Below, one piece after another: positions 1 through 32,000 of a stretch of DNA of 32,000 nucleotides. This DNA comes from Candidatus Saccharimonadota bacterium. GTDB taxonomy: Archaea; Nanohalarchaeota; Nanosalinia; Nanosalinales; Nanosalinaceae. Made by a program: the position numbers and the translations under genes. Each line of letters begins with the position of its first letter. Position 1 is the stretch's first letter. The DNA lies in NCBI GenBank assembly GCA_001761425.1, contig CP012986.1, positions 960,001-992,000 of the forward strand, written 5' to 3'. Under the pieces are notes generated by a model. The model had not been told where the DNA came from. It did no database searches and saw nothing but the letters and a program-made list of their open reading frames with translations.

Positions 1-159
1 AAGAATATCAAGGAAGAGATTGACTGTTTCAAGCGTTATCATAACCAAGATTTGGTGAAAAACCTGTTTATAATTACTGGTTCCTGGGTGCAAAGAACCT
101 CTGAAACAGTTTCAGGAAACCATTAAAAGCCTGTAACCCGAAATTTTTCCTGTGATAAC

Positions 160-501
160 ATGGTAGAAGTCCCAGAAGATACTGAAGTAGAAGACCTTCC
201 GTTCACACACGCAAGGATCAAAAGAATGATCAGGGAGAAAGCAGACGAAGGCCAGTACGTACGCTCAAACGTTTACTACGGCCTCAACCTGCTTCTCGGC
301 GAAATCGCAGAAGAAATCATCGACAACATGATGGAAACAGACGCAGCATACGTCGAAAAACACCACCTCGACCACGCAGCAAGGAAATATGAAAAAGTCG
401 AAAACATCATCCAGGAAAAAGAACGCGTCTCCAGAAAACTCGAGGCACTCTCCGCAGACGTCCAAAAACTATCCCGCGAAGTACAGCAAAGCGACCACTG
501 A
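160..501 (+). CDS. Histone-fold protein (archaeal histone / NF-Y / NC2-like) with a C-terminal coiled-coil extension
   Basis: The 113-aa ORF has an N-terminal part that reads as a histone fold. Helix a1 is LPFTHARIKRMIRE, long helix a2 is VYYGLNLLLGEIAEEIIDNMMET and a3 is LDHAARKY. A roughly 40-aa heptad-like tail follows (KVENIIQEKERVSRKLEALSADVQKLSREV). Confidence 0.6.
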   Translation: MVEVPEDTEVEDLPFTHARIKRMIREKADEGQYVRSNVYYGLNLLLGEIAEEIIDNMMETDAAYVEKHHLDHAARKYEKVENIIQEKERVSRKLEALSADVQKLSREVQQSDH

Positions 502-583
502 AGGCCTCAAAAACAAGGCCTCACATATTTTTCCCCAGTTCTTCACACCATTTGATTTATTCTTTGACCCCAACTTTCACATT

Positions 584-928
584 ATGAGGTTCGAAAGCGA
601 AGTAGTAAGCGAGGAACTTCTCCCAGCGATCAGATCCATCATGGCCTCACAGCTCAAACAGGAATACGGCCTCAAACAGAAAGAAATCGCAGACAAAATA
701 GACATCACACAGCCCGCAGTAAGCCAGTACCTCTCAGGAAACCGCGCCAACCAGAAAATAGTCGACAAGATGAAAGACGACCCACAGATCGAAATCATAA
801 TCAGAGACGCAGTCAGCAACGCAGCCAAAGACCAAGAATTCAGCCAGGAAATAAGCCAGGCCATACAAACCGTCAGAGACAAAGGCCTCCTCAAAGAAAA
901 ATTCTCAGACACCGAAAAAATCATCTGA
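584..928 (+). CDS. XRE/Cro-type helix-turn-helix transcriptional regulator (small archaeal COG2522-like)
   Basis: The tracked ORF 389..928 overlaps the previous gene, so the internal ATG at 584 is the plausible start. The HTH segment is LKQKEIADKIDITQPAVSQYLSGNR. Confidence 0.7.
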   Translation: MRFESEVVSEELLPAIRSIMASQLKQEYGLKQKEIADKIDITQPAVSQYLSGNRANQKIVDKMKDDPQIEIIIRDAVSNAAKDQEFSQEISQAIQTVRDKGLLKEKFSDTEKII

Positions 929-972
929 TTTTTTTCCAGGTTTTTAGAAAATCTCTGGTTTCCATCCAGAGA
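929..972. terminator. Bidirectional terminator-like region between convergent genes, with oligo-T runs and a perfect hairpin
   Basis: A T7 run at 929-935 immediately follows the TGA, and a T5 run lies at 941-945. The hairpin TCTCTGG-tttccat-CCAGAGA at 952-972 has a 7-bp stem. Confidence 0.4.
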
Positions 973-1011
973 AAATCATTTACTGACATAAAAAGAAGGA
1001 AAAAATATGTT

Positions 1012-3006
1012 TTACGTGAATCCCTGGAAGGCATAACTCTCCGCTTCCTCAAGTTCTTCCTCTTCTTCCGCGACAAGTTCGCTGAACTTTTCGACCGCAT
1101 TCTCCAGAGGCTCTGCTGAAAGCTCGTACTGCCCTGCGGTTTCCTGAACTTTCTGGACAGGTTCCTCAAGAACTTCAAACTCTTCCTGAAGAGCCTCAAA
1201 GTCAAGGTAGTATTCCTCGCTGAAGAACGCGACATAGGCCAGACCTCCGCCTCCAAGGCCTACGAAAAGAAGCAGGAAAAGGCCTACAGCCTGGTTCCTC
1301 TGCGCTGTCTCATGCTGTTTTTTGACTTCTTCATAGGTATTTGACGCAGCCTGGAACCGGTTCTCAACGTTTTGCAGATGACTTTTGACCCTGTAAAGAT
1401 TGCCGTTGCTTTTGGCTTTCTCTGCTGACTCCATGCTGGAGAAGAAGCCGGAGGTATTTGACTCAAGTTTCTCCTTTCTTGAATCCGAGAGGCCTTTCTC
1501 AAGGTCTGAAACATTTTTCTCCAGAGCCTCGTACTTCTTATAATATTCACTGTACTTACTGGTTATCCTGTCTTCCTGATTCTTGTTTGCCTCTACAACG
1601 AAATCCATTTCCCGGGATGTATCAGGACTTTCTGTAGAAAAAGTCAGACTGTGTTTCCCGAGGTCAGTGTCTTCAGTGTCGATTGAAAACATCAGTTCAG
1701 TGCTGTTTCCAGGCCTCAAGTCTTGAACAGTCCTTGAATCATTCAAAACCTGTGAATCAATGTTTAGCTCCATTTCACCGATGAAAAGATCGCCTGTGTT
1801 GGTCACGTTGGCATAGATTATCTTCGAGTCTCCTGCCGTGACACTGGCAGAGTCATCTACACTCAGGCTTGCAGAAGGCTCTGCATCAGGCCTGAAATCG
1901 AAACTGAATTCTTCACGGACACTTATCTTCCCGGACTTATCTCTTACCCAGACATAGACCGTGTGCTTCCCGGCTTCAAGGCCTTCAGTGCCGACCCTGA
2001 ACTCTCCCTCTGCTTCCTGGTGGGAGATTTCTTTCCCTCTGTCATCGCCGTACTGCATTTCATCGATCTGATAATGGATCGTGTCTACGTCAAGGCCTTG
2101 GACATCTTTTGAATCGTAGGCATCGTAGGAAAGCTGGAAGTCGCTGTTGAAAACTCCTACAACTGCTGAAAGGTTTCCTACCTCTGGACTGGTCTGATCA
2201 AAGAAATACTCTCCGATTTCTACGGTTTCGCTGTTACCTGCCTCATCTTCCAGGACGATTTCCATGTCATAGCTTATGTCGAATCCTACCGGCTGATGTT
2301 CACAGGTGAAGTCCTCGCTGTCATCAATGTCCTCGAAATCCGAGAAGCCGTCGAACCAGCTGTCAGGACTGCACTTAATCCTTACCTCGGATTCGTCCTT
2401 CTGGTCTAGAGAAACAGTGAACCTTTCAGGCCCTCTACCATCAAACACCTGAGGCCCCGGACTCACCTCTGGATCACTATCTCCTTCAAACCGGTTGTCG
2501 TAAACAAATTCTTCATTATAACTTAGTTCGTTACCGTATTCGTCTTCAGCAACTATATTTAGATCGTAGGAACTGTCATGGCTCAACTTATTTTCTGGAA
2601 AGTTAACTTCAAGTTCTCCAGAACAGGATTCATCTCCACAGTCAAAGTTCTGATCCAGAGCATCTCCATTGTCTATCTCCACATCCAGATCGGTTACTTC
2701 ACTTTGATCTGACATCTCGAACTGGACAGGTCCAAACTCCGAATTTACCCTATCTTGTAAATTATTACTTTCTATCTGAGGTTCTTCATTGTCAACAGTA
2801 AGCTCTACAGAATCAGATCCGTTACCCTGATCCCTGGAAACTTCTATCGTCATCTCGCCGCTTGTCACATAATCGTCAGTATCGAACGAATAGTCTGTAT
2901 AGGATCCATTGGCAGTTACTGTAGCCAGGTCATTGGAGCTAGAACCAGAATAGGCCAGAGTGATAGAATAGTCCTCACTACTGTTTGTAGTGAAATTTAG
3001 CGTCAC
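1012..3006 (-). CDS. Large acidic cell-surface protein with tandem Ig-like/CARDB-like beta domains, a coiled coil, one C-terminal TM anchor and an acidic cytoplasmic tail
   Basis: The 664-codon ORF starts at GTG 3006. Domain boundaries recur about every 100 aa (EEPQIESN, SDPEVSPGP, QTSPEVGN, PDAEPSASL). The segment SVTAGDSKIIYANVTNTGD...LRPGNSTELMFSIDTEDTDLGKHSLTF looks CARDB-like. The TM segment is AVGLFLLLFVGLGGGGLAYVAFF. An in-frame signal-peptide-like extension runs upstream to 3132 (see findings). Confidence 0.8.
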   Translation of the reverse strand: MTLNFTTNSSEDYSITLAYSGSSSNDLATVTANGSYTDYSFDTDDYVTSGEMTIEVSRDQGNGSDSVELTVDNEEPQIESNNLQDRVNSEFGPVQFEMSDQSEVTDLDVEIDNGDALDQNFDCGDESCSGELEVNFPENKLSHDSSYDLNIVAEDEYGNELSYNEEFVYDNRFEGDSDPEVSPGPQVFDGRGPERFTVSLDQKDESEVRIKCSPDSWFDGFSDFEDIDDSEDFTCEHQPVGFDISYDMEIVLEDEAGNSETVEIGEYFFDQTSPEVGNLSAVVGVFNSDFQLSYDAYDSKDVQGLDVDTIHYQIDEMQYGDDRGKEISHQEAEGEFRVGTEGLEAGKHTVYVWVRDKSGKISVREEFSFDFRPDAEPSASLSVDDSASVTAGDSKIIYANVTNTGDLFIGEMELNIDSQVLNDSRTVQDLRPGNSTELMFSIDTEDTDLGKHSLTFSTESPDTSREMDFVVEANKNQEDRITSKYSEYYKKYEALEKNVSDLEKGLSDSRKEKLESNTSGFFSSMESAEKAKSNGNLYRVKSHLQNVENRFQAASNTYEEVKKQHETAQRNQAVGLFLLLFVGLGGGGLAYVAFFSEEYYLDFEALQEEFEVLEEPVQKVQETAGQYELSAEPLENAVEKFSELVAEEEEELEEAESYAFQGFT

Positions 3007-3429
3007 ATCACCTGAAACAGTATCACCATCATCAGGCGTAGGATCCTGAAACTGAACTGCCGAAACTGTTCCAAGGGTTAATGTTAGGGCGATTAGAAGG
3101 AGGCCTGTTTTCTGTGTGAGGTCGTGGTTAATAACCTATCACTGTTTATTGATTGAGTCAGGAATGTTTAAGTAAATTTTTCGGAATTTTCTGGTCTTTG
3201 TACGGTCAGGCCTTGGATTGTCTGTCTTTTTTCTCCGTTTCTGGAGGGCCTTCTGTATTATCTATTTGTTCCTAAGCCTATTAAGTTCTTTTGTTACTTT
3301 TTGATGATCAACCTGTCCTCTAGGTGATGTGGATGGTTGAGGCCTTGAATTGTTTTTGTAGAATGCTGTGGCGATGAGAACTACCGGTTTTCTGAAGGCC
3401 TTGAGTATGTGAGGTTTTACTGGTTTTTT

Positions 3430-4857
3430 TCAGTCTTTGTCAAGTTCTTCGAATCTTTTGATAGCTTCTTTTCTTTTTTCGCCGTGGTCTACGATAGGCT
3501 TTGGGTAGTCTTGTCCTATTGTGACTCCGCAGTCCTGTTGCTGGAGTTTGTTCATTTTCCAGGGTTGGTGGATGTGTTCATCTGGTACGTCTTTGAGTTC
3601 GGGGACCCATTTTCGTATGTAGTCTCCTTTTGGGTCATAGTCCTGTCCTTGACTGGTGGGATTGAATACCCGGAAGTAGGGTTGTGCGTCGGTTCCTATG
3701 GAGTAGCTCCACTGGATGCCTCCGACCATTGCGGAGATTTCTGCGTCCACGAACATCTTTGAGAAATAGCTGTGGACGTCTCTCCAGTCCAGCCAGAGAT
3801 CTTTACATGAGAAGTTTGTGACTACCATTCGAAGCCTGTTGTGCATGAATCCTGTCTTTTTCAGCTGACGCATACCTGCGTCGACGAACGGGTAGCCTGT
3901 CTTTCCCTCGACCCAGGCCTCCCATTTTTCCTCTGCTTCCTCTTTCCTATCCCAGTCAGGTTCGTTGTCCCTGTACTTTTCCATGAATGGTTCGTGTACG
4001 CTGTGCGGGAAGTTCCAGAGTATCTGGAAGTAGTAATCTCTCCAGGCAAGTTCTTCCTGCCACGTCTCAATACCTGAAGTATCATCGTTAGGGTTCCGGG
4101 CTTTCAATCTTTCTGCCTCCCAGAATACCTCGCGGATCGAGACAGTTCCGAACTTGAGGTATGGTGAAAGCTTTGAGGTAGAGTCTTTCCAGGCATAATC
4201 CCTGTTTTCATCGTAGTTCAGGATTTCTTCTTTGAACTCTTCAATCCTCTCCTCCCCTCCTTCTCTACCAGGCCTCCAGATCCATTCGAAATCATCTGGT
4301 GCCTCAAAGCCTAGCTCTTCAAGTGATGGGACCCTTCTGCTTTCTATTTCAGGGACTCTGTAGTCTTCCACGGTTCGAGGCCTTTTCTTATCTCTTTTGA
4401 ACCATTTTTTCTTGTAGTAACTGTATACCTTGTAAGGAGTCTCTGAGTTAGTCAGTATCTCTTTTTTCTCGAACATAACGAGGTCCTTGAAGGTTTTGAC
4501 CGGGATATCCAGCTTTTTCTCTACTTCCTGATCCCTGTCACGGGAGTAAGGAGTATAGTCTCTGTTAAAGTATAATGCATCGGCATCTGCCTCCGCTATA
4601 ATTTTTTCCAGTTCTTCAAAAGGAGTTCCTTTTCTCACGACCAGTCTCTTCTCATCCTGCAGTGCCATCTCTTTCTTGAACCCTGTAAGCGATTCCCTCC
4701 AGAACTTGACTCTGGGATAACCCAGTTCTGCGTTCGAAAAGTACTCGTCGTCAACAACGTAGAAAGGAATAACCTCATCGTGTTTCTCCGAGGCCTCTAC
4801 CAGGGCAGTGTTATCGTGTTCCCTCAAACTTCTTCTGATCCAGACTATCGCGGTCAC
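3430..4857 (-). CDS. phr: Deoxyribodipyrimidine photolyase / cryptochrome family protein (class I-like)
   Basis: The 475-aa ORF starts at GTG. The N-terminus IVWIRRSLREHDNTAL is typical of the family. The FAD-binding C-terminal block is TGYPFVDAGMRQLKKTGFMHNRLRMVV...GTDAQPYFRVFNPTSQGQDYDPKGDYIRKWVPEL. Confidence 0.9.
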   Translation of the reverse strand: MTAIVWIRRSLREHDNTALVEASEKHDEVIPFYVVDDEYFSNAELGYPRVKFWRESLTGFKKEMALQDEKRLVVRKGTPFEELEKIIAEADADALYFNRDYTPYSRDRDQEVEKKLDIPVKTFKDLVMFEKKEILTNSETPYKVYSYYKKKWFKRDKKRPRTVEDYRVPEIESRRVPSLEELGFEAPDDFEWIWRPGREGGEERIEEFKEEILNYDENRDYAWKDSTSKLSPYLKFGTVSIREVFWEAERLKARNPNDDTSGIETWQEELAWRDYYFQILWNFPHSVHEPFMEKYRDNEPDWDRKEEAEEKWEAWVEGKTGYPFVDAGMRQLKKTGFMHNRLRMVVTNFSCKDLWLDWRDVHSYFSKMFVDAEISAMVGGIQWSYSIGTDAQPYFRVFNPTSQGQDYDPKGDYIRKWVPELKDVPDEHIHQPWKMNKLQQQDCGVTIGQDYPKPIVDHGEKRKEAIKRFEELDKD

Positions 4858-5069
4858 ATCAACTAATTGAATACCAAGAAATAAAATCTGTGGGCCTCAG
4901 GTAAGGCCTTGAATTTCTGCCACCGGATTCATCAGGAAATTGCTATCACTCATCATAGTTTCTTCCATGTCAAGGAAGTAACTTCGTTGAGTTATTCCCA
5001 AAAAAAAGATTCTGATAATTTATTTGGGAAACAAGTTTTTCCGTAGTAGAAAACCAGGATTTGAGGCCT

Positions 5070-5219
5070 TCAGTCTCTGATCTTTTTCCAGAGTTTTCTC
5101 CAGACTTTTTGAAATATCTTGAACTCTATGTATGTCTTGACGTATTTTCTGCCGTTTCTTTTGAAGTGGTAGAAGGCCTTTTTCTCGGCTTTTTTCTTTG
5201 CTTTGCGTTTTACTCCCAT
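5070..5219 (-). CDS. Possible small, very basic protein (49 aa), below the ORF-track threshold
   Basis: I translated it manually as MGVKRKAKKKAEKKAFYHFKRNGRKYVKTYIEFKIFQKVWRKLWKKIRD. The ATG at 5219 lies 31 nt downstream of the trkA stop on the same strand. The tracked plus-strand ORF 5061..5306 has the F/L/C-rich look of an antisense artefact. There is no clear SD and no homology that I recognise. Confidence 0.3.
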   Translation of the reverse strand: MGVKRKAKKKAEKKAFYHFKRNGRKYVKTYIEFKIFQKVWRKLWKKIRD

Positions 5220-5250
5220 AACTGGTTATCGTGCTTTGAACGGTTTATTT

Positions 5251-5910
5251 TCACTGGTCTTGGAAGAATGCGTCGAGTTTTTCCTTTGATTCCTCTGGGC
5301 CGATGAGTATGAGTTCGTCTGACTGGTTGAGTTCGACTTTACTTTCTGCTTCCAGTGTTTCCTCCGGTTTTATGATAGAAGTGATCTTGAATTCTTTCGG
5401 GAATTTCTCCATGTCTCTGAGTTGGCCTATATTTTTGTCCAGAAGATCTGATTCCTTTTTGATTGAGGCCTTGAGGACTTCTCTGTCGTTGGAGAGGTTT
5501 GCCAGTTTCACTAGGTATGGGTGTTCTACTGCGGAGAGGAATTCTGATAGAAGAAGGTCTGTATGTCCTATTGCCTGTGCGTCGATGATTTCGAAGGCCT
5601 CAAAGTATTCGTCGTCTTCCATTCTTGAGACGACTTTGGGTACTCCGTATTTTTTGGCGAGGGAGCATACTACCATGTTTTCGTTGTCGTCTTTCAGTGT
5701 GGATATGAGTATGTCTGCCTCTGTCACTCCTGCGTCTTCTAGAGCGGATAGGTTAGAAGGGCTTTTGTTGATAACTGTGGCTCCTGATGATGAGTAGAGT
5801 CGTTTGCATCTGTCTTCGTCCTCTTCTACGACTACCAGGTCGTGTTTTCCTTCCAGCCTCTCTACAAGGCGTTTCGAGAGCGTGTTGATCCCTGTTATCA
5901 CTATGTACAT
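5251..5910 (-). CDS. trkA: Trk/Ktr potassium uptake system, RCK (TrkA-N + TrkA-C) regulatory subunit
   Basis: The 219-aa ORF has a Rossmann-like N-terminus (MYIVITGINTLSKRLVERL...DLVVVEEDED) and a TrkA-C-like C-terminus (VLKASIKKESDLLDKNIGQL...LILIGPEESKEKL). A GGAGG lies 10 nt upstream. The gene sits immediately downstream of trkH. The GxGxxG motif is degenerate (TGINTLS). Confidence 0.85.
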   Translation of the reverse strand: MYIVITGINTLSKRLVERLEGKHDLVVVEEDEDRCKRLYSSSGATVINKSPSNLSALEDAGVTEADILISTLKDDNENMVVCSLAKKYGVPKVVSRMEDDEYFEAFEIIDAQAIGHTDLLLSEFLSAVEHPYLVKLANLSNDREVLKASIKKESDLLDKNIGQLRDMEKFPKEFKITSIIKPEETLEAESKVELNQSDELILIGPEESKEKLDAFFQDQ

Positions 5911-5923
5911 TTTCCGGGGCCTC

Positions 5924-7348
5924 CTATGTTTTGTCTTTGAATAAGCCGCTATTAAATATTGCCAGAAGCGGTATCATCTCAAGTCTTCCGGCGATCATCC
6001 CGATTATCCAGACTATCTTTGAACCTGCTGAAAGGCCTATCATCTGCTGCGTCTCCATAAAGACCGGTCCCATGTTCCCGATCGCAGAGACTGTTCCCGA
6101 GAAAGCTCCCATGAGCGAGGCACCGTCGAAGATAACAACAGCGAGCGTTCCGATGAAAGAAGCGGAGACCCATACGAAGAACAGGACAGAGATTGTTCTG
6201 AGAGTCTCCGACTCAAGTATCTCCCCATCGATCTTCACCTCGTTTATAGCTGTCTCAGGAAGCCTGTAACTCCTTAGATGTCTCTTCACAAGTTCTACCA
6301 TGGTCTCGAGGCGGAAGACTTTCAGGCCTCCGGAAGTCGAGCCTACAGATCCTCCGACAAACATCACTGCGATTATCAGGAACTGTATAGCTGTCCCGAG
6401 AACGCCAAGCGACATCGTAGAATAGCCAGTTGAAGATACGAGCGCTGCGGACTGGAAGAAAGCATCCAGTACAGCAGGCCTTGAAAGAGTATACAGTTTG
6501 AGGCCTATGACAGCTGCAACTGCGAGGAAAATCCCTGTGTATATCTTGAACTCAGAGTTTCTGAAGAGTTTTCGCCACTGACCGTTCAAAAGGCTGTACA
6601 TCAACACGAAGTTCACTCCCCCTATAAACATGAAAACCGTTGTAACGGCCTGTACTGCCGGAGAATAGGCTCCTATGCTCATCGCGTTTGAAGAGAATCC
6701 TCCTGTTGATATAGCGGAAAATGCATGAAGGAAGGATTCGAAAAGCGGCATACCAAGCCAGACATAAGTTGCGATTATCAAAGTGGTTATGAACCCGTAT
6801 ACCTTCCACAGGTCGACTATCGATTTAGTCAGTGAAGGCCTTATGCTTCCTGCATCAGTTTTGTGTGTTTCTGCGGAGAAGAGTCTTCTGGAGGCTCCTC
6901 CGCTTTCTCTTATAACTGCTATGAAGAACGTCAGGATTCCGAGGCCTCCCACCCACTGCATCAGGGCTCTCCAGAAAAGCAGTGACTGAGGCAGGATCGC
7001 CGGGTCTGCAAGCATCGAGATACCTGTGGTTGTGAGGCCTGCTGTTGCTTCAAATACTGCGGAGACCGGAGGCATGAACTGGAAGAGAGGTATTGCTCCC
7101 AGGAATACTGCCATAGTCCATCCTGCGACTGTTGAAGCCATAGCCTCAGATAGCTGTGGTTCTCCCTTCTTTCCTGCGTGAACAAGGAGTTCTCCCATTG
7201 TCATGCTTGTGAGTGAGGCAGCAATGAATCCCGTCCTGACCGTCCAGGGCTCTATCAGGTAGAAGCTCATCAGCATGGGAACTGCCATTATCAGGGCGAA
7301 AACCTTGAGAAATTTTCCGAGTATACGGCTCAGTACCCTGGCTCTCAT
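5924..7348 (-). CDS. trkH: Trk/Ktr-type potassium transporter membrane subunit (TrkH/KtrB family)
   Basis: This is a polytopic membrane protein with four repeated pore-loop glycine motifs: GLTTTGIS, AISTGGFS, LVSSTGYS and GSTSGGLK. The ORF track starts at 7468, but the ATG at 7348 (MRARVLSRILGKF...) leaves a sensible divergent promoter region. Confidence 0.85.
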   Translation of the reverse strand: MRARVLSRILGKFLKVFALIMAVPMLMSFYLIEPWTVRTGFIAASLTSMTMGELLVHAGKKGEPQLSEAMASTVAGWTMAVFLGAIPLFQFMPPVSAVFEATAGLTTTGISMLADPAILPQSLLFWRALMQWVGGLGILTFFIAVIRESGGASRRLFSAETHKTDAGSIRPSLTKSIVDLWKVYGFITTLIIATYVWLGMPLFESFLHAFSAISTGGFSSNAMSIGAYSPAVQAVTTVFMFIGGVNFVLMYSLLNGQWRKLFRNSEFKIYTGIFLAVAAVIGLKLYTLSRPAVLDAFFQSAALVSSTGYSTMSLGVLGTAIQFLIIAVMFVGGSVGSTSGGLKVFRLETMVELVKRHLRSYRLPETAINEVKIDGEILESETLRTISVLFFVWVSASFIGTLAVVIFDGASLMGAFSGTVSAIGNMGPVFMETQQMIGLSAGSKIVWIIGMIAGRLEMIPLLAIFNSGLFKDKT

Positions 7349-7365
7349 TATGTTAATAGATAACC

Positions 7366-7465
7366 GGGTTTCCGAATAAAAAATGGGGAGGCCTACCTGT
7401 TGATTCAAAAAGTTTAACACGGAAACCGTTTGTACTCGGAAACCCAGTTCTTCACCGAAACGGTG
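7366..7465. promoter_or_regulatory. Divergent trkH / rps6e control region with GGAAACC-type inverted repeats and a small hairpin
   Basis: A 10-bp perfect inverted repeat has arms GGGTTTCCGA (7366-7375) and TCGGAAACCC (7436-7445). A further CGGAAACCG lies at about 7420-7428. The hairpin CACCG-aaa-CGGTG is at 7453-7465. The SD GAGGTGA at 7479-7485 is 9 nt before the rps6e ATG. Confidence 0.3.
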
Positions 7466-7494
7466 CAAATGGGAGACTGAGGTGACAATTAATT

Positions 7495-7866
7495 ATGCAA
7501 ATTACAGTTGGAACACAGGATGGACGGACTTTTCAGACTGAAATCGAAGAATCTGCAAAACTTGTAGGTAAAGAGATCGGAGACGAGTTTGACGGAGGTA
7601 TCGTAGGCCTTTCAGGCTACACGCTCAAGATTACAGGCGGAAGCGATAGATCCGGTTTCCCTATGAGAGAGACTATTGAAGGCTCCGAGAGGAAGAGAGT
7701 TCTTATTGAAGAAGGCTCAGGTATCGATGTCTCCGAAGACGGTGTAAGAGAGAGGAAATCTGTCAGAGGAAAGAGAGTATCATCTGAAATACAGCAGCTT
7801 AACACTACTGTCGTCGAAGAAGGATCCAAATCCGTAGAAGAACTCCTGGGCGAAGACGAAGAATAA
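7495..7866 (+). CDS. rps6e: 30S ribosomal protein S6e
   Basis: The 123-aa ORF contains KITGGSDRSGFPMR and an overall S6e pattern. A GAGGTGA SD lies upstream. Confidence 0.9.
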   Translation: MQITVGTQDGRTFQTEIEESAKLVGKEIGDEFDGGIVGLSGYTLKITGGSDRSGFPMRETIEGSERKRVLIEEGSGIDVSEDGVRERKSVRGKRVSSEIQQLNTTVVEEGSKSVEELLGEDEE

Positions 7867-7869
7867 ATC

Positions 7870-9054
7870 ATGAAAGGAGTACCTGAAGCGAACATAGGCC
7901 TTGTAGGCCACGTAGATCACGGAAAGACTACTCTTACAAACGCTCTGTCTGGCAAATGGACGGATGAACACAGCGAAGAGCTGAAGAAAGGAATCACGAT
8001 AAGACTTGGTTACGCCGACATCACCTATTATAGAGACGATGAAGGCCTTAATGTTGATGGGAACGGCGAGGAGGAACGAACTGTTTCTCTTGTCGATGCT
8101 CCTGGTCACGAGACTTTGATGGCCAACGTTCTTTCCGGAGCTGCGATCATGGATGGAGCTATCCTTATCATCGCTGCCGATGAAGAGTGTCCTCAGCCTC
8201 AGACACGTGAGCATCTCGCAGCTTTGGATATTATCGGAATTGATAATATCATAATTGTACAGAACAAGATCGACCTCGTTGACGAAGATCAGGCGAAGCA
8301 AAACTACGGGGAGATTCAGGAGTTCGTTTCAGGTACTGTAGCAGAGGATGCGCCTGTCGTACCGATCTCTGCACAGCACGAGGTTAACATCGACGCACTT
8401 CTCGAAGCTCTTCACAGAGAGATTCCTACACCGGAAAGAGACTTTGACAGCGATCCGAAGATGCTTGTGGCAAGAAGTTTCGACATCAACAAGCCAGGAA
8501 CAGATCCTGAAGACATTAGAGGAGGAGTACTGGGCGGAAGCCTCGTACGCGGAGAACTTGAGGGAGAAGACGAGATAGAAATCAAGCCAGGCCTCAGAAA
8601 CGGAGATGACTGGCAGACGGTTACTACAAAAGTTGAAAGCATCATCCAGGGAAACAGTCCTGTCGATAAAGGAAGGCCTGGAGGCCTTATGAGCGTGGAG
8701 ACAGAGCTTGATCCTGCTACGGCTAAATCCGACGGCCTTTCAGGTAACGTATTAGGCCTCAAAGGAGAATTGCCGGATATTACCTCGGAGATAGAGGTAG
8801 AGGTCGAATTAATGGATCGGCTTGTCGGTGCAGAGGACGAACAGGAAGTTGATAACGTTAAGGAGCATGAGGCCTTGATGATCAACGTGGGCACATCCAA
8901 GTCCGCTGGAATCGTGACACAAGCCGGTAAAAACGTCAGGCTTGATCTTAAAGTTCCTGTATGCGCCGAAGAAGGAGACAGAGTTGCTATTTCCCGCCAG
9001 GTAGGGTCACGCTGGCGTCTTATAGGCCATGGAACGATTAAATCTGTCGAGTAA
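7870..9054 (+). CDS. eif2g: Translation initiation factor aIF2, gamma subunit
   Basis: GTPase motifs are GHVDHGKTT, DAPGH and QNKID, and the C-terminus ISRQVGSRWRLIGHG is typical of aIF2-gamma. The start is 3 nt after the rps6e stop. Confidence 0.93.
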   Translation: MKGVPEANIGLVGHVDHGKTTLTNALSGKWTDEHSEELKKGITIRLGYADITYYRDDEGLNVDGNGEEERTVSLVDAPGHETLMANVLSGAAIMDGAILIIAADEECPQPQTREHLAALDIIGIDNIIIVQNKIDLVDEDQAKQNYGEIQEFVSGTVAEDAPVVPISAQHEVNIDALLEALHREIPTPERDFDSDPKMLVARSFDINKPGTDPEDIRGGVLGGSLVRGELEGEDEIEIKPGLRNGDDWQTVTTKVESIIQGNSPVDKGRPGGLMSVETELDPATAKSDGLSGNVLGLKGELPDITSEIEVEVELMDRLVGAEDEQEVDNVKEHEALMINVGTSKSAGIVTQAGKNVRLDLKVPVCAEEGDRVAISRQVGSRWRLIGHGTIKSVE

Positions 9055-9064
9055 AAACGCAGGG

Positions 9065-9072
9065 TTTTTATA
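9065..9072 (+). promoter_or_regulatory. TATA-box-like element (TTTTTATA) about 26 nt upstream of the ATG, suggesting a leaderless mRNA
   Basis: TTTTTATA lies at 9065-9072 and the ATG is at 9095, with no SD between them. The same octamer occurs at the same spacing at 27081-27088. Confidence 0.35.
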
Positions 9073-9094
9073 CTAGGCGGATAGAGTAGGGATT

Positions 9095-10651
9095 ATGATC
9101 GACCCTGTAAATTCTCTCCTAAGTTTGACGACAAGTCAGCAGCCACTGATTCATATACTGATAACTTTACTGATCCTGGCAGGAGGCCATTTAGTGGTGA
9201 AGGCCCTGAAAATCGGGGTCAGAAAGGCCTGGGTCACCGGAGACGGAGAAGTCACCAAGAAAAGAATAAAGCAGAGAGAAGGAAAGATAGAGCTTGGAGG
9301 AAACATACTTGATGCAGGAGTCATCACACTGGCTCTACTCTACCTGAACACAGGAATAACAACACAGCTATTCGAAAGCCTCCAGGATTACCTTCCAAGA
9401 CTATTCACAGTAATACTTATCGGAATACTGGGAGTAACAGTGATCAACATCGCAACACAGGTGCTCAGAAACTTTTTACAGACAACAGGAGTCAGAAACT
9501 ACATCAGGGAGACAGGCCTCTCCATAAACAGTATAAAACTACTTGTAGGATCATTCAAGGCCTTTCTCTACCTGCTTCTTGTACAGGTCCTGGTATCCCA
9601 GTTGAACATAGGCAGTACATTGATCAGTGAGATAATCAATGCCTCATCGTGGGCGATTGCTTTCCTGATCGCAGGCCTCCTTTTCTACGGGTTCAAGGAC
9701 CTGTTCCAGAACTTTGCGGCAGGTGTTTACCTGAAGAATTCAAGGATTGTCAGGCCTGGTGAGGAGGTGAAGGTTGATGACGAATCCGGTGAAATCCGGG
9801 ATGTTTCGCTTTTCAGCACTACGGTAAACACTAATTCCGGTTATACCGTGCTTGCTCCTAACTCAGAGATCATGGAAAAGCACCTGAAGTTCAAACGTGC
9901 ACAGAGCGATCTTGATACTCTGGAGGAGATCAGCAATTACTTTGTAGCTGAGAGGTCTGGTTATTCTGGGGCTGCGAGCCTTGAGATGGCTCTGGAAGTC
10001 CTGGGTTTCCGGAAGGGTCAGGACGAGATCCAGGACAAAATGAACGAGCAGGAGGCAGATGAAGACGGAAAGAATCTTGATGAGGTCCAGAAAATTCAGG
10101 AGACTGTGTCAGAGCTGACGAACTACCGCCTGAACTCTGCATGGATCAAGGAGGAAAAAATCTCTGATGTCAGCGATGAACTGAAGGCCTGGTTCAATGA
10201 TGGAGGCCTGGCAGTCCTGAAGATGAAGAAGGATATCGCCGGTGAACAGGAGGAACAAGGTTACGTTCTTGCTACAGCAGTTGAGGGAGAGGAAGTGCTT
10301 CTGGTTGATCCTGTGGAGAGAGGTGTTTACTATGTCCACAAGGATAAGCTGGAAAGAGCTCTCGACATGAACGGTGGAGGCTACCTGGTTATCGCTGCTG
10401 AAGGGACTACCTCTTTCTGGAGGATCAAAAACGGTTTGATCTACAGTGAGAAGAAGGACTACAGTGAGGAGCTTTCGAAGACTCTTGAATCAAGACTGAG
10501 GAAGATCGTTCGTCAGGGGAGGATCATTCAGAATGTGACGCCTGAGGCCATGAAGGAGTATATCGAGAAGTGGAGGGCAGACGATACATCAGCGCTTCTG
10601 TGGAAACCAAGTGAGGGGGATGAGGATGACGAAACTGCTGAAGGTAACTGA
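9095..10651 (+). CDS. MscS-family mechanosensitive channel fused to a C-terminal papain-like (peptidase C39-like) domain with substituted catalytic residues
   Basis: The N-terminus has multiple TM helices. The MscS beta-domain is FQNFAAGVYLKNSRIVRPGEEVKVDDESGEIRDVSLFSTTVNTNSGYTVLAPNSEI. The C-terminal segment SGYSGAASLEMALEVLGF...QGYVLATAVEGEEVLLVDP matches the C39-like pattern xCGPASLAMVLxxxG...GHYVVxxGxxxxxVxxxDP, but with Ser for the Cys and Gly for the His. Confidence 0.75.
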   Translation: MIDPVNSLLSLTTSQQPLIHILITLLILAGGHLVVKALKIGVRKAWVTGDGEVTKKRIKQREGKIELGGNILDAGVITLALLYLNTGITTQLFESLQDYLPRLFTVILIGILGVTVINIATQVLRNFLQTTGVRNYIRETGLSINSIKLLVGSFKAFLYLLLVQVLVSQLNIGSTLISEIINASSWAIAFLIAGLLFYGFKDLFQNFAAGVYLKNSRIVRPGEEVKVDDESGEIRDVSLFSTTVNTNSGYTVLAPNSEIMEKHLKFKRAQSDLDTLEEISNYFVAERSGYSGAASLEMALEVLGFRKGQDEIQDKMNEQEADEDGKNLDEVQKIQETVSELTNYRLNSAWIKEEKISDVSDELKAWFNDGGLAVLKMKKDIAGEQEEQGYVLATAVEGEEVLLVDPVERGVYYVHKDKLERALDMNGGGYLVIAAEGTTSFWRIKNGLIYSEKKDYSEELSKTLESRLRKIVRQGRIIQNVTPEAMKEYIEKWRADDTSALLWKPSEGDEDDETAEGN

Positions 10652-11432
10652 CAGAGACTACGATGAGTTCGAGGAGGTCTTCGATGAGGTCAACGAAGCA
10701 GCTATCGACGAAGTAGCTCCGGAAGTCATTGACGGGAACAAAGATGTCAAGGTCTCCGGAGAATCCATAGAAAAGTACGACGCAGCCTATATCGAGATAG
10801 CCCCAAAGAACGCAGTCTTTGGAAGAGTCGCACTTGAAATGATAACCGAAAAAGGCGTCAAAACCAATCACACCTCAACAGGCTTCTTCATCGCAGCCAA
10901 AAAAAACTATCTCTACTACGTACTCCACGAGAAAAACATTCCAGCACCAAAGACAGTCGTGGTAGCAACAGGTAAGGCCTCAAGGAATATAGAGAAAGAG
11001 CTAAGAGGGCCTCTGATCGCAAGAAAACTTGAGAACCTTGAAAAATCTGAGAGCAAAAAGCTTGAGAAGGTAAAGGATATCACAGAGTTCGCAGAAGGCT
11101 CAGAATACGACGAGGACATCCTTCTGTTCCATGAATACAACTCCGGGGACAAGTATCGCTGTCTGGTCGCAGGCGATCAGATAATATCTCTCAGGGACAG
11201 ATCCGAGGGCTGGAGATTCGATGAGGACAGCTTAAGCTACTCAAACATCTCAGACCGGCAGAGAGAAGTGATAAAGAAAAGCTCTGAGGCCCTGGGGACA
11301 CCTGTTTTAGAGGTGAAGATGAGGGGAGAGGAAGTGTTCGATATCAATCCCAACCCAGATCTGAAGCTTTTCACAGACGTATCAGGCAAAAACGCATTTG
11401 AAGCAGCAGCAGAGGCCTTGAAAAGTGATTAA
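10620..11432 (+). CDS. Degenerate RimK-like ATP-grasp paralogue (probably non-catalytic)
   Basis: The track starts at GTG 10611. ATGs at 10620 and 10626 follow a GAGGGGGA purine run, and the gene overlaps the MscS gene 3' end by about 30 nt. It aligns by eye with the downstream ligase: KNYLYYVL/NKFYSMKIL, LLFHEY/CLQEF, DKYRCLVAGD/DTRIITIGD and GWRF/GWRS. The Gly-rich ATP loop is replaced by RKLENLEKSES. The SN-x-GG block is lost and the E-x-N block is altered. Confidence 0.65.
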   Translation: MRMTKLLKVTDRDYDEFEEVFDEVNEAAIDEVAPEVIDGNKDVKVSGESIEKYDAAYIEIAPKNAVFGRVALEMITEKGVKTNHTSTGFFIAAKKNYLYYVLHEKNIPAPKTVVVATGKASRNIEKELRGPLIARKLENLEKSESKKLEKVKDITEFAEGSEYDEDILLFHEYNSGDKYRCLVAGDQIISLRDRSEGWRFDEDSLSYSNISDRQREVIKKSSEALGTPVLEVKMRGEEVFDINPNPDLKLFTDVSGKNAFEAAAEALKSD

Positions 11433-11435
11433 AAG

Positions 11436-12320
11436 ATGAAATTAGGGATCGTCTACGGCGAGATATCCACAAAGCACCAGTTGATTATGGAGAGGGCAGA
11501 AGATATATTTGACTCGGTTCTGGCTGCTCCTATAGACGGCGTCAAGTTCATCCACGGCGAGGACGAATCAAAGGTACTTTACAAAGACGCAGATCTAACA
11601 GAGTTCGATGCAGTATATATCAGGATCGCAGACAATGATATGATGTTTGCAGAACACCTCGTCGAAGTTCTGAATGATGCAGGAGTGGTTACACAGGCCC
11701 ACAACGATACATACAGCTATGAATCCAACAAGTTCTACAGCATGAAGATACTGGCGGAAAACGGAGTTAAGGTACCGGACAGCGTCTACACTTTAAGCCC
11801 TGGAGTCGCTGTAGACGCAGCGGAAGGCCTCGGCTACCCCATAATCATGAAAACCGTACGTGGTGCCGGCGGAGAAGGAGTCATGAGAGCAGGATCTGAA
11901 AACGAGTTAAAACCGGTTATGGACACGATGAAATCCCTGGAACAGGAAATCTGCCTCCAGGAATTCAAGGAACACGGAGGAGAAGACACCAGGATAATCA
12001 CAATAGGCGACTACATAACCGCATACAGCCGGAGCAGCGGAGGAAACGGCTGGCGCTCAAACATCTCAGGAGGCGGAGAACGGATAGAAGCCGACGTCAC
12101 AGAAAAAATGAAACAGGCAGCCTACAGATCATGCAGAGCAGTAGGATTCGAAATAGGCGGAAGCGACGTCATAAACACAGAAGAAGGACCTTACGTACTG
12201 GAAGTCAACGGCTCCTTCGGAATAAGCGAAGAAATGAACGAAATAATCGGAGAAGACGTCGTACTGAAGATGGTAGAACGCATGCACAAAAGAGCGCTCA
12301 AGAGACAGAGAGAAAACTAG
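11436..12320 (+). CDS. RimK-family ATP-grasp ligase (alpha-L-glutamate ligase-like; RimK/LysX/CofF/MptN clade)
   Basis: Motifs are PIIMKTVRGAGGEGV, CLQEF, DTRIITIGD, WRSNISGGG and YVLEVNGSFG. The start is 3 nt after the preceding stop. Confidence 0.85.
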   Translation: MKLGIVYGEISTKHQLIMERAEDIFDSVLAAPIDGVKFIHGEDESKVLYKDADLTEFDAVYIRIADNDMMFAEHLVEVLNDAGVVTQAHNDTYSYESNKFYSMKILAENGVKVPDSVYTLSPGVAVDAAEGLGYPIIMKTVRGAGGEGVMRAGSENELKPVMDTMKSLEQEICLQEFKEHGGEDTRIITIGDYITAYSRSSGGNGWRSNISGGGERIEADVTEKMKQAAYRSCRAVGFEIGGSDVINTEEGPYVLEVNGSFGISEEMNEIIGEDVVLKMVERMHKRALKRQREN

Positions 12321-13246
12321 AGCTGAGACAAGGCCTCAACCAGTCTTTCTATACCAGGCCTCTCATACTCCTCCCTTCCCTCGCCATCACTGAAGTACAT
12401 TCCCGGTTTCGAATTAAGTTCCAGGATGTAAGGCCTTCCTTCCTTCGAAATAATGAAATCCACTGAGAAAAAGCACGGCCGGTATCCTTCCAGCTTTTCG
12501 CTCACCTCTCTCGCAGACTCCATGACCTCTCCAGGGACATCTTCAAGCCCGATGTATGTTATAGAGCCCTGCTTGGCAACATTACTGACACCGTCTTCCT
12601 CCTCCGGCGTCCGAACATATGTATACACTGGCTCATTGTTGACAAATACTATCCTGAGGTCATGCTGTTTCCCGGAGACCCCCGGAAGCGGAACCTCAGA
12701 GGCCTCAACAAACTCCTGGACCACGTACTCAGTATCATCTTCAAGCTCAAGGCCTTCTTTACTTTCTATAATATGGACGTTTTCTCCACCATGCCCGTAT
12801 CTGGGTTTGACCACGACTTTCCCATGTTCCTCAATCATATCCTGCAGAAACTCCTGAGAAGCCGTACTGGGGAAAAACTCCGGGAACTTTTCAGCCGACC
12901 TTAACTTGTCCTTGCAGAACTTCTCCAGTTCAAAATCATTAACAACAGGAAGTTCCTCGTTTAACTTCTCCTTAACCTCCTCTGTCTCCTCATTGAATGG
13001 GAACTTGTCAAAGGCCCCGTCGATATTGACATTCTTGATTTTCTCCCATTCCGAACCATTCCAGAAAAAGGCTTTCTCCAGCTTCCCTTTTTTATACCAG
13101 CTGTAATGTGCGTAGAATAGTTCAAGGCCTTTCTGCTTCCCAACCTCGGAATATGTCTGGTAGTCTCTGTTCTGATAGTGCTTGCTGAAAGGTCTTTCCT
13201 CCCAGCCTATGGCATCGCCCCAGATCACACCGATGTTCTTGGTCAT
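12317..13246 (-). CDS. ATP-grasp ligase, YheC/YheD-like (paralogue 3 of 3 in transcription order)
   Basis: Motifs are VVKPRYGHGGENV, HDLRIVFVN, SNVAKQGS and SVDFII...PYILELNSKPGMY. The N-terminal block is EKAFFWNGSEWEKIKNVNIDGAFDKF. Its stop overlaps the stop of the convergent RimK-like gene within CTAG at 12317-12320. Confidence 0.8.
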   Translation of the reverse strand: MTKNIGVIWGDAIGWEERPFSKHYQNRDYQTYSEVGKQKGLELFYAHYSWYKKGKLEKAFFWNGSEWEKIKNVNIDGAFDKFPFNEETEEVKEKLNEELPVVNDFELEKFCKDKLRSAEKFPEFFPSTASQEFLQDMIEEHGKVVVKPRYGHGGENVHIIESKEGLELEDDTEYVVQEFVEASEVPLPGVSGKQHDLRIVFVNNEPVYTYVRTPEEEDGVSNVAKQGSITYIGLEDVPGEVMESAREVSEKLEGYRPCFFSVDFIISKEGRPYILELNSKPGMYFSDGEGREEYERPGIERLVEALSQL

Positions 13247-13289
13247 TCAGAGACTCTCGCCGATAAACACGGCTTTTCAGGCCTCATTT

Positions 13290-14273
13290 TTAATCTTTGG
13301 CCAGCTCCTGAACCGCGTCCACGATTTTCAGCATCCAGGGCCTCTCCCATTCCTCACTTCTTCCAGGACCGTGATAATAAACGCCTGGCTGAGAGTTAAG
13401 CTCGACGATAAACGGCTCTCCATCAGCGATCATGAAATCAACAGTATAGATTACAGGCCTGAAATCCTCGAGCTCGTCCGCCACTTCCTGGACACGAGAT
13501 AGAACTTTCTCAGGCACATCCTCAAGGCCTATATACTTCTTCGAGCCTCCCTGCGCCACGTTAGAAAGCACAGAGTCCTCGCCTGGGATCCTGAGATAGC
13601 TGCCGACGACTTCATCGTTTACCACGAGAATTCTGAGATCGTGAGGGCCTTCCACGTCCAGTTCAGGTATACCTGCGTCATCAACAAAACTCTGGACGAT
13701 AACTGTATCAGGATCCATCACATCGTAATCCTCCATAGACTCGACCACGCGTATATCTTCGCCGGAGGAACCGTAACGAGGCTTGAGAATCGCTTTACCG
13801 TGTTTTTCAAGCATTTCCTCGACGCTTTCTTTTGAGGCCTTCCTGGTCTCCGGAATGTACTCGGGGAAACGCCTGTAAGTCTTTAATTTATCCTGACACA
13901 GGTCAGCGACCTCGGGATCGTTCAGGACACCGATCTCACTCTTCATCTCATCCTTAAGCTCGTACTTCTCCCTGTCATGGCGGAAAAGATCGTAGACACC
14001 ATCCAGCTGAACATCTTCAACTTTCTCCCACTCCTCTCCGTTCCAGCGGAAGGCCTTCTCCATTTTTCCTGAATCATACCAGCGGTACTCTCCGCATACC
14101 ACGTCAACCCCGTGTTCTCTCAGCATTTCCGTATATTCGGCATAATCATCATTTTTCCACTGCTTGTCGAACGGTTTACCGCGGTCAAACTTTACCTCGT
14201 TCTCCCACCACAGGAAAGCAACCAACTTCTGAGACGAATCTGACCCAGCTTCAGACGGTTCACCAGATGACAT
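13290..14273 (-). CDS. ATP-grasp ligase, YheC/YheD-like (paralogue 2 of 3)
   Basis: Motifs are ILKPRYGSSGEDI, HDLRILVVN, SNVAQGGS and TVDFMI...FIVELNSQPGVY. The track starts at GTG 14294, inside the upstream gene. The ATG at 14273 lies 7 nt after that gene's stop and is preferred. Confidence 0.8.
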   Translation of the reverse strand: MSSGEPSEAGSDSSQKLVAFLWWENEVKFDRGKPFDKQWKNDDYAEYTEMLREHGVDVVCGEYRWYDSGKMEKAFRWNGEEWEKVEDVQLDGVYDLFRHDREKYELKDEMKSEIGVLNDPEVADLCQDKLKTYRRFPEYIPETRKASKESVEEMLEKHGKAILKPRYGSSGEDIRVVESMEDYDVMDPDTVIVQSFVDDAGIPELDVEGPHDLRILVVNDEVVGSYLRIPGEDSVLSNVAQGGSKKYIGLEDVPEKVLSRVQEVADELEDFRPVIYTVDFMIADGEPFIVELNSQPGVYYHGPGRSEEWERPWMLKIVDAVQELAKD

Positions 14274-14280
14274 AGAGAAA

Positions 14281-15231
14281 TCAGGCCTCTGCACGTTTTC
14301 TCAGCATTTTGAGGATGTTTTTGATCTTCGGAATCTCTTTCTCCTTCTCCTTGACCTTGTGATGATAGTAAGTTCCCGGCTTCGAGTTCAGCTCTACGAC
14401 CCACGGCTTCAGGTCCTCGTCAAACATGATATCGACGGAGAAAATCGCCGGCTGGTACTGTTCAAACTCTCCCTTGATCTCCTCGATAATCTCAATCACT
14501 TCATCCGGCAGCTGTTCACGTGAAATATACTTCTGGTTCCCGCCACGAGAAATATTCGATATAAGGCCTTCATCAGGGACACGGACGTAGTTGCCGTTCT
14601 GGACCTCGCCGTCGATGACGATAGTCCTCAAGTCGTGAGGGCCTTCAACACCCCACTCCGGGTAGCCGTCTGTCGGGATAAACCGCTGTACGATGAAATC
14701 TTCCGGCTCGTCAGGCTCGTCAAAATCCTCCAGTTTCTCTACTACCTCAACTCCGTGACCTGCGAAGCCGTAACGCGGCTTGAATACGAACATGCCGTAT
14801 TTTTCCAGCATCTTGGAGGCGTTTTCTACAGTAGCAGTCCTGGTCTCCGCAATCCTGTCCGAAAAAAGCTCGTAGGTCTGAAGTTTATCCTTACAGATCT
14901 CCTCCATCTCAGGATTGTTCACACAGCCTACATCCCTGAAAATCTCTTTCTTCAGTTCCCTTGTCTCTCTATCAAATTTGAACTTATCATAAACCAGGTC
15001 AAGGCCTACATCTTCAACTTTCTCCCACTCAGAACCGTTCCAGTAAAAGGCCTTTTCCAGTTCTCCATCTTCGTACCATCTGTATTTGGCTATGTAGACT
15101 TTCAGGCCTTCGCTGTGGCCAAGTTCTGTGTATTTTGCGAAGTCCTTGCTTCTTTCTCCTCCGAAAGGATCTTCTCTATCCCATTCTACTTCTGCATCCC
15201 AAAGTAATCCGACGGCATGTTCTTCTGTCAT
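14281..15231 (-). CDS. ATP-grasp ligase, YheC/YheD-like (paralogue 1 of 3)
   Basis: Motifs are VFKPRYGFAGHGV, HDLRTIVID, SNISRGGN and SVDIMF...WVVELNSKPGTY. The N-terminal block is EKAFYWNGSEWEKVEDVGLDLVYDKF. Confidence 0.8.
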   Translation of the reverse strand: MTEEHAVGLLWDAEVEWDREDPFGGERSKDFAKYTELGHSEGLKVYIAKYRWYEDGELEKAFYWNGSEWEKVEDVGLDLVYDKFKFDRETRELKKEIFRDVGCVNNPEMEEICKDKLQTYELFSDRIAETRTATVENASKMLEKYGMFVFKPRYGFAGHGVEVVEKLEDFDEPDEPEDFIVQRFIPTDGYPEWGVEGPHDLRTIVIDGEVQNGNYVRVPDEGLISNISRGGNQKYISREQLPDEVIEIIEEIKGEFEQYQPAIFSVDIMFDEDLKPWVVELNSKPGTYYHHKVKEKEKEIPKIKNILKMLRKRAEA

Positions 15232-15286
15232 AAACGGATTTTACGCGGCTACACTCTTTAAATCCAGTGACTCCTCAGATAGATCT

Positions 15287-16504
15287 ATGACCACAGTCCA
15301 GGAACTCAAAGAACTGGAAGAACTGGAAAACCCGGAACTCAGCTTCGAACAGGAAAAACTCATCGGAGAACTCTCACAAGCAGGGAAAATCCTGATAGAC
15401 AGAGCCTCCTGGATCAAAAACATCAAGATCAAGAACAAAGTCAGCGAGCGAGAAAGATTCAAGCAGAAACGCAGGAAAGGCAAAAATTTCAGGCCGGAAT
15501 TCGAGTACAGAAAATTTCCTCACGACGAGGAAAAACTGCTGAAAGTACTGGATCAATGCATAAAGGCCTCACAGGGAATCAGCGAGCAGCACCTGGAAAA
15601 GTACGGAGCGAAAAAAATCACCGCAGAAGATATGACAGAGTTTTTCTCGGAGATCTTCCAGGAGATGAAACTCTACGTCAAACTAGGCGCAAATATTGAA
15701 AGCGAGGAGGCCTGGCGCAGGTACTCGAAAAAGATATGGCCTCTAACACAAAAGAAAACTGTGGAAAACTCGAGGAAAAAACTTGGAGGCCTTGAACCCC
15801 AGGAAATGGAGAAAAACATTTCCCCTGAAGAGCTTGCGGAGATGTTTGAACAGGAGCTTGATAGATTAGATGTTGAGTACGACGTAGAGATCAGGGATAC
15901 AGGAGGATGCTACAACATCCCAGAGAAGAGAACTGTAGTAGTCGCTGCCGGAGACGAAGAAAAAAGGATGTATTCAAGGCCCGAGGCCGAGATGCTGACA
16001 ATGCATGAGCTTTTCCACGCAATGAGAGCATTAAACGGGTTTGAAGCAGGAAGAAAATCAGGTTTCCCTGAGATTCTAGGCCTTCACACGCCTTTCTACG
16101 ATCAGACTGAGGAGGGCGGCGCTCTTTTCAGGGAGAAAGCGACAGAAACCAGTTTTGAGGATAAAGAGTTTGACTACCATCTTCGTCTGATCGCTGCTGT
16201 CGAGATCGCTCGTTCAGATGATTACAGGGAAAGTTTCCAGGAAATAGTTGAGAAACTTATCGACCTCGGTGGAAGCGTTGACAGAAGTTTTTATCTGGTA
16301 GCTAGGAACCGTGAGGCCTTGAGGCATCATATCTACCAGGCAGGATACTTCGAGGAATGGAAAGACCGGGACGAGAAATGGCCTCTGCTGATTGGAAAGA
16401 TAAACTCTGAATGGGCGGAAAAGTTCAGGGAAGAGGTAGAGGCCGGAGGAATGTTTGAAAGGCCTCTGATCGGCGAAGAAAAACTTTTCGATTTCCAGTT
16501 TTAA
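15287..16504 (+). CDS. HExxH zinc metallopeptidase, tentatively DUF1704 / QEGLA-motif / MATCAP-like carboxypeptidase family
   Basis: The track starts at 15128, overlapping the divergent gene. The ATG at 15287 (MTTVQELKELEE...) is the sensible start. The motif string is MHELFHAMRALNG...TEEGGALFRE, which matches the family pattern HE..H ... NG ... (Q/E)EG(L/G)A as I remember it. Confidence 0.6.
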   Translation: MTTVQELKELEELENPELSFEQEKLIGELSQAGKILIDRASWIKNIKIKNKVSERERFKQKRRKGKNFRPEFEYRKFPHDEEKLLKVLDQCIKASQGISEQHLEKYGAKKITAEDMTEFFSEIFQEMKLYVKLGANIESEEAWRRYSKKIWPLTQKKTVENSRKKLGGLEPQEMEKNISPEELAEMFEQELDRLDVEYDVEIRDTGGCYNIPEKRTVVVAAGDEEKRMYSRPEAEMLTMHELFHAMRALNGFEAGRKSGFPEILGLHTPFYDQTEEGGALFREKATETSFEDKEFDYHLRLIAAVEIARSDDYRESFQEIVEKLIDLGGSVDRSFYLVARNREALRHHIYQAGYFEEWKDRDEKWPLLIGKINSEWAEKFREEVEAGGMFERPLIGEEKLFDFQF

Positions 16505-16527
16505 ACATTGACCTAGATCGTTAAAAC

Positions 16528-16935
16528 ATGTCCTGTAAAATCATGCTCGATACAAATTTCCTGGTAGCACCTTTCCAGCTGTCGATCGACCTATTCGAGG
16601 AGATAGACAGGCTTTACCCTGTAAACAAGGTCTACACCCTGGAGGATGCGGTACAGGAAGCGAAGTCAATAGAAGAAGGTCGTTACAAGGCCTTGATTGA
16701 GAAGCTTATTGAAACTCAGGATATAAAGGTACTTGAAACGGAGAAGGAAACAGATTCTTCTCGTAAAGTAGAAAAGGAAGAGGAAGTAGATGATCTTCTA
16801 GTCAACATATGCGATGAATTCATCATCGCAACCAATGACAGGCAACTAAAGGAAAGGCTGGTAAAACAGGGCGCAGAAGTCCTGTTCATAAGGAGCGGAG
16901 ACCACCTTGAAGCTATCAACAGAAACGAACTCTAA
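16528..16935 (+). CDS. PIN-domain protein (Fcf1/Utp24-like small archaeal PIN)
   Basis: The N-terminus is IMLDTNFLV (first acidic residue) and the C-terminus is FIIATNDRQLKERL. An acidic insertion ETEKETDSSRKVEKEEEVDD lies between them. Confidence 0.7.
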   Translation: MSCKIMLDTNFLVAPFQLSIDLFEEIDRLYPVNKVYTLEDAVQEAKSIEEGRYKALIEKLIETQDIKVLETEKETDSSRKVEKEEEVDDLLVNICDEFIIATNDRQLKERLVKQGAEVLFIRSGDHLEAINRNEL

Positions 16936-16976
16936 ACACCAACAAACTCATAAACTCTTTACTACCTTTCAGTCAA

Positions 16977-17852
16977 ATGAACATGGATGGCTGGTTTGAG
17001 GATCCAGGACACCTGAGGCCCAATGATATCGCTGAAGGCCTGGAAAGACAGTACTGGGATGATTTTGCCGAAGAGGTCTCTGGCAATGTATCAGGATACC
17101 AGGACGAAGAATTCGTAGAAGTAAGGCCAGAGGACGTCATCGAAGTTCTGGAAAAATACGACCCCGGGACACAGGACTCTGCAACTGAGGATGCCGTAAG
17201 ATCCAGAATCAAAAGCAGGGTACTGAACCCGTATATCAGAGACGAGGAAACACCGGATTACATTGACCAGATAGTGACCAAACAGTTCCCAGGCCTCAAA
17301 GGAAAATACAGATTGGCGGATCAGGGCCTTGCACGCACAGTCTTCAGAGGACCTGTGGACTCAGAAAAAGATAAAGCACTTTACCTGCCGAATGAAGGCC
17401 TTGAACCGGATATCTACGACATCGATATCAGGAACAGGATGGTGATGGTAGCAGTTTCTATGCAGAACGCTGAAAGAATCGAAGAGTTCGTCTCGGACAT
17501 ATTCCAGCCCTTAATAATCGAGGACAACGGAAGAAAGATTCCTGCAGCATTTGGAGAATACAGGCCTCTGGAAGACGTACCGGAGGGTCGGAAGAAGGAA
17601 GCAGCTAGCTTTGCAAGAGAACTACAGGACAGAGCTAACTCCGGCGAGATAATAACTCTGTACACCCTGGAAGAAGACACGGAAAACGAGTTCGTCTTCG
17701 GAGAAAGCCACAGAGAGGAAAACATAAGATATGATACAGAAAGAGAGAAACTGGTTGCAGCAGATGCCGGAGAGATTAATCCGAACGTATCAAGAGAGGA
17801 AGTTGAAGGCCTTCTCGACCAGGAATACATTGACCTGATAGAGTCATTCTAG
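16977..17852 (+). CDS. Hypothetical acidic protein
   Basis: The 291-aa ORF has the acidic, halophile-type composition of its neighbours. I recognise no motif. Confidence 0.6.
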   Translation: MNMDGWFEDPGHLRPNDIAEGLERQYWDDFAEEVSGNVSGYQDEEFVEVRPEDVIEVLEKYDPGTQDSATEDAVRSRIKSRVLNPYIRDEETPDYIDQIVTKQFPGLKGKYRLADQGLARTVFRGPVDSEKDKALYLPNEGLEPDIYDIDIRNRMVMVAVSMQNAERIEEFVSDIFQPLIIEDNGRKIPAAFGEYRPLEDVPEGRKKEAASFARELQDRANSGEIITLYTLEEDTENEFVFGESHREENIRYDTEREKLVAADAGEINPNVSREEVEGLLDQEYIDLIESF

Positions 17853-17899
17853 AAAAACCAGACTGCTAGATATTCACAGCGACCCTGACCTCGGTAGGG

Positions 17900-17910
17900 T
17901 TTTAAAAATT
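17900..17910 (+). promoter_or_regulatory. TATA-box-like element upstream of the rpoE1 operon
   Basis: TTTTAAAAATT lies at 17900-17910. The SD-like GAGGTAGAGGA is at 17938-17947 and the ATG at 17953. Confidence 0.35.
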
Positions 17911-17952
17911 ACTGCCGTCCCCTTTAATGTCCCATAGAGGTAGAGGAATTTT

Positions 17953-18531
17953 ATGTACAAACACGTTACGATTAAGGACTCAGTGAGAGTGCCGCCAAAG
18001 CACCTCGGAGAAGACGTTGAGAAATCTGTTAAAGGAGGCCTTGCCTCTGAAGTAGAAGGAGAGATTTTCGAGGACTTAGGTGTAGTAATCGGTATCGAGG
18101 AAGTTAACAGCGTTGAAGGTGGAGAGATCGAGCCTGAAGATGCAGGTGTCCACTACAACGTCGAGTACAGGGCACTTGTGTTTGAGCCTGAAATGCATGA
18201 GATCGTAACAGGTGAAGTCGTCGATGTGACCGATTTCGGAGCCTTCATCCGTTTAGGTCCTTTCGACGGACTCTGCCATGTTTCCCAGATCATGGACGAA
18301 TACGTGAACATGGACGAGGAAAACAGCATGCTTGTCTCCGAAGAGAACCAGTTCACAGTTGAGAAAGGAGACTCAGTTACCGCAAGAATTATCGCAGTTT
18401 CCCTCGAAAACAATGAGACCAACAAGATCAACCTTACGATGAGACAGCCAGGCCTCGGAAAAGAAGAATGGATCGAGCTTTACGAGGAAGAGCAAGAAGA
18501 ACAAGAGGAAGAGGACGAAGGTGAAGAATAA
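17953..18531 (+). CDS. rpoE1: DNA-directed RNA polymerase subunit E' (Rpo7)
   Basis: The N-terminus MYKHVTIKDSVRVPPKHLGED is typical. The S1 domain is GEVVDVTDFGAFIRLGPFDGLCHVSQI. The tail is poly-acidic. Confidence 0.9.
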   Translation: MYKHVTIKDSVRVPPKHLGEDVEKSVKGGLASEVEGEIFEDLGVVIGIEEVNSVEGGEIEPEDAGVHYNVEYRALVFEPEMHEIVTGEVVDVTDFGAFIRLGPFDGLCHVSQIMDEYVNMDEENSMLVSEENQFTVEKGDSVTARIIAVSLENNETNKINLTMRQPGLGKEEWIELYEEEQEEQEEEDEGEE

Positions 18532-18534
18532 AAG

Positions 18535-18639
18535 ATGATCGAAAATCACAGCTTCTCCCGACTTAAAGGCCTATCAGGCCTTCAGGCAAGAAACCTGGAA
18601 GGTTTCGGACAAGCCGAGAACCACGAGGCGATCTTCTAA
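18535..18639 (+). CDS. Small ORF A (34 aa), paralogue of ORF B; its stop overlaps the spt4 ATG (TAATG)
   Basis: I translated it manually as MIENHSFSRLKGLSGLQARNLEGFGQAENHEAIF. It starts 3 nt after the rpoE1 stop. Homology to ORF B runs exactly from ATG to stop (see findings). Confidence 0.5.
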   Translation: MIENHSFSRLKGLSGLQARNLEGFGQAENHEAIF

Positions 18640-18827
18640 TGGCTGAGAAAGCGTGCAGGAACTGCAACCGTATCGTAGAAGACGCATCCGAATGCCCCGT
18701 ATGCAAAAACAATGATTTATCCGATTCCTGGAACGGACTCGTAGTTATCTACAACCCTGAAGACTCCGAAATATCGGAGAAAATGGGTATAAACACTCCA
18801 GGACGTTACGCAATCCGTGTCAAATAA
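18639..18827 (+). CDS. spt4: Transcription elongation factor Spt4 / RNA polymerase subunit E''
   Basis: The 62-aa ORF has the zinc ribbon CRNC...CPVC and a C-terminus GRYAIRV typical of the family. Confidence 0.9.
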   Translation: MAEKACRNCNRIVEDASECPVCKNNDLSDSWNGLVVIYNPEDSEISEKMGINTPGRYAIRVK

Positions 18828-18839
18828 AAACGTGATACT

Positions 18840-18947
18840 ATGTACAAAAATCAAAGATTTTTTGGACTCAAAGGCCTTTCAGGCCTTTTTCAGACAAGAA
18901 ACCTTCAAGGTTTCGGACTAGCAGAAACTCACAAAGGTGAGTTTTGA
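18840..18947 (+). CDS. Small ORF B (35 aa), paralogue of ORF A; its stop directly abuts the rps24e ATG (TGAATG)
   Basis: I translated it manually as MYKNQRFFGLKGLSGLFQTRNLQGFGLAETHKGEF. Confidence 0.5.
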   Translation: MYKNQRFFGLKGLSGLFQTRNLQGFGLAETHKGEF

Positions 18948-19391
18948 ATGGAAGCAAAGATTACAGCCGTAAAGGAAAACCCTCTCCTAGACAGGAGAGA
19001 AGTAGAAGTAGAAGTAAAACACGAACAAGAGGCCACACCAAGCAAAGAAGGCGTCGCAGATCGAGTTGCAGCAGAAAACGGCCTCAACACAGACGAAATA
19101 GACGTAGAACACGTCTACACAGGCTACGGAAGACAGGAGTCCAAGGCCTTCCTCAAAGTCCACCAGCAGTTCGAATACGACGAAGAACTTCAGGAAGAAA
19201 CCATCGAAGAAGAGGAAGACGTACAGGTCACAGAAGAATACGCAGAAATTGTCTCAGGAACCATCACAGAAGCTAAGAACCAGCTGAACGAGATGGAAAA
19301 TCCTGACTTCAAGGCCTCACTCAAAGCAGAAAAAGAAAACAAAAACCGTACAACACTCATCGACTGGCTTGAAAGCCAGATCGAAGGCTGA
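18948..19391 (+). CDS. rps24e: 30S ribosomal protein S24e with a C-terminal extension of about 45 aa
   Basis: The N-terminus [27 protein letters not shown]...[16 protein letters not shown] matches the S24e pattern. It has the conserved archaeal neighbours spt4 upstream and rps27ae downstream. Confidence 0.9.
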
Positions 19392-19429
19392 AGGCCTTCT
19401 CAAAAATCTCTTCACGAGGTGAACAGATT

Positions 19430-19579
19430 ATGGGAAAACATGAAGTAGTCCAGATCCACGAAAAATACGACGAAGAAGGCAACTACACAGGAGAGAAATG
19501 CCCAAGATGCGGATCCTTCCTGGCCGAACACGACAACCGCAAAGCATGCGGCAAATGCGGCTACACAAAACACGAATAA
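19430..19579 (+). CDS. rps27ae: 30S ribosomal protein S27ae (49 aa, below the ORF-track threshold)
   Basis: I translated it manually as [49 protein letters not shown]. It has the zinc ribbon CPRC...CGKC. The SD GAGGTGA is at 19416-19422. Confidence 0.85.
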
Positions 19580-19669
19580 ACACTCCAGAGGCCTCTCGAA
19601 GGCTTCAAATACTTCTTCTCCAATTTATTTTCTGACGGTTATTTAATTATCGCACAGAAATATTCCTGT

Positions 19670-20227
19670 ATGAGGAGAATCTTTTTCGCCACCGGCAACA
19701 AGGGAAAAGTCAAACATGCTTCTAACATCCTGGGCGACGAGTTCAAGGTAAGACAGGTTGATGTAGAAACAGTAGAACCCAGTATCGATTCTATCGAAGA
19801 AATCGCGGAGGCGAAAGTAAGACAGGCCAGGGAGAAAGCAGATATCCCTGATGAAGGCCTCCTGATCGCAGATGATTCAGGCCTTTTCGTGGATTCTCTG
19901 AACGGTTTTCCAGGCCCTCAAACTTCGTTTTTCGACGAGAAAGTCGGCAAAAACAATCTGCTGAAATTAGTCAAGGAAGATAACTCCGCAAAGTTTAGAG
20001 CTGCAGTAGCTCTGGATCTCGGAAATGATACGAAAGTGTTCACGGGCGAGGCCTCTGGAGAAGTCGTTGAACCCCGTGGAGACGATGGCTTTGGCTACGA
20101 TCCTCTTTTCCTGCCGGATGGAAACGATAGTACATGGGGAGAGGACAGTGAGTTCAAGGATGAGAGTTCTCACAGGAAGGAGGCCCTGGAGAAGCTGAGG
20201 GATTACATCTCGACAGGTGTAGAGTAG
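19670..20227 (+). CDS. Non-canonical purine NTP pyrophosphatase (ITPase, HAM1/RdgB family)
   Basis: Motifs are FATGNKGK, ADDSGL, FPGP, GFGYDPLF and SHR. Confidence 0.9.
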   Translation: MRRIFFATGNKGKVKHASNILGDEFKVRQVDVETVEPSIDSIEEIAEAKVRQAREKADIPDEGLLIADDSGLFVDSLNGFPGPQTSFFDEKVGKNNLLKLVKEDNSAKFRAAVALDLGNDTKVFTGEASGEVVEPRGDDGFGYDPLFLPDGNDSTWGEDSEFKDESSHRKEALEKLRDYISTGVE

Positions 20228-20271
20228 TCGGTAATTTTGTTTTTAACTTCTGATGACTAAGGCCTTTCTGT

Positions 20272-21246
20272 ATGAAGGTCCTTGGAATAGAATCTACTGC
20301 CCACACGTTAGGAATTGGGATCGTGGATGAGGATAAGGTATACGCAAATACTAGGGACATGTTCGAGCCGGAAGAGGGCGGTATCCATCCGCGTAAGGCT
20401 GCGGAGCATCATTACCAGCATGCACTGGAGTTGATCAATAATGTGCAGCAGAAAGCAGGCCTTGAAATAGAGGATATGGATGCCGTGGCTTTCTCACAGG
20501 GTCCAGGCCTTCCGCAGTGCCTGGATGTCGGTGCTGTTATAGCGAGAAGTCTGTCAAAGAAACATGGAATCCCTCTTGTAGGAGTTAATCACTGCCTGTC
20601 ACATATCTCGATAGGAACAAGGACTACAGCCGCGGAAAATCCTACCACTCTGTATATTTCCGGCGGAAACTCACAGATCCTTGACTTCAGATCAGGAAGA
20701 TACAGAGTTATCGGAGAAACACTCGACATAGCACTTGGAAACGCACTTGACAAACTTGCGAGAAAACTGGATTATCCACATCCGGGAGGCCCTGAAATCG
20801 AAAAACTGGCCGAAGAGACTGACAAGATAATCGAACTTTCCTATCCGATCAAAGGCATGGACTTTTCCTTCTCAGGCCTTACAACGGAAACAGAACGGAA
20901 GATCGGCGACGTATCCGACAATATTTTAGCCAACAGTTTCCAGGAGTACGCATACTCTGCCGTGGTTGAAGCACTGGAAAGAGCAATGGCCCAGGAAGGA
21001 AGCAAACAAGCACTTCTGACAGGAGGAGTAGCAATGAATTCACGCCTCAGAGAGATGGTGGAGAAGATGTGCGAGCAGCGAGATGCCGAGGCCTACTTCC
21101 CACCTCCAGAGTTCTGCATGGACAACGGTGCGATGATCGCACACCAAGGCCTTATCGAACTGAAGGCGGGGAAAAATACTTCCATAAGCGAATCTGCGAA
21201 GAAGCCTAACTGGAGGCCTGACGAAGTACAGGTCAACTGGATCTGA
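20272..21246 (+). CDS. kae1: tRNA N6-adenosine threonylcarbamoyltransferase Kae1 (KEOPS catalytic subunit)
   Basis: Motifs are VLGIESTAHTLGIGIV, GVNHCLSHI, YISGGNSQ and GGVAMN. It is stand-alone and not fused to Bud32. Confidence 0.93.
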   Translation: MKVLGIESTAHTLGIGIVDEDKVYANTRDMFEPEEGGIHPRKAAEHHYQHALELINNVQQKAGLEIEDMDAVAFSQGPGLPQCLDVGAVIARSLSKKHGIPLVGVNHCLSHISIGTRTTAAENPTTLYISGGNSQILDFRSGRYRVIGETLDIALGNALDKLARKLDYPHPGGPEIEKLAEETDKIIELSYPIKGMDFSFSGLTTETERKIGDVSDNILANSFQEYAYSAVVEALERAMAQEGSKQALLTGGVAMNSRLREMVEKMCEQRDAEAYFPPPEFCMDNGAMIAHQGLIELKAGKNTSISESAKKPNWRPDEVQVNWI

Positions 21247-21310
21247 CGTGGTAACATGGTAAACAAAGCTCGGAGCGCAGCTGAAGCAAAGATCGGAACA
21301 TGGAAGGCAC

Positions 21311-21754
21311 ATGACGAGAGATGCTGATATGCTCAGGCAGAAGGCCTCGGATTTCTTCGACATTGTGACAGAGGCAGACAGCGAAGAAGTTGATTACGCC
21401 GGTGAGATGGTCAGAAGAGCTTTCTGGCTGGCAGACGAAGGTGAAAAATATCAGGATGAGAACAGGGATCTGGAGAATCACTTCTACGATTCCGCAGAGA
21501 ACTTCCTGAGAGAGGCCTTCGAAACCGTGGGTCTGGACGGCGATATCGCCAGGCATCGAAGAGACTGGTGGCAGGGATACAGACACGGAGAGATCAGAGA
21601 CAGCTCAATAGAAAAAGATCTAGAAGAAATTCTGGGAGAGAAGTACGAGCCCAGAGATCTAAACAACTTCAAGAAGGCAGCTTATGCACACGATGAAAAT
21701 AACTGGGAAAAAGCTTTCGAACTACTGGAACCAGTATACCAGAAGGTGGTGTAG
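21311..21754 (+). CDS. Hypothetical protein, predicted helical, acidic with W/R/H-rich patches
   Basis: The 147-aa ORF has a stop that directly abuts the ATG of the YrdC/Sua5 gene (TAGATG). I recognise no motif. Confidence 0.6.
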   Translation: MTRDADMLRQKASDFFDIVTEADSEEVDYAGEMVRRAFWLADEGEKYQDENRDLENHFYDSAENFLREAFETVGLDGDIARHRRDWWQGYRHGEIRDSSIEKDLEEILGEKYEPRDLNNFKKAAYAHDENNWEKAFELLEPVYQKVV

Positions 21755-22342
21755 ATGGAAATAGAGACAGACGAGATCGAGAAGGCGAAAAAAGTTATCG
21801 AAAATGGAGGCCTTGTAGTCTTCCCGACTGAAACAGCTTACGGGATCGCAGCTGATGCAACAAATCCTTTCGCCGTCGAAAAAGTATACGACGCCAAAGA
21901 TAGACCCAAGAGCAAAGGCCTTACTACTATCGTAGACTCCTTAGAGACAGCGGAAGAATACGGTGATCTTTCTGAAGAGGAGGTAAAGGTTATCCAGGAG
22001 TTCATGCCCGGTCCGTTAACAGTTGTCACGAACAAAGGTGAAGGCCTTCCACCGACCCTGAACGATGATTTCGTGTTCAGGATTTCTTCTGGCGAAGTCG
22101 CCTCGAAGCTTTCGGAGGTAGGGCCTATCACCGCTACTTCCGCGAATATCTCCGGTGAAAAGACCTCTTACAGCATCTCTGATATTTCCAATAAGCTGCT
22201 TGATGAAGTTGATTTCGTTCTTGACGCTGGCGAACTGGAGGCCTCTGAGACTTCCAGTATCGTTGAAATTAATAACGGGGAAGTCGAAGTTCATCGTGAA
22301 GGCCCCGTCACAGAGGCGGAGCTGAGAAAGGCTTTGAAATAA
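21755..22342 (+). CDS. tsaC: L-threonylcarbamoyladenylate synthase, short YrdC/TsaC-type (no Sua5 C-terminal domain)
   Basis: The YrdC signature is GGLVVFPTETAYGIAADATNPFAVEKVYDAKDRP. With ATSANISGE, the protein is only 195 aa. Confidence 0.88.
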   Translation: MEIETDEIEKAKKVIENGGLVVFPTETAYGIAADATNPFAVEKVYDAKDRPKSKGLTTIVDSLETAEEYGDLSEEEVKVIQEFMPGPLTVVTNKGEGLPPTLNDDFVFRISSGEVASKLSEVGPITATSANISGEKTSYSISDISNKLLDEVDFVLDAGELEASETSSIVEINNGEVEVHREGPVTEAELRKALK

Positions 22343-22343
22343 G

Positions 22344-24026
22344 ATGTTACTGGCAGCTAGCTGGGCTCAGAATTTTGCATTGATGATTATAACTGCAGCT
22401 GTGCTTGGAGCTGTTGCCAGAAAGACGAAACAGCCAACAGTTATCGCCTATATCATTACAGGCCTTTTGCTCGGTCCTTTCTTCCTCGATATAATTGCAG
22501 AGACTGAGGGGACCAAACTCCTAGGGGAGCTAGGGTTGAGCTTTCTTCTATTCTTGATAGGCCTTGAGATAAAGCTGGATGAGATTAGAGAGATCTTCAG
22601 CGAGGTCTCTGTCATTGCGGTAGCTCAGATTTCGGTTTCCGCTGTGCTTGGTTACCTAGCGGGCCAGGCCTTTGGCTTCTCATTTATTGAATCAGTTTTC
22701 GTAGCTGCTAGCTTTACCTTCTCATCGACAGCAGTAGTGGTAAAGCTCCTGTCCTCAAAAGACGAGATTTCAACTCTTCCCGGAAAAATTGGGGTAGGAG
22801 TTCTCCTGATACAGGATGTCGTGGTCGTACTTTTACTCGCTCTGTTATCAACGAGTGCTTCAACTCCTTCACAGATAGTTGCAAGTATTGCAGAGATCGC
22901 TGTAATGATCAGTGTTATCGCAGGAGTATCTTACCTCTCCTCAGAGAAACTGCTGCCCAGGGTTTTCAGAAAAGTCTCAGAGAACCGTCAGGCCTTTTTC
23001 ATCCATGGCGTGACCTGGGCTTTCCTTTTCATCACTTTATCAGACAGTCTCGGAGTCTCAACAGAAATAGGAGCATTCTTCGCCGGCCTAAGCCTGGCAC
23101 AGCTCCCTTACAGCCATGAACTTATTGAAGAGATAAGGCCTCTAACAGATTTCTTCATGGCCGTATTCTTCATAAACATAGGTTTAGGCCTCACAGGAAA
23201 CGCATTATCCACCTACATGGTTGAGGCCTTTGTCGCAGCAAGTATTTTGATGATCGGGAAGTTTGCTGTTCTTTTCTTCACTATCGACCGCCTGAAGTTT
23301 ACACCGGAGACCTCGCTGAAGTCTGCACTTAACCTTAGTCAGATGAGCGAGTTCTCACTTATTCTTGGTTCGTTAGGAGTCAGTAAAGGCCTTATTTCCC
23401 CTGAAATCTTTGGCTTCATCAGTTTGACAATGATCATTACCGTGGGCTTTTCCTCTTACTTTATCGTCTTCAATGAAAAGATATACAGGCGTTTTGAGCA
23501 TTTGTTAGCAAGGATTGATTCTGAGGCGAAGAAGGATGTTGACGTGGATGTTCTTGAGGACCACGCTCTGATCATAGGCTATGATTTTATCGGGAGGCGC
23601 TCTGCGGAGATCCTTGATGACGCCTACGAACGGGTTATGGTAGTTGACAGAAACTCTAACAACGTAAACAGACTGAGCAGATCAAGTTACGAGTACATTT
23701 ACGGCGATTTCGGGCATGGAGAGATAAGAAATGCCTCCCAGATCGATAAGGCAGATTTTATCCTTAGTCTTGTACCCGATATCAATGTGAACAGGAAGAT
23801 TGTTGAGGAGGCCTCGCCGGAAGCCGCGGTTTTCGTGAAAGGCGACAGTCTAGAGGATGCCACAGAGCTTTACGACCTCGGAGCACATTACGTTATTCAG
23901 AAAAACGAATTAGTTGGCGAGAAGATGGGAGAGTACCTGAAACTTTACTTGGAGGATGAAGAGCTTTTCCATGAAGAAGTGAAGAGAGACAAGGAAAGAA
24001 TTGAATGGGGTGACAGAAGTGTCTGA
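22344..24026 (+). CDS. Kef-type monovalent cation:proton antiporter (CPA2) with a C-terminal RCK/TrkA-N domain
   Basis: It has about 12 TM helices, with PTVIAYIITGLLLGP near the N-terminus, followed by the soluble domain HALIIGYDFIGRR...VVDRN. The start is 1 nt after the tsaC stop. Confidence 0.85.
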   Translation: MLLAASWAQNFALMIITAAVLGAVARKTKQPTVIAYIITGLLLGPFFLDIIAETEGTKLLGELGLSFLLFLIGLEIKLDEIREIFSEVSVIAVAQISVSAVLGYLAGQAFGFSFIESVFVAASFTFSSTAVVVKLLSSKDEISTLPGKIGVGVLLIQDVVVVLLLALLSTSASTPSQIVASIAEIAVMISVIAGVSYLSSEKLLPRVFRKVSENRQAFFIHGVTWAFLFITLSDSLGVSTEIGAFFAGLSLAQLPYSHELIEEIRPLTDFFMAVFFINIGLGLTGNALSTYMVEAFVAASILMIGKFAVLFFTIDRLKFTPETSLKSALNLSQMSEFSLILGSLGVSKGLISPEIFGFISLTMIITVGFSSYFIVFNEKIYRRFEHLLARIDSEAKKDVDVDVLEDHALIIGYDFIGRRSAEILDDAYERVMVVDRNSNNVNRLSRSSYEYIYGDFGHGEIRNASQIDKADFILSLVPDINVNRKIVEEASPEAAVFVKGDSLEDATELYDLGAHYVIQKNELVGEKMGEYLKLYLEDEELFHEEVKRDKERIEWGDRSV

Positions 24027-25671
24027 GATACTCTACCTACTGACCGCCATTTTCGGGATATCCTCTTTCCTAATCTTCATACTTGAGAGATACTCACATC
24101 CATATCTGCCCGCCTATATCGCCTCAGGCCTTGTTATAGGACAGTTCGTAGATCCTGCAAGCTTCTACTCTCTGGCCGAAATAGGCATAGCATTCCTGGT
24201 ATTCATATTCGGCCTGAAATTAGAGCCGGAGAAGCTGAAAACAGTTGTAAAGGAAAGCCAGGCGATGACAACAGTCCAGGTCTCCGCAGTAGGCCTCCTG
24301 ACCTTCCTGGCCGGTATCTTACTAGGCCTTGAAGTCATGGACTCCGTGTACCTGAGTATCACTACCTCACTCAGCTCTTCACTGATAGGGATGCAGTTGC
24401 TGAACAGAGAGATCGAGATAGATATCCTGCACGGTAGACTGGCGGAATCCACACAGCTCATACAGGACATGATCGCCATAACAGCCATAATCGCCTTGAA
24501 CGCAATGCATTCGAGTTCAAGAACAATCATAATTCATATGCTACTGGGCGTAGGCCTTCTAGTGGTCGCAGGCCTTACAAGAAGGTATTTATTCAGCAGG
24601 ATCGCAGAGCTGATCGATGAGGAAAGAGAGCTTATGGTGCTTACAAGCCTTGGCTTTTTGACAGGTTTCATCGCTGTAGCACAGACTCTAGGCCTTTCGA
24701 CTGTTGTAGGTGCGTTCGCTGCCGGTGTAGCGATCTCCAAGTTTCCTTACAACATCGAGGTCATCGATACTATGGAGCCTCTGAAAGACTTTTTCTCAAT
24801 ACTGTTCTTCGTTTCCATAGGCGCACTAGTTGTGTTCCCCAGCCTGAAGATACTTTTAATAGCCGTTGTCCTATTATTTCTCTCCCAGGTTGTGAAGCCT
24901 GCGGTGGCAATGACCGTATTGATAGCGCAGGGATATGATAAGAGGACTGCCCATTTAACAGGCCTTAACATTGATCAGATAAGCGAGTTTTCACTTATTG
25001 TCGCCATACAGGCCTTTATTGGAGGATTGATTGGACAGGATGCGTTCCAGGGTATTATACTGGCAGCTTCGGCTTCATTCCTGATCTCTTCTTACACCAG
25101 TCGGCACGGTGAGATTATACATCAGAAGTTGAACTGGTTCGAGCCTTTCAGACCTACTAACAGGAAAGTCAGGGAAAAAACCAGTGCTGAAGGCCTTGAA
25201 GACCATGTTATCCTGATTGGTTATGACACACAGGGTAAACTTATCGTAGAAGCTCTGGAGGATGAAGGCGAGGATCTTGTGATCATTGAGAACAATCCTG
25301 ACCGGATAAATGAGGTGATGGAAGCCGAGGAAAACTATGTCTTCGGCGATGCCATGGATATCTCTTCCTGGGACGAAGCAAATTACAGGGATGCAGAGCT
25401 GATAATCTCGACAGTACCTATTAAAGATGTCTCAGAACAGATTATAGGCCTGGAGACAGAAGCTGATAAGATCATCAGATCCAATGCTATGGAGGAAGGA
25501 GCAGAGTTCGTAGAAAAAGTATCCTACGTTGAAGTACCGGATCTCATGGCTTCTGAAAGACTGGCAGACCACATCAAAGGAGTAATGGAAGACCCGAGTT
25601 ACAAGGATGAACTCAGGAGAAGAAACCTTTTAGAGCTTAGGAAACTTCTAAACGAACAGGAAGAAAAATGA
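24001..25671 (+). CDS. Second Kef-type CPA2 antiporter with an RCK/TrkA-N domain (tandem paralogue)
   Basis: It has the same architecture (PAYIASGLVIGQF ... HVILIGYDTQGKL...IIENN). The start is uncertain between TTG 24001, GTG 24010 and GTG 24019, and all three overlap the upstream stop at 24024-24026. Confidence 0.85.
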   Translation: MNGVTEVSEILYLLTAIFGISSFLIFILERYSHPYLPAYIASGLVIGQFVDPASFYSLAEIGIAFLVFIFGLKLEPEKLKTVVKESQAMTTVQVSAVGLLTFLAGILLGLEVMDSVYLSITTSLSSSLIGMQLLNREIEIDILHGRLAESTQLIQDMIAITAIIALNAMHSSSRTIIIHMLLGVGLLVVAGLTRRYLFSRIAELIDEERELMVLTSLGFLTGFIAVAQTLGLSTVVGAFAAGVAISKFPYNIEVIDTMEPLKDFFSILFFVSIGALVVFPSLKILLIAVVLLFLSQVVKPAVAMTVLIAQGYDKRTAHLTGLNIDQISEFSLIVAIQAFIGGLIGQDAFQGIILAASASFLISSYTSRHGEIIHQKLNWFEPFRPTNRKVREKTSAEGLEDHVILIGYDTQGKLIVEALEDEGEDLVIIENNPDRINEVMEAEENYVFGDAMDISSWDEANYRDAELIISTVPIKDVSEQIIGLETEADKIIRSNAMEEGAEFVEKVSYVEVPDLMASERLADHIKGVMEDPSYKDELRRRNLLELRKLLNEQEEK

Positions 25672-26240
25672 AGGAAAAAGGCGCGGAGGCAACAGTCAGG
25701 GTCACGGAGGGAAAAGTTCTCAAGAACCGGAAAGTGAAAAAATACCGGCACAGACAGCTCGATAAAAAGATAAGAGAGGAACGCACAGAGACCGAAGTAA
25801 AACTTATGAAAGAAGCTATAAAGTACGGAGTGAACGCGCCAAGGCCTGAAAAGAAAGATGAATCAAAGATAGAGATGGAAAAGATCGATGGAAGGCCTGT
25901 AAAAGAAATAATCGGAGAAAAACCGGAAATCATAGAATACCTCGGGGAAAACATCGCAAAGCTTCACTCAGCCAACATTATCCACGGCGACCTGACAACC
26001 TCAAACGCTCTGTACGATGAAGGCCTTTACGTCATCGATTTCGGACTTGCGTTCCACTCCGACAGAATCGAAGACAGAGCTGTCGACATCCATCTGCTGA
26101 AACAGGTACTGAACTCCTCGCACCCGGAAGTTGCGGATGAGGCCTGGAAAAGTTTTCTACAAGGTTACAGAAGCTATGAGGAAAGCGATGAGGTACTTGA
26201 ACAGCTTGAGGAAGTTGAGAAACGCGGAAGGTACAAGTAA
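25668..26240 (+). CDS. bud32: Bud32 / Kae1-associated serine/threonine kinase (KEOPS subunit)
   Basis: Motifs are KGAEATV, IHGDLTTSN and IDFGL. The ATG overlaps the upstream stop (ATGA). Confidence 0.9.
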   Translation: MKEKGAEATVRVTEGKVLKNRKVKKYRHRQLDKKIREERTETEVKLMKEAIKYGVNAPRPEKKDESKIEMEKIDGRPVKEIIGEKPEIIEYLGENIAKLHSANIIHGDLTTSNALYDEGLYVIDFGLAFHSDRIEDRAVDIHLLKQVLNSSHPEVADEAWKSFLQGYRSYEESDEVLEQLEEVEKRGRYK

Positions 26241-26244
26241 AGGC

Positions 26245-27015
26245 CTAGTCCAACCGGTAGGATTCGTAGACTGATATCTGGCCTTCTTTCTCAACACATT
26301 CATCTGTCTCTCTGATCTGGTAGGCCTTGGTTGTCCTGTTTTCTGTCTCTGGTAGGTGGTATCGGGCTTTCAGTTCCATCTCCATAGTCCCTTTTCCGGG
26401 GACTGTGTCGTCCTTTCTCTCAGTATAGACATCTACTCTTGCGTTCTGTGTGCATGCCCTGTAGTTCGGTGTTTCAAAGGCTCTTGGCAGCAGAAACTCG
26501 TTGGTTACCCGGACTGTTCCGAGCGCAGTTTCCTGTCTATCTGTCATCTCCGCAGAGTTCCTGAGTTCCAGGTTTATCTCTGGCTGAGGGCCGGATATAT
26601 CGAAGATGAAAAGACCTACTATCAGGATAGTGCCTGCTGTAACTAGGTATTTTGCTTTTTTCTCAGGTATCTGGATTTCTTTCTCGCTTATCATGTATCC
26701 TGCTGCGAGGAAAACTGCGGATGATCCTGCGAGGATGAGGAAAGTAGCTGCGGATCCGAAGTCAAATCTCAGTAAGGTGTACGGTACGAAGATCAGGTAA
26801 GATATCGATGCGAGGAAGTAAAGAGGTATACTCCATTTTGAAACCGTGAGTCCTGTACCTGCGAAAAACGTTACTGAAGTGAGGAAGAGTATAGCTGACT
26901 TGACCACGGGAGATATCTCCAGGATCACCTCCATCCCGAAATAAAGGATGGTGAAAAGCCCGAATAACATTCCCAGGACATAAAAAGCACTTGAAGAGGA
27001 CAGGCCTTTCCGCAT
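26245..27015 (-). CDS. Hypothetical membrane protein with about 5 TM helices and a C-terminal extracytoplasmic domain
   Basis: The 256-aa ORF has a hydrophobic N-terminal 150 aa and then a soluble domain. I recognise no motif. Confidence 0.6.
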   Translation of the reverse strand: MRKGLSSSSAFYVLGMLFGLFTILYFGMEVILEISPVVKSAILFLTSVTFFAGTGLTVSKWSIPLYFLASISYLIFVPYTLLRFDFGSAATFLILAGSSAVFLAAGYMISEKEIQIPEKKAKYLVTAGTILIVGLFIFDISGPQPEINLELRNSAEMTDRQETALGTVRVTNEFLLPRAFETPNYRACTQNARVDVYTERKDDTVPGKGTMEMELKARYHLPETENRTTKAYQIRETDECVEKEGQISVYESYRLD

Positions 27016-27080
27016 GTACAGAAAAATTTTCTAGAATGTTTATATGAGTTACAGTCAAGCGGAACGGATACCAGCTATCT

Positions 27081-27088
27081 TTTTTATA
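27081..27088 (+). promoter_or_regulatory. TATA-box-like element (TTTTTATA) about 26 nt upstream of ATG 27111, suggesting a leaderless mRNA
   Basis: It has the same octamer and spacing as the element at 9065-9072. The 95-bp divergent spacer also holds TTTATATG for the opposite gene and the palindrome AGAAAA-a-TTTTCT at about 27020-27032. Confidence 0.35.
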
Positions 27089-27110
27089 CAAAAAATTAGA
27101 GAACTTTACT

Positions 27111-27944
27111 ATGGTTTCGGAGTTCAGAGAGTGGCTGGGCCATCACCCTATCCTTGTAGCACTGATGTTTCTCGTATACAGTTACGGAGCACTGATGTCC
27201 TACATGACTCCGAAACTCGTCCCCAACAGCTTCTTGGCAGCTCTCGAAGGCAGTCACACACAGATAATGCTAGCAGTAACCGCGATGACCTACCTAGGTA
27301 TAACAGCAGTCTACCTCATCTACAAAGGAAGAAAATACTACGGTAACAGAGGTCTCGAAGAAAATGTTCCGCTGATATGGGGTCTCTCATCTCTAGCATA
27401 CATGGTGACCTATATCGGGATAATCCTGAAGGCCTCCAACGTTATCACAATGAACACAGAATTATTCTTCTTTTTCAGAAGTTTCATGATCCTCTGGGCA
27501 GCAGGAATCGCCTACGGCCTCATAACACTGAGAACCAGCAGAGAAAGCCTCAGAAAGTATATCACCCTGGCCATTACAGGCCTGAGCCTTGCCTGGTTTG
27601 TCTGGGGACTGTTCAACGTAGGATCCATCAAGTACACGATGTACGGTTTCACATCATTCTTCTGGGTTCCATTAACATTTGCGTTCGGATACTTCTTCTG
27701 GACCTATTCCGGAGGCACAGGTCACAGCGGGATGAAATGGATCTCCGCAGGAATGGTCTACATGGGTTCAACCTATCTTTTCTGGGCTCCGACCCACCAG
27801 AACTTTCTTTACGAAGTTGCTTTCTTCCAGTACAACATCGCAGCCTCGATAATCCTCCTCGGCATGACCAAGCTCCCATGGAAAGAGATGAGCGATGTGG
27901 AGAGGCCTCTCGACCTGATATTTGAAGAAGATCGTGAAAACTGA
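27111..27944 (+). CDS. Hypothetical polytopic membrane protein (about 8 TM helices, aromatic-rich)
   Basis: The 277-aa ORF has eight hydrophobic segments. I recognise no family motif. Confidence 0.6.
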   Translation: MVSEFREWLGHHPILVALMFLVYSYGALMSYMTPKLVPNSFLAALEGSHTQIMLAVTAMTYLGITAVYLIYKGRKYYGNRGLEENVPLIWGLSSLAYMVTYIGIILKASNVITMNTELFFFFRSFMILWAAGIAYGLITLRTSRESLRKYITLAITGLSLAWFVWGLFNVGSIKYTMYGFTSFFWVPLTFAFGYFFWTYSGGTGHSGMKWISAGMVYMGSTYLFWAPTHQNFLYEVAFFQYNIAASIILLGMTKLPWKEMSDVERPLDLIFEEDREN

Positions 27945-28029
27945 ATGGGGTTTAAAAAACTCAAGGCCTTCTATCTGTTTAGACCGGGAAAGTCTTTCAT
28001 GGCTTGACCGGGTCGGCAACGTGATAAAC

Positions 28030-28086
28030 ATGAACGAAATTACAAGAATTTCTGAATTTGCAGAAACTCACAGAGGCGAGTTTTGA
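28030..28086 (+). CDS. Short upstream ORF C (18 aa), a truncated relative of ORF B, ending 2 nt before the rps15 ATG
   Basis: I translated it manually as MNEITRISEFAETHRGEF. Its last 28 nt are near-identical to the 3' end of ORF B. It may be only a shared leader or SD context. Confidence 0.3.
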   Translation: MNEITRISEFAETHRGEF

Positions 28087-28088
28087 AC

Positions 28089-28526
28089 ATGACAAGAATG
28101 CATTCTGACGGTAGAGGCGTTTCTGGATCTTCCAAACCTGTTGACGCAAAACAGCCTGAGTGGATCGATTACGATGCTGAAGAGGTCAAGGACCTTGTTG
28201 TAAGGCTTCGTGAAGACGGTTTTGACCCTGCTCAGATCGGTCTGAAACTGAGGGATGAGTACGGTATCCCCGATGTCCAGCAGATCACAGAGAAAAAGGT
28301 TACAGAGATTCTCAAGGAGGAAGATGTTGCTCCCGAGATACCTGAAGACCTGAAGAACCTGGTAGAAAAAGCAGAGAACATGAAAGAGCACCTGGACGAA
28401 AACCAGAACGACCAGGAAGCAGAGAGACAGCTCGAGCTGACAGAAGCGAAGGTCAGGAAAGTCGCAGACTACCACAGACAGGAAGGCAACATCCCAGAGA
28501 ACTGGGAATACGAAAGAGACGAGTAA
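28089..28526 (+). CDS. rps15: 30S ribosomal protein S15 (uS15)
   Basis: The N-terminus MTRMHSDGRGVSGSSKP is typical of archaeal S15. The ATG at 28089 is preferred over the tracked TTG at 28083. Confidence 0.9.
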   Translation: MTRMHSDGRGVSGSSKPVDAKQPEWIDYDAEEVKDLVVRLREDGFDPAQIGLKLRDEYGIPDVQQITEKKVTEILKEEDVAPEIPEDLKNLVEKAENMKEHLDENQNDQEAERQLELTEAKVRKVADYHRQEGNIPENWEYERDE

Positions 28527-28622
28527 AAGGCCTCTCACACATATCTCTACTTTTCTATCCATCTTTATTTCCAGGCCTATCTGCGTAAGGTTCAAGAAAA
28601 CAGAGGTCTATTCCCAGTTACA

Positions 28623-30005
28623 ATGGTCGATGACATACTTGAAGTAGCGAAGCCAGCAGCCCAGAGACTCAAAGAATACAACGGGAGCATCAGACTGATA
28701 GGCCAGTACGACGCAGACGGGATATCTGCCACCGCTATAGCCCATAGAATGCTCGAAAGACTCGATAAAGAGTTCGAATACGAAATTGTCAAACAACTGT
28801 ACGAGGAAGACATCGAACGTATCGCTGACGAAGATCAAGATCTTCTCGTGTTCGTAGACATCGGCTCAGGTCAAAGTGAACTGATCAAAGAACATATACT
28901 CGAAACAACGGGGAAAAAAGTAATCATCTCCGACCACCACGAACCAGCGCTCGAAAGCGGGGAATCAGAAGGCCTGGAAAACCTTATACACATGAACCCG
29001 CACTACCTGGGACACGACGGAGGAGAAGCGATCTCAGCAGCAGGAATGACCTACCTGCTTTCAAAAGCTGTAAGCAAAGATAACACAGACCTTATACAGT
29101 TCGCCCTGATCGGTGCGACAGGAGACGTCCAGAAACAGGAAGGAGAATTCATAGGCCTCAACAAAGACCTGGCGGAAGAAGCCATCGAGAACAGCTACGT
29201 AGAAAAAAGACAGGGCCTTGACCTGTACGGAAGAACGACAAAATCCCTGCAGAAATCTTTAATGTATACTACAGACCCGCATCTAGAAGGAGTAAGCAAC
29301 AACGAGTCAGGAGCCATCCAGCTCGTCAAGTCCTCAGGCCTTAACATCAGAGATAACGGAGACTTCCGCACACTGGCAGATCTGACTCCTGAAGAAGAGA
29401 AAAAACTGATACACACCATGATAAAACGTGGCTTCCCTGTCCAGCATCTATTAAACGATATCTACACCCTAGGTAACGGCTACGAAATCGACGAATTCTC
29501 CACAATCATCAACGCCTGTGGAAGACTGGGAGAACCGAAGAAAGGAGTCAAGATTCTACTTGAAAACGATCTGAATCTTGCGGAAAAGATCTCAAGGAAA
29601 TACGGCCGAAGAATTTCCTCAGCACTCGGATACGTCGACAAAAACCGCGGAAACAAAGACGTGATCTACGAAAAAGATATCGGAGTCATCGACGGAAAAG
29701 ACGAGATCAGCGACGACTTTATAGGAACAGTCACCACTATCACAATGAGCAACGGCCACTTCGACGCACCAGTAGTCATGGGAATCGCCGAAGCAGAGAA
29801 AGACAAAATGAAAGTCTCATCCAGAGCCACCAAAGAAATCGTGGAAAAAGGCCTCAACCTGGGAGAAATCATCGGAGAAATATGCGAAGAAGTAAACGGC
29901 GAAGGAGGAGGCCACAACATCGCAGCAGGAGCCAAAATACCCAGAGAAAAAAAACAGGCCTTCATCAACATGCTTGACTCGAAAATAGAGGAAGAAATGA
30001 CCTGA
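28623..30005 (+). CDS. recJ: RecJ-like DHH/DHHA1 phosphoesterase (archaeal RecJ/GAN/Cdc45-like nuclease)
   Basis: Motifs are YDADGISA, VDIGSG, ISDHHEP and GGGHNIAAGA. The rps15-recJ adjacency is common in archaea. Confidence 0.85.
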   Translation: MVDDILEVAKPAAQRLKEYNGSIRLIGQYDADGISATAIAHRMLERLDKEFEYEIVKQLYEEDIERIADEDQDLLVFVDIGSGQSELIKEHILETTGKKVIISDHHEPALESGESEGLENLIHMNPHYLGHDGGEAISAAGMTYLLSKAVSKDNTDLIQFALIGATGDVQKQEGEFIGLNKDLAEEAIENSYVEKRQGLDLYGRTTKSLQKSLMYTTDPHLEGVSNNESGAIQLVKSSGLNIRDNGDFRTLADLTPEEEKKLIHTMIKRGFPVQHLLNDIYTLGNGYEIDEFSTIINACGRLGEPKKGVKILLENDLNLAEKISRKYGRRISSALGYVDKNRGNKDVIYEKDIGVIDGKDEISDDFIGTVTTITMSNGHFDAPVVMGIAEAEKDKMKVSSRATKEIVEKGLNLGEIIGEICEEVNGEGGGHNIAAGAKIPREKKQAFINMLDSKIEEEMT

Positions 30006-30027
30006 AGGCCTGAAAAAATTTTTGACT

Positions 30028-30525
30028 TTAGTTTTCAGTTTCCACAGCCAGTTCTATACCGTGACTACGGATTAATTCTGTCCCGTTCCGGTTTGTGTTG
30101 AAGATCCTCTCGTACAGGTTGTCTTCTTCAATCAACTTGGTTAAATACTCCGTAGGCGAAAGCTTCACTGACCGACATCCAATATTTAGAGGTAGCGTAG
30201 AATTCGAGATAGTTCCCTCGTAGATTCCACAGTGATGCTCGACATAAATCGGAGTAACACACCTTAATCCCGAAGTATTTACTCCAATACGTTCATCGTT
30301 CAAACTTCCATAACATTTCAGTTTCCCAGGACATGAAGCATGATACTCTGCCTTACTGGAGACTCCAATCCCACAGGACTTATTTGAAACATGCTGAGAT
30401 AAATCTGCTCGCGTAATACCATTCATTAAAGCAGTAAAAGGTTCACTAACCAACCACCCTGAAACTCCTAGAAATAATACCAGAGTGACCACTGTTACTT
30501 TGCTTTTACCTAAGCTCCTGAACAT
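30028..30525 (-). CDS. Cysteine-rich secreted or membrane-anchored protein, hypothetical
   Basis: The ATG at 30525 gives MFRSLGKSKVTVVTLVLFLGVSGWLVSEP as a signal or anchor sequence. Seven Cys follow in the mature part. The protein is not acidic like its neighbours. The tracked start at 30585 overlaps the upstream gene. Confidence 0.6.
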   Translation of the reverse strand: MFRSLGKSKVTVVTLVLFLGVSGWLVSEPFTALMNGITRADLSQHVSNKSCGIGVSSKAEYHASCPGKLKCYGSLNDERIGVNTSGLRCVTPIYVEHHCGIYEGTISNSTLPLNIGCRSVKLSPTEYLTKLIEEDNLYERIFNTNRNGTELIRSHGIELAVETEN

Positions 30526-30569
30526 AAAAGAAACATCTCCTTGGTTTCTGATAATTTTTAGAATTTTAA

Positions 30570-30902
30570 TTATTGCGTCATCCAATTGCCGTTAAGGATA
30601 TTTTCCGTTGTCTCTGCTGTGGTTGCAACTGGTTCTCCAGAGGAAGTACTCGCGTGATGCACTCCTGCTACATAGGCGTCTCCGCTTCCTTTGAGATTAT
30701 TACTCCAACCTGCTACATAAGCTACTTCTTCATTTGGATCAAAGGAGACATCACCTATTTGAACTGTGCCTCCATCCAGATTTAGAATATTTCCGGTTAT
30801 ACCAACTGCACCAACGCCTTTGACGAATTCACGCCGATTTAAATTGTCCACGAAACTCTCACTAACAATCAACATATTTCTCTCGTTTAAGTATTTTTGC
30901 AA
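30570..30902 (-). CDS. Small secreted protein with a twin-arginine (Tat) signal, hypothetical
   Basis: NRREFVKGVGAVGITG matches the Tat consensus (S/T)RRxF(L/V)K followed by a hydrophobic stretch. An alternative start is the ATG at 30875. Confidence 0.6.
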   Translation of the reverse strand: MQKYLNERNMLIVSESFVDNLNRREFVKGVGAVGITGNILNLDGGTVQIGDVSFDPNEEVAYVAGWSNNLKGSGDAYVAGVHHASTSSGEPVATTAETTENILNGNWMTQ

Positions 30903-30991
30903 ACATATCTACAAAAAAGTTAACAGAAGGCCTGAACTCCAGAAAAACAGGCTTTCATCCACGAACTCGACAGTAAGATGTAAGGGATGGA

Positions 30992-31744
30992 TTAACCGTA
31001 AAGATGTTTGACCGCTTCATCAGCCAGTTCTCTGGTTTCCTCCTCTGAAAGCTCTGGAAGCTCCTCAACTTCAAGGCCTTTCTCCCTTATTATCCAGTGG
31101 AAGATTTCGAAAGATACGGGATAACCTTCTGCATTCTTCCAGTCATCGCCTCCATGGTCAAAGAAACTGCTTTCAGGCCTTTCCTTCTCCAGTTCGTCCA
31201 TAATCCTTTCGTGGTCGAAGTCATTTCCAAGAGTTCTGAAATTGGGCTTCCAGCCGTAGCCTTTCACCTCGTCAACTTTTCTGGCAGAGTTCGTGGAATG
31301 GCCCTCAAAAAGCACGCTGTTATAGTTAGAGCCATTCAATCTTTCTGAAAGCTCCTCGTCGCTGTAATGACTATAAAAATCGATGTGAGAGCCTTCATGG
31401 ACTGTCATGTTCTTCAGCGCAGGCCTCCAGTCATCTCTGGAATCGTTCGCATAGAGGAAGATAAAATTTCTTTCAAAACTGTCGAACCAGGAGCCGAAAG
31501 TGAAGCCGTAAACATGGAAATTTGTCCCTGCGTCCTCACCCCACTTTTCCCTGATCTTTTCAGGATCTGCAAGGCCGAAAACTACCTCTGCATCGCCTTC
31601 TCTGCCTAAGACTTCCTCCGCATCAGATAAGGCCTCTTCTATAACTTCCCTGTACTTCTCAACTCCTACAGGCTTTTCAAGCACTTCCTCGAAATCTTCC
31701 CAGAGGTAGTCATCCTCCTCCGGATCATAGGTTTGAAATTTCAC
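30992..31744 (-). CDS. Hypothetical acidic protein with a single HExxH motif (possible zinc metallopeptidase)
   Basis: The 250-aa ORF starts at GTG. It contains MTVHEGSHIDF and, downstream, LFEGHSTNSA. The family is not identified. Confidence 0.55.
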   Translation of the reverse strand: MKFQTYDPEEDDYLWEDFEEVLEKPVGVEKYREVIEEALSDAEEVLGREGDAEVVFGLADPEKIREKWGEDAGTNFHVYGFTFGSWFDSFERNFIFLYANDSRDDWRPALKNMTVHEGSHIDFYSHYSDEELSERLNGSNYNSVLFEGHSTNSARKVDEVKGYGWKPNFRTLGNDFDHERIMDELEKERPESSFFDHGGDDWKNAEGYPVSFEIFHWIIREKGLEVEELPELSEEETRELADEAVKHLYG

Positions 31745-31779
31745 TGGAGAAACTTGCGGAGATTAAACTTTAGTAATTA

Positions 31780-32000
31780 TCACCTGTACTCTTCCAGCGA
31801 GACAGCTCCATCCATATTCTGCTCAAAAACCGGATCCATCTCCGAGTGAGAATCCCTGATACTCTCTGAAAGGCCTTTACCCATGTAGAAGCTTCTCAAA
31901 GGCTGACCTTCGCTGAAAAGACTTACCTGGTAATCGATCTCAGGGAAAGGCATTACCTCCTCGAAGTACTGAGTGTCGTGAAGGCCTTCAGCCTCTTTAT
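31780..32000 (-). CDS. 3' end of a CDS that runs off the window (C-terminal 72 codons)
   Basis: I translated the minus strand manually as ...KEAEGLHDTQYFEEVMPFPEIDYQVSLFSEGQPLRSFYMGKGLSESIRDSHSEMDPVFEQNMDGAVSLEEYR, with the stop at 31780-31782. The composition is acidic like the neighbours, and the product is not recognised. Confidence 0.4.
   Translation of the reverse strand, partial: KEAEGLHDTQYFEEVMPFPEIDYQVSLFSEGQPLRSFYMGKGLSESIRDSHSEMDPVFEQNMDGAVSLEEYR

Follow-up and report, generated by a model that had tools for sequence, protein, structure and literature searches.

AGGCCT, a HIP1-like iterated palindrome in the DNA of a nanohaloarchaeon

Why should one six-base palindrome, AGGCCT, recur so densely along archaeal DNA, within genes as well as between them? 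The 32-kb stretch analysed here, referred to as the window, belongs to the genome of Ca. Nanopetramus SG9, a tiny, salt-loving nanohaloarchaeon of the DPANN. It contains AGGCCT exactly 148 times (4.6 per kb), the very number at which the manual tally behind the original prediction had arrived; because the site is a palindrome, this count covers both strands. From base composition 6.7 copies are expected in 32 kb, 100 dinucleotide shuffles gave 7.3 +/- 2.9 (maximum 17), and the density of GC-matched relatives, 0.234 per kb, corresponds to about 7.5. The excess is thus real, although its size is 20-22-fold (148 vs ~7), with 6.7-7.5 copies expected, and not the 25-fold over about 6 that had been estimated. 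It is 18-fold above the GC-matched relatives, and it lies beyond the value of at least about 15-fold over a composition-based expectation by which highly iterated palindromes (HIPs) are recognised. Among all hexamers of the window AGGCCT ranks as the commonest, the next palindrome, GATATC, being present in 21 copies, and 68% of all GGCC in the window lies inside it. No earlier report of AGGCCT hyperabundance in nanohaloarchaea was found in the literature.

About 123 of the 148 sites are located in genes, on both strands and in all three frames, as had been claimed, and the remaining 25 lie in or touch non-coding DNA. The frame map of 30 genes comprises 21 sites read as AGG-CCT, 37 as xAG-GCC-Txx and 65 as xxA-GGC-CTx; in the eIF2-gamma gene, exact coordinates return the split of the seven sites described before, five xxA-GGC-CTx, one AGG-CCT and one xAG-GCC-Txx. 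GGC, CTT/CTG, AGG, CCT and GCC are fairly common codons in the window, which would favour an artefact of amino-acid or codon usage, a possibility to be considered together with a dispersed repeat element or an assembly error. Synonymous-codon shuffles within genes, however, produced 18.6 +/- 3.9 sites (maximum 31 in 1000 shuffles) and codon-order shuffles 8.6 +/- 3.0, against the 123 observed. Codon-preserving shuffles had been named in advance as the check on which the insufficiency of protein need would stand or fall, and since they remain far below 123 the claim stands. Moreover, non-coding density exceeds coding density, no flank conservation beyond +/-1 was detected around the 148 window sites, no longer repeat family was found around them in the window, and the same excess is seen in assemblies made independently by different projects (L001, L002, L004, L008, L210 and L211 among the 33 nanohaloarchaeal loci compared here under L-codes) as well as in the JGI and Logan assemblies of the SG9 genome. 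Such an artefact, to which we attach a negligible probability, is therefore ruled out. REP- or MITE-like dispersed repeats were also rejected as a class, there being no sequence conserved beyond the core and no copies alignable over tens of bases; strand-oriented architectural motifs such as Chi or KOPS do not apply, AGGCCT being its own reverse complement, and neither does restriction-site avoidance in its own host, the site being over- and not under-represented.

The force behind the excess works on the duplex across the whole genome, independently of strand, frame and gene. It converts most of the positions that are able to be AGGCCT without protein change: in the window genes, 121-122 of the 159-164 synonymous opportunities (~75-77%) are encoded as AGGCCT, including 21 of 30 Arg-Pro, 65 of 80 xxA-Gly-Leu and 36 of 49 [KQE]-Ala-Txx. 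It also increases the site-compatible peptides themselves: per 1000 aa, rich genomes offer 14-19 opportunities and the poor orthologues 7-13, and the rich genomes encode 40-50% more such peptides; this peptide excess is replicated when clade B, one of the rich clades described below, is set against its poor sisters, and Gly-Leu is raised in rich genomes while the reverse dipeptide Leu-Gly is not. A force able to add site-compatible peptides must outweigh a cost at the protein level. The suggestion that codon and context choice is bent towards the site has been borne out by the fill, by the conservation test reported below and by the bent amino-acid sequences. Under this force, finally, non-coding DNA acquires twice the site density of coding DNA, with 25 sites in 2796 bp (8.9 per kb); the interval 4858-5250, with three sites, is another example besides the intergenic region listed in Table 1.

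Several sites are found at gene ends (Table 1). The three TGA-AGGCCT junctions predicted at 499-507, 19389-19397 and 30003-30011 are all present in the sequence. Both tandem pairs exist as well, but the coordinates given for them, 18568-18582 and 18871-18887, were one base off (18567-18581 and 18872-18886). The site at 26238-26247 does join two convergent stops, although the second is not a plus-strand TAG but a minus-strand stop, CTA at 26245-26247, which overlaps the last two bases of the site. In total, three AGGCCT pairs located 3' of genes are predicted to form hairpins, two of them with T-runs; the RNA folds have energies of -9.8 kcal/mol (z = -2.6) for the pair at 499..521, -13.5 kcal/mol for that at 18567..18581 and -12.9 kcal/mol (z = -2.0) for that at 18872..18886. 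The hairpins may be a secondary use to which a plentiful, self-complementary word has been put.

Table 1. Positions of AGGCCT and of the features discussed in the text (window coordinates)
Feature	Position	Strand	Remark	Pfam or basis
AGGCCT starts, part 1	502, 516, 883, 1256, 1280, 1490, 1711, 1888, 1979, 2093, 3101, 3208, 3340, 3396, 3915, 4270, 4378, 4791, 4904, 5064, 5174, 5466, 5595, 6033, 6324, 6476, 6501, 6836, 6942, 7035, 7389, 7605, 7896, 8043, 8589, 8674, 8682			
AGGCCT starts, part 2	8754, 8870, 9225, 9514, 9558, 9673, 9752, 10185, 10204, 10975, 11413, 11825, 12331, 12356, 12431, 12700, 12750, 13125, 13279, 13455, 13525, 13835, 14051, 14283, 14564, 15002, 15048, 15104, 15564, 15708, 15787, 16078, 16314, 16460, 16688, 17036, 17291			
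AGGCCT starts, part 3	17396, 17562, 17807, 18036, 18450, 18567, 18576, 18872, 18881, 19144, 19312, 19392, 19589, 19855, 19879, 20049, 20260, 20457, 20505, 20874, 21089, 21147, 21214, 21342, 21513, 21808, 21916, 22042, 22239, 22460, 22559, 22666, 22990, 23136, 23186, 23224, 23387			
AGGCCT starts, part 4	23809, 24126, 24291, 24324, 24552, 24570, 24690, 24960, 25010, 25191, 25446, 25842, 25893, 26021, 26140, 26241, 26322, 27002, 27430, 27578, 27903, 27964, 28528, 28573, 28970, 29153, 29336, 29849, 29956, 30006, 30928, 31074, 31175, 31421, 31630, 31871, 31982			
TGA + abutting AGGCCT, second site 14 nt on	499..521	+	pair = hairpin just 3' of gene 160-501	
Longest site-free stretch	2099..3100	-	1008 bp between site starts; 5' half of 664-aa surface-protein-like gene	
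Intergenic region	3007..3429	.	4 AGGCCT in 423 bp	
eIF2-gamma gene	7870..9054	+	7 sites (7896, 8043, 8589, 8674, 8682, 8754, 8870); 7/8 synonymous opportunities filled	GTP_EFTU, eIF2_C
Tandem pair AAGGCCT-ATC-AGGCCTT	18567..18581	+	7-bp-stem hairpin, 36 nt downstream of rpoE' (Rpo7 homologue)	
Tandem pair AAAGGCCT-TTC-AGGCCTTT, then T-run	18872..18886	+	terminator-like hairpin downstream of spt4	
Ribosomal protein S24e gene TGA, abutting AGGCCT	19389..19397	+		sequence; Ribosomal_S24e
AGGCCT in 4-nt gap of convergent genes	26238..26247	.	Bud32-like kinase TAA 26238-26240; minus-strand stop (plus-strand CTA) 26245-26247 overlaps site	
S15 gene TAA, one base, then AGGCCT	28524..28533	+		flank listing
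DHH/RecJ-like gene TGA, abutting AGGCCT	30003..30011	+		DHH, DHH_CID, DHHA1
Two overlapping hypothetical genes, zero AGGCCT	30028..30875	-	low GC3 0.32-0.37	

Over the 33 loci the enrichment is patchy, reaching 18-23-fold in two clades (A and B, 4.2-4.7 sites per kb) and about 8-fold in a third, and being absent elsewhere. Clades A and B are not sisters: B joins poor Nanosalina relatives with 100% bootstrap support, whereas A+B receives 0%; the amplification arose independently in at least two nanohaloarchaeal lineages, with two or three origins. Opportunity fill amounts to 64-92% in rich genomes, about 50% in L014 and L018, 23% in L003 and 0-15% in poor genomes. In addition, the lineages L022-L025 avoid GGCC, holding 0 AGGCCT and 7-26 GGCC, the behaviour expected under attack by a GGCC-type restriction system. 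The non-sister position of the rich clades and the GGCC avoidance elsewhere are taken as support for a transferable determinant.

The sites are also conserved. In four comparisons, of which the first is against L001 and the third against L004, site conservation S was 0.73, 0.52, 0.43 and 0.34, vs 0.20, 0, 0.06 and 0.08 for control palindromes, and the constituent codons are far more conserved inside AGGCCT than outside it. The conservation test applied to HIP1 by Xu et al. 2018 is therefore positive for AGGCCT as well; it does not separate selection from drive, because independent refilling at 64-92% saturation gives the same result. Site sharing between genomes fits each genome filling its own opportunities independently, and AGGCCT is maintained separately in each lineage. 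Together, shuffles, fill and conservation uphold the core of the original prediction, a HIP1-like iterated palindrome that protein need does not explain.

What drives the accumulation may be sought, first, in the near-misses. The 18 one-base variants of AGGCCT occur in 3-15 copies each in the window, in agreement with the earlier statement that they are not enriched; outer-position variants (NGGCCT/AGGCCN) are nevertheless 1.1-3.4-fold more frequent than in poor relatives. Biased short-patch mismatch repair is one candidate: a methylated C deaminates, a Vsr-like nuclease corrects the T:G mismatch to the site, and near-sites are over-corrected, the palindrome accumulating as a neutral by-product, a scheme of which Elhai's methyl-directed repair ratchet is a variant. 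Elhai's model predicts outer-position one-offs and saturation, and the near-saturation of independent opportunities suggests a per-site drive and not a density requirement. The C4>T-derived AGGTCT/AGACCT stand at 0.58 and AGCCCT/AGGGCT at 0.47 of their level in poor relatives. Of three strain-level changes observed at sites, one is a C5>T-type loss. Nevertheless, both low ratios lie close to or at the lower limit of the 5-95% range of rich/poor ratios over all hexamers (0.51-1.55), the C5>T-derived AAGCCT/AGGCTT stand at 0.88, and the summed one-offs (4.88 per kb vs 4.60 per kb in poor relatives) show no overall depletion, which a strong conversion drive should cause. Since T:G-derived variants are not clearly depleted and one-offs are not depleted overall, plain very-short-patch repair, one of the causes originally considered, is disfavoured. 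Furthermore, T:G correction can repair no more than the two cytosines, whereas the drive extends to all six positions, and the surplus of site-compatible peptides points to a force that overrides protein-level cost. The classical very-short-patch effect in E. coli shifts oligomer counts far less than 20-fold. No vsr or mutS/mutL gene was seen in the ~50 kb read of the 1.125-Mb SG9 genome (the window and ~18 kb of flanking DNA), and a repair by-product is considered improbable.

The spacing of the sites raises another possibility. In the window, sites are more even than random filling of opportunities would make them (per-kb variance/mean 0.48 vs 0.81, p = 0.001; gap CV 0.80 vs 0.89, p = 0.013), and opportunities left unfilled have an existing site closer by (median distance 65 against 107 bp, p = 0.002). 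The evidence of mutual interference among sites is heterogeneous, significant in the window and not in L001, L210, L004 and L008. A role in chromosome organisation was proposed for HIP1 by Xu et al., and AGGCCT could likewise be recognised by some dimeric DNA-binding or nucleoid protein that is plentiful in the cell, and be kept dense and even without any need for methylation; a palindrome suits a dimer, and both the evenness in the window and the conservation above control palindromes would be accommodated. On the other hand, L008 and L004 show marginal, non-significant evenness and L001, L210 and L002 none, a fill of 64-92% exceeds what a spacing requirement needs, two or three independent origins of one hexamer would require transfer of the binding protein, and no candidate protein is known. 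Only a small probability is assigned to this explanation.

In our best reading, AGGCCT is an archaeal counterpart of the unexplained cyanobacterial repeat HIP1 (GCGATCGC), which is also a short GC-rich palindrome found outside longer repeats, in non-coding DNA and in all frames of coding DNA. HIP1 is over-represented 15-300-fold; it is conserved above control palindromes, and its codons show higher conservation within the motif than beyond it (PMC5861425). Cyanobacterial HIPs are sporadic and co-occur with cognate methyltransferases, and their one-offs, those of HIP1 among them, deviate mainly at outer positions (PMC4390886), as do those of AGGCCT. The two nevertheless differ in length (eight bases vs six), in host (cyanobacterial vs archaeal DPANN) and in density (0.3-2.7 per kb for HIP1 vs 4.2-4.7 per kb). 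HIP1 is nearly phylum-wide, whereas AGGCCT has a patchy distribution and arose at least twice within a single class, and a 10-90 kb periodicity is described for HIP1, whereas AGGCCT was assessed for local evenness in the 32-kb window. Closer in distribution are the alternate HIPs, which are sporadic, lineage-specific palindromes too, including a 6-mer with an observed/expected ratio of ~15 or more: GGCGCC in Calothrix PCC 7103/D253, rCCGGy in Oscillatoria PCC 10802, and CAGGCCTG, the HIP of Synechococcus PCC 6312, which contains AGGCCT as its exact core (PMC5861425). They have been proposed to follow the specificity of the resident methyltransferase. They belong, however, to single cyanobacterial strains, while AGGCCT extends over several nanohaloarchaeal species in two or three clades, with intermediates at 23% and ~50% fill, and shows no extension to the Synechococcus PCC 6312 octamer; its weak flank preferences differ by clade, clade A having A and clade B having G at position -1.

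It is tentatively proposed, at somewhat less than an even chance, that AGGCCT is a HIP-type palindrome whose spread is due to a site-specific system that can be transferred, probably a methyltransferase. The driver would be a horizontally transferable system recognising a Type-II-like (StuI-type) hexamer, the likeliest candidate being a solitary DNA methyltransferase together with a process that reads the marked site, either preferential repair or preferential exchange or recombination of kin DNA bearing the mark, as proposed for cyanobacterial HIP1. Each new site would gain a small transmission or fitness advantage, and the genome would ratchet toward saturation. The link to a methyltransferase is indirect. 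AGGCCT is a methylated restriction-modification target, AgGCcT, in Alcanivorax borkumensis SK2, the hexamer of StuI-type systems (AGG^CCT) modified on both strands (PMC12128166), and the single restriction-modification-related gene listed for strain M3_22 is an orphan m4C Type II methyltransferase (PMC10609329); this strain is L014, in which AGGCCT is enriched 8.7-fold. The only published nanohaloarchaeal methylome, that of SVXNc, reports GDGcHC. HIP1 has known cognate methyltransferases, DmtA/DmtC, but none was identified for AGGCCT in ~50 kb of SG9; no methyltransferase, nuclease or Vsr gene was encountered in the window, in the ~18 kb of flanking genome or in the nanohaloarchaeal loci examined. 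The A. borkumensis genome holds 1674 AGGCCT sites, no hyperabundance of the nanohaloarchaeal order, and genomes carrying restriction-modification systems usually keep or avoid the site, whereas in SG9 it is amplified 20-fold with no such gene in ~50 kb. Dam GATC sites of E. coli occur at ~4 per kb, a density at which methyl-directed repair or sequestration works. SG9 has raised a 6-mer to this natural density of a 4-mer, but that of GATC comes from chance composition and not from amplification, and no MutH- or SeqA-like reader is known for AGGCCT.

The accumulation of AGGCCT also recalls the Haemophilus USS and the Neisseria DUS, hyper-abundant short words that are found on both strands and in genes, with peptide effects, that pair as terminator-like hairpins and that are thought to spread by molecular drive. 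AGGCCT might similarly be a methylation-independent uptake or kin-recognition word, accumulating through preferential uptake and recombination; its presence in all frames with bent peptides, the inverted hairpin pairs at gene 3' ends and some evenness of spacing would be in line with this. USS and DUS, however, have a known receptor or competence apparatus, while AGGCCT is a 6-bp palindrome at ~4.5 per kb with no known uptake system. Known uptake sequences are 9-12 nt long, non-palindromic and present about once per kb, and a 6-mer offers little specificity by comparison; an oriented, non-palindromic core of 9-12 nt was rejected for AGGCCT, the core being a 6-bp palindrome with weak flanks that differ by clade. 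Nanohaloarchaea have been reported to lack most nucleotide biosynthesis and to possess giant surface proteins with VirB4/TraG-like ATPase domains (PMC10266531), and HIP1 has been interpreted as an uptake watermark in a 2026 preprint, all of which would favour uptake. Against it, neither competence nor DNA exchange is known in nanohaloarchaea, and the effect of HIP1 on transformation is reported to be methylation-dependent, so that this rival would merge with the transferable methyltransferase system proposed above. As an explanation of its own, methylation-independent uptake is very unlikely.

A bolder form of the methyltransferase proposal, which we hold to be unlikely but worth stating, is that AGGCCT serves as a transferable watermark of kin DNA in DPANN: a mobile methyltransferase and its reader would move between nanohaloarchaeal lineages, rewriting 1-Mb genomes, core protein sequences included, and marked DNA would be preferentially repaired, exchanged or retained. 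If so, the two or three amplifications and the intermediate states would be natural replicates of the birth and decay of a HIP, and the GGCC-avoiding genomes the opposite outcome of the same conflict.

Finally, some of the DNA is poor in sites, which is counted in favour of the transferable system proposed above. The site-free, low-GC3 genes at the end of the window (Table 1) may have been recently acquired, and the same may hold for low-GC DNA with few or zero AGGCCT in general, such as an island just outside the window with 4 AGGCCT in 4 kb vs ~6 per kb nearby.

By exact search, AGGCCT occurs 148 times in the 32,000 bases of the window, which is the number that had been estimated by eye in the original prediction. 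Base composition (46.5% GC) predicts 6.7 copies and 100 dinucleotide-preserving shuffles of the window gave 7.3 +/- 2.9 (maximum 17), close to the earlier estimate of about 6. AGGCCT has the highest count of any hexamer in the window; the second palindromic hexamer reaches 21 copies, the 18 one-base variants have 3-15 copies apiece, and 68% of the GGCC tetramers lie inside AGGCCT. A maximal-order Markov model expects 139 copies only because AGGCC and GGCCT, the 5-mers it contains, owe their own high counts to the site, and it was rejected as a null.

Most copies (123) lie within genes, as defined by a set of 30 called genes that was later refined to 35 with the gene calls of the source contig. 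Permuting synonymous codons within each gene left 18.6 +/- 3.9 copies (maximum 31 in 1000 permutations), and permuting codon order left 8.6 +/- 3.0, which bears out the earlier claim that protein and codon need is insufficient to explain the count. As had also been claimed, genes on both strands and all three frames are involved (21, 37 and 65 copies per frame). AGGCCT encodes 21 of the 30 Arg-Pro dipeptides, 65 of the 80 xxA-Gly-Leu contexts and 36 of the 49 [KQE]-Ala-Txx contexts; overall, about 77% of the places able to encode it synonymously (opportunities) are filled, and in almost every gene almost all of its own opportunities are used. Non-coding DNA holds 25 copies in 2796 bp; at 8.9 per kb it is twice as dense in AGGCCT as coding DNA, and several copies directly abut stop codons, in keeping with the predicted placement at exact gene ends. 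The excess is thus not a coding artefact. The individual coordinates predicted earlier were correct, except that the tandem pairs were displaced by one base; the site said to join two convergent stops is present, with a minus-strand stop that overlaps AGGCCT itself. The copies share no conserved flanking sequence and are not embedded in a longer repeat; the window also gave no tRNA or Rfam matches.

Among 80 loci around eIF2-gamma, taken from species-representative genomes, the excess is limited to nanohaloarchaea, and to part of them. The window and loci L001, L002, L004 (Ca. Nanosalina sp. VS9-1, NZ_CP180230.1) and L008 are rich in AGGCCT (18-23-fold), L014 (strain M3_22, CP046106.1) and L018 are intermediate (about 8.5-fold), and more than 20 other loci, including Ca. 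Nanosalina J07AB43, stay at baseline (about 1-2-fold); metagenomes supplied three more rich relatives (13-21-fold). The fraction of opportunities filled forms a series, from 0-15% in poor genomes through 23% in L003 and about 50% in L014 and L018 to 64-92% in rich genomes. At the opposite extreme, L022, L023, L024 and L025 carry no AGGCCT and 7-26 GGCC per locus, a pattern resembling avoidance of a GGCC-type restriction target.

A neighbour-joining tree, built with 200 bootstraps from a 3041-column concatenation of ten proteins, gave 100% support both to a clade A formed by the window, L001 and L002 and to a clade B formed by L004 and L008. Proteins of the two clades are 64% identical on average. 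Clade B grouped with poor Nanosalina relatives in 100% of replicates and A and B formed a single group in 0%, which implies two or more separate amplifications of one hexamer, or otherwise many losses, and points to a transferable determinant. At the strain level, an eIF2-gamma protein identical to that of the window at every residue is encoded on a JGI metagenome contig and on contigs from SRR2630167, and these loci are 100% identical to the window in nucleotides. The sole other strain type reached (L085/L086) is 98% identical over 8.8 kb, with three changes at AGGCCT sites, too few to generalise; look-ups and one metagenome scan yielded no further strain types.

Site sharing was read from codon-mapped alignments. 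Of the window copies compared, 41 of 56 recur in L001, 22 of 51 in L004 and 12 of 35 in L008, against 0-6 in poor genomes. At places with the same amino acids in both genomes, AGGCCT is present in 41 of 47 cases in L001 and 22 of 26 in L004, approximately the overall fill rate of each partner; shared copies therefore follow from a rule that the genomes have in common and not from inheritance of positions. In the conservation test applied to HIP1, the cyanobacterial highly iterated palindrome (HIP), AGGCCT was far better conserved than control palindromes, and its codons were far better conserved inside sites than outside, a result that, given saturation, does not tell selection from continuing drive. 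Moreover, in the same orthologous segments site-compatible peptides number 14-19 per 1000 residues in rich genomes versus 7-13 in poor ones, an increase also found separately for clade B against its own poor sisters; Gly-Leu is raised in rich genomes and Leu-Gly is not.

For near-sites, 213 kb from poor relatives of matching GC content served as the reference. Summed one-base variants reach 4.88 per kb versus 4.60 in those relatives, so that there is no overall depletion; variants at the outer positions are enriched 1.1-3.4-fold, and those at positions 3/4 stand at 0.47-0.95 of the poor-relative level. These counts disfavour the explanation of AGGCCT as a plain by-product of a Vsr-type process. 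The same outer-position pattern has been described for HIPs by Elhai (PMC4390886). The intermediate clade shows an excess of the half-sites AGGCCN and NGGCCT. A longer motif was rejected as part of the core because clade A favours AAGGCCTT but clade B GAGGCCTC, and because low T at position -1 is a general feature before AGG; since clade A prefers A and clade B prefers G at that position, the hexamer alone is common to both.

Taken together, the force on AGGCCT is duplex-level, frame-blind, lineage-specific and still maintained, and it favours each copy enough to saturate synonymous choices and to shift peptide content. A nucleoid-protein site and a methylation-independent uptake word are both possible explanations. 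The agent would be a transferable system recognising AGGCCT as a Type-II-like hexamer, most plausibly a putative solitary methyltransferase paired with a reader process. Indirect support comes from several sides: methylation of AGGCCT as a restriction-modification target is known (PMC12128166), the single restriction-modification-related gene listed for strain M3_22 is an orphan m4C methyltransferase (PMC10609329), cyanobacterial HIPs track resident methyltransferases (PMC4390886), Synechococcus PCC 6312 has CAGGCCTG as its HIP (PMC5861425), and HIP1 has recently been reported to increase transformation in a manner that depends on methylation. Against the methyltransferase reading counts the absence of such a gene from the approximately 50 kb of genome read: no responsible enzyme was found among all window ORFs (Pfam, PADLOC and NCBIfam scans) or in the source-contig flanks (some 10 kb to the left of the window and 8.5 kb to its right), and a regex scan of the nanohaloarchaeal loci examined returned no m5C or N4/N6 methyltransferase motifs.

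HIPs have been a subject of research for three decades, nearly always in cyanobacteria, and both where they come from and what they do are under debate to this day. By every sequence-level criterion tested here, AGGCCT fits among them; it differs from known HIPs in its archaeal host, its length of 6 bp and its apparently repeated independent origin, and its density lies above the HIP1 range. Full-text literature searches turned up no earlier account of AGGCCT being hyperabundant in an archaeon, and methylation, palindromes and this hyperabundance all go unmentioned in the paper that describes the genome of Ca. Nanopetramus SG9, an inhabitant of Atacama halite. Nanohaloarchaea thus offer a clean second system for HIPs: their genomes measure only some 1 Mb, one and the same hexamer appears to have been amplified independently at least twice, and sister lineages without excess and intermediate states are present, so that a HIP-causing gene should be findable by presence/absence comparison and the methylation requirement becomes an answerable question. 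By record title and literature, at least one rich genome, that of Ca. Nanosalina sp. VS9-1, is a complete chromosome of a named strain, and cultured relatives exist, such as Ca. Nanohalobium constans. In addition, the case shows that codon choice in the core genes of a reduced symbiont, and even the peptides they encode, can be reshaped by a force acting on DNA, a result relevant to codon-usage models, phylogenetics and k-mer-based binning or host prediction.

With regard to spacing, short gaps between copies seem halved relative to an exponential model, and unfilled opportunities of the window lie nearer to existing copies, a proximity not replicated in L001, L210, L004 and L008. Under a stricter null, the random filling of available opportunities, the window is still significantly even (its per-kb ratio of variance to mean is 0.48 against 0.81; p = 0.001), an evenness marginal in L008 and L004 and absent in other loci; after pooling, a modest deficit of short gaps is left (59 vs 69 +/- 4.3, p = 0.0125). 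Interference between sites was downgraded because opportunity placement explains most of the shortage of short gaps and replication failed, and the evidence for even spacing is weak. Close pairs form hairpins 3' of three genes, with T-runs at two, probably a secondary use.

Some DNA is poor in sites. The two overlapping hypothetical genes lacking AGGCCT may be a recent acquisition. The low-GC island adjoins DNA with a very uniform 6 copies per kb, and it holds virus-like ORFs, with matches to AF_0896_M and, weakly, to a viral VP3 family; no viral relatives of two of its ORFs were found in IMG/VR. A scan of IMG/VR with a clustered-AGGCCT pattern, which itself has no match in the window, returned mostly tandem repeats. 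The 10.8 kb viral contig IMGVR_UViG_3300031867_007516 (L176; 53% GC) carries 22 dispersed copies, about 2 per kb, and its host may share the trait. The 291-aa ORF, which does carry AGGCCT, is missing in L001, the closest and otherwise collinear relative, which has 144 bp instead of about 1.1 kb.

Coordinates of features in and around the window (window positions unless a locus is named)
Feature	Position	Strand	Content
Two small genes (113-aa hypothetical, HTH_3 protein)	160-928		100% identical to L085/L086; neighbours differ
Five paralogous ATP-grasp/RimK-like ligase genes	10611-16504		some with tubulin-tyrosine-ligase-like matches
ArsR-family regulator and ArsP-like permease	L085/L086 14750-16424		between photolyase and TrkA genes; both missing from window
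291-aa ORF	16977-17852		no family match; 5 AGGCCT
Short repeated elements	18581-18624 / 18889-18932; 18921-18948 / 28060-28087		directly upstream of spt4, S24e and S15
t6A pathway genes Kae1, Sua5, Bud32	20272-26240		clustered
Two tandem Na+/H+ exchanger genes	22344-25671		TrkA-N domain fused to each; Bud32/RIO-type kinase gene adjoins
AGGCCT at convergent stops	26238-26247		minus-strand stop CTA, 26245-26247
Two overlapping hypothetical genes	30028-30875	-	GC3 0.32-0.37; zero AGGCCT
Low-GC island (37-44%)	L083 15001-19000 (~33.6-37.6 kb in window coordinates)		just right of window; 4 AGGCCT in 4 kb

The repeated elements, one of which is the 28-nt GCAGAAACTCACARAGGYGAGTTTTGAA with copies 93% identical, may serve translation and transcription genes as a common promoter or leader. 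The ligase cluster is adjoined by a homologue of MATCAP (microtubule-associated tyrosine carboxypeptidase), and together they look like a system for ligating and removing amino-acid tails; this arrangement is kept in many nanohaloarchaeal loci.

Follow-up and report, generated by a model that had tools for sequence, protein, structure and literature searches.

The window analysed here, 32,000 nucleotides of contig CP012986.1 of Nanohaloarchaea archaeon SG9, contains a cluster of seven genes, A to G, and every open reading frame lies where the original prediction had placed it. Three genes on the plus strand make up one operon: A (AQV86_05275, 9095–10651), encoding an MscS-type channel with a cytoplasmic C39/phytochelatin-synthase-like papain-fold domain; B (10620–11432), encoding a RimK paralogue that is predicted to be non-catalytic; and C (11436–12320), encoding a RimK-type, alpha-L-glutamate-ligase-like ATP-grasp enzyme. 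Facing them is a minus-strand operon of YheCD/TTL-like ATP-grasp ligase genes, with F (14281–15231) first, then E (13290–14294) and D (12317–13246) last. On the plus strand beyond F, G (AQV86_05305, 15287–16504) encodes an HExxH peptidase, a gluzincin of the MATCAP/DUF1704 family.

The predicted junctions can all be read in the sequence. The stop codons of C (TAG, plus strand) and D (TAG, minus strand) share one CTAG at 12317–12320; a 3-nt gap (11433–11435) separates the stop of B from the ATG of C; B, with its ATG at 10620 or 10626, begins before A has ended (stop codon 10649–10651); and 55 bp lie between the starts of F (15231) and G (15287). The consensus MKLLxITD among B orthologues favours 10626 as the start of B, and E begins at GTG 14294 or, likelier, at ATG 14273. 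A TATA-box-like element, TTTTTATA (9065–9072, plus strand), 22 nt upstream of A, is the probable promoter of the A-B-C operon itself; a T/A-rich equivalent stands at the same distance from A in 9/9 orthologous loci. Midway along the divergent spacer, 25–26 nt from the start codons of F and G, the palindrome TTTAAA (15257–15262) is a candidate shared or bidirectional TATA box for the F-E-D operon and G; CTTTAAA or CTTTAAT is also central to the divergent spacer of loci L001, L006, L008 and L020.

That A is an MscS channel was borne out by profile search, in which MS_channel_2nd (38.8 bits) and MS_channel_1st_1 (27.1 bits) each exceeded the cut-off. Transmembrane helices and a beta-domain (approximately residues 91–263) precede a C39/phytochelatin-synthase-like domain (approximately residues 275–500). 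The C39-like assignment stood as to fold and not as to activity. In SG9 the C-terminus scores below threshold against C39-like profiles (E 0.02 and 0.1), but the predicted structure (pLDDT 82.6) matches phytochelatin-synthase-like, PCAT1 and ComA papain-fold domains with a Foldseek probability of 1.0, best of all the glutathione-processing phytochelatin-synthase-like Alr0975, followed by the C39 export-peptidase domains of PCAT1 and ComA; the pseudomurein endoisopeptidase PeiR is also among the matches. On this model the C-terminus is a C39/papain-like domain, with which the precomputed C39 matches of many orthologues, and the Phytochelatin (PF05023) match of some, concur. The SG9 domain is predicted to be catalytically dead: Gln, Cys and His of the catalytic set are replaced by Glu286, Ser291 and Gly389, and Asp405 is retained. 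Gln, Cys and His are all kept in 53 of 120 A orthologues.

B and C are the degenerate and the intact RimK-like genes that had been predicted. C matches Pfam RimK (3e-27) with all catalytic motifs present, shows the highest conservation in the set (mean column identity 80%) and has RimK as its nearest solved enzymes (E about 1e-25), with ArgX and LysX further off; by tblastn it matches only annotated rimK genes. B found no Pfam match in the profile search, and its orthologue in L024 has a weak match to RimK; nonetheless, the B family aligns to the C family over its full length (hhalign probability 98.4%, E 5e-15). Lacking the ATP-loop Lys and the Gly-rich loop, B is, to judge from its sequence, a conserved non-catalytic RimK paralogue, that is, a pseudo-enzyme.

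The assignment of D, E and F as YheC/YheD-like paralogues likewise held. Each exceeds the ATPgrasp_YheCD cut-off at about 1e-14; TTL matches are weaker, with D and F passing the Pfam TTL cut-off over short stretches. All five ATP-grasp genes that had been counted are present, but only four (C, D, E and F, which retain all ATP-grasp motifs) look catalytic, and the number five is a lineage-specific expansion of an ancestral core of B, C and one YheCD gene.

G proved to be related to DUF1704/MATCAP, as had been suggested. It scores 33.6 bits against Pfam MATCAP (cut-off 27), matches QEGLA at 3e-9 and is linked to canonical MATCAP-family proteins with an hhalign probability of 99.9%. H240-E241-x-x-H244 is invariant, T-E-E-G-G-A (275–279) is the equivalent of QEGLA, and HExxH and EEGGA are kept in 23/23 orthologues. 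On these matches G is a genuine MATCAP/DUF1704 relative, in a divergent subfamily confined to Nanohaloarchaeota.

The association of A, B and C with one or more YheCD ligases is unbroken across the 15 informative nanohaloarchaeal loci examined. In every locus A/B and B/C overlap or lie 3–4 nt apart, which suggests a protein complex. The genes are thus co-located across the phylum, with the qualification that the linkage of G is not obligatory: it adjoins the other genes in 13 of the 15 loci, and the cluster is present without it in L023, L024 and L041. In L023 and L041 a GCS2 (glutamate-cysteine-ligase family 2) gene stands between C and Yhe instead of G, and both keep an active C39 domain; no GCS2 was found in SG9. 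For A orthologues from contigs of 20 kb or longer, a G-type protein is on record from a contig of equal length for 1 of 19 with an intact C39 catalytic set versus 5 of 13 without, so that G is more often accompanied by Cys-less than by active C39 domains (Fisher p = 0.03, uncorrected for phylogeny); the Cys is absent in 11/11 G-adjacent loci scored.

The cluster sits inside a larger block, TrkAH-S6e-eIF2gamma-...-PIN-Rpb7-Spt4-S24e, between eIF2gamma and PIN. Because all loci share the gene order of this block, finding the genes side by side within the phylum does not amount to independent evidence. Genes for K+ transport, TrkAH and two of Kef-like type, flank the block. The gene for S6e, a protein ending in EE, lies 1.2 kb upstream of the cluster. 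In one sub-lineage G has moved to the ribosomal stalk operon, in the order P0-[G]-P1, and in four further loci a second MATCAP subfamily lies directly 3′ of P1; these cases probably come from one phylum and represent just two placement events. FtsZ is close to the stalk operon by synteny only, and other P0240-type MATCAP genes occupy unrelated contexts.

Taken together, the genes make up a genuine module of ligases and a peptidase, of the same type as the known pairs RimK/RimB, TTL/MATCAP and bacterial QEGLA/ATP-grasp. Three observations count towards one module: the A-B-C-Yhe linkage, the spacer shared by G and F-E-D, and the independent adjacency of MATCAP-family and ATP-grasp genes in Proteobacteria. 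The last accords with a bacterial neighbourhood of QEGLA/DUF1704 and RimK-related genes that the original prediction had named: at least 30 rhizobial replicons carry a MATCAP-family gene directly next to one for a GshB-like ATP-grasp protein. Against this reading, the cluster persists in the three loci without G, and phylum-wide synteny could explain much of the co-location.

Our data thus support a single system; what it makes is a separate matter, and of the two products originally proposed, a protein tail or a free peptide, we tentatively favour the former at somewhat short of an even chance. On this proposal the seven genes would form one Nanohaloarchaeota-specific build-and-trim module that edits acidic C-terminal protein tails. 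C, probably acting in complex with its dead paralogue B, would together with D, E and F spend ATP to add residues, most likely glutamate, singly to the free carboxyl end of an acidic chain, and G, as a MATCAP-type zinc carboxypeptidase, would trim them from the same end. A, translationally coupled to B and C, may position the system at the membrane, its papain-fold domain serving as a binding module in SG9 and as an active cysteine peptidase in other lineages, while its MscS part could give an osmotic or tension input. The chain would be the acidic tail of at least one protein, most plausibly of the translation apparatus, with S6e, the stalk protein P0 and Rpb7 as candidates. The working analogies are the action of RimK/RimB on S6 of bacteria and that of TTL/MATCAP on tubulin, the former pairing RimK with a polyglutamate-specific protease (PMC7343187). 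We count in favour of a protein tail the position within the S6e...S24e block, G between P0 and P1, the second MATCAP subfamily after P1, and intergenic spaces too small for a precursor-peptide gene. The acidic ends of P0, S6e and Rpb7 add weak evidence, since any halophile proteome is rich in acidic C-termini.

Several observations sit less easily with tailing. A membrane channel at the head of the ligase operon is easier to reconcile with a small product that is released, and RimK can produce free poly-glutamate in vitro (PMC10375531). Somewhat less likely than tailing, but a serious alternative, is that the ligases build a short free peptide stepwise from amino acids – oligo-glutamate, or a gamma-glutamyl, glutathione- or phytochelatin-like compound – which the papain-fold domain binds or processes at the cytoplasmic mouth of the channel, the MscS channel releases or senses, and G or an active C39 domain trims or recycles; such a system would amount to a non-ABC counterpart of the peptidase-containing ABC exporters. 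The structural resemblance of A to Alr0975, PCAT1 and ComA and the Phytochelatin matches of its orthologues suit this reading, as do the neighbouring K+ transport genes, a complement of three to five distinct ligases apt for hetero-peptide assembly, and glutathione synthase among the top weak NCBIfam matches of D and E. Small gamma-glutamyl peptides are also indicated by GCS2 in the variant clusters with active C39 domains and by the bacterial MATCAP-family genes, which lie between N-formylglutamate amidohydrolase (FGase) and a GshB-like ligase. However, all ligase scores fall far under the GshB cut-offs, SG9 has neither GCS2 nor a live papain domain, nothing in this reading accounts for the recurrence of MATCAP genes in the stalk operon, and protein tails are the substrate of characterised MATCAP enzymes. 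An MscS pore is not known to pass peptides.

It is unlikely that ligases, channel and peptidase are unrelated neighbours held together by frozen gene order in a compact-genome phylum. Synteny of the whole block and the separability of G are what this would predict; it accounts poorly for junctions typical of co-translated partners, for the retention of B as a pseudo-enzyme, for a cluster that stays intact through changes in Yhe copy number and an internal GCS2 insertion, for the adjacency recurring in Proteobacteria, and for the (phylogenetically uncorrected) excess of Cys-less C39 domains beside G. More improbable still is a known metabolic or cell-envelope pathway, be it LysX/ArgX-LysW amino-acid biosynthesis, MptN/CofF cofactor glutamylation, glutathione synthesis, D-Ala-D-Ala or pseudomurein-type peptide synthesis, or a graspetide RiPP. 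Models for LysX, MptN, CofF, GshB and archaeal Ddl-like proteins do give weak profile matches, and these, with the PeiR match of A, point that way, but in the profile search no cluster ligase reached the equivalog cut-off for LysX, MptN, CofF, GshB, Ddl or RimK-S6 (scores were 3- to 20-fold under), and C is nearer RimK than LysX or ArgX. Nowhere in the window is there a gene for a LysW-like carrier, Mur ligase, glycosyltransferase or flippase, nor space for a precursor peptide, and no partner gene of a known pathway lies near the ligases. Nanohaloarchaeota are not known to have these pathways.

One close parallel is RimABK of Pseudomonas, in which the glutamate ligase RimK and the protease RimB act on ribosomal protein S6 (PMC7343187). 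Both systems combine a RimK-type ATP-grasp ligase – RimK being the nearest solved relative of C – with a trimming peptidase encoded alongside it and a protein that takes environmental input. Unlike RimABK, SG9 has a MATCAP-type gluzincin rather than RimB and no RimA, the target bS6 is absent from archaea, and the nanohaloarchaeal cluster adds a pseudo-RimK, one to three YheCD/TTL-like ligases and an MscS-C39 membrane protein. The eukaryotic tubulin tail cycle (TTL/TTLL with MATCAP/TMCP and other carboxypeptidases) shares the pairing of ATP-grasp ligase and MATCAP-family carboxypeptidase, with D, F and G passing the respective cut-offs; here, however, D, E and F score higher as YheCD, G is very divergent (33.6 bits) and gave no structural match to solved MATCAP, and no tubulin-like target is linked to the cluster. 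The proteobacterial FGase/QEGLA(DUF1704)/GshB-like operon, exemplified by S. meliloti pSymB (NC_003078, 1123862–1126740), also sets a MATCAP-family gene beside an ATP-grasp ligase gene, but is co-directional with 12–21 bp gaps, has one GSH-S-type ligase with an FGase partner or fusion, and is without channel, C39 domain or RimK pair. This operon is annotated and functionally uncharacterised.

Gene A recalls PCAT1, ComA and HlyB-type exporters (the last with an inactive C39-like domain) in placing a cytoplasmic papain-fold domain, in active and dead versions, on a membrane conduit; its conduit is an MscS-type channel and not an ABC transporter, and it comes with no gene for a double-glycine leader cargo. 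Finally, Iyer, Abhiman, Burroughs and Aravind reportedly predicted in 2009 neighbourhoods of ATP-grasp, peptidase and membrane-protein genes, including a RimK-like ligase with a 7TM-inactive transglutaminase fusion. The nanohaloarchaeal cluster shares with these an amidoligase, a peptidase and a membrane protein bearing a papain-like, often inactive, domain; it differs in its membrane module (MscS), papain-fold family (C39/PCS-like) and peptidase, and in being archaeal and limited to one phylum.

The arrangement of genes in the window is a new, phylum-specific form of a known theme, in which a ligase is paired with a trimming peptidase; the searchable literature yielded no account of the arrangement itself. 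The eukaryotic tubulin tyrosination/glutamylation cycle follows the same logic, joining a MATCAP-family carboxypeptidase to ATP-grasp ligases, as does – with ligase plus protease – the tuning of bacterial ribosomes by RimK and RimB (PMC7343187); for archaea, no description of a MATCAP-family carboxypeptidase together with ATP-grasp ligases was found in the searchable literature. Across the phylum, whose genomes measure ~1 Mb, the cluster is a strongly conserved investment, and it brings with it a conserved pseudo-ligase.

All seven open reading frames lie where the original prediction placed them: A (AQV86_05275), an MscS channel with a papain-like domain; B, a degenerate RimK paralogue; C, a RimK-type ligase; D, E and F, minus-strand paralogues of the YheCD type; and G, a peptidase of the MATCAP/DUF1704 type that is 100% identical to AQV86_05305 of Nanohaloarchaea archaeon SG9 (1.125-Mb contig). 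Its finer details hold as well: the start codon of B falls within the final codons of A, 3 nt separate B from C, the converging stop codons of C and D share one CTAG (12317-12320), and F and G, which start divergently at 15231 and 15287, have a 55-bp spacer between them. The set comprises two or three transcription units, with conserved TATA-like boxes 22 nt 5′ of A and in the middle of the F/G spacer. The window contains no tRNA genes, and none of the nine proteins checked matched a PADLOC defence model. A graspetide RiPP cluster was considered and is improbable: the gaps between genes (3-55 bp) hold no small ORF for a precursor peptide, and a match to the GRASP_SAV_5884 profile reached an E-value of only 0.003.

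A central issue is what the ligases are. C scores 95.8 bits against Pfam RimK (cut-off 21; E 3e-27) and is the best conserved of the seven genes (mean column identity 80%); its ATP-grasp motifs YPIIMKTVRGAGGEGVMRA, ICLQE, GSD and LEVN – together the Lys with its Gly-rich loop, the hinge Glu and D...E-x-N for Mg binding – are invariant across 14 orthologues. Among solved structures its nearest relatives are RimK enzymes (1e-25), with ArgX and LysX behind, and every match on plasmids is to an annotated rimK gene. It nonetheless falls below the NCBIfam rimK_fam cut-off (133.8 vs 143.4 bits) and far below that of the S6-glutamate ligase equivalog PRK10446 (101.3 vs 331), and on these scores C is RimK-like and not an S6-ligase equivalog; bS6 is not known from archaea. 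B has no Pfam match, yet is homologous to the C family over its full length (hhalign 98.4%, E 5e-15) and conserved in 13 loci. Since the RimK homology is present but the catalytic set is lost – neither the Lys and Gly-rich ATP loop nor the WRSN..GG loop survives – B is predicted to be a maintained pseudo-enzyme of the RimK family. D, E and F, paralogues with 38-46% identity, score 53.7, 55.3 and 52.8 bits against PF14398 (ATPgrasp_YheCD; cut-off 26.8), and all their ATP-grasp motifs are intact, KPRY..G, HDLR, SN..GG, VD and ELNS.PG being conserved across 22 sequences. Against Pfam TTL they score 30.7, 20.8 and 38.9 bits (cut-off 20.1), over aligned stretches of only 33-70 residues, and the YheCD scores are higher.

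The membrane component is an unprecedented fusion of MscS with a C39-type domain. The N-terminal part of A matches MS_channel_1st_1 (27.1 bits; cut-off 22) and MS_channel_2nd (38.8; cut-off 20.2), Pfam finds no match to the usual third, alpha-beta MscS domain, and the C39-like domain stands directly after the beta-domain. In the source archaeon, SG9, the C-terminal 250 residues score below the cut-off of both C39 profiles (15.1 vs 22 and 13.7 vs 24); many A orthologues carry precomputed matches to PF13529 (C39_2) or PF03412 (Peptidase_C39). An AlphaFold model of this part (pLDDT 82.6), searched with Foldseek, matched papain-fold domains with probability 1.0, the top match being Alr0975 (E 3.6e-6), a glutathione-processing phytochelatin-synthase-like protein, followed by PeiR, PCAT1, ComA and a C39-like protein of B. 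anthracis. The expectation of a C39-like domain is thus borne out as to fold. The Q-C-H-D catalytic set, intact in 53 of 120 A orthologues, is represented in SG9 by E286, S291, G389 and D405, and because Glu, Ser and Gly replace the catalytic Gln, Cys and His the SG9 domain is predicted to be catalytically dead. The acidic tail of A (...DETAEGN; ...[ST]EDN in orthologues) was entertained as a substrate of the ligases or peptidase and dropped, its codons overlapping the N-terminus of B. In the overlap (window 10620-10651) AAA CTG CTG AAG GTA ACT GAC belongs to the conserved B start (consensus MKLLxITD), while the A frame reads E-T-A-E-G-N-stop; A orthologues with a 4-nt overlap have no acidic tail.

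That G is a relative of DUF1704/MATCAP is confirmed by Pfam PF08014 (33.6 bits; cut-off 27) and by hhalign comparison (99.9%, E 1e-36) with a second, more canonical MATCAP subfamily, whose members P0240 and P0251 match PF08014 at 8.3e-55 and 1.1e-46. The gluzincin metal site (H240, E241, H244) and the QEGLA-type motif TEEGGA with E275-E276-G277-G278-A279 are invariant across 23 orthologues and align with the HExxH and EEG[LI] motifs of that subfamily. G is far under the NCBIfam QEGLA equivalog (36.4 vs 338.65 bits). An exhaustive profile search with G returned nine matches at E <= 1e-30, after which scores fall to 114 bits; its matches reach outside the phylum, and a second, word-indexed search with the G alignment found nothing outside it. 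Judged by these searches, G-type proteins are an isolated branch.

Gene order was rebuilt from orthologue-encoding contigs and species-representative genomes. The co-location that had been anticipated for related genomes was seen in all 15 distinct loci covering the region: A-B-C and, next to it, one to three YheCD genes on the minus strand stand between the genes for eIF2gamma and PIN_9, with the A/B and B/C overlaps kept. Ca. Nanohalobium constans, which has been cultivated in co-culture, carries the cluster. The ancestral number of YheCD genes is one, against two or three in the Nanohalobium/SG9 branch; the five ATP-grasp genes noted at the outset thus represent a local expansion, and only four look catalytically competent.

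G comes next after the YheCD genes in 13 of the 15 loci, and three loci lack it. At one of these (L024) the position is empty and nothing is substituted; the other two, L023 (Ca. Nanohalovita haloferacivicina) and L041, have a C39 domain that is active by its residues and, between C and the YheCD genes, an extra carboxylate-amine ligase gene of glutamate-cysteine-ligase family 2 (GCS2; L023 13237-14268, L041 12253-13284). In each of the 11 G-adjacent loci that were scored, A is without the catalytic Cys. Of A orthologues from contigs 20 kb or longer, 1 of 19 with an intact catalytic set has a G-type protein recorded on a contig of equal length, vs 5 of 13 without the set (Fisher p = 0.03, uncorrected for phylogeny); in the single exception, L040, both G and the intact C39 set were confirmed. 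This is at most a hint of a tendency of the module to retain one functional peptidase.

G also occurs away from the ligases. In 5 of 16 species-representative loci the ribosomal stalk operon contains it, in the order L11-L1-L10(P0)-[G]-[240-aa gene, opposite strand]-P1 (L011 4391-5617; L012 1670-2890; L014/L022 about 10001-11233; L015 63-1295; L018 9938-11167). These genes are nested among cluster-linked G genes in a neighbour-joining tree, which suggests that the stalk copies of G came from the ligase cluster by relocation. An A-B-C tree and a comparison of GC and tetranucleotide composition neither joined the three G-less clusters to the genomes with MATCAP at the stalk nor set them apart. 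In four other loci – probably also nanohaloarchaeal, from their P0 and P1 sequences – it is a P0240-type gene that stands directly 3′ of P1 (L025 1587-2735; L026 2352-3458; L029 2226-3377; L035 5881-7110); P0240-type genes elsewhere (L028, L031, L032, L042) have unrelated contexts. The ~240-aa gene between P0 and P1 is conserved, without Pfam match (L022 11221-11943, minus strand; L011 5892-6599; L029 1084-1785; L035 4744-5445), and from the opposite strand splits an operon otherwise near-universal in archaea.

In the stalk loci P1 has the GLGxLF end and P0 does not, carrying an acidic tail instead (L022 8972-9958; L025 103-1134; L026 1049-1939; also L011, L018, L029 and L035), with termini such as ...EEESKD, ...AKGGDN, ...ESESEN and ...EEEE; the last residues of S6e are ...EE in 12 of 13 loci, and an acidic tail is found on Rpb7 as well. 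Two independent placements at the stalk, together with a ligase cluster in another translation block, tilt the argument toward a target among the acidic tails of translation proteins, with the qualification that halophiles commonly have acidic tails and that the independent events are few. The repeated presence of MATCAP genes inside the stalk operon offers a concrete target hypothesis that is open to testing.

In Proteobacteria, QEGLA/DUF1704 genes do neighbour ATP-grasp ligases. Searches for the MATCAP family and for the ligase returned 116 and 125 records of nearly equal genus distribution, and in all of the at least 30 replicons common to both (S. meliloti 1021 pSymB, for example) the MATCAP-family gene and a GSH-synthetase-type ligase lie on the same strand, 12-21 bp apart. 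The order on an Aminobacter plasmid is N-formylglutamate amidohydrolase (FGase), QEGLA/MATCAP protein, GSH-synthetase-type ATP-grasp gene (Pfam 1e-51); Vibrio has an FGase-MATCAP fusion that stands by itself. That the adjacency recurs independently in Proteobacteria supports a functional link, and an answer from the archaeal cluster would carry over to the rhizobial QEGLA/ATP-grasp operon, which is found in more than 100 replicons.

What, then, does the cluster do? Four of its ligases have intact catalytic motifs and a fifth is a pseudo-ligase; beside them stand a protein of a metallocarboxypeptidase family, whose metal site is intact, and a membrane protein whose papain-fold domain is dead. 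With RimK/RimB and TTL/MATCAP as precedents, we lean – tentatively, and at somewhat short of even likelihood – toward the editing of protein tails: the ligases would extend a carboxyl end one residue at a time, the residue probably being Glu in view of the kinship of C with RimK, the extended end would be shortened again by G, B may modulate C, and A may tether or gate the system. The original prediction of a ligase-plus-peptidase system survives the refuting conditions that it set for itself, and both of its branches, protein tailing and a free peptide, stay in play. Synthesis of a free peptide, released or sensed via the channel, is a possibility we hold to be real if rather doubtful; it draws on the phytochelatin-synthase-like fold of the A domain, the GCS2 variant clusters, the FGase and GshB-like partners in bacteria, and the channel gene itself.

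Since synteny across the phylum extends to the entire block, co-location by itself is weak evidence, and the genes could in principle share synteny and no common function. Stronger signs are that A, B and C are coupled, that a pseudo-ligase has been retained, and that gene content changes inside an otherwise intact cluster; such a coincidence is quite improbable. Least probable is a known metabolic pathway: no ligase reaches the LysX/ArgX, MptN, CofF, GshB or Ddl equivalog cut-offs (the best scores of C are 101-105 bits vs 275-350, and those of the other ligases are lower), and the neighbouring genes serve translation, transcription and ion transport, with no pathway partner nearby. A bolder extension of tail editing, unlikely in its entirety, is a reversible tail code on the translation machinery: RimK-/TTL-like ligases would lengthen the acidic C-termini of stalk P0 and S6e, MATCAP-type carboxypeptidases would trim them, and an MscS-derived tension sensor, its papain-fold domain holding or cleaving the ligase complex, would couple osmotic state to translation. 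If true, prokaryotes would have a counterpart of the TTL/MATCAP tubulin cycle, and this would be the first MscS channel to serve as input of a protein-modification system.

Several features of the surroundings deserve mention. K+ transport genes flank the block in SG9 and its relatives – TrkA and TrkH on the 5′ side (window 5251-7468), two tandem Kef-like Na_H_Exchanger/TrkA_N genes on the 3′ side (22344-25671) – and with the MscS gene make this an ion- and osmo-homeostasis neighbourhood. A 664-aa ORF (window 1012-3006) has no Pfam match, nor does a 291-aa ORF between the PIN and Rpb7 genes (window 16977-17852), for which BLAST also found no counterpart in the other loci compared; L001 has a different gene, of 340 aa, in its place. 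In Ca. Nanosalinarum J07AB56 (L021 3124-5733) the eIF2gamma frame runs to 869 aa rather than the usual 395 or so, and could reflect an intein, a fusion or an assembly artefact. Finally, a GTDB record titled as a 'Colwellia polaris' MAG (L020, JBLGBK010000004.1) carries a typical nanohaloarchaeal S6e-eIF2gamma-cluster-PIN-Rpb7 block; the bin has probably been mislabelled or is contaminated.

Follow-up and report, generated by a model that had tools for sequence, protein, structure and literature searches.

Ribosomal-protein autoregulatory leaders and the archaeal L7Ae K-turn leader each serve a single operon and imitate a single rRNA site. The REP/BIME, MITE and Rickettsia palindromic elements (RPE) are repeated palindromic DNA; in REPs a GTAG motif adjoins the hairpin, and RPE occur in frame inside ORFs. 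Prokaryotic MITEs have been reviewed (PMC10969869). In Haloferax volcanii, coupling by termination-reinitiation at overlapping stop and start codons has been shown experimentally (PMC6728339), and synthetic bicistronic designs (BCD) use the same layout (PMC5995908; bioRxiv 10.1101/2023.02.09.527918).

We compared these systems to a hairpin-bearing cassette in the window, that is, the whole 32,000-nucleotide stretch of Nanohaloarchaea DNA analysed here. As in the overlapping gene pairs of Haloferax volcanii and E. coli (PMC6728339), the stop codon of a short upstream ORF overlaps or abuts the downstream start, and the downstream SD lies inside the upstream ORF. Unlike in those pairs, this upstream ORF is not a neighbouring gene but a portable repeat of ~57 to 110 nt that stands before unrelated genes and carries conserved hairpins and a UGGAC motif. 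The order of elements is that of a BCD (RBS1, ATG, leader peptide with RBS2, stop fused to the gene start), and both would make use of the ribosome's helicase activity during translation; the cassette, however, is natural, archaeal and multi-copy, and it contains stable hairpins, whereas BCDs were engineered to remove structure. Like REP/BIME, MITE and RPE, cassettes are short, multi-copy and hairpin-forming, with variable presence at orthologous sites and modular hairpin arrays. They also share with RPE the property of being stop-free units able to sit within translated sequence, and with REPs a short conserved motif beside the hairpin. In contrast to these repeats, each copy with an assigned downstream gene sits precisely at a start codon, in the sense direction, and brings an SD, a stop codon and an ATG with it; purifying selection, with compensatory changes, acts on the orthologous copies; and neither clear terminal inverted repeats or target-site duplications nor an associated RAYT or TnpA was seen. 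The ribosomal-protein and L7Ae leaders are likewise structured RNA 5' of ribosomal-protein cistrons that includes the SD region, but here one element precedes at least 18 different genes and has no Rfam match. The literature searched contained no description of such a cassette. Copies A (before spt4) and B (before rps24e) and a third copy before rps15 belong to one family of hairpin cassettes, which is dispersed and lineage-restricted in Nanohaloarchaea.

Putative leader ORFs before spt4 and rps24e

The features of this operon are as follows.

17953..18531, + strand: rpoE' (RNA polymerase subunit E'; PF03876 and S1 domain)
18535..18639, + strand: cassette A, a 34-codon leader ORF, long form (covariance model match at 18584-18641, 30.8 bits)
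18541..18557, + strand: decayed hairpin 1 of A, GAAAATC-aca-GCTTCTC
18563..18610, + strand: extra 48-nt module of A, holding hairpins 2 and 3 and ending in GGAC
18566-18582, + strand: hairpin 2 of A, AAGGCCT/AGGCCTT
18590-18606, + strand: hairpin 3 of A, GAAACCT/AGGTTTC
18616..18636, + strand: decayed hairpin 4 of A, GAGAACCAC-gag-GCGATCTTC, holding the spt4 SD GAGGCGA
18639..18827, + strand: spt4 (PF06093)
18840..18947, + strand: cassette B, a 35-codon leader ORF, long form (covariance model matches at 18840-18874 and 18892-18950)
18846..18867, + strand: hairpin 1 of B, AAAAATC-aaa-GATTTTT (18846-18862), and the TGGAC motif
18868..18918, + strand: extra 51-nt module of B, holding hairpins 2 and 3 and ending in GGAC
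18870-18888, + strand: hairpin 2 of B
18898-18914, + strand: hairpin 3 of B
18924..18945, + strand: hairpin 4 of B, GAAACTCAC-aaag-GTGAGTTTT, its 3' arm holding the rps24e SD
18948..19391, + strand: rps24e (PF01282)

The sequence-only reading had proposed a short ORF in each of the two intergenic regions, coupled to the gene behind it, and the existence of both ORFs, their starts and stops and their junctions with spt4 and rps24e were confirmed at 18535-18639 and 18840-18947. ORF A encodes MIENHSFSRLKGLSGLQARNLEGFGQAENHEAIF and ORF B encodes MYKNQRFFGLKGLSGLFQTRNLQGFGLAETHKGEF. The stop codon of rpoE', whose protein was 98 to 100% identical to Nanohaloarchaea proteins, occupies 18529-18531, and cassette A begins 3 nt later; its TAA overlaps the spt4 ATG as TAATG (18637-18641). 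Cassette B begins at the native rps24e RBS (GTGATACT) and ATG, and its TGA adjoins the new rps24e ATG (18945-18950). The stop codons of the two cassettes differ (TAA versus TGA), and both junctions are compatible with translational coupling. The downstream SD, described previously as one motif embedded in the last codons of each ORF, was present in both, but the common motif applied only to A (GAGGCGA), since B reads AAGGTGA; the GGTGA within hairpin 4 of B is 7 nt upstream of the ATG. The JGI annotation of one assembly (L091) includes ORF A as a gene.

The DNA of A and B was 81% identical over the aligned stretch, from the ATG and fading past the stop, and a 22-nt core (AGAAACCTNNAAGGTTTCGGAC) occurred twice in the window compared to 0.00 times expected from shuffles. 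These results support A and B being paralogous copies. The codon counts given in the sequence-only reading were reproduced, with 34 sense codons divided into 14 identical, 7 synonymous and 13 non-synonymous and with one whole-codon indel. The argument that this pattern favours protein coding was not supported: the differences by codon position were 7/7/14, which is not significant, and several of the third-position differences lie in hairpin loops.

All of the hairpins noticed earlier were present (AAGGCCT/AGGCCTT and GAAACCT/AGGTTTC, and in B GAAACTCAC/GTGAGTTTT), and to these we added the 5' hairpin of B (18846-18862), of which A retains only a remnant. In A this hairpin 1 is followed by CCGAC where TGGAC is expected, its decay being judged against the intact GAAAATC-ara-GATTTTC TGGAC of L083, L089 and L157. 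Hairpin 1 and TGGAC of B were identical in the short form of L157. Cassette B folded at -34.8 kcal/mol (z -3.35), with hairpin 4 forming a 9-bp stem in both the minimum-free-energy and centroid structures; the fold of cassette A was weak (z -1.17).

Comparison with relatives showed that the basic form is a ~57-nt cassette from which A and B derive as long forms, each having gained a two-hairpin module (48 nt in A, 51 nt in B) directly after GGAC. The locus of cassette A holds a 57-nt short form in 94% relatives, and its extra module is missing from the short forms of L083-L089 and L157. The insertion point of the module in B is immediately after TGGAC, and the L157 cassette, which is without it, was 97% identical to B elsewhere. 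Only weak matches were obtained when A and B were used in nhmmer searches of the operons of 80 relatives, because the long form is species-specific; the short forms were recognised by direct reading of the relatives' intergenic regions.

The cassette family and its gene contexts

The basic cassette is ~57 nt long and sits between the native RBS and ATG of a gene and its codon 2. It consists, in order, of NNC, hairpin 1 (GAAAATC-ara-GATTTTC), an invariant single-stranded UGGAC, a short linker, hairpin 4 with a fresh SD (GGTGA) on its 3' arm, a stop codon and a new ATG. Besides A and B, the window contains the following related features.

19377..19432, + strand: possible decayed remnant before rps27ae, TTCAC-gag-GTGAA around the SD (weak covariance model match, 15.9 bits, E 0.009)
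28030..28086, + strand: third cassette, short form, before rps15 (covariance model, 52.6 bits, E 3e-14)
28089..28526, + strand: rps15 (S13e/S15; PF08069, PF00312)

The leader ORF of the third cassette, which the sequence-only reading did not include, encodes MNEITRISEFAETHRGEF and ends in a stop codon 2 nt ahead of the rps15 ATG; its hairpins are partly decayed (z -0.33). Orthologous copies were found in L167, L168 and L169, and the cassette was missing in L170 and L171, in which the native RBS directly precedes the gene. At the rps27ae position, clear cassettes were present in L157 and L025. Within the approximately 44 kb of this genome that were examined there were three copies, with no additional ones in the ~12 kb beyond the window.

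Scanning metagenomes for the motif gave 15 matches, located in 14 stretches of Nanohaloarchaea type, each match with an ATG or GTG 6 nt upstream and with hairpin 4, a stop and a start codon downstream (the downstream start of the L161 cassette is GTG, not ATG). These stretches did not include the window's own 1.1-Mb contig, although cassette B fits the scan pattern. A motif scan of viral contigs gave no matches, and none was found in phage records. Genes behind cassettes that were confirmed by Pfam encode RpoN, Rpb4, aIF1A, SUI1, aEF2, S27e, S7, L13, L14, L24, L4, an E1-beta-like protein, a phosphodiesterase and RimK, and the genes for Spt4, S24e, S27ae and S15 also carry cassettes in front. 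The genes preceded by a cassette across Nanohaloarchaea, at least 18 in number, are mostly those of ribosomal proteins, translation factors and RNA polymerase subunits, and 10 of the 12 distinct genes from the unbiased scan belong to the translation or transcription machinery.

The cassettes are multi-copy and dispersed, and their presence or absence is precise at S24e, S15 and Spt4: in cassette-free relatives the same RBS and ATG are joined straight to codon 2 (L089 for S24e, L170 for S15). The cassette is missing at the same genes in some Nanohaloarchaea (L170 and Ca. Nanohalobium constans L171) and is therefore dispensable. Such variation among close relatives, with exact boundaries, would be expected if cassettes were purely selfish palindromic repeats of the REP, MITE or RPE type without host benefit, spread by a hypothetical enzyme with 'hairpin + GGAC' as its recognition site; on this view, a leader ORF with a coupling layout would simply be what selection tolerates before essential genes. 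Also consistent with this explanation are the entry of the two-hairpin module into A and B right after GGAC, the module itself ending in GGAC, the variable number of hairpins between copies (L011, L052, L161), and the occurrence of hairpin 1 and TGGAC in low-GC archaeal contigs both after a tRNA gene and in frame within long ORFs (L093, L146). A generic enrichment of 'any hairpin + NGGA' in low-GC contigs was set aside as dominated by how the loci were selected.

We nevertheless regard purely selfish repeats as unlikely, although the cassette probably arose and spread as a repeat element. All copies for which a downstream gene could be assigned are sense-oriented and coincide with a start codon; the cassettes thus showed neither the two orientations nor the neutral decay of mobile repeats. 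An ATG stands at both cassette ends, but it is also the start codon. No transposase domain (RAYT, IS200/IS605 TnpA) was found among the window proteins, and no transposase was found in the flanks examined. The bias of the unbiased scan toward translation and transcription genes likewise counts against selfish spread. Orthologous copies were more alike than paralogous ones, which gives no hint of recent bursts. A selfish insert, once dead, should decay, and for this reason the conservation of fixed copies, which keep their stems by compensatory changes, also speaks against this explanation: orthologous cassettes matched or exceeded the flanking coding sequence in conservation (0.97 versus 0.83-0.86, 0.92 versus 0.82-0.84, and 0.83 versus 0.70).

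Constraint on hairpins, motif and reading frame

The hairpin stems covaried strongly, with 9 of the 16 stem pairs showing double changes, a value reached by 0 of 500 shuffles. In the stem columns, 94.9% of the cells were paired, compared to 24 to 68% when the partners were slid by 1 to 3 columns. Although the scan pattern permitted a non-complementary W..W, all family members were complementary (14 A-U, 8 U-A), and both cassette B and the family consensus folded as predicted (z about -3.4). The compensatory changes support a conserved secondary structure, as expected of a structured cis-acting RNA, with slid and shuffled controls far lower. The stems are nearly all Watson-Crick paired, however, and G-U pairs (5 cells) were not preferred over A-C mismatches (4 to 8 cells), these numbers being small. 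The palindromes could thus be selected as DNA rather than RNA, and their Watson-Crick perfection without G-U bias is a further point on the side of selfish repeats. The decayed hairpins of A and the rps15 copy indicate that strict structure is not indispensable. Searches of Rfam 15 gave no match for the whole window at gathering thresholds or for 18480-19000 at E<=1. Readings as C/D-box or H/ACA sRNA or as K-turns were dropped, as the boxes were not conserved between A and B or family-wide.

Stable stem-loops inside an operon could also act as transcription attenuators or terminators, or as RNA processing or stability sites that set cistron levels, with translation of the ORF being irrelevant. 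REP-like hairpins stabilise upstream mRNA in bacteria, and short T runs follow some of the stems here (GATTTTTTGG, GGCCTTTTTC). These T runs are stem arms that pair with A runs, however, and a terminator scan of 17800-19700 with bacterial-type criteria called no site on the + strand. This explanation also gives no reason for a start codon that is constant at the 5' edge, a frame that is always open or the stop-start junctions, and we consider it very unlikely.

Conservation falls on the hairpins, on UGGAC and on the open state of the frame, not on the peptide sequence. Entropy by codon position in 22 family members was 0.40/0.41/0.30, with the third position the least variable. The fourfold-degenerate third positions T24 and A27, together with C6, were invariant, and positions that change the amino acid varied. 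Compensatory double substitutions in the stems rewrite the peptide (ENHEVVF, ENRGGDF, KDHEGDL, ETHKGEF), the C-termini differ between cassettes, with indels of 1 to 4 nt, and are rewritten by stem covariation, and in some members hairpin 1 is translated in the other two frames (MRKSKIFSL..., MSKIVDFMD...). No protein homologue of ORF B was found among 1.84 billion representative proteins at E<=1e-3, a search of limited power for a 35-aa query, and neither peptide had a Pfam match at E<=1. The latter result also bears on the resemblance seen in LKGLSGL to the tail of stalk protein P1: no homology to the P1/P2 (Ribosomal_60s) tail was detected, and LKGLSGL is translated hairpin 2, which is missing from the short forms.

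Among the three options offered by the sequence-only reading, a leader peptide or structured leader RNA fits these data best. The remaining one, a functional family of small proteins such as ribosome- or RNA polymerase-associated peptides, accounts for ORFs that are intact and open in every copy and are preceded by RBS-like sequences, for the similar N terminus MxENQRFSG of many copies, and for the JGI gene call. That N terminus coincides with hairpin 1, however, and changes in it compensate within the stem (ENQRF, EIQRI, ENYKF). With third positions least variable rather than in excess, stem covariation that rewrites the peptide, C-terminal indels, other members reading the same DNA in the other frames, and neither homologues nor a Pfam match in the searches above, we judge a small protein family to be extremely unlikely.

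The reading frame itself was retained. The frame of the start codon was open in all 38 distinct cassettes, compared to 32 and 29 of the 38 for the other two frames and 35% of shuffled cores; stop codons are rare in every frame of the cassette core, and part of this open-ORF signal is thus automatic. A start codon stood at the 5' end in 38 of 38 cassettes (ATG, or GTG in 4 copies), and most had GGTG, GTGAT or GAGG 3 to 11 nt upstream or adjoined the upstream gene's stop. In almost all cassettes the stop codon coincided or overlapped with the downstream start codon or was a few nt away from it (TGA-ATG, TAATG, ATGA); in 2 of the 38 it was within the SD, 9 to 10 nt upstream, and the L031 cassette (before rps24e) had no stop at the junction.

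A candidate translational coupler

With an open but disposable ORF, conserved stems and a stop at the next start, the cassette is best read as a structured leader ORF that would serve as a portable translational coupler for the following gene, and we hold this reading to be reasonably probable. Ribosomes would initiate at the native, unstructured start site, translate the stop-free cassette as a throw-away leader ORF while melting the hairpins en route, terminate on or beside the new AUG, and re-initiate there with the aid of the freed SD; without upstream translation, hairpin 4 would hide this SD. We infer that the leader is translated and that re-initiation depends on it. The cassette would then be a natural 'bicistronic' coupler placed mainly before genes of the translation and transcription machinery. 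If so, dozens of unannotated ORFs of 18 to 35 codons in Nanohaloarchaea represent one repeated leader cassette and not small proteins, and a DPANN archaeon, in a group whose gene regulation is almost unknown, has a natural portable counterpart of the synthetic 'bicistronic design'. The cassette offers a compact and mutable system in which to study termination-reinitiation and SD sequestration in archaea, and its turnover among close relatives, together with the modular hairpin gains, makes it a case study of a repeat settling at the start codons of essential genes.

Coupling alone leaves the invariance of UGGAC and the conservation of hairpin 1 without an explanation. Both would be explained by a common translational operator for a regulon of ribosomal-protein, translation-factor and RNA polymerase genes, in which a hypothetical trans-acting protein or RNA binds hairpin 1 and UGGAC and the leader ORF and SD hairpin form the output stage. 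The invariance of UGGAC even at fourfold-degenerate positions, the strong enrichment before translation and transcription genes and the nucleotide conservation above that of the flanking genes agree with such an operator. Genes of the same functional class lack the cassette, however, both within the window (S6e, aIF2-gamma, rpoE') and just past its right end (S3Ae), whole lineages manage without it, and no Rfam family matched even at E<=1; we give a common operator of this kind only a slim chance of being correct.

A related reading, to which we assign a small chance, is that a start-codon-associated mobile 'hairpin + GGAC' module, common to other small-genome archaea, was domesticated in Nanohaloarchaea as a common translational operator for a ribosome and RNA polymerase regulon, read by a hypothetical factor that binds hairpin 1 and UGGAC. 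Within this domesticated-operator reading, the motif might imitate the 16S rRNA 3' end, in which UGGAUCACCUCC follows helix 45 and which may resemble hairpin 1 followed by UGGAC. Were the reading true, archaea would possess, in a form built from a selfish repeat, a counterpart to the eukaryotic 5'TOP system.

ORFs A and B and their short counterparts

The operon examined here carries one small ORF before spt4 and another before rps24e.

17953-18531, +: rpoE'
18535-18639, +: ORF A
18639-18827, +: spt4
18840-18947, +: ORF B
18948-19391, +: rps24e
19430-19579, +: rps27ae

The sequence-only reading had described the two ORFs as coupled paralogues, and its account of the DNA was accurate. Both translations were correct, ORF A begins 3 nt after the rpoE' stop, the stop/start junctions read TAATG (spt4) and TGA-ATG (rps24e), the aligned codons divide into 14 identical, 7 synonymous and 13 non-synonymous with one whole-codon indel, and the three hairpins are present as described. 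That reading had overlooked a fourth one, which occupies positions 18846-18862 at the 5' end of B. Where they align, A and B share 81% of their bases, and a 22-nt core common to both occurs twice in the window versus 0.00 times expected.

The same operon was compared across about 40 Nanohaloarchaea species, in most of which both intergenic regions are just 0 to 30 nt long. Where RpoE' is 99% identical, the relatives have A and B in this same long form. The 94% relatives have a short form of 57 nt in front of spt4, ATGATCGAAAATCA[GA]AGATTTTCTGGACA[CT]GCAAAAACTC[CA]C[AG]AAGGTGAGTTTTGA-ATG, and no cassette in front of rps24e, which retains an intact native 'GTGATATT ATG GAA GCA'. In L157, a relative at 93%, short forms precede both genes. 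This cassette lies between the native ribosome-binding site (RBS) plus ATG and codon 2 and consists of hairpin 1, UGGAC, a linker, hairpin 4, a stop and a new ATG. Because relatives carry short forms at these sites, A and B are short forms that acquired a two-hairpin module of 48/51 nt; the module, whose last bases are CGGAC, lies directly 3' of the (T/C)GGAC motif.

A dispersed family and what its copies conserve

A JGI metagenome scan with the hairpin-1 motif RAAAWTCARAGAWTTTYTGGAC, a pattern that does not include ATG, had 15 hits, spread over 14 Nanohaloarchaea-type stretches. All of these hits had an ATG or GTG 6 nt upstream and, downstream, a second hairpin containing a Shine-Dalgarno sequence (SD), a stop and a start codon (GTG rather than ATG in the stretch L161), and they precede differing genes. 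With a covariance model of 22 distinct members, additional copies were detected, and with them a third cassette in the window that the sequence-only reading does not mention. The SG9 genome has three clear copies over the roughly 44 kb covered.

28030-28086, +: third cassette, short form MNEITRISEFAETHRGEF*, 52.6 bits, E 3e-14, 2 nt before rps15
28089-28526, +: rps15, behind the third cassette

The rps15 cassette is kept, with compensatory changes in hairpin 4, in relatives with 97% and 74% identical S15 and is missing in those with 70% and 64% identical S15. By Pfam, the genes behind cassettes encode ribosomal proteins (S24e, S27ae, S15, S27e, S7, L4, L13, L14, L24), factors and polymerase subunits (Spt4, aIF1A, SUI1, aEF2, RpoN, Rpb4) and a transketolase-like E1-beta, a phosphodiesterase and a RimK-like ligase. 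Translation and transcription machinery accounts for 10 of the 12 distinct genes found by the unbiased scan; by our estimate it makes up about a tenth of such a genome. The family is lineage-restricted, and two 20-kb stretches of other Nanohaloarchaea, Ca. Nanohalobium constans and L170, contain no cassette, the latter spanning the whole rpoE'-rps27ae operon.

Weaker model matches were also recorded in the window. One before rps27ae (19377-19432, +, 15.9 bits) includes TTCAC-gag-GTGAA, a small hairpin that contains an SD, and may be a decayed cassette remnant; L157 and another relative, L025, have a clear cassette there, read in a different frame. Two others, in T-rich intergenic DNA (910-969, -, 19.8 bits; 26979-27037, -, 14.9 bits), include AAAAATCA-ga-TGATTTTT, then TCGG.

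Pairing of the two cassette stems was scored on a MAFFT alignment: 94.9% of cells were paired, versus 24 to 68% with the partners slid, and compensatory double changes occurred in 9 of 16 stem pairs, a value reached by none of 500 shuffles. At columns 11 and 19 the scan pattern permitted non-complementary pairs, yet all members have A-U or U-A. The same stem changes alter the peptide (ENHEVVF, ENRGGDF, KDHEGDL, ETHKGEF), and variability by codon position is 0.40/0.41/0.30, lowest at the third. The invariant sites include the fourfold-degenerate T24 and A27, plus C6, and bases 1 and 2 of codon 2 vary freely. Cassette length ranges from 56 to 61 nt, shifting the C-terminal frame, and hairpin 1 is read in other frames in copies before S27ae, S7, L24 and Spt4 (the last in L052), as in MRKSKIFSL..., MSKIVDFMD... 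and MMKITDF.... Searches for protein homologues and domains of the cassette peptides found none, and no family in Rfam matched the cassettes. Structure, not peptide, is what the cassettes conserve. The earlier suggestion of a new small protein family is contradicted by the invariant fourfold sites, low third-position variability, alternative frames and lack of homologues, and with peptides that follow their stems and have no recognizable domains we consider a functional peptide family extremely improbable.

Nucleotide conservation of orthologous rps24e cassettes equals or exceeds that of the neighbouring coding sequences of spt4, rps24e and rpoE' (0.97 versus 0.83-0.86, 0.92 versus 0.82-0.84 and 0.83 versus 0.70). 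Orthologous cassettes have a common codon 2 and are closer to one another than to paralogues of the same genome. This pattern speaks for cassettes that are passed on vertically under purifying selection and are now and then precisely lost or gained, and it speaks against recent bursts of transposition. That the cassettes are a purely selfish palindromic repeat would fit their turnover among relatives, the modular gain of hairpins after GGAC, stems that are Watson-Crick-perfect with no G-U bias, and the similar hairpin-TGGAC units in low-GC archaeal contigs, 3' of a tRNA gene and in frame within long ORFs. We nevertheless regard it as unlikely, since fixed copies are conserved and covarying, copies lie exclusively in sense orientation at start codons, and no transposase is nearby.

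A candidate coupling mechanism

The frame from the 5' start codon is open in all 38 distinct cassettes, versus 32 and 29 of 38 for the remaining two frames; shuffled cores are open in 35%. In almost all cassettes the downstream start codon has the stop on it, overlapping it or a few nt away; in two the stop lies within the SD, 9 to 10 nt upstream, and the cassette before rps24e in the stretch L031 has no stop at the junction. Compared to cassette-free relatives, the native RBS and ATG of S24e, S15 and Spt4 now serve to start the leader ORF, and each gene takes its new SD and ATG from the cassette. A role of the hairpins as terminators or processing sites would leave the start codon, open frame and junctions unexplained, and we think it very unlikely.

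In the coupling that we propose, ribosomes would enter at the native, unstructured start, translation of the stop-free leader would melt the hairpins en route, and termination at or beside the new AUG would be followed by re-initiation via the SD, which lies 7 nt upstream of this AUG in the 3' arm of hairpin 4. Were the leader untranslated, the SD would stay paired within hairpin 4, which forms a 9-bp stem in both the minimum-free-energy and the centroid structure of B. Experiments in the haloarchaeon Haloferax volcanii have demonstrated coupling by termination-reinitiation where stop and start overlap (PMC6728339), and engineered bicistronic designs have their parts in the same order as the cassette (PMC5995908; bioRxiv 10.1101/2023.02.09.527918). 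Hairpin 1 and the invariant UGGAC are unaccounted for by coupling and may be a factor-binding site or a recognition site for the element's spreading agent. Leader ORFs, stop-start coupling, SD sequestration and palindromic repeats are known principles; full-text literature searches turned up no account of elements like these for either Nanohaloarchaea or DPANN archaea, and what appears new is their union in a portable multi-copy cassette exactly at start codons of expression-machinery genes.

Possibly related units and other features of the window

Hairpin 1 plus TGGAC, followed by more perfect 7-9-bp hairpins, also occurs in low-GC (25-36%) archaeal-looking metagenome contigs, including L097, L117, L129, L148 and the following.

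L093, 1775-1829, -: hairpin 1 + TGGAC unit
L146/L158, 2775-2829, +: hairpin 1 + TGGAC unit
L103, 1407-1464, -: hairpin 1 + TGGAC unit

These may be cassette relatives outside Nanohaloarchaea with RPE-like behaviour. The L103 version has four hairpins, ends in CAAAACAGAGGTGTTTTGAATG and lies upstream of a gene that we take to be dapA-like from its N-terminal sequence. In L093 and L146 the unit is in frame within open stretches of 266 and 648 aa, and in L097 it follows a tRNA gene. In L118, L131 and L142, hairpin 1 plus TGGAC lies between a tRNA gene and a duplicate of that tRNA's 3' end, an arrangement that looks like an integration (att) site.

S24e (rps24e, 18948-19391) is 147 aa long in this clade, and its acidic, conserved C-terminal part looks like a clade-specific extension because S24e of distant archaea align only to about the first 60 to 120 residues. 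At 11436-16504, four RimK/YheCD/TTL-like ATP-grasp paralogues adjoin a MATCAP-domain protein (tyrosine carboxypeptidase family), and the cluster may serve to ligate and trim peptide tails. A 291-aa ORF between a PIN-domain gene and rpoE' (16977-17852, +), with no Pfam match, was found in SG9-like genomes only, and the 94% relatives have no gene at its position. Genes for a Na+/H+ exchanger with a fused TrkA_N stand as tandem paralogues at 22344-25671 (+), and L167, a close relative, has four consecutive copies.
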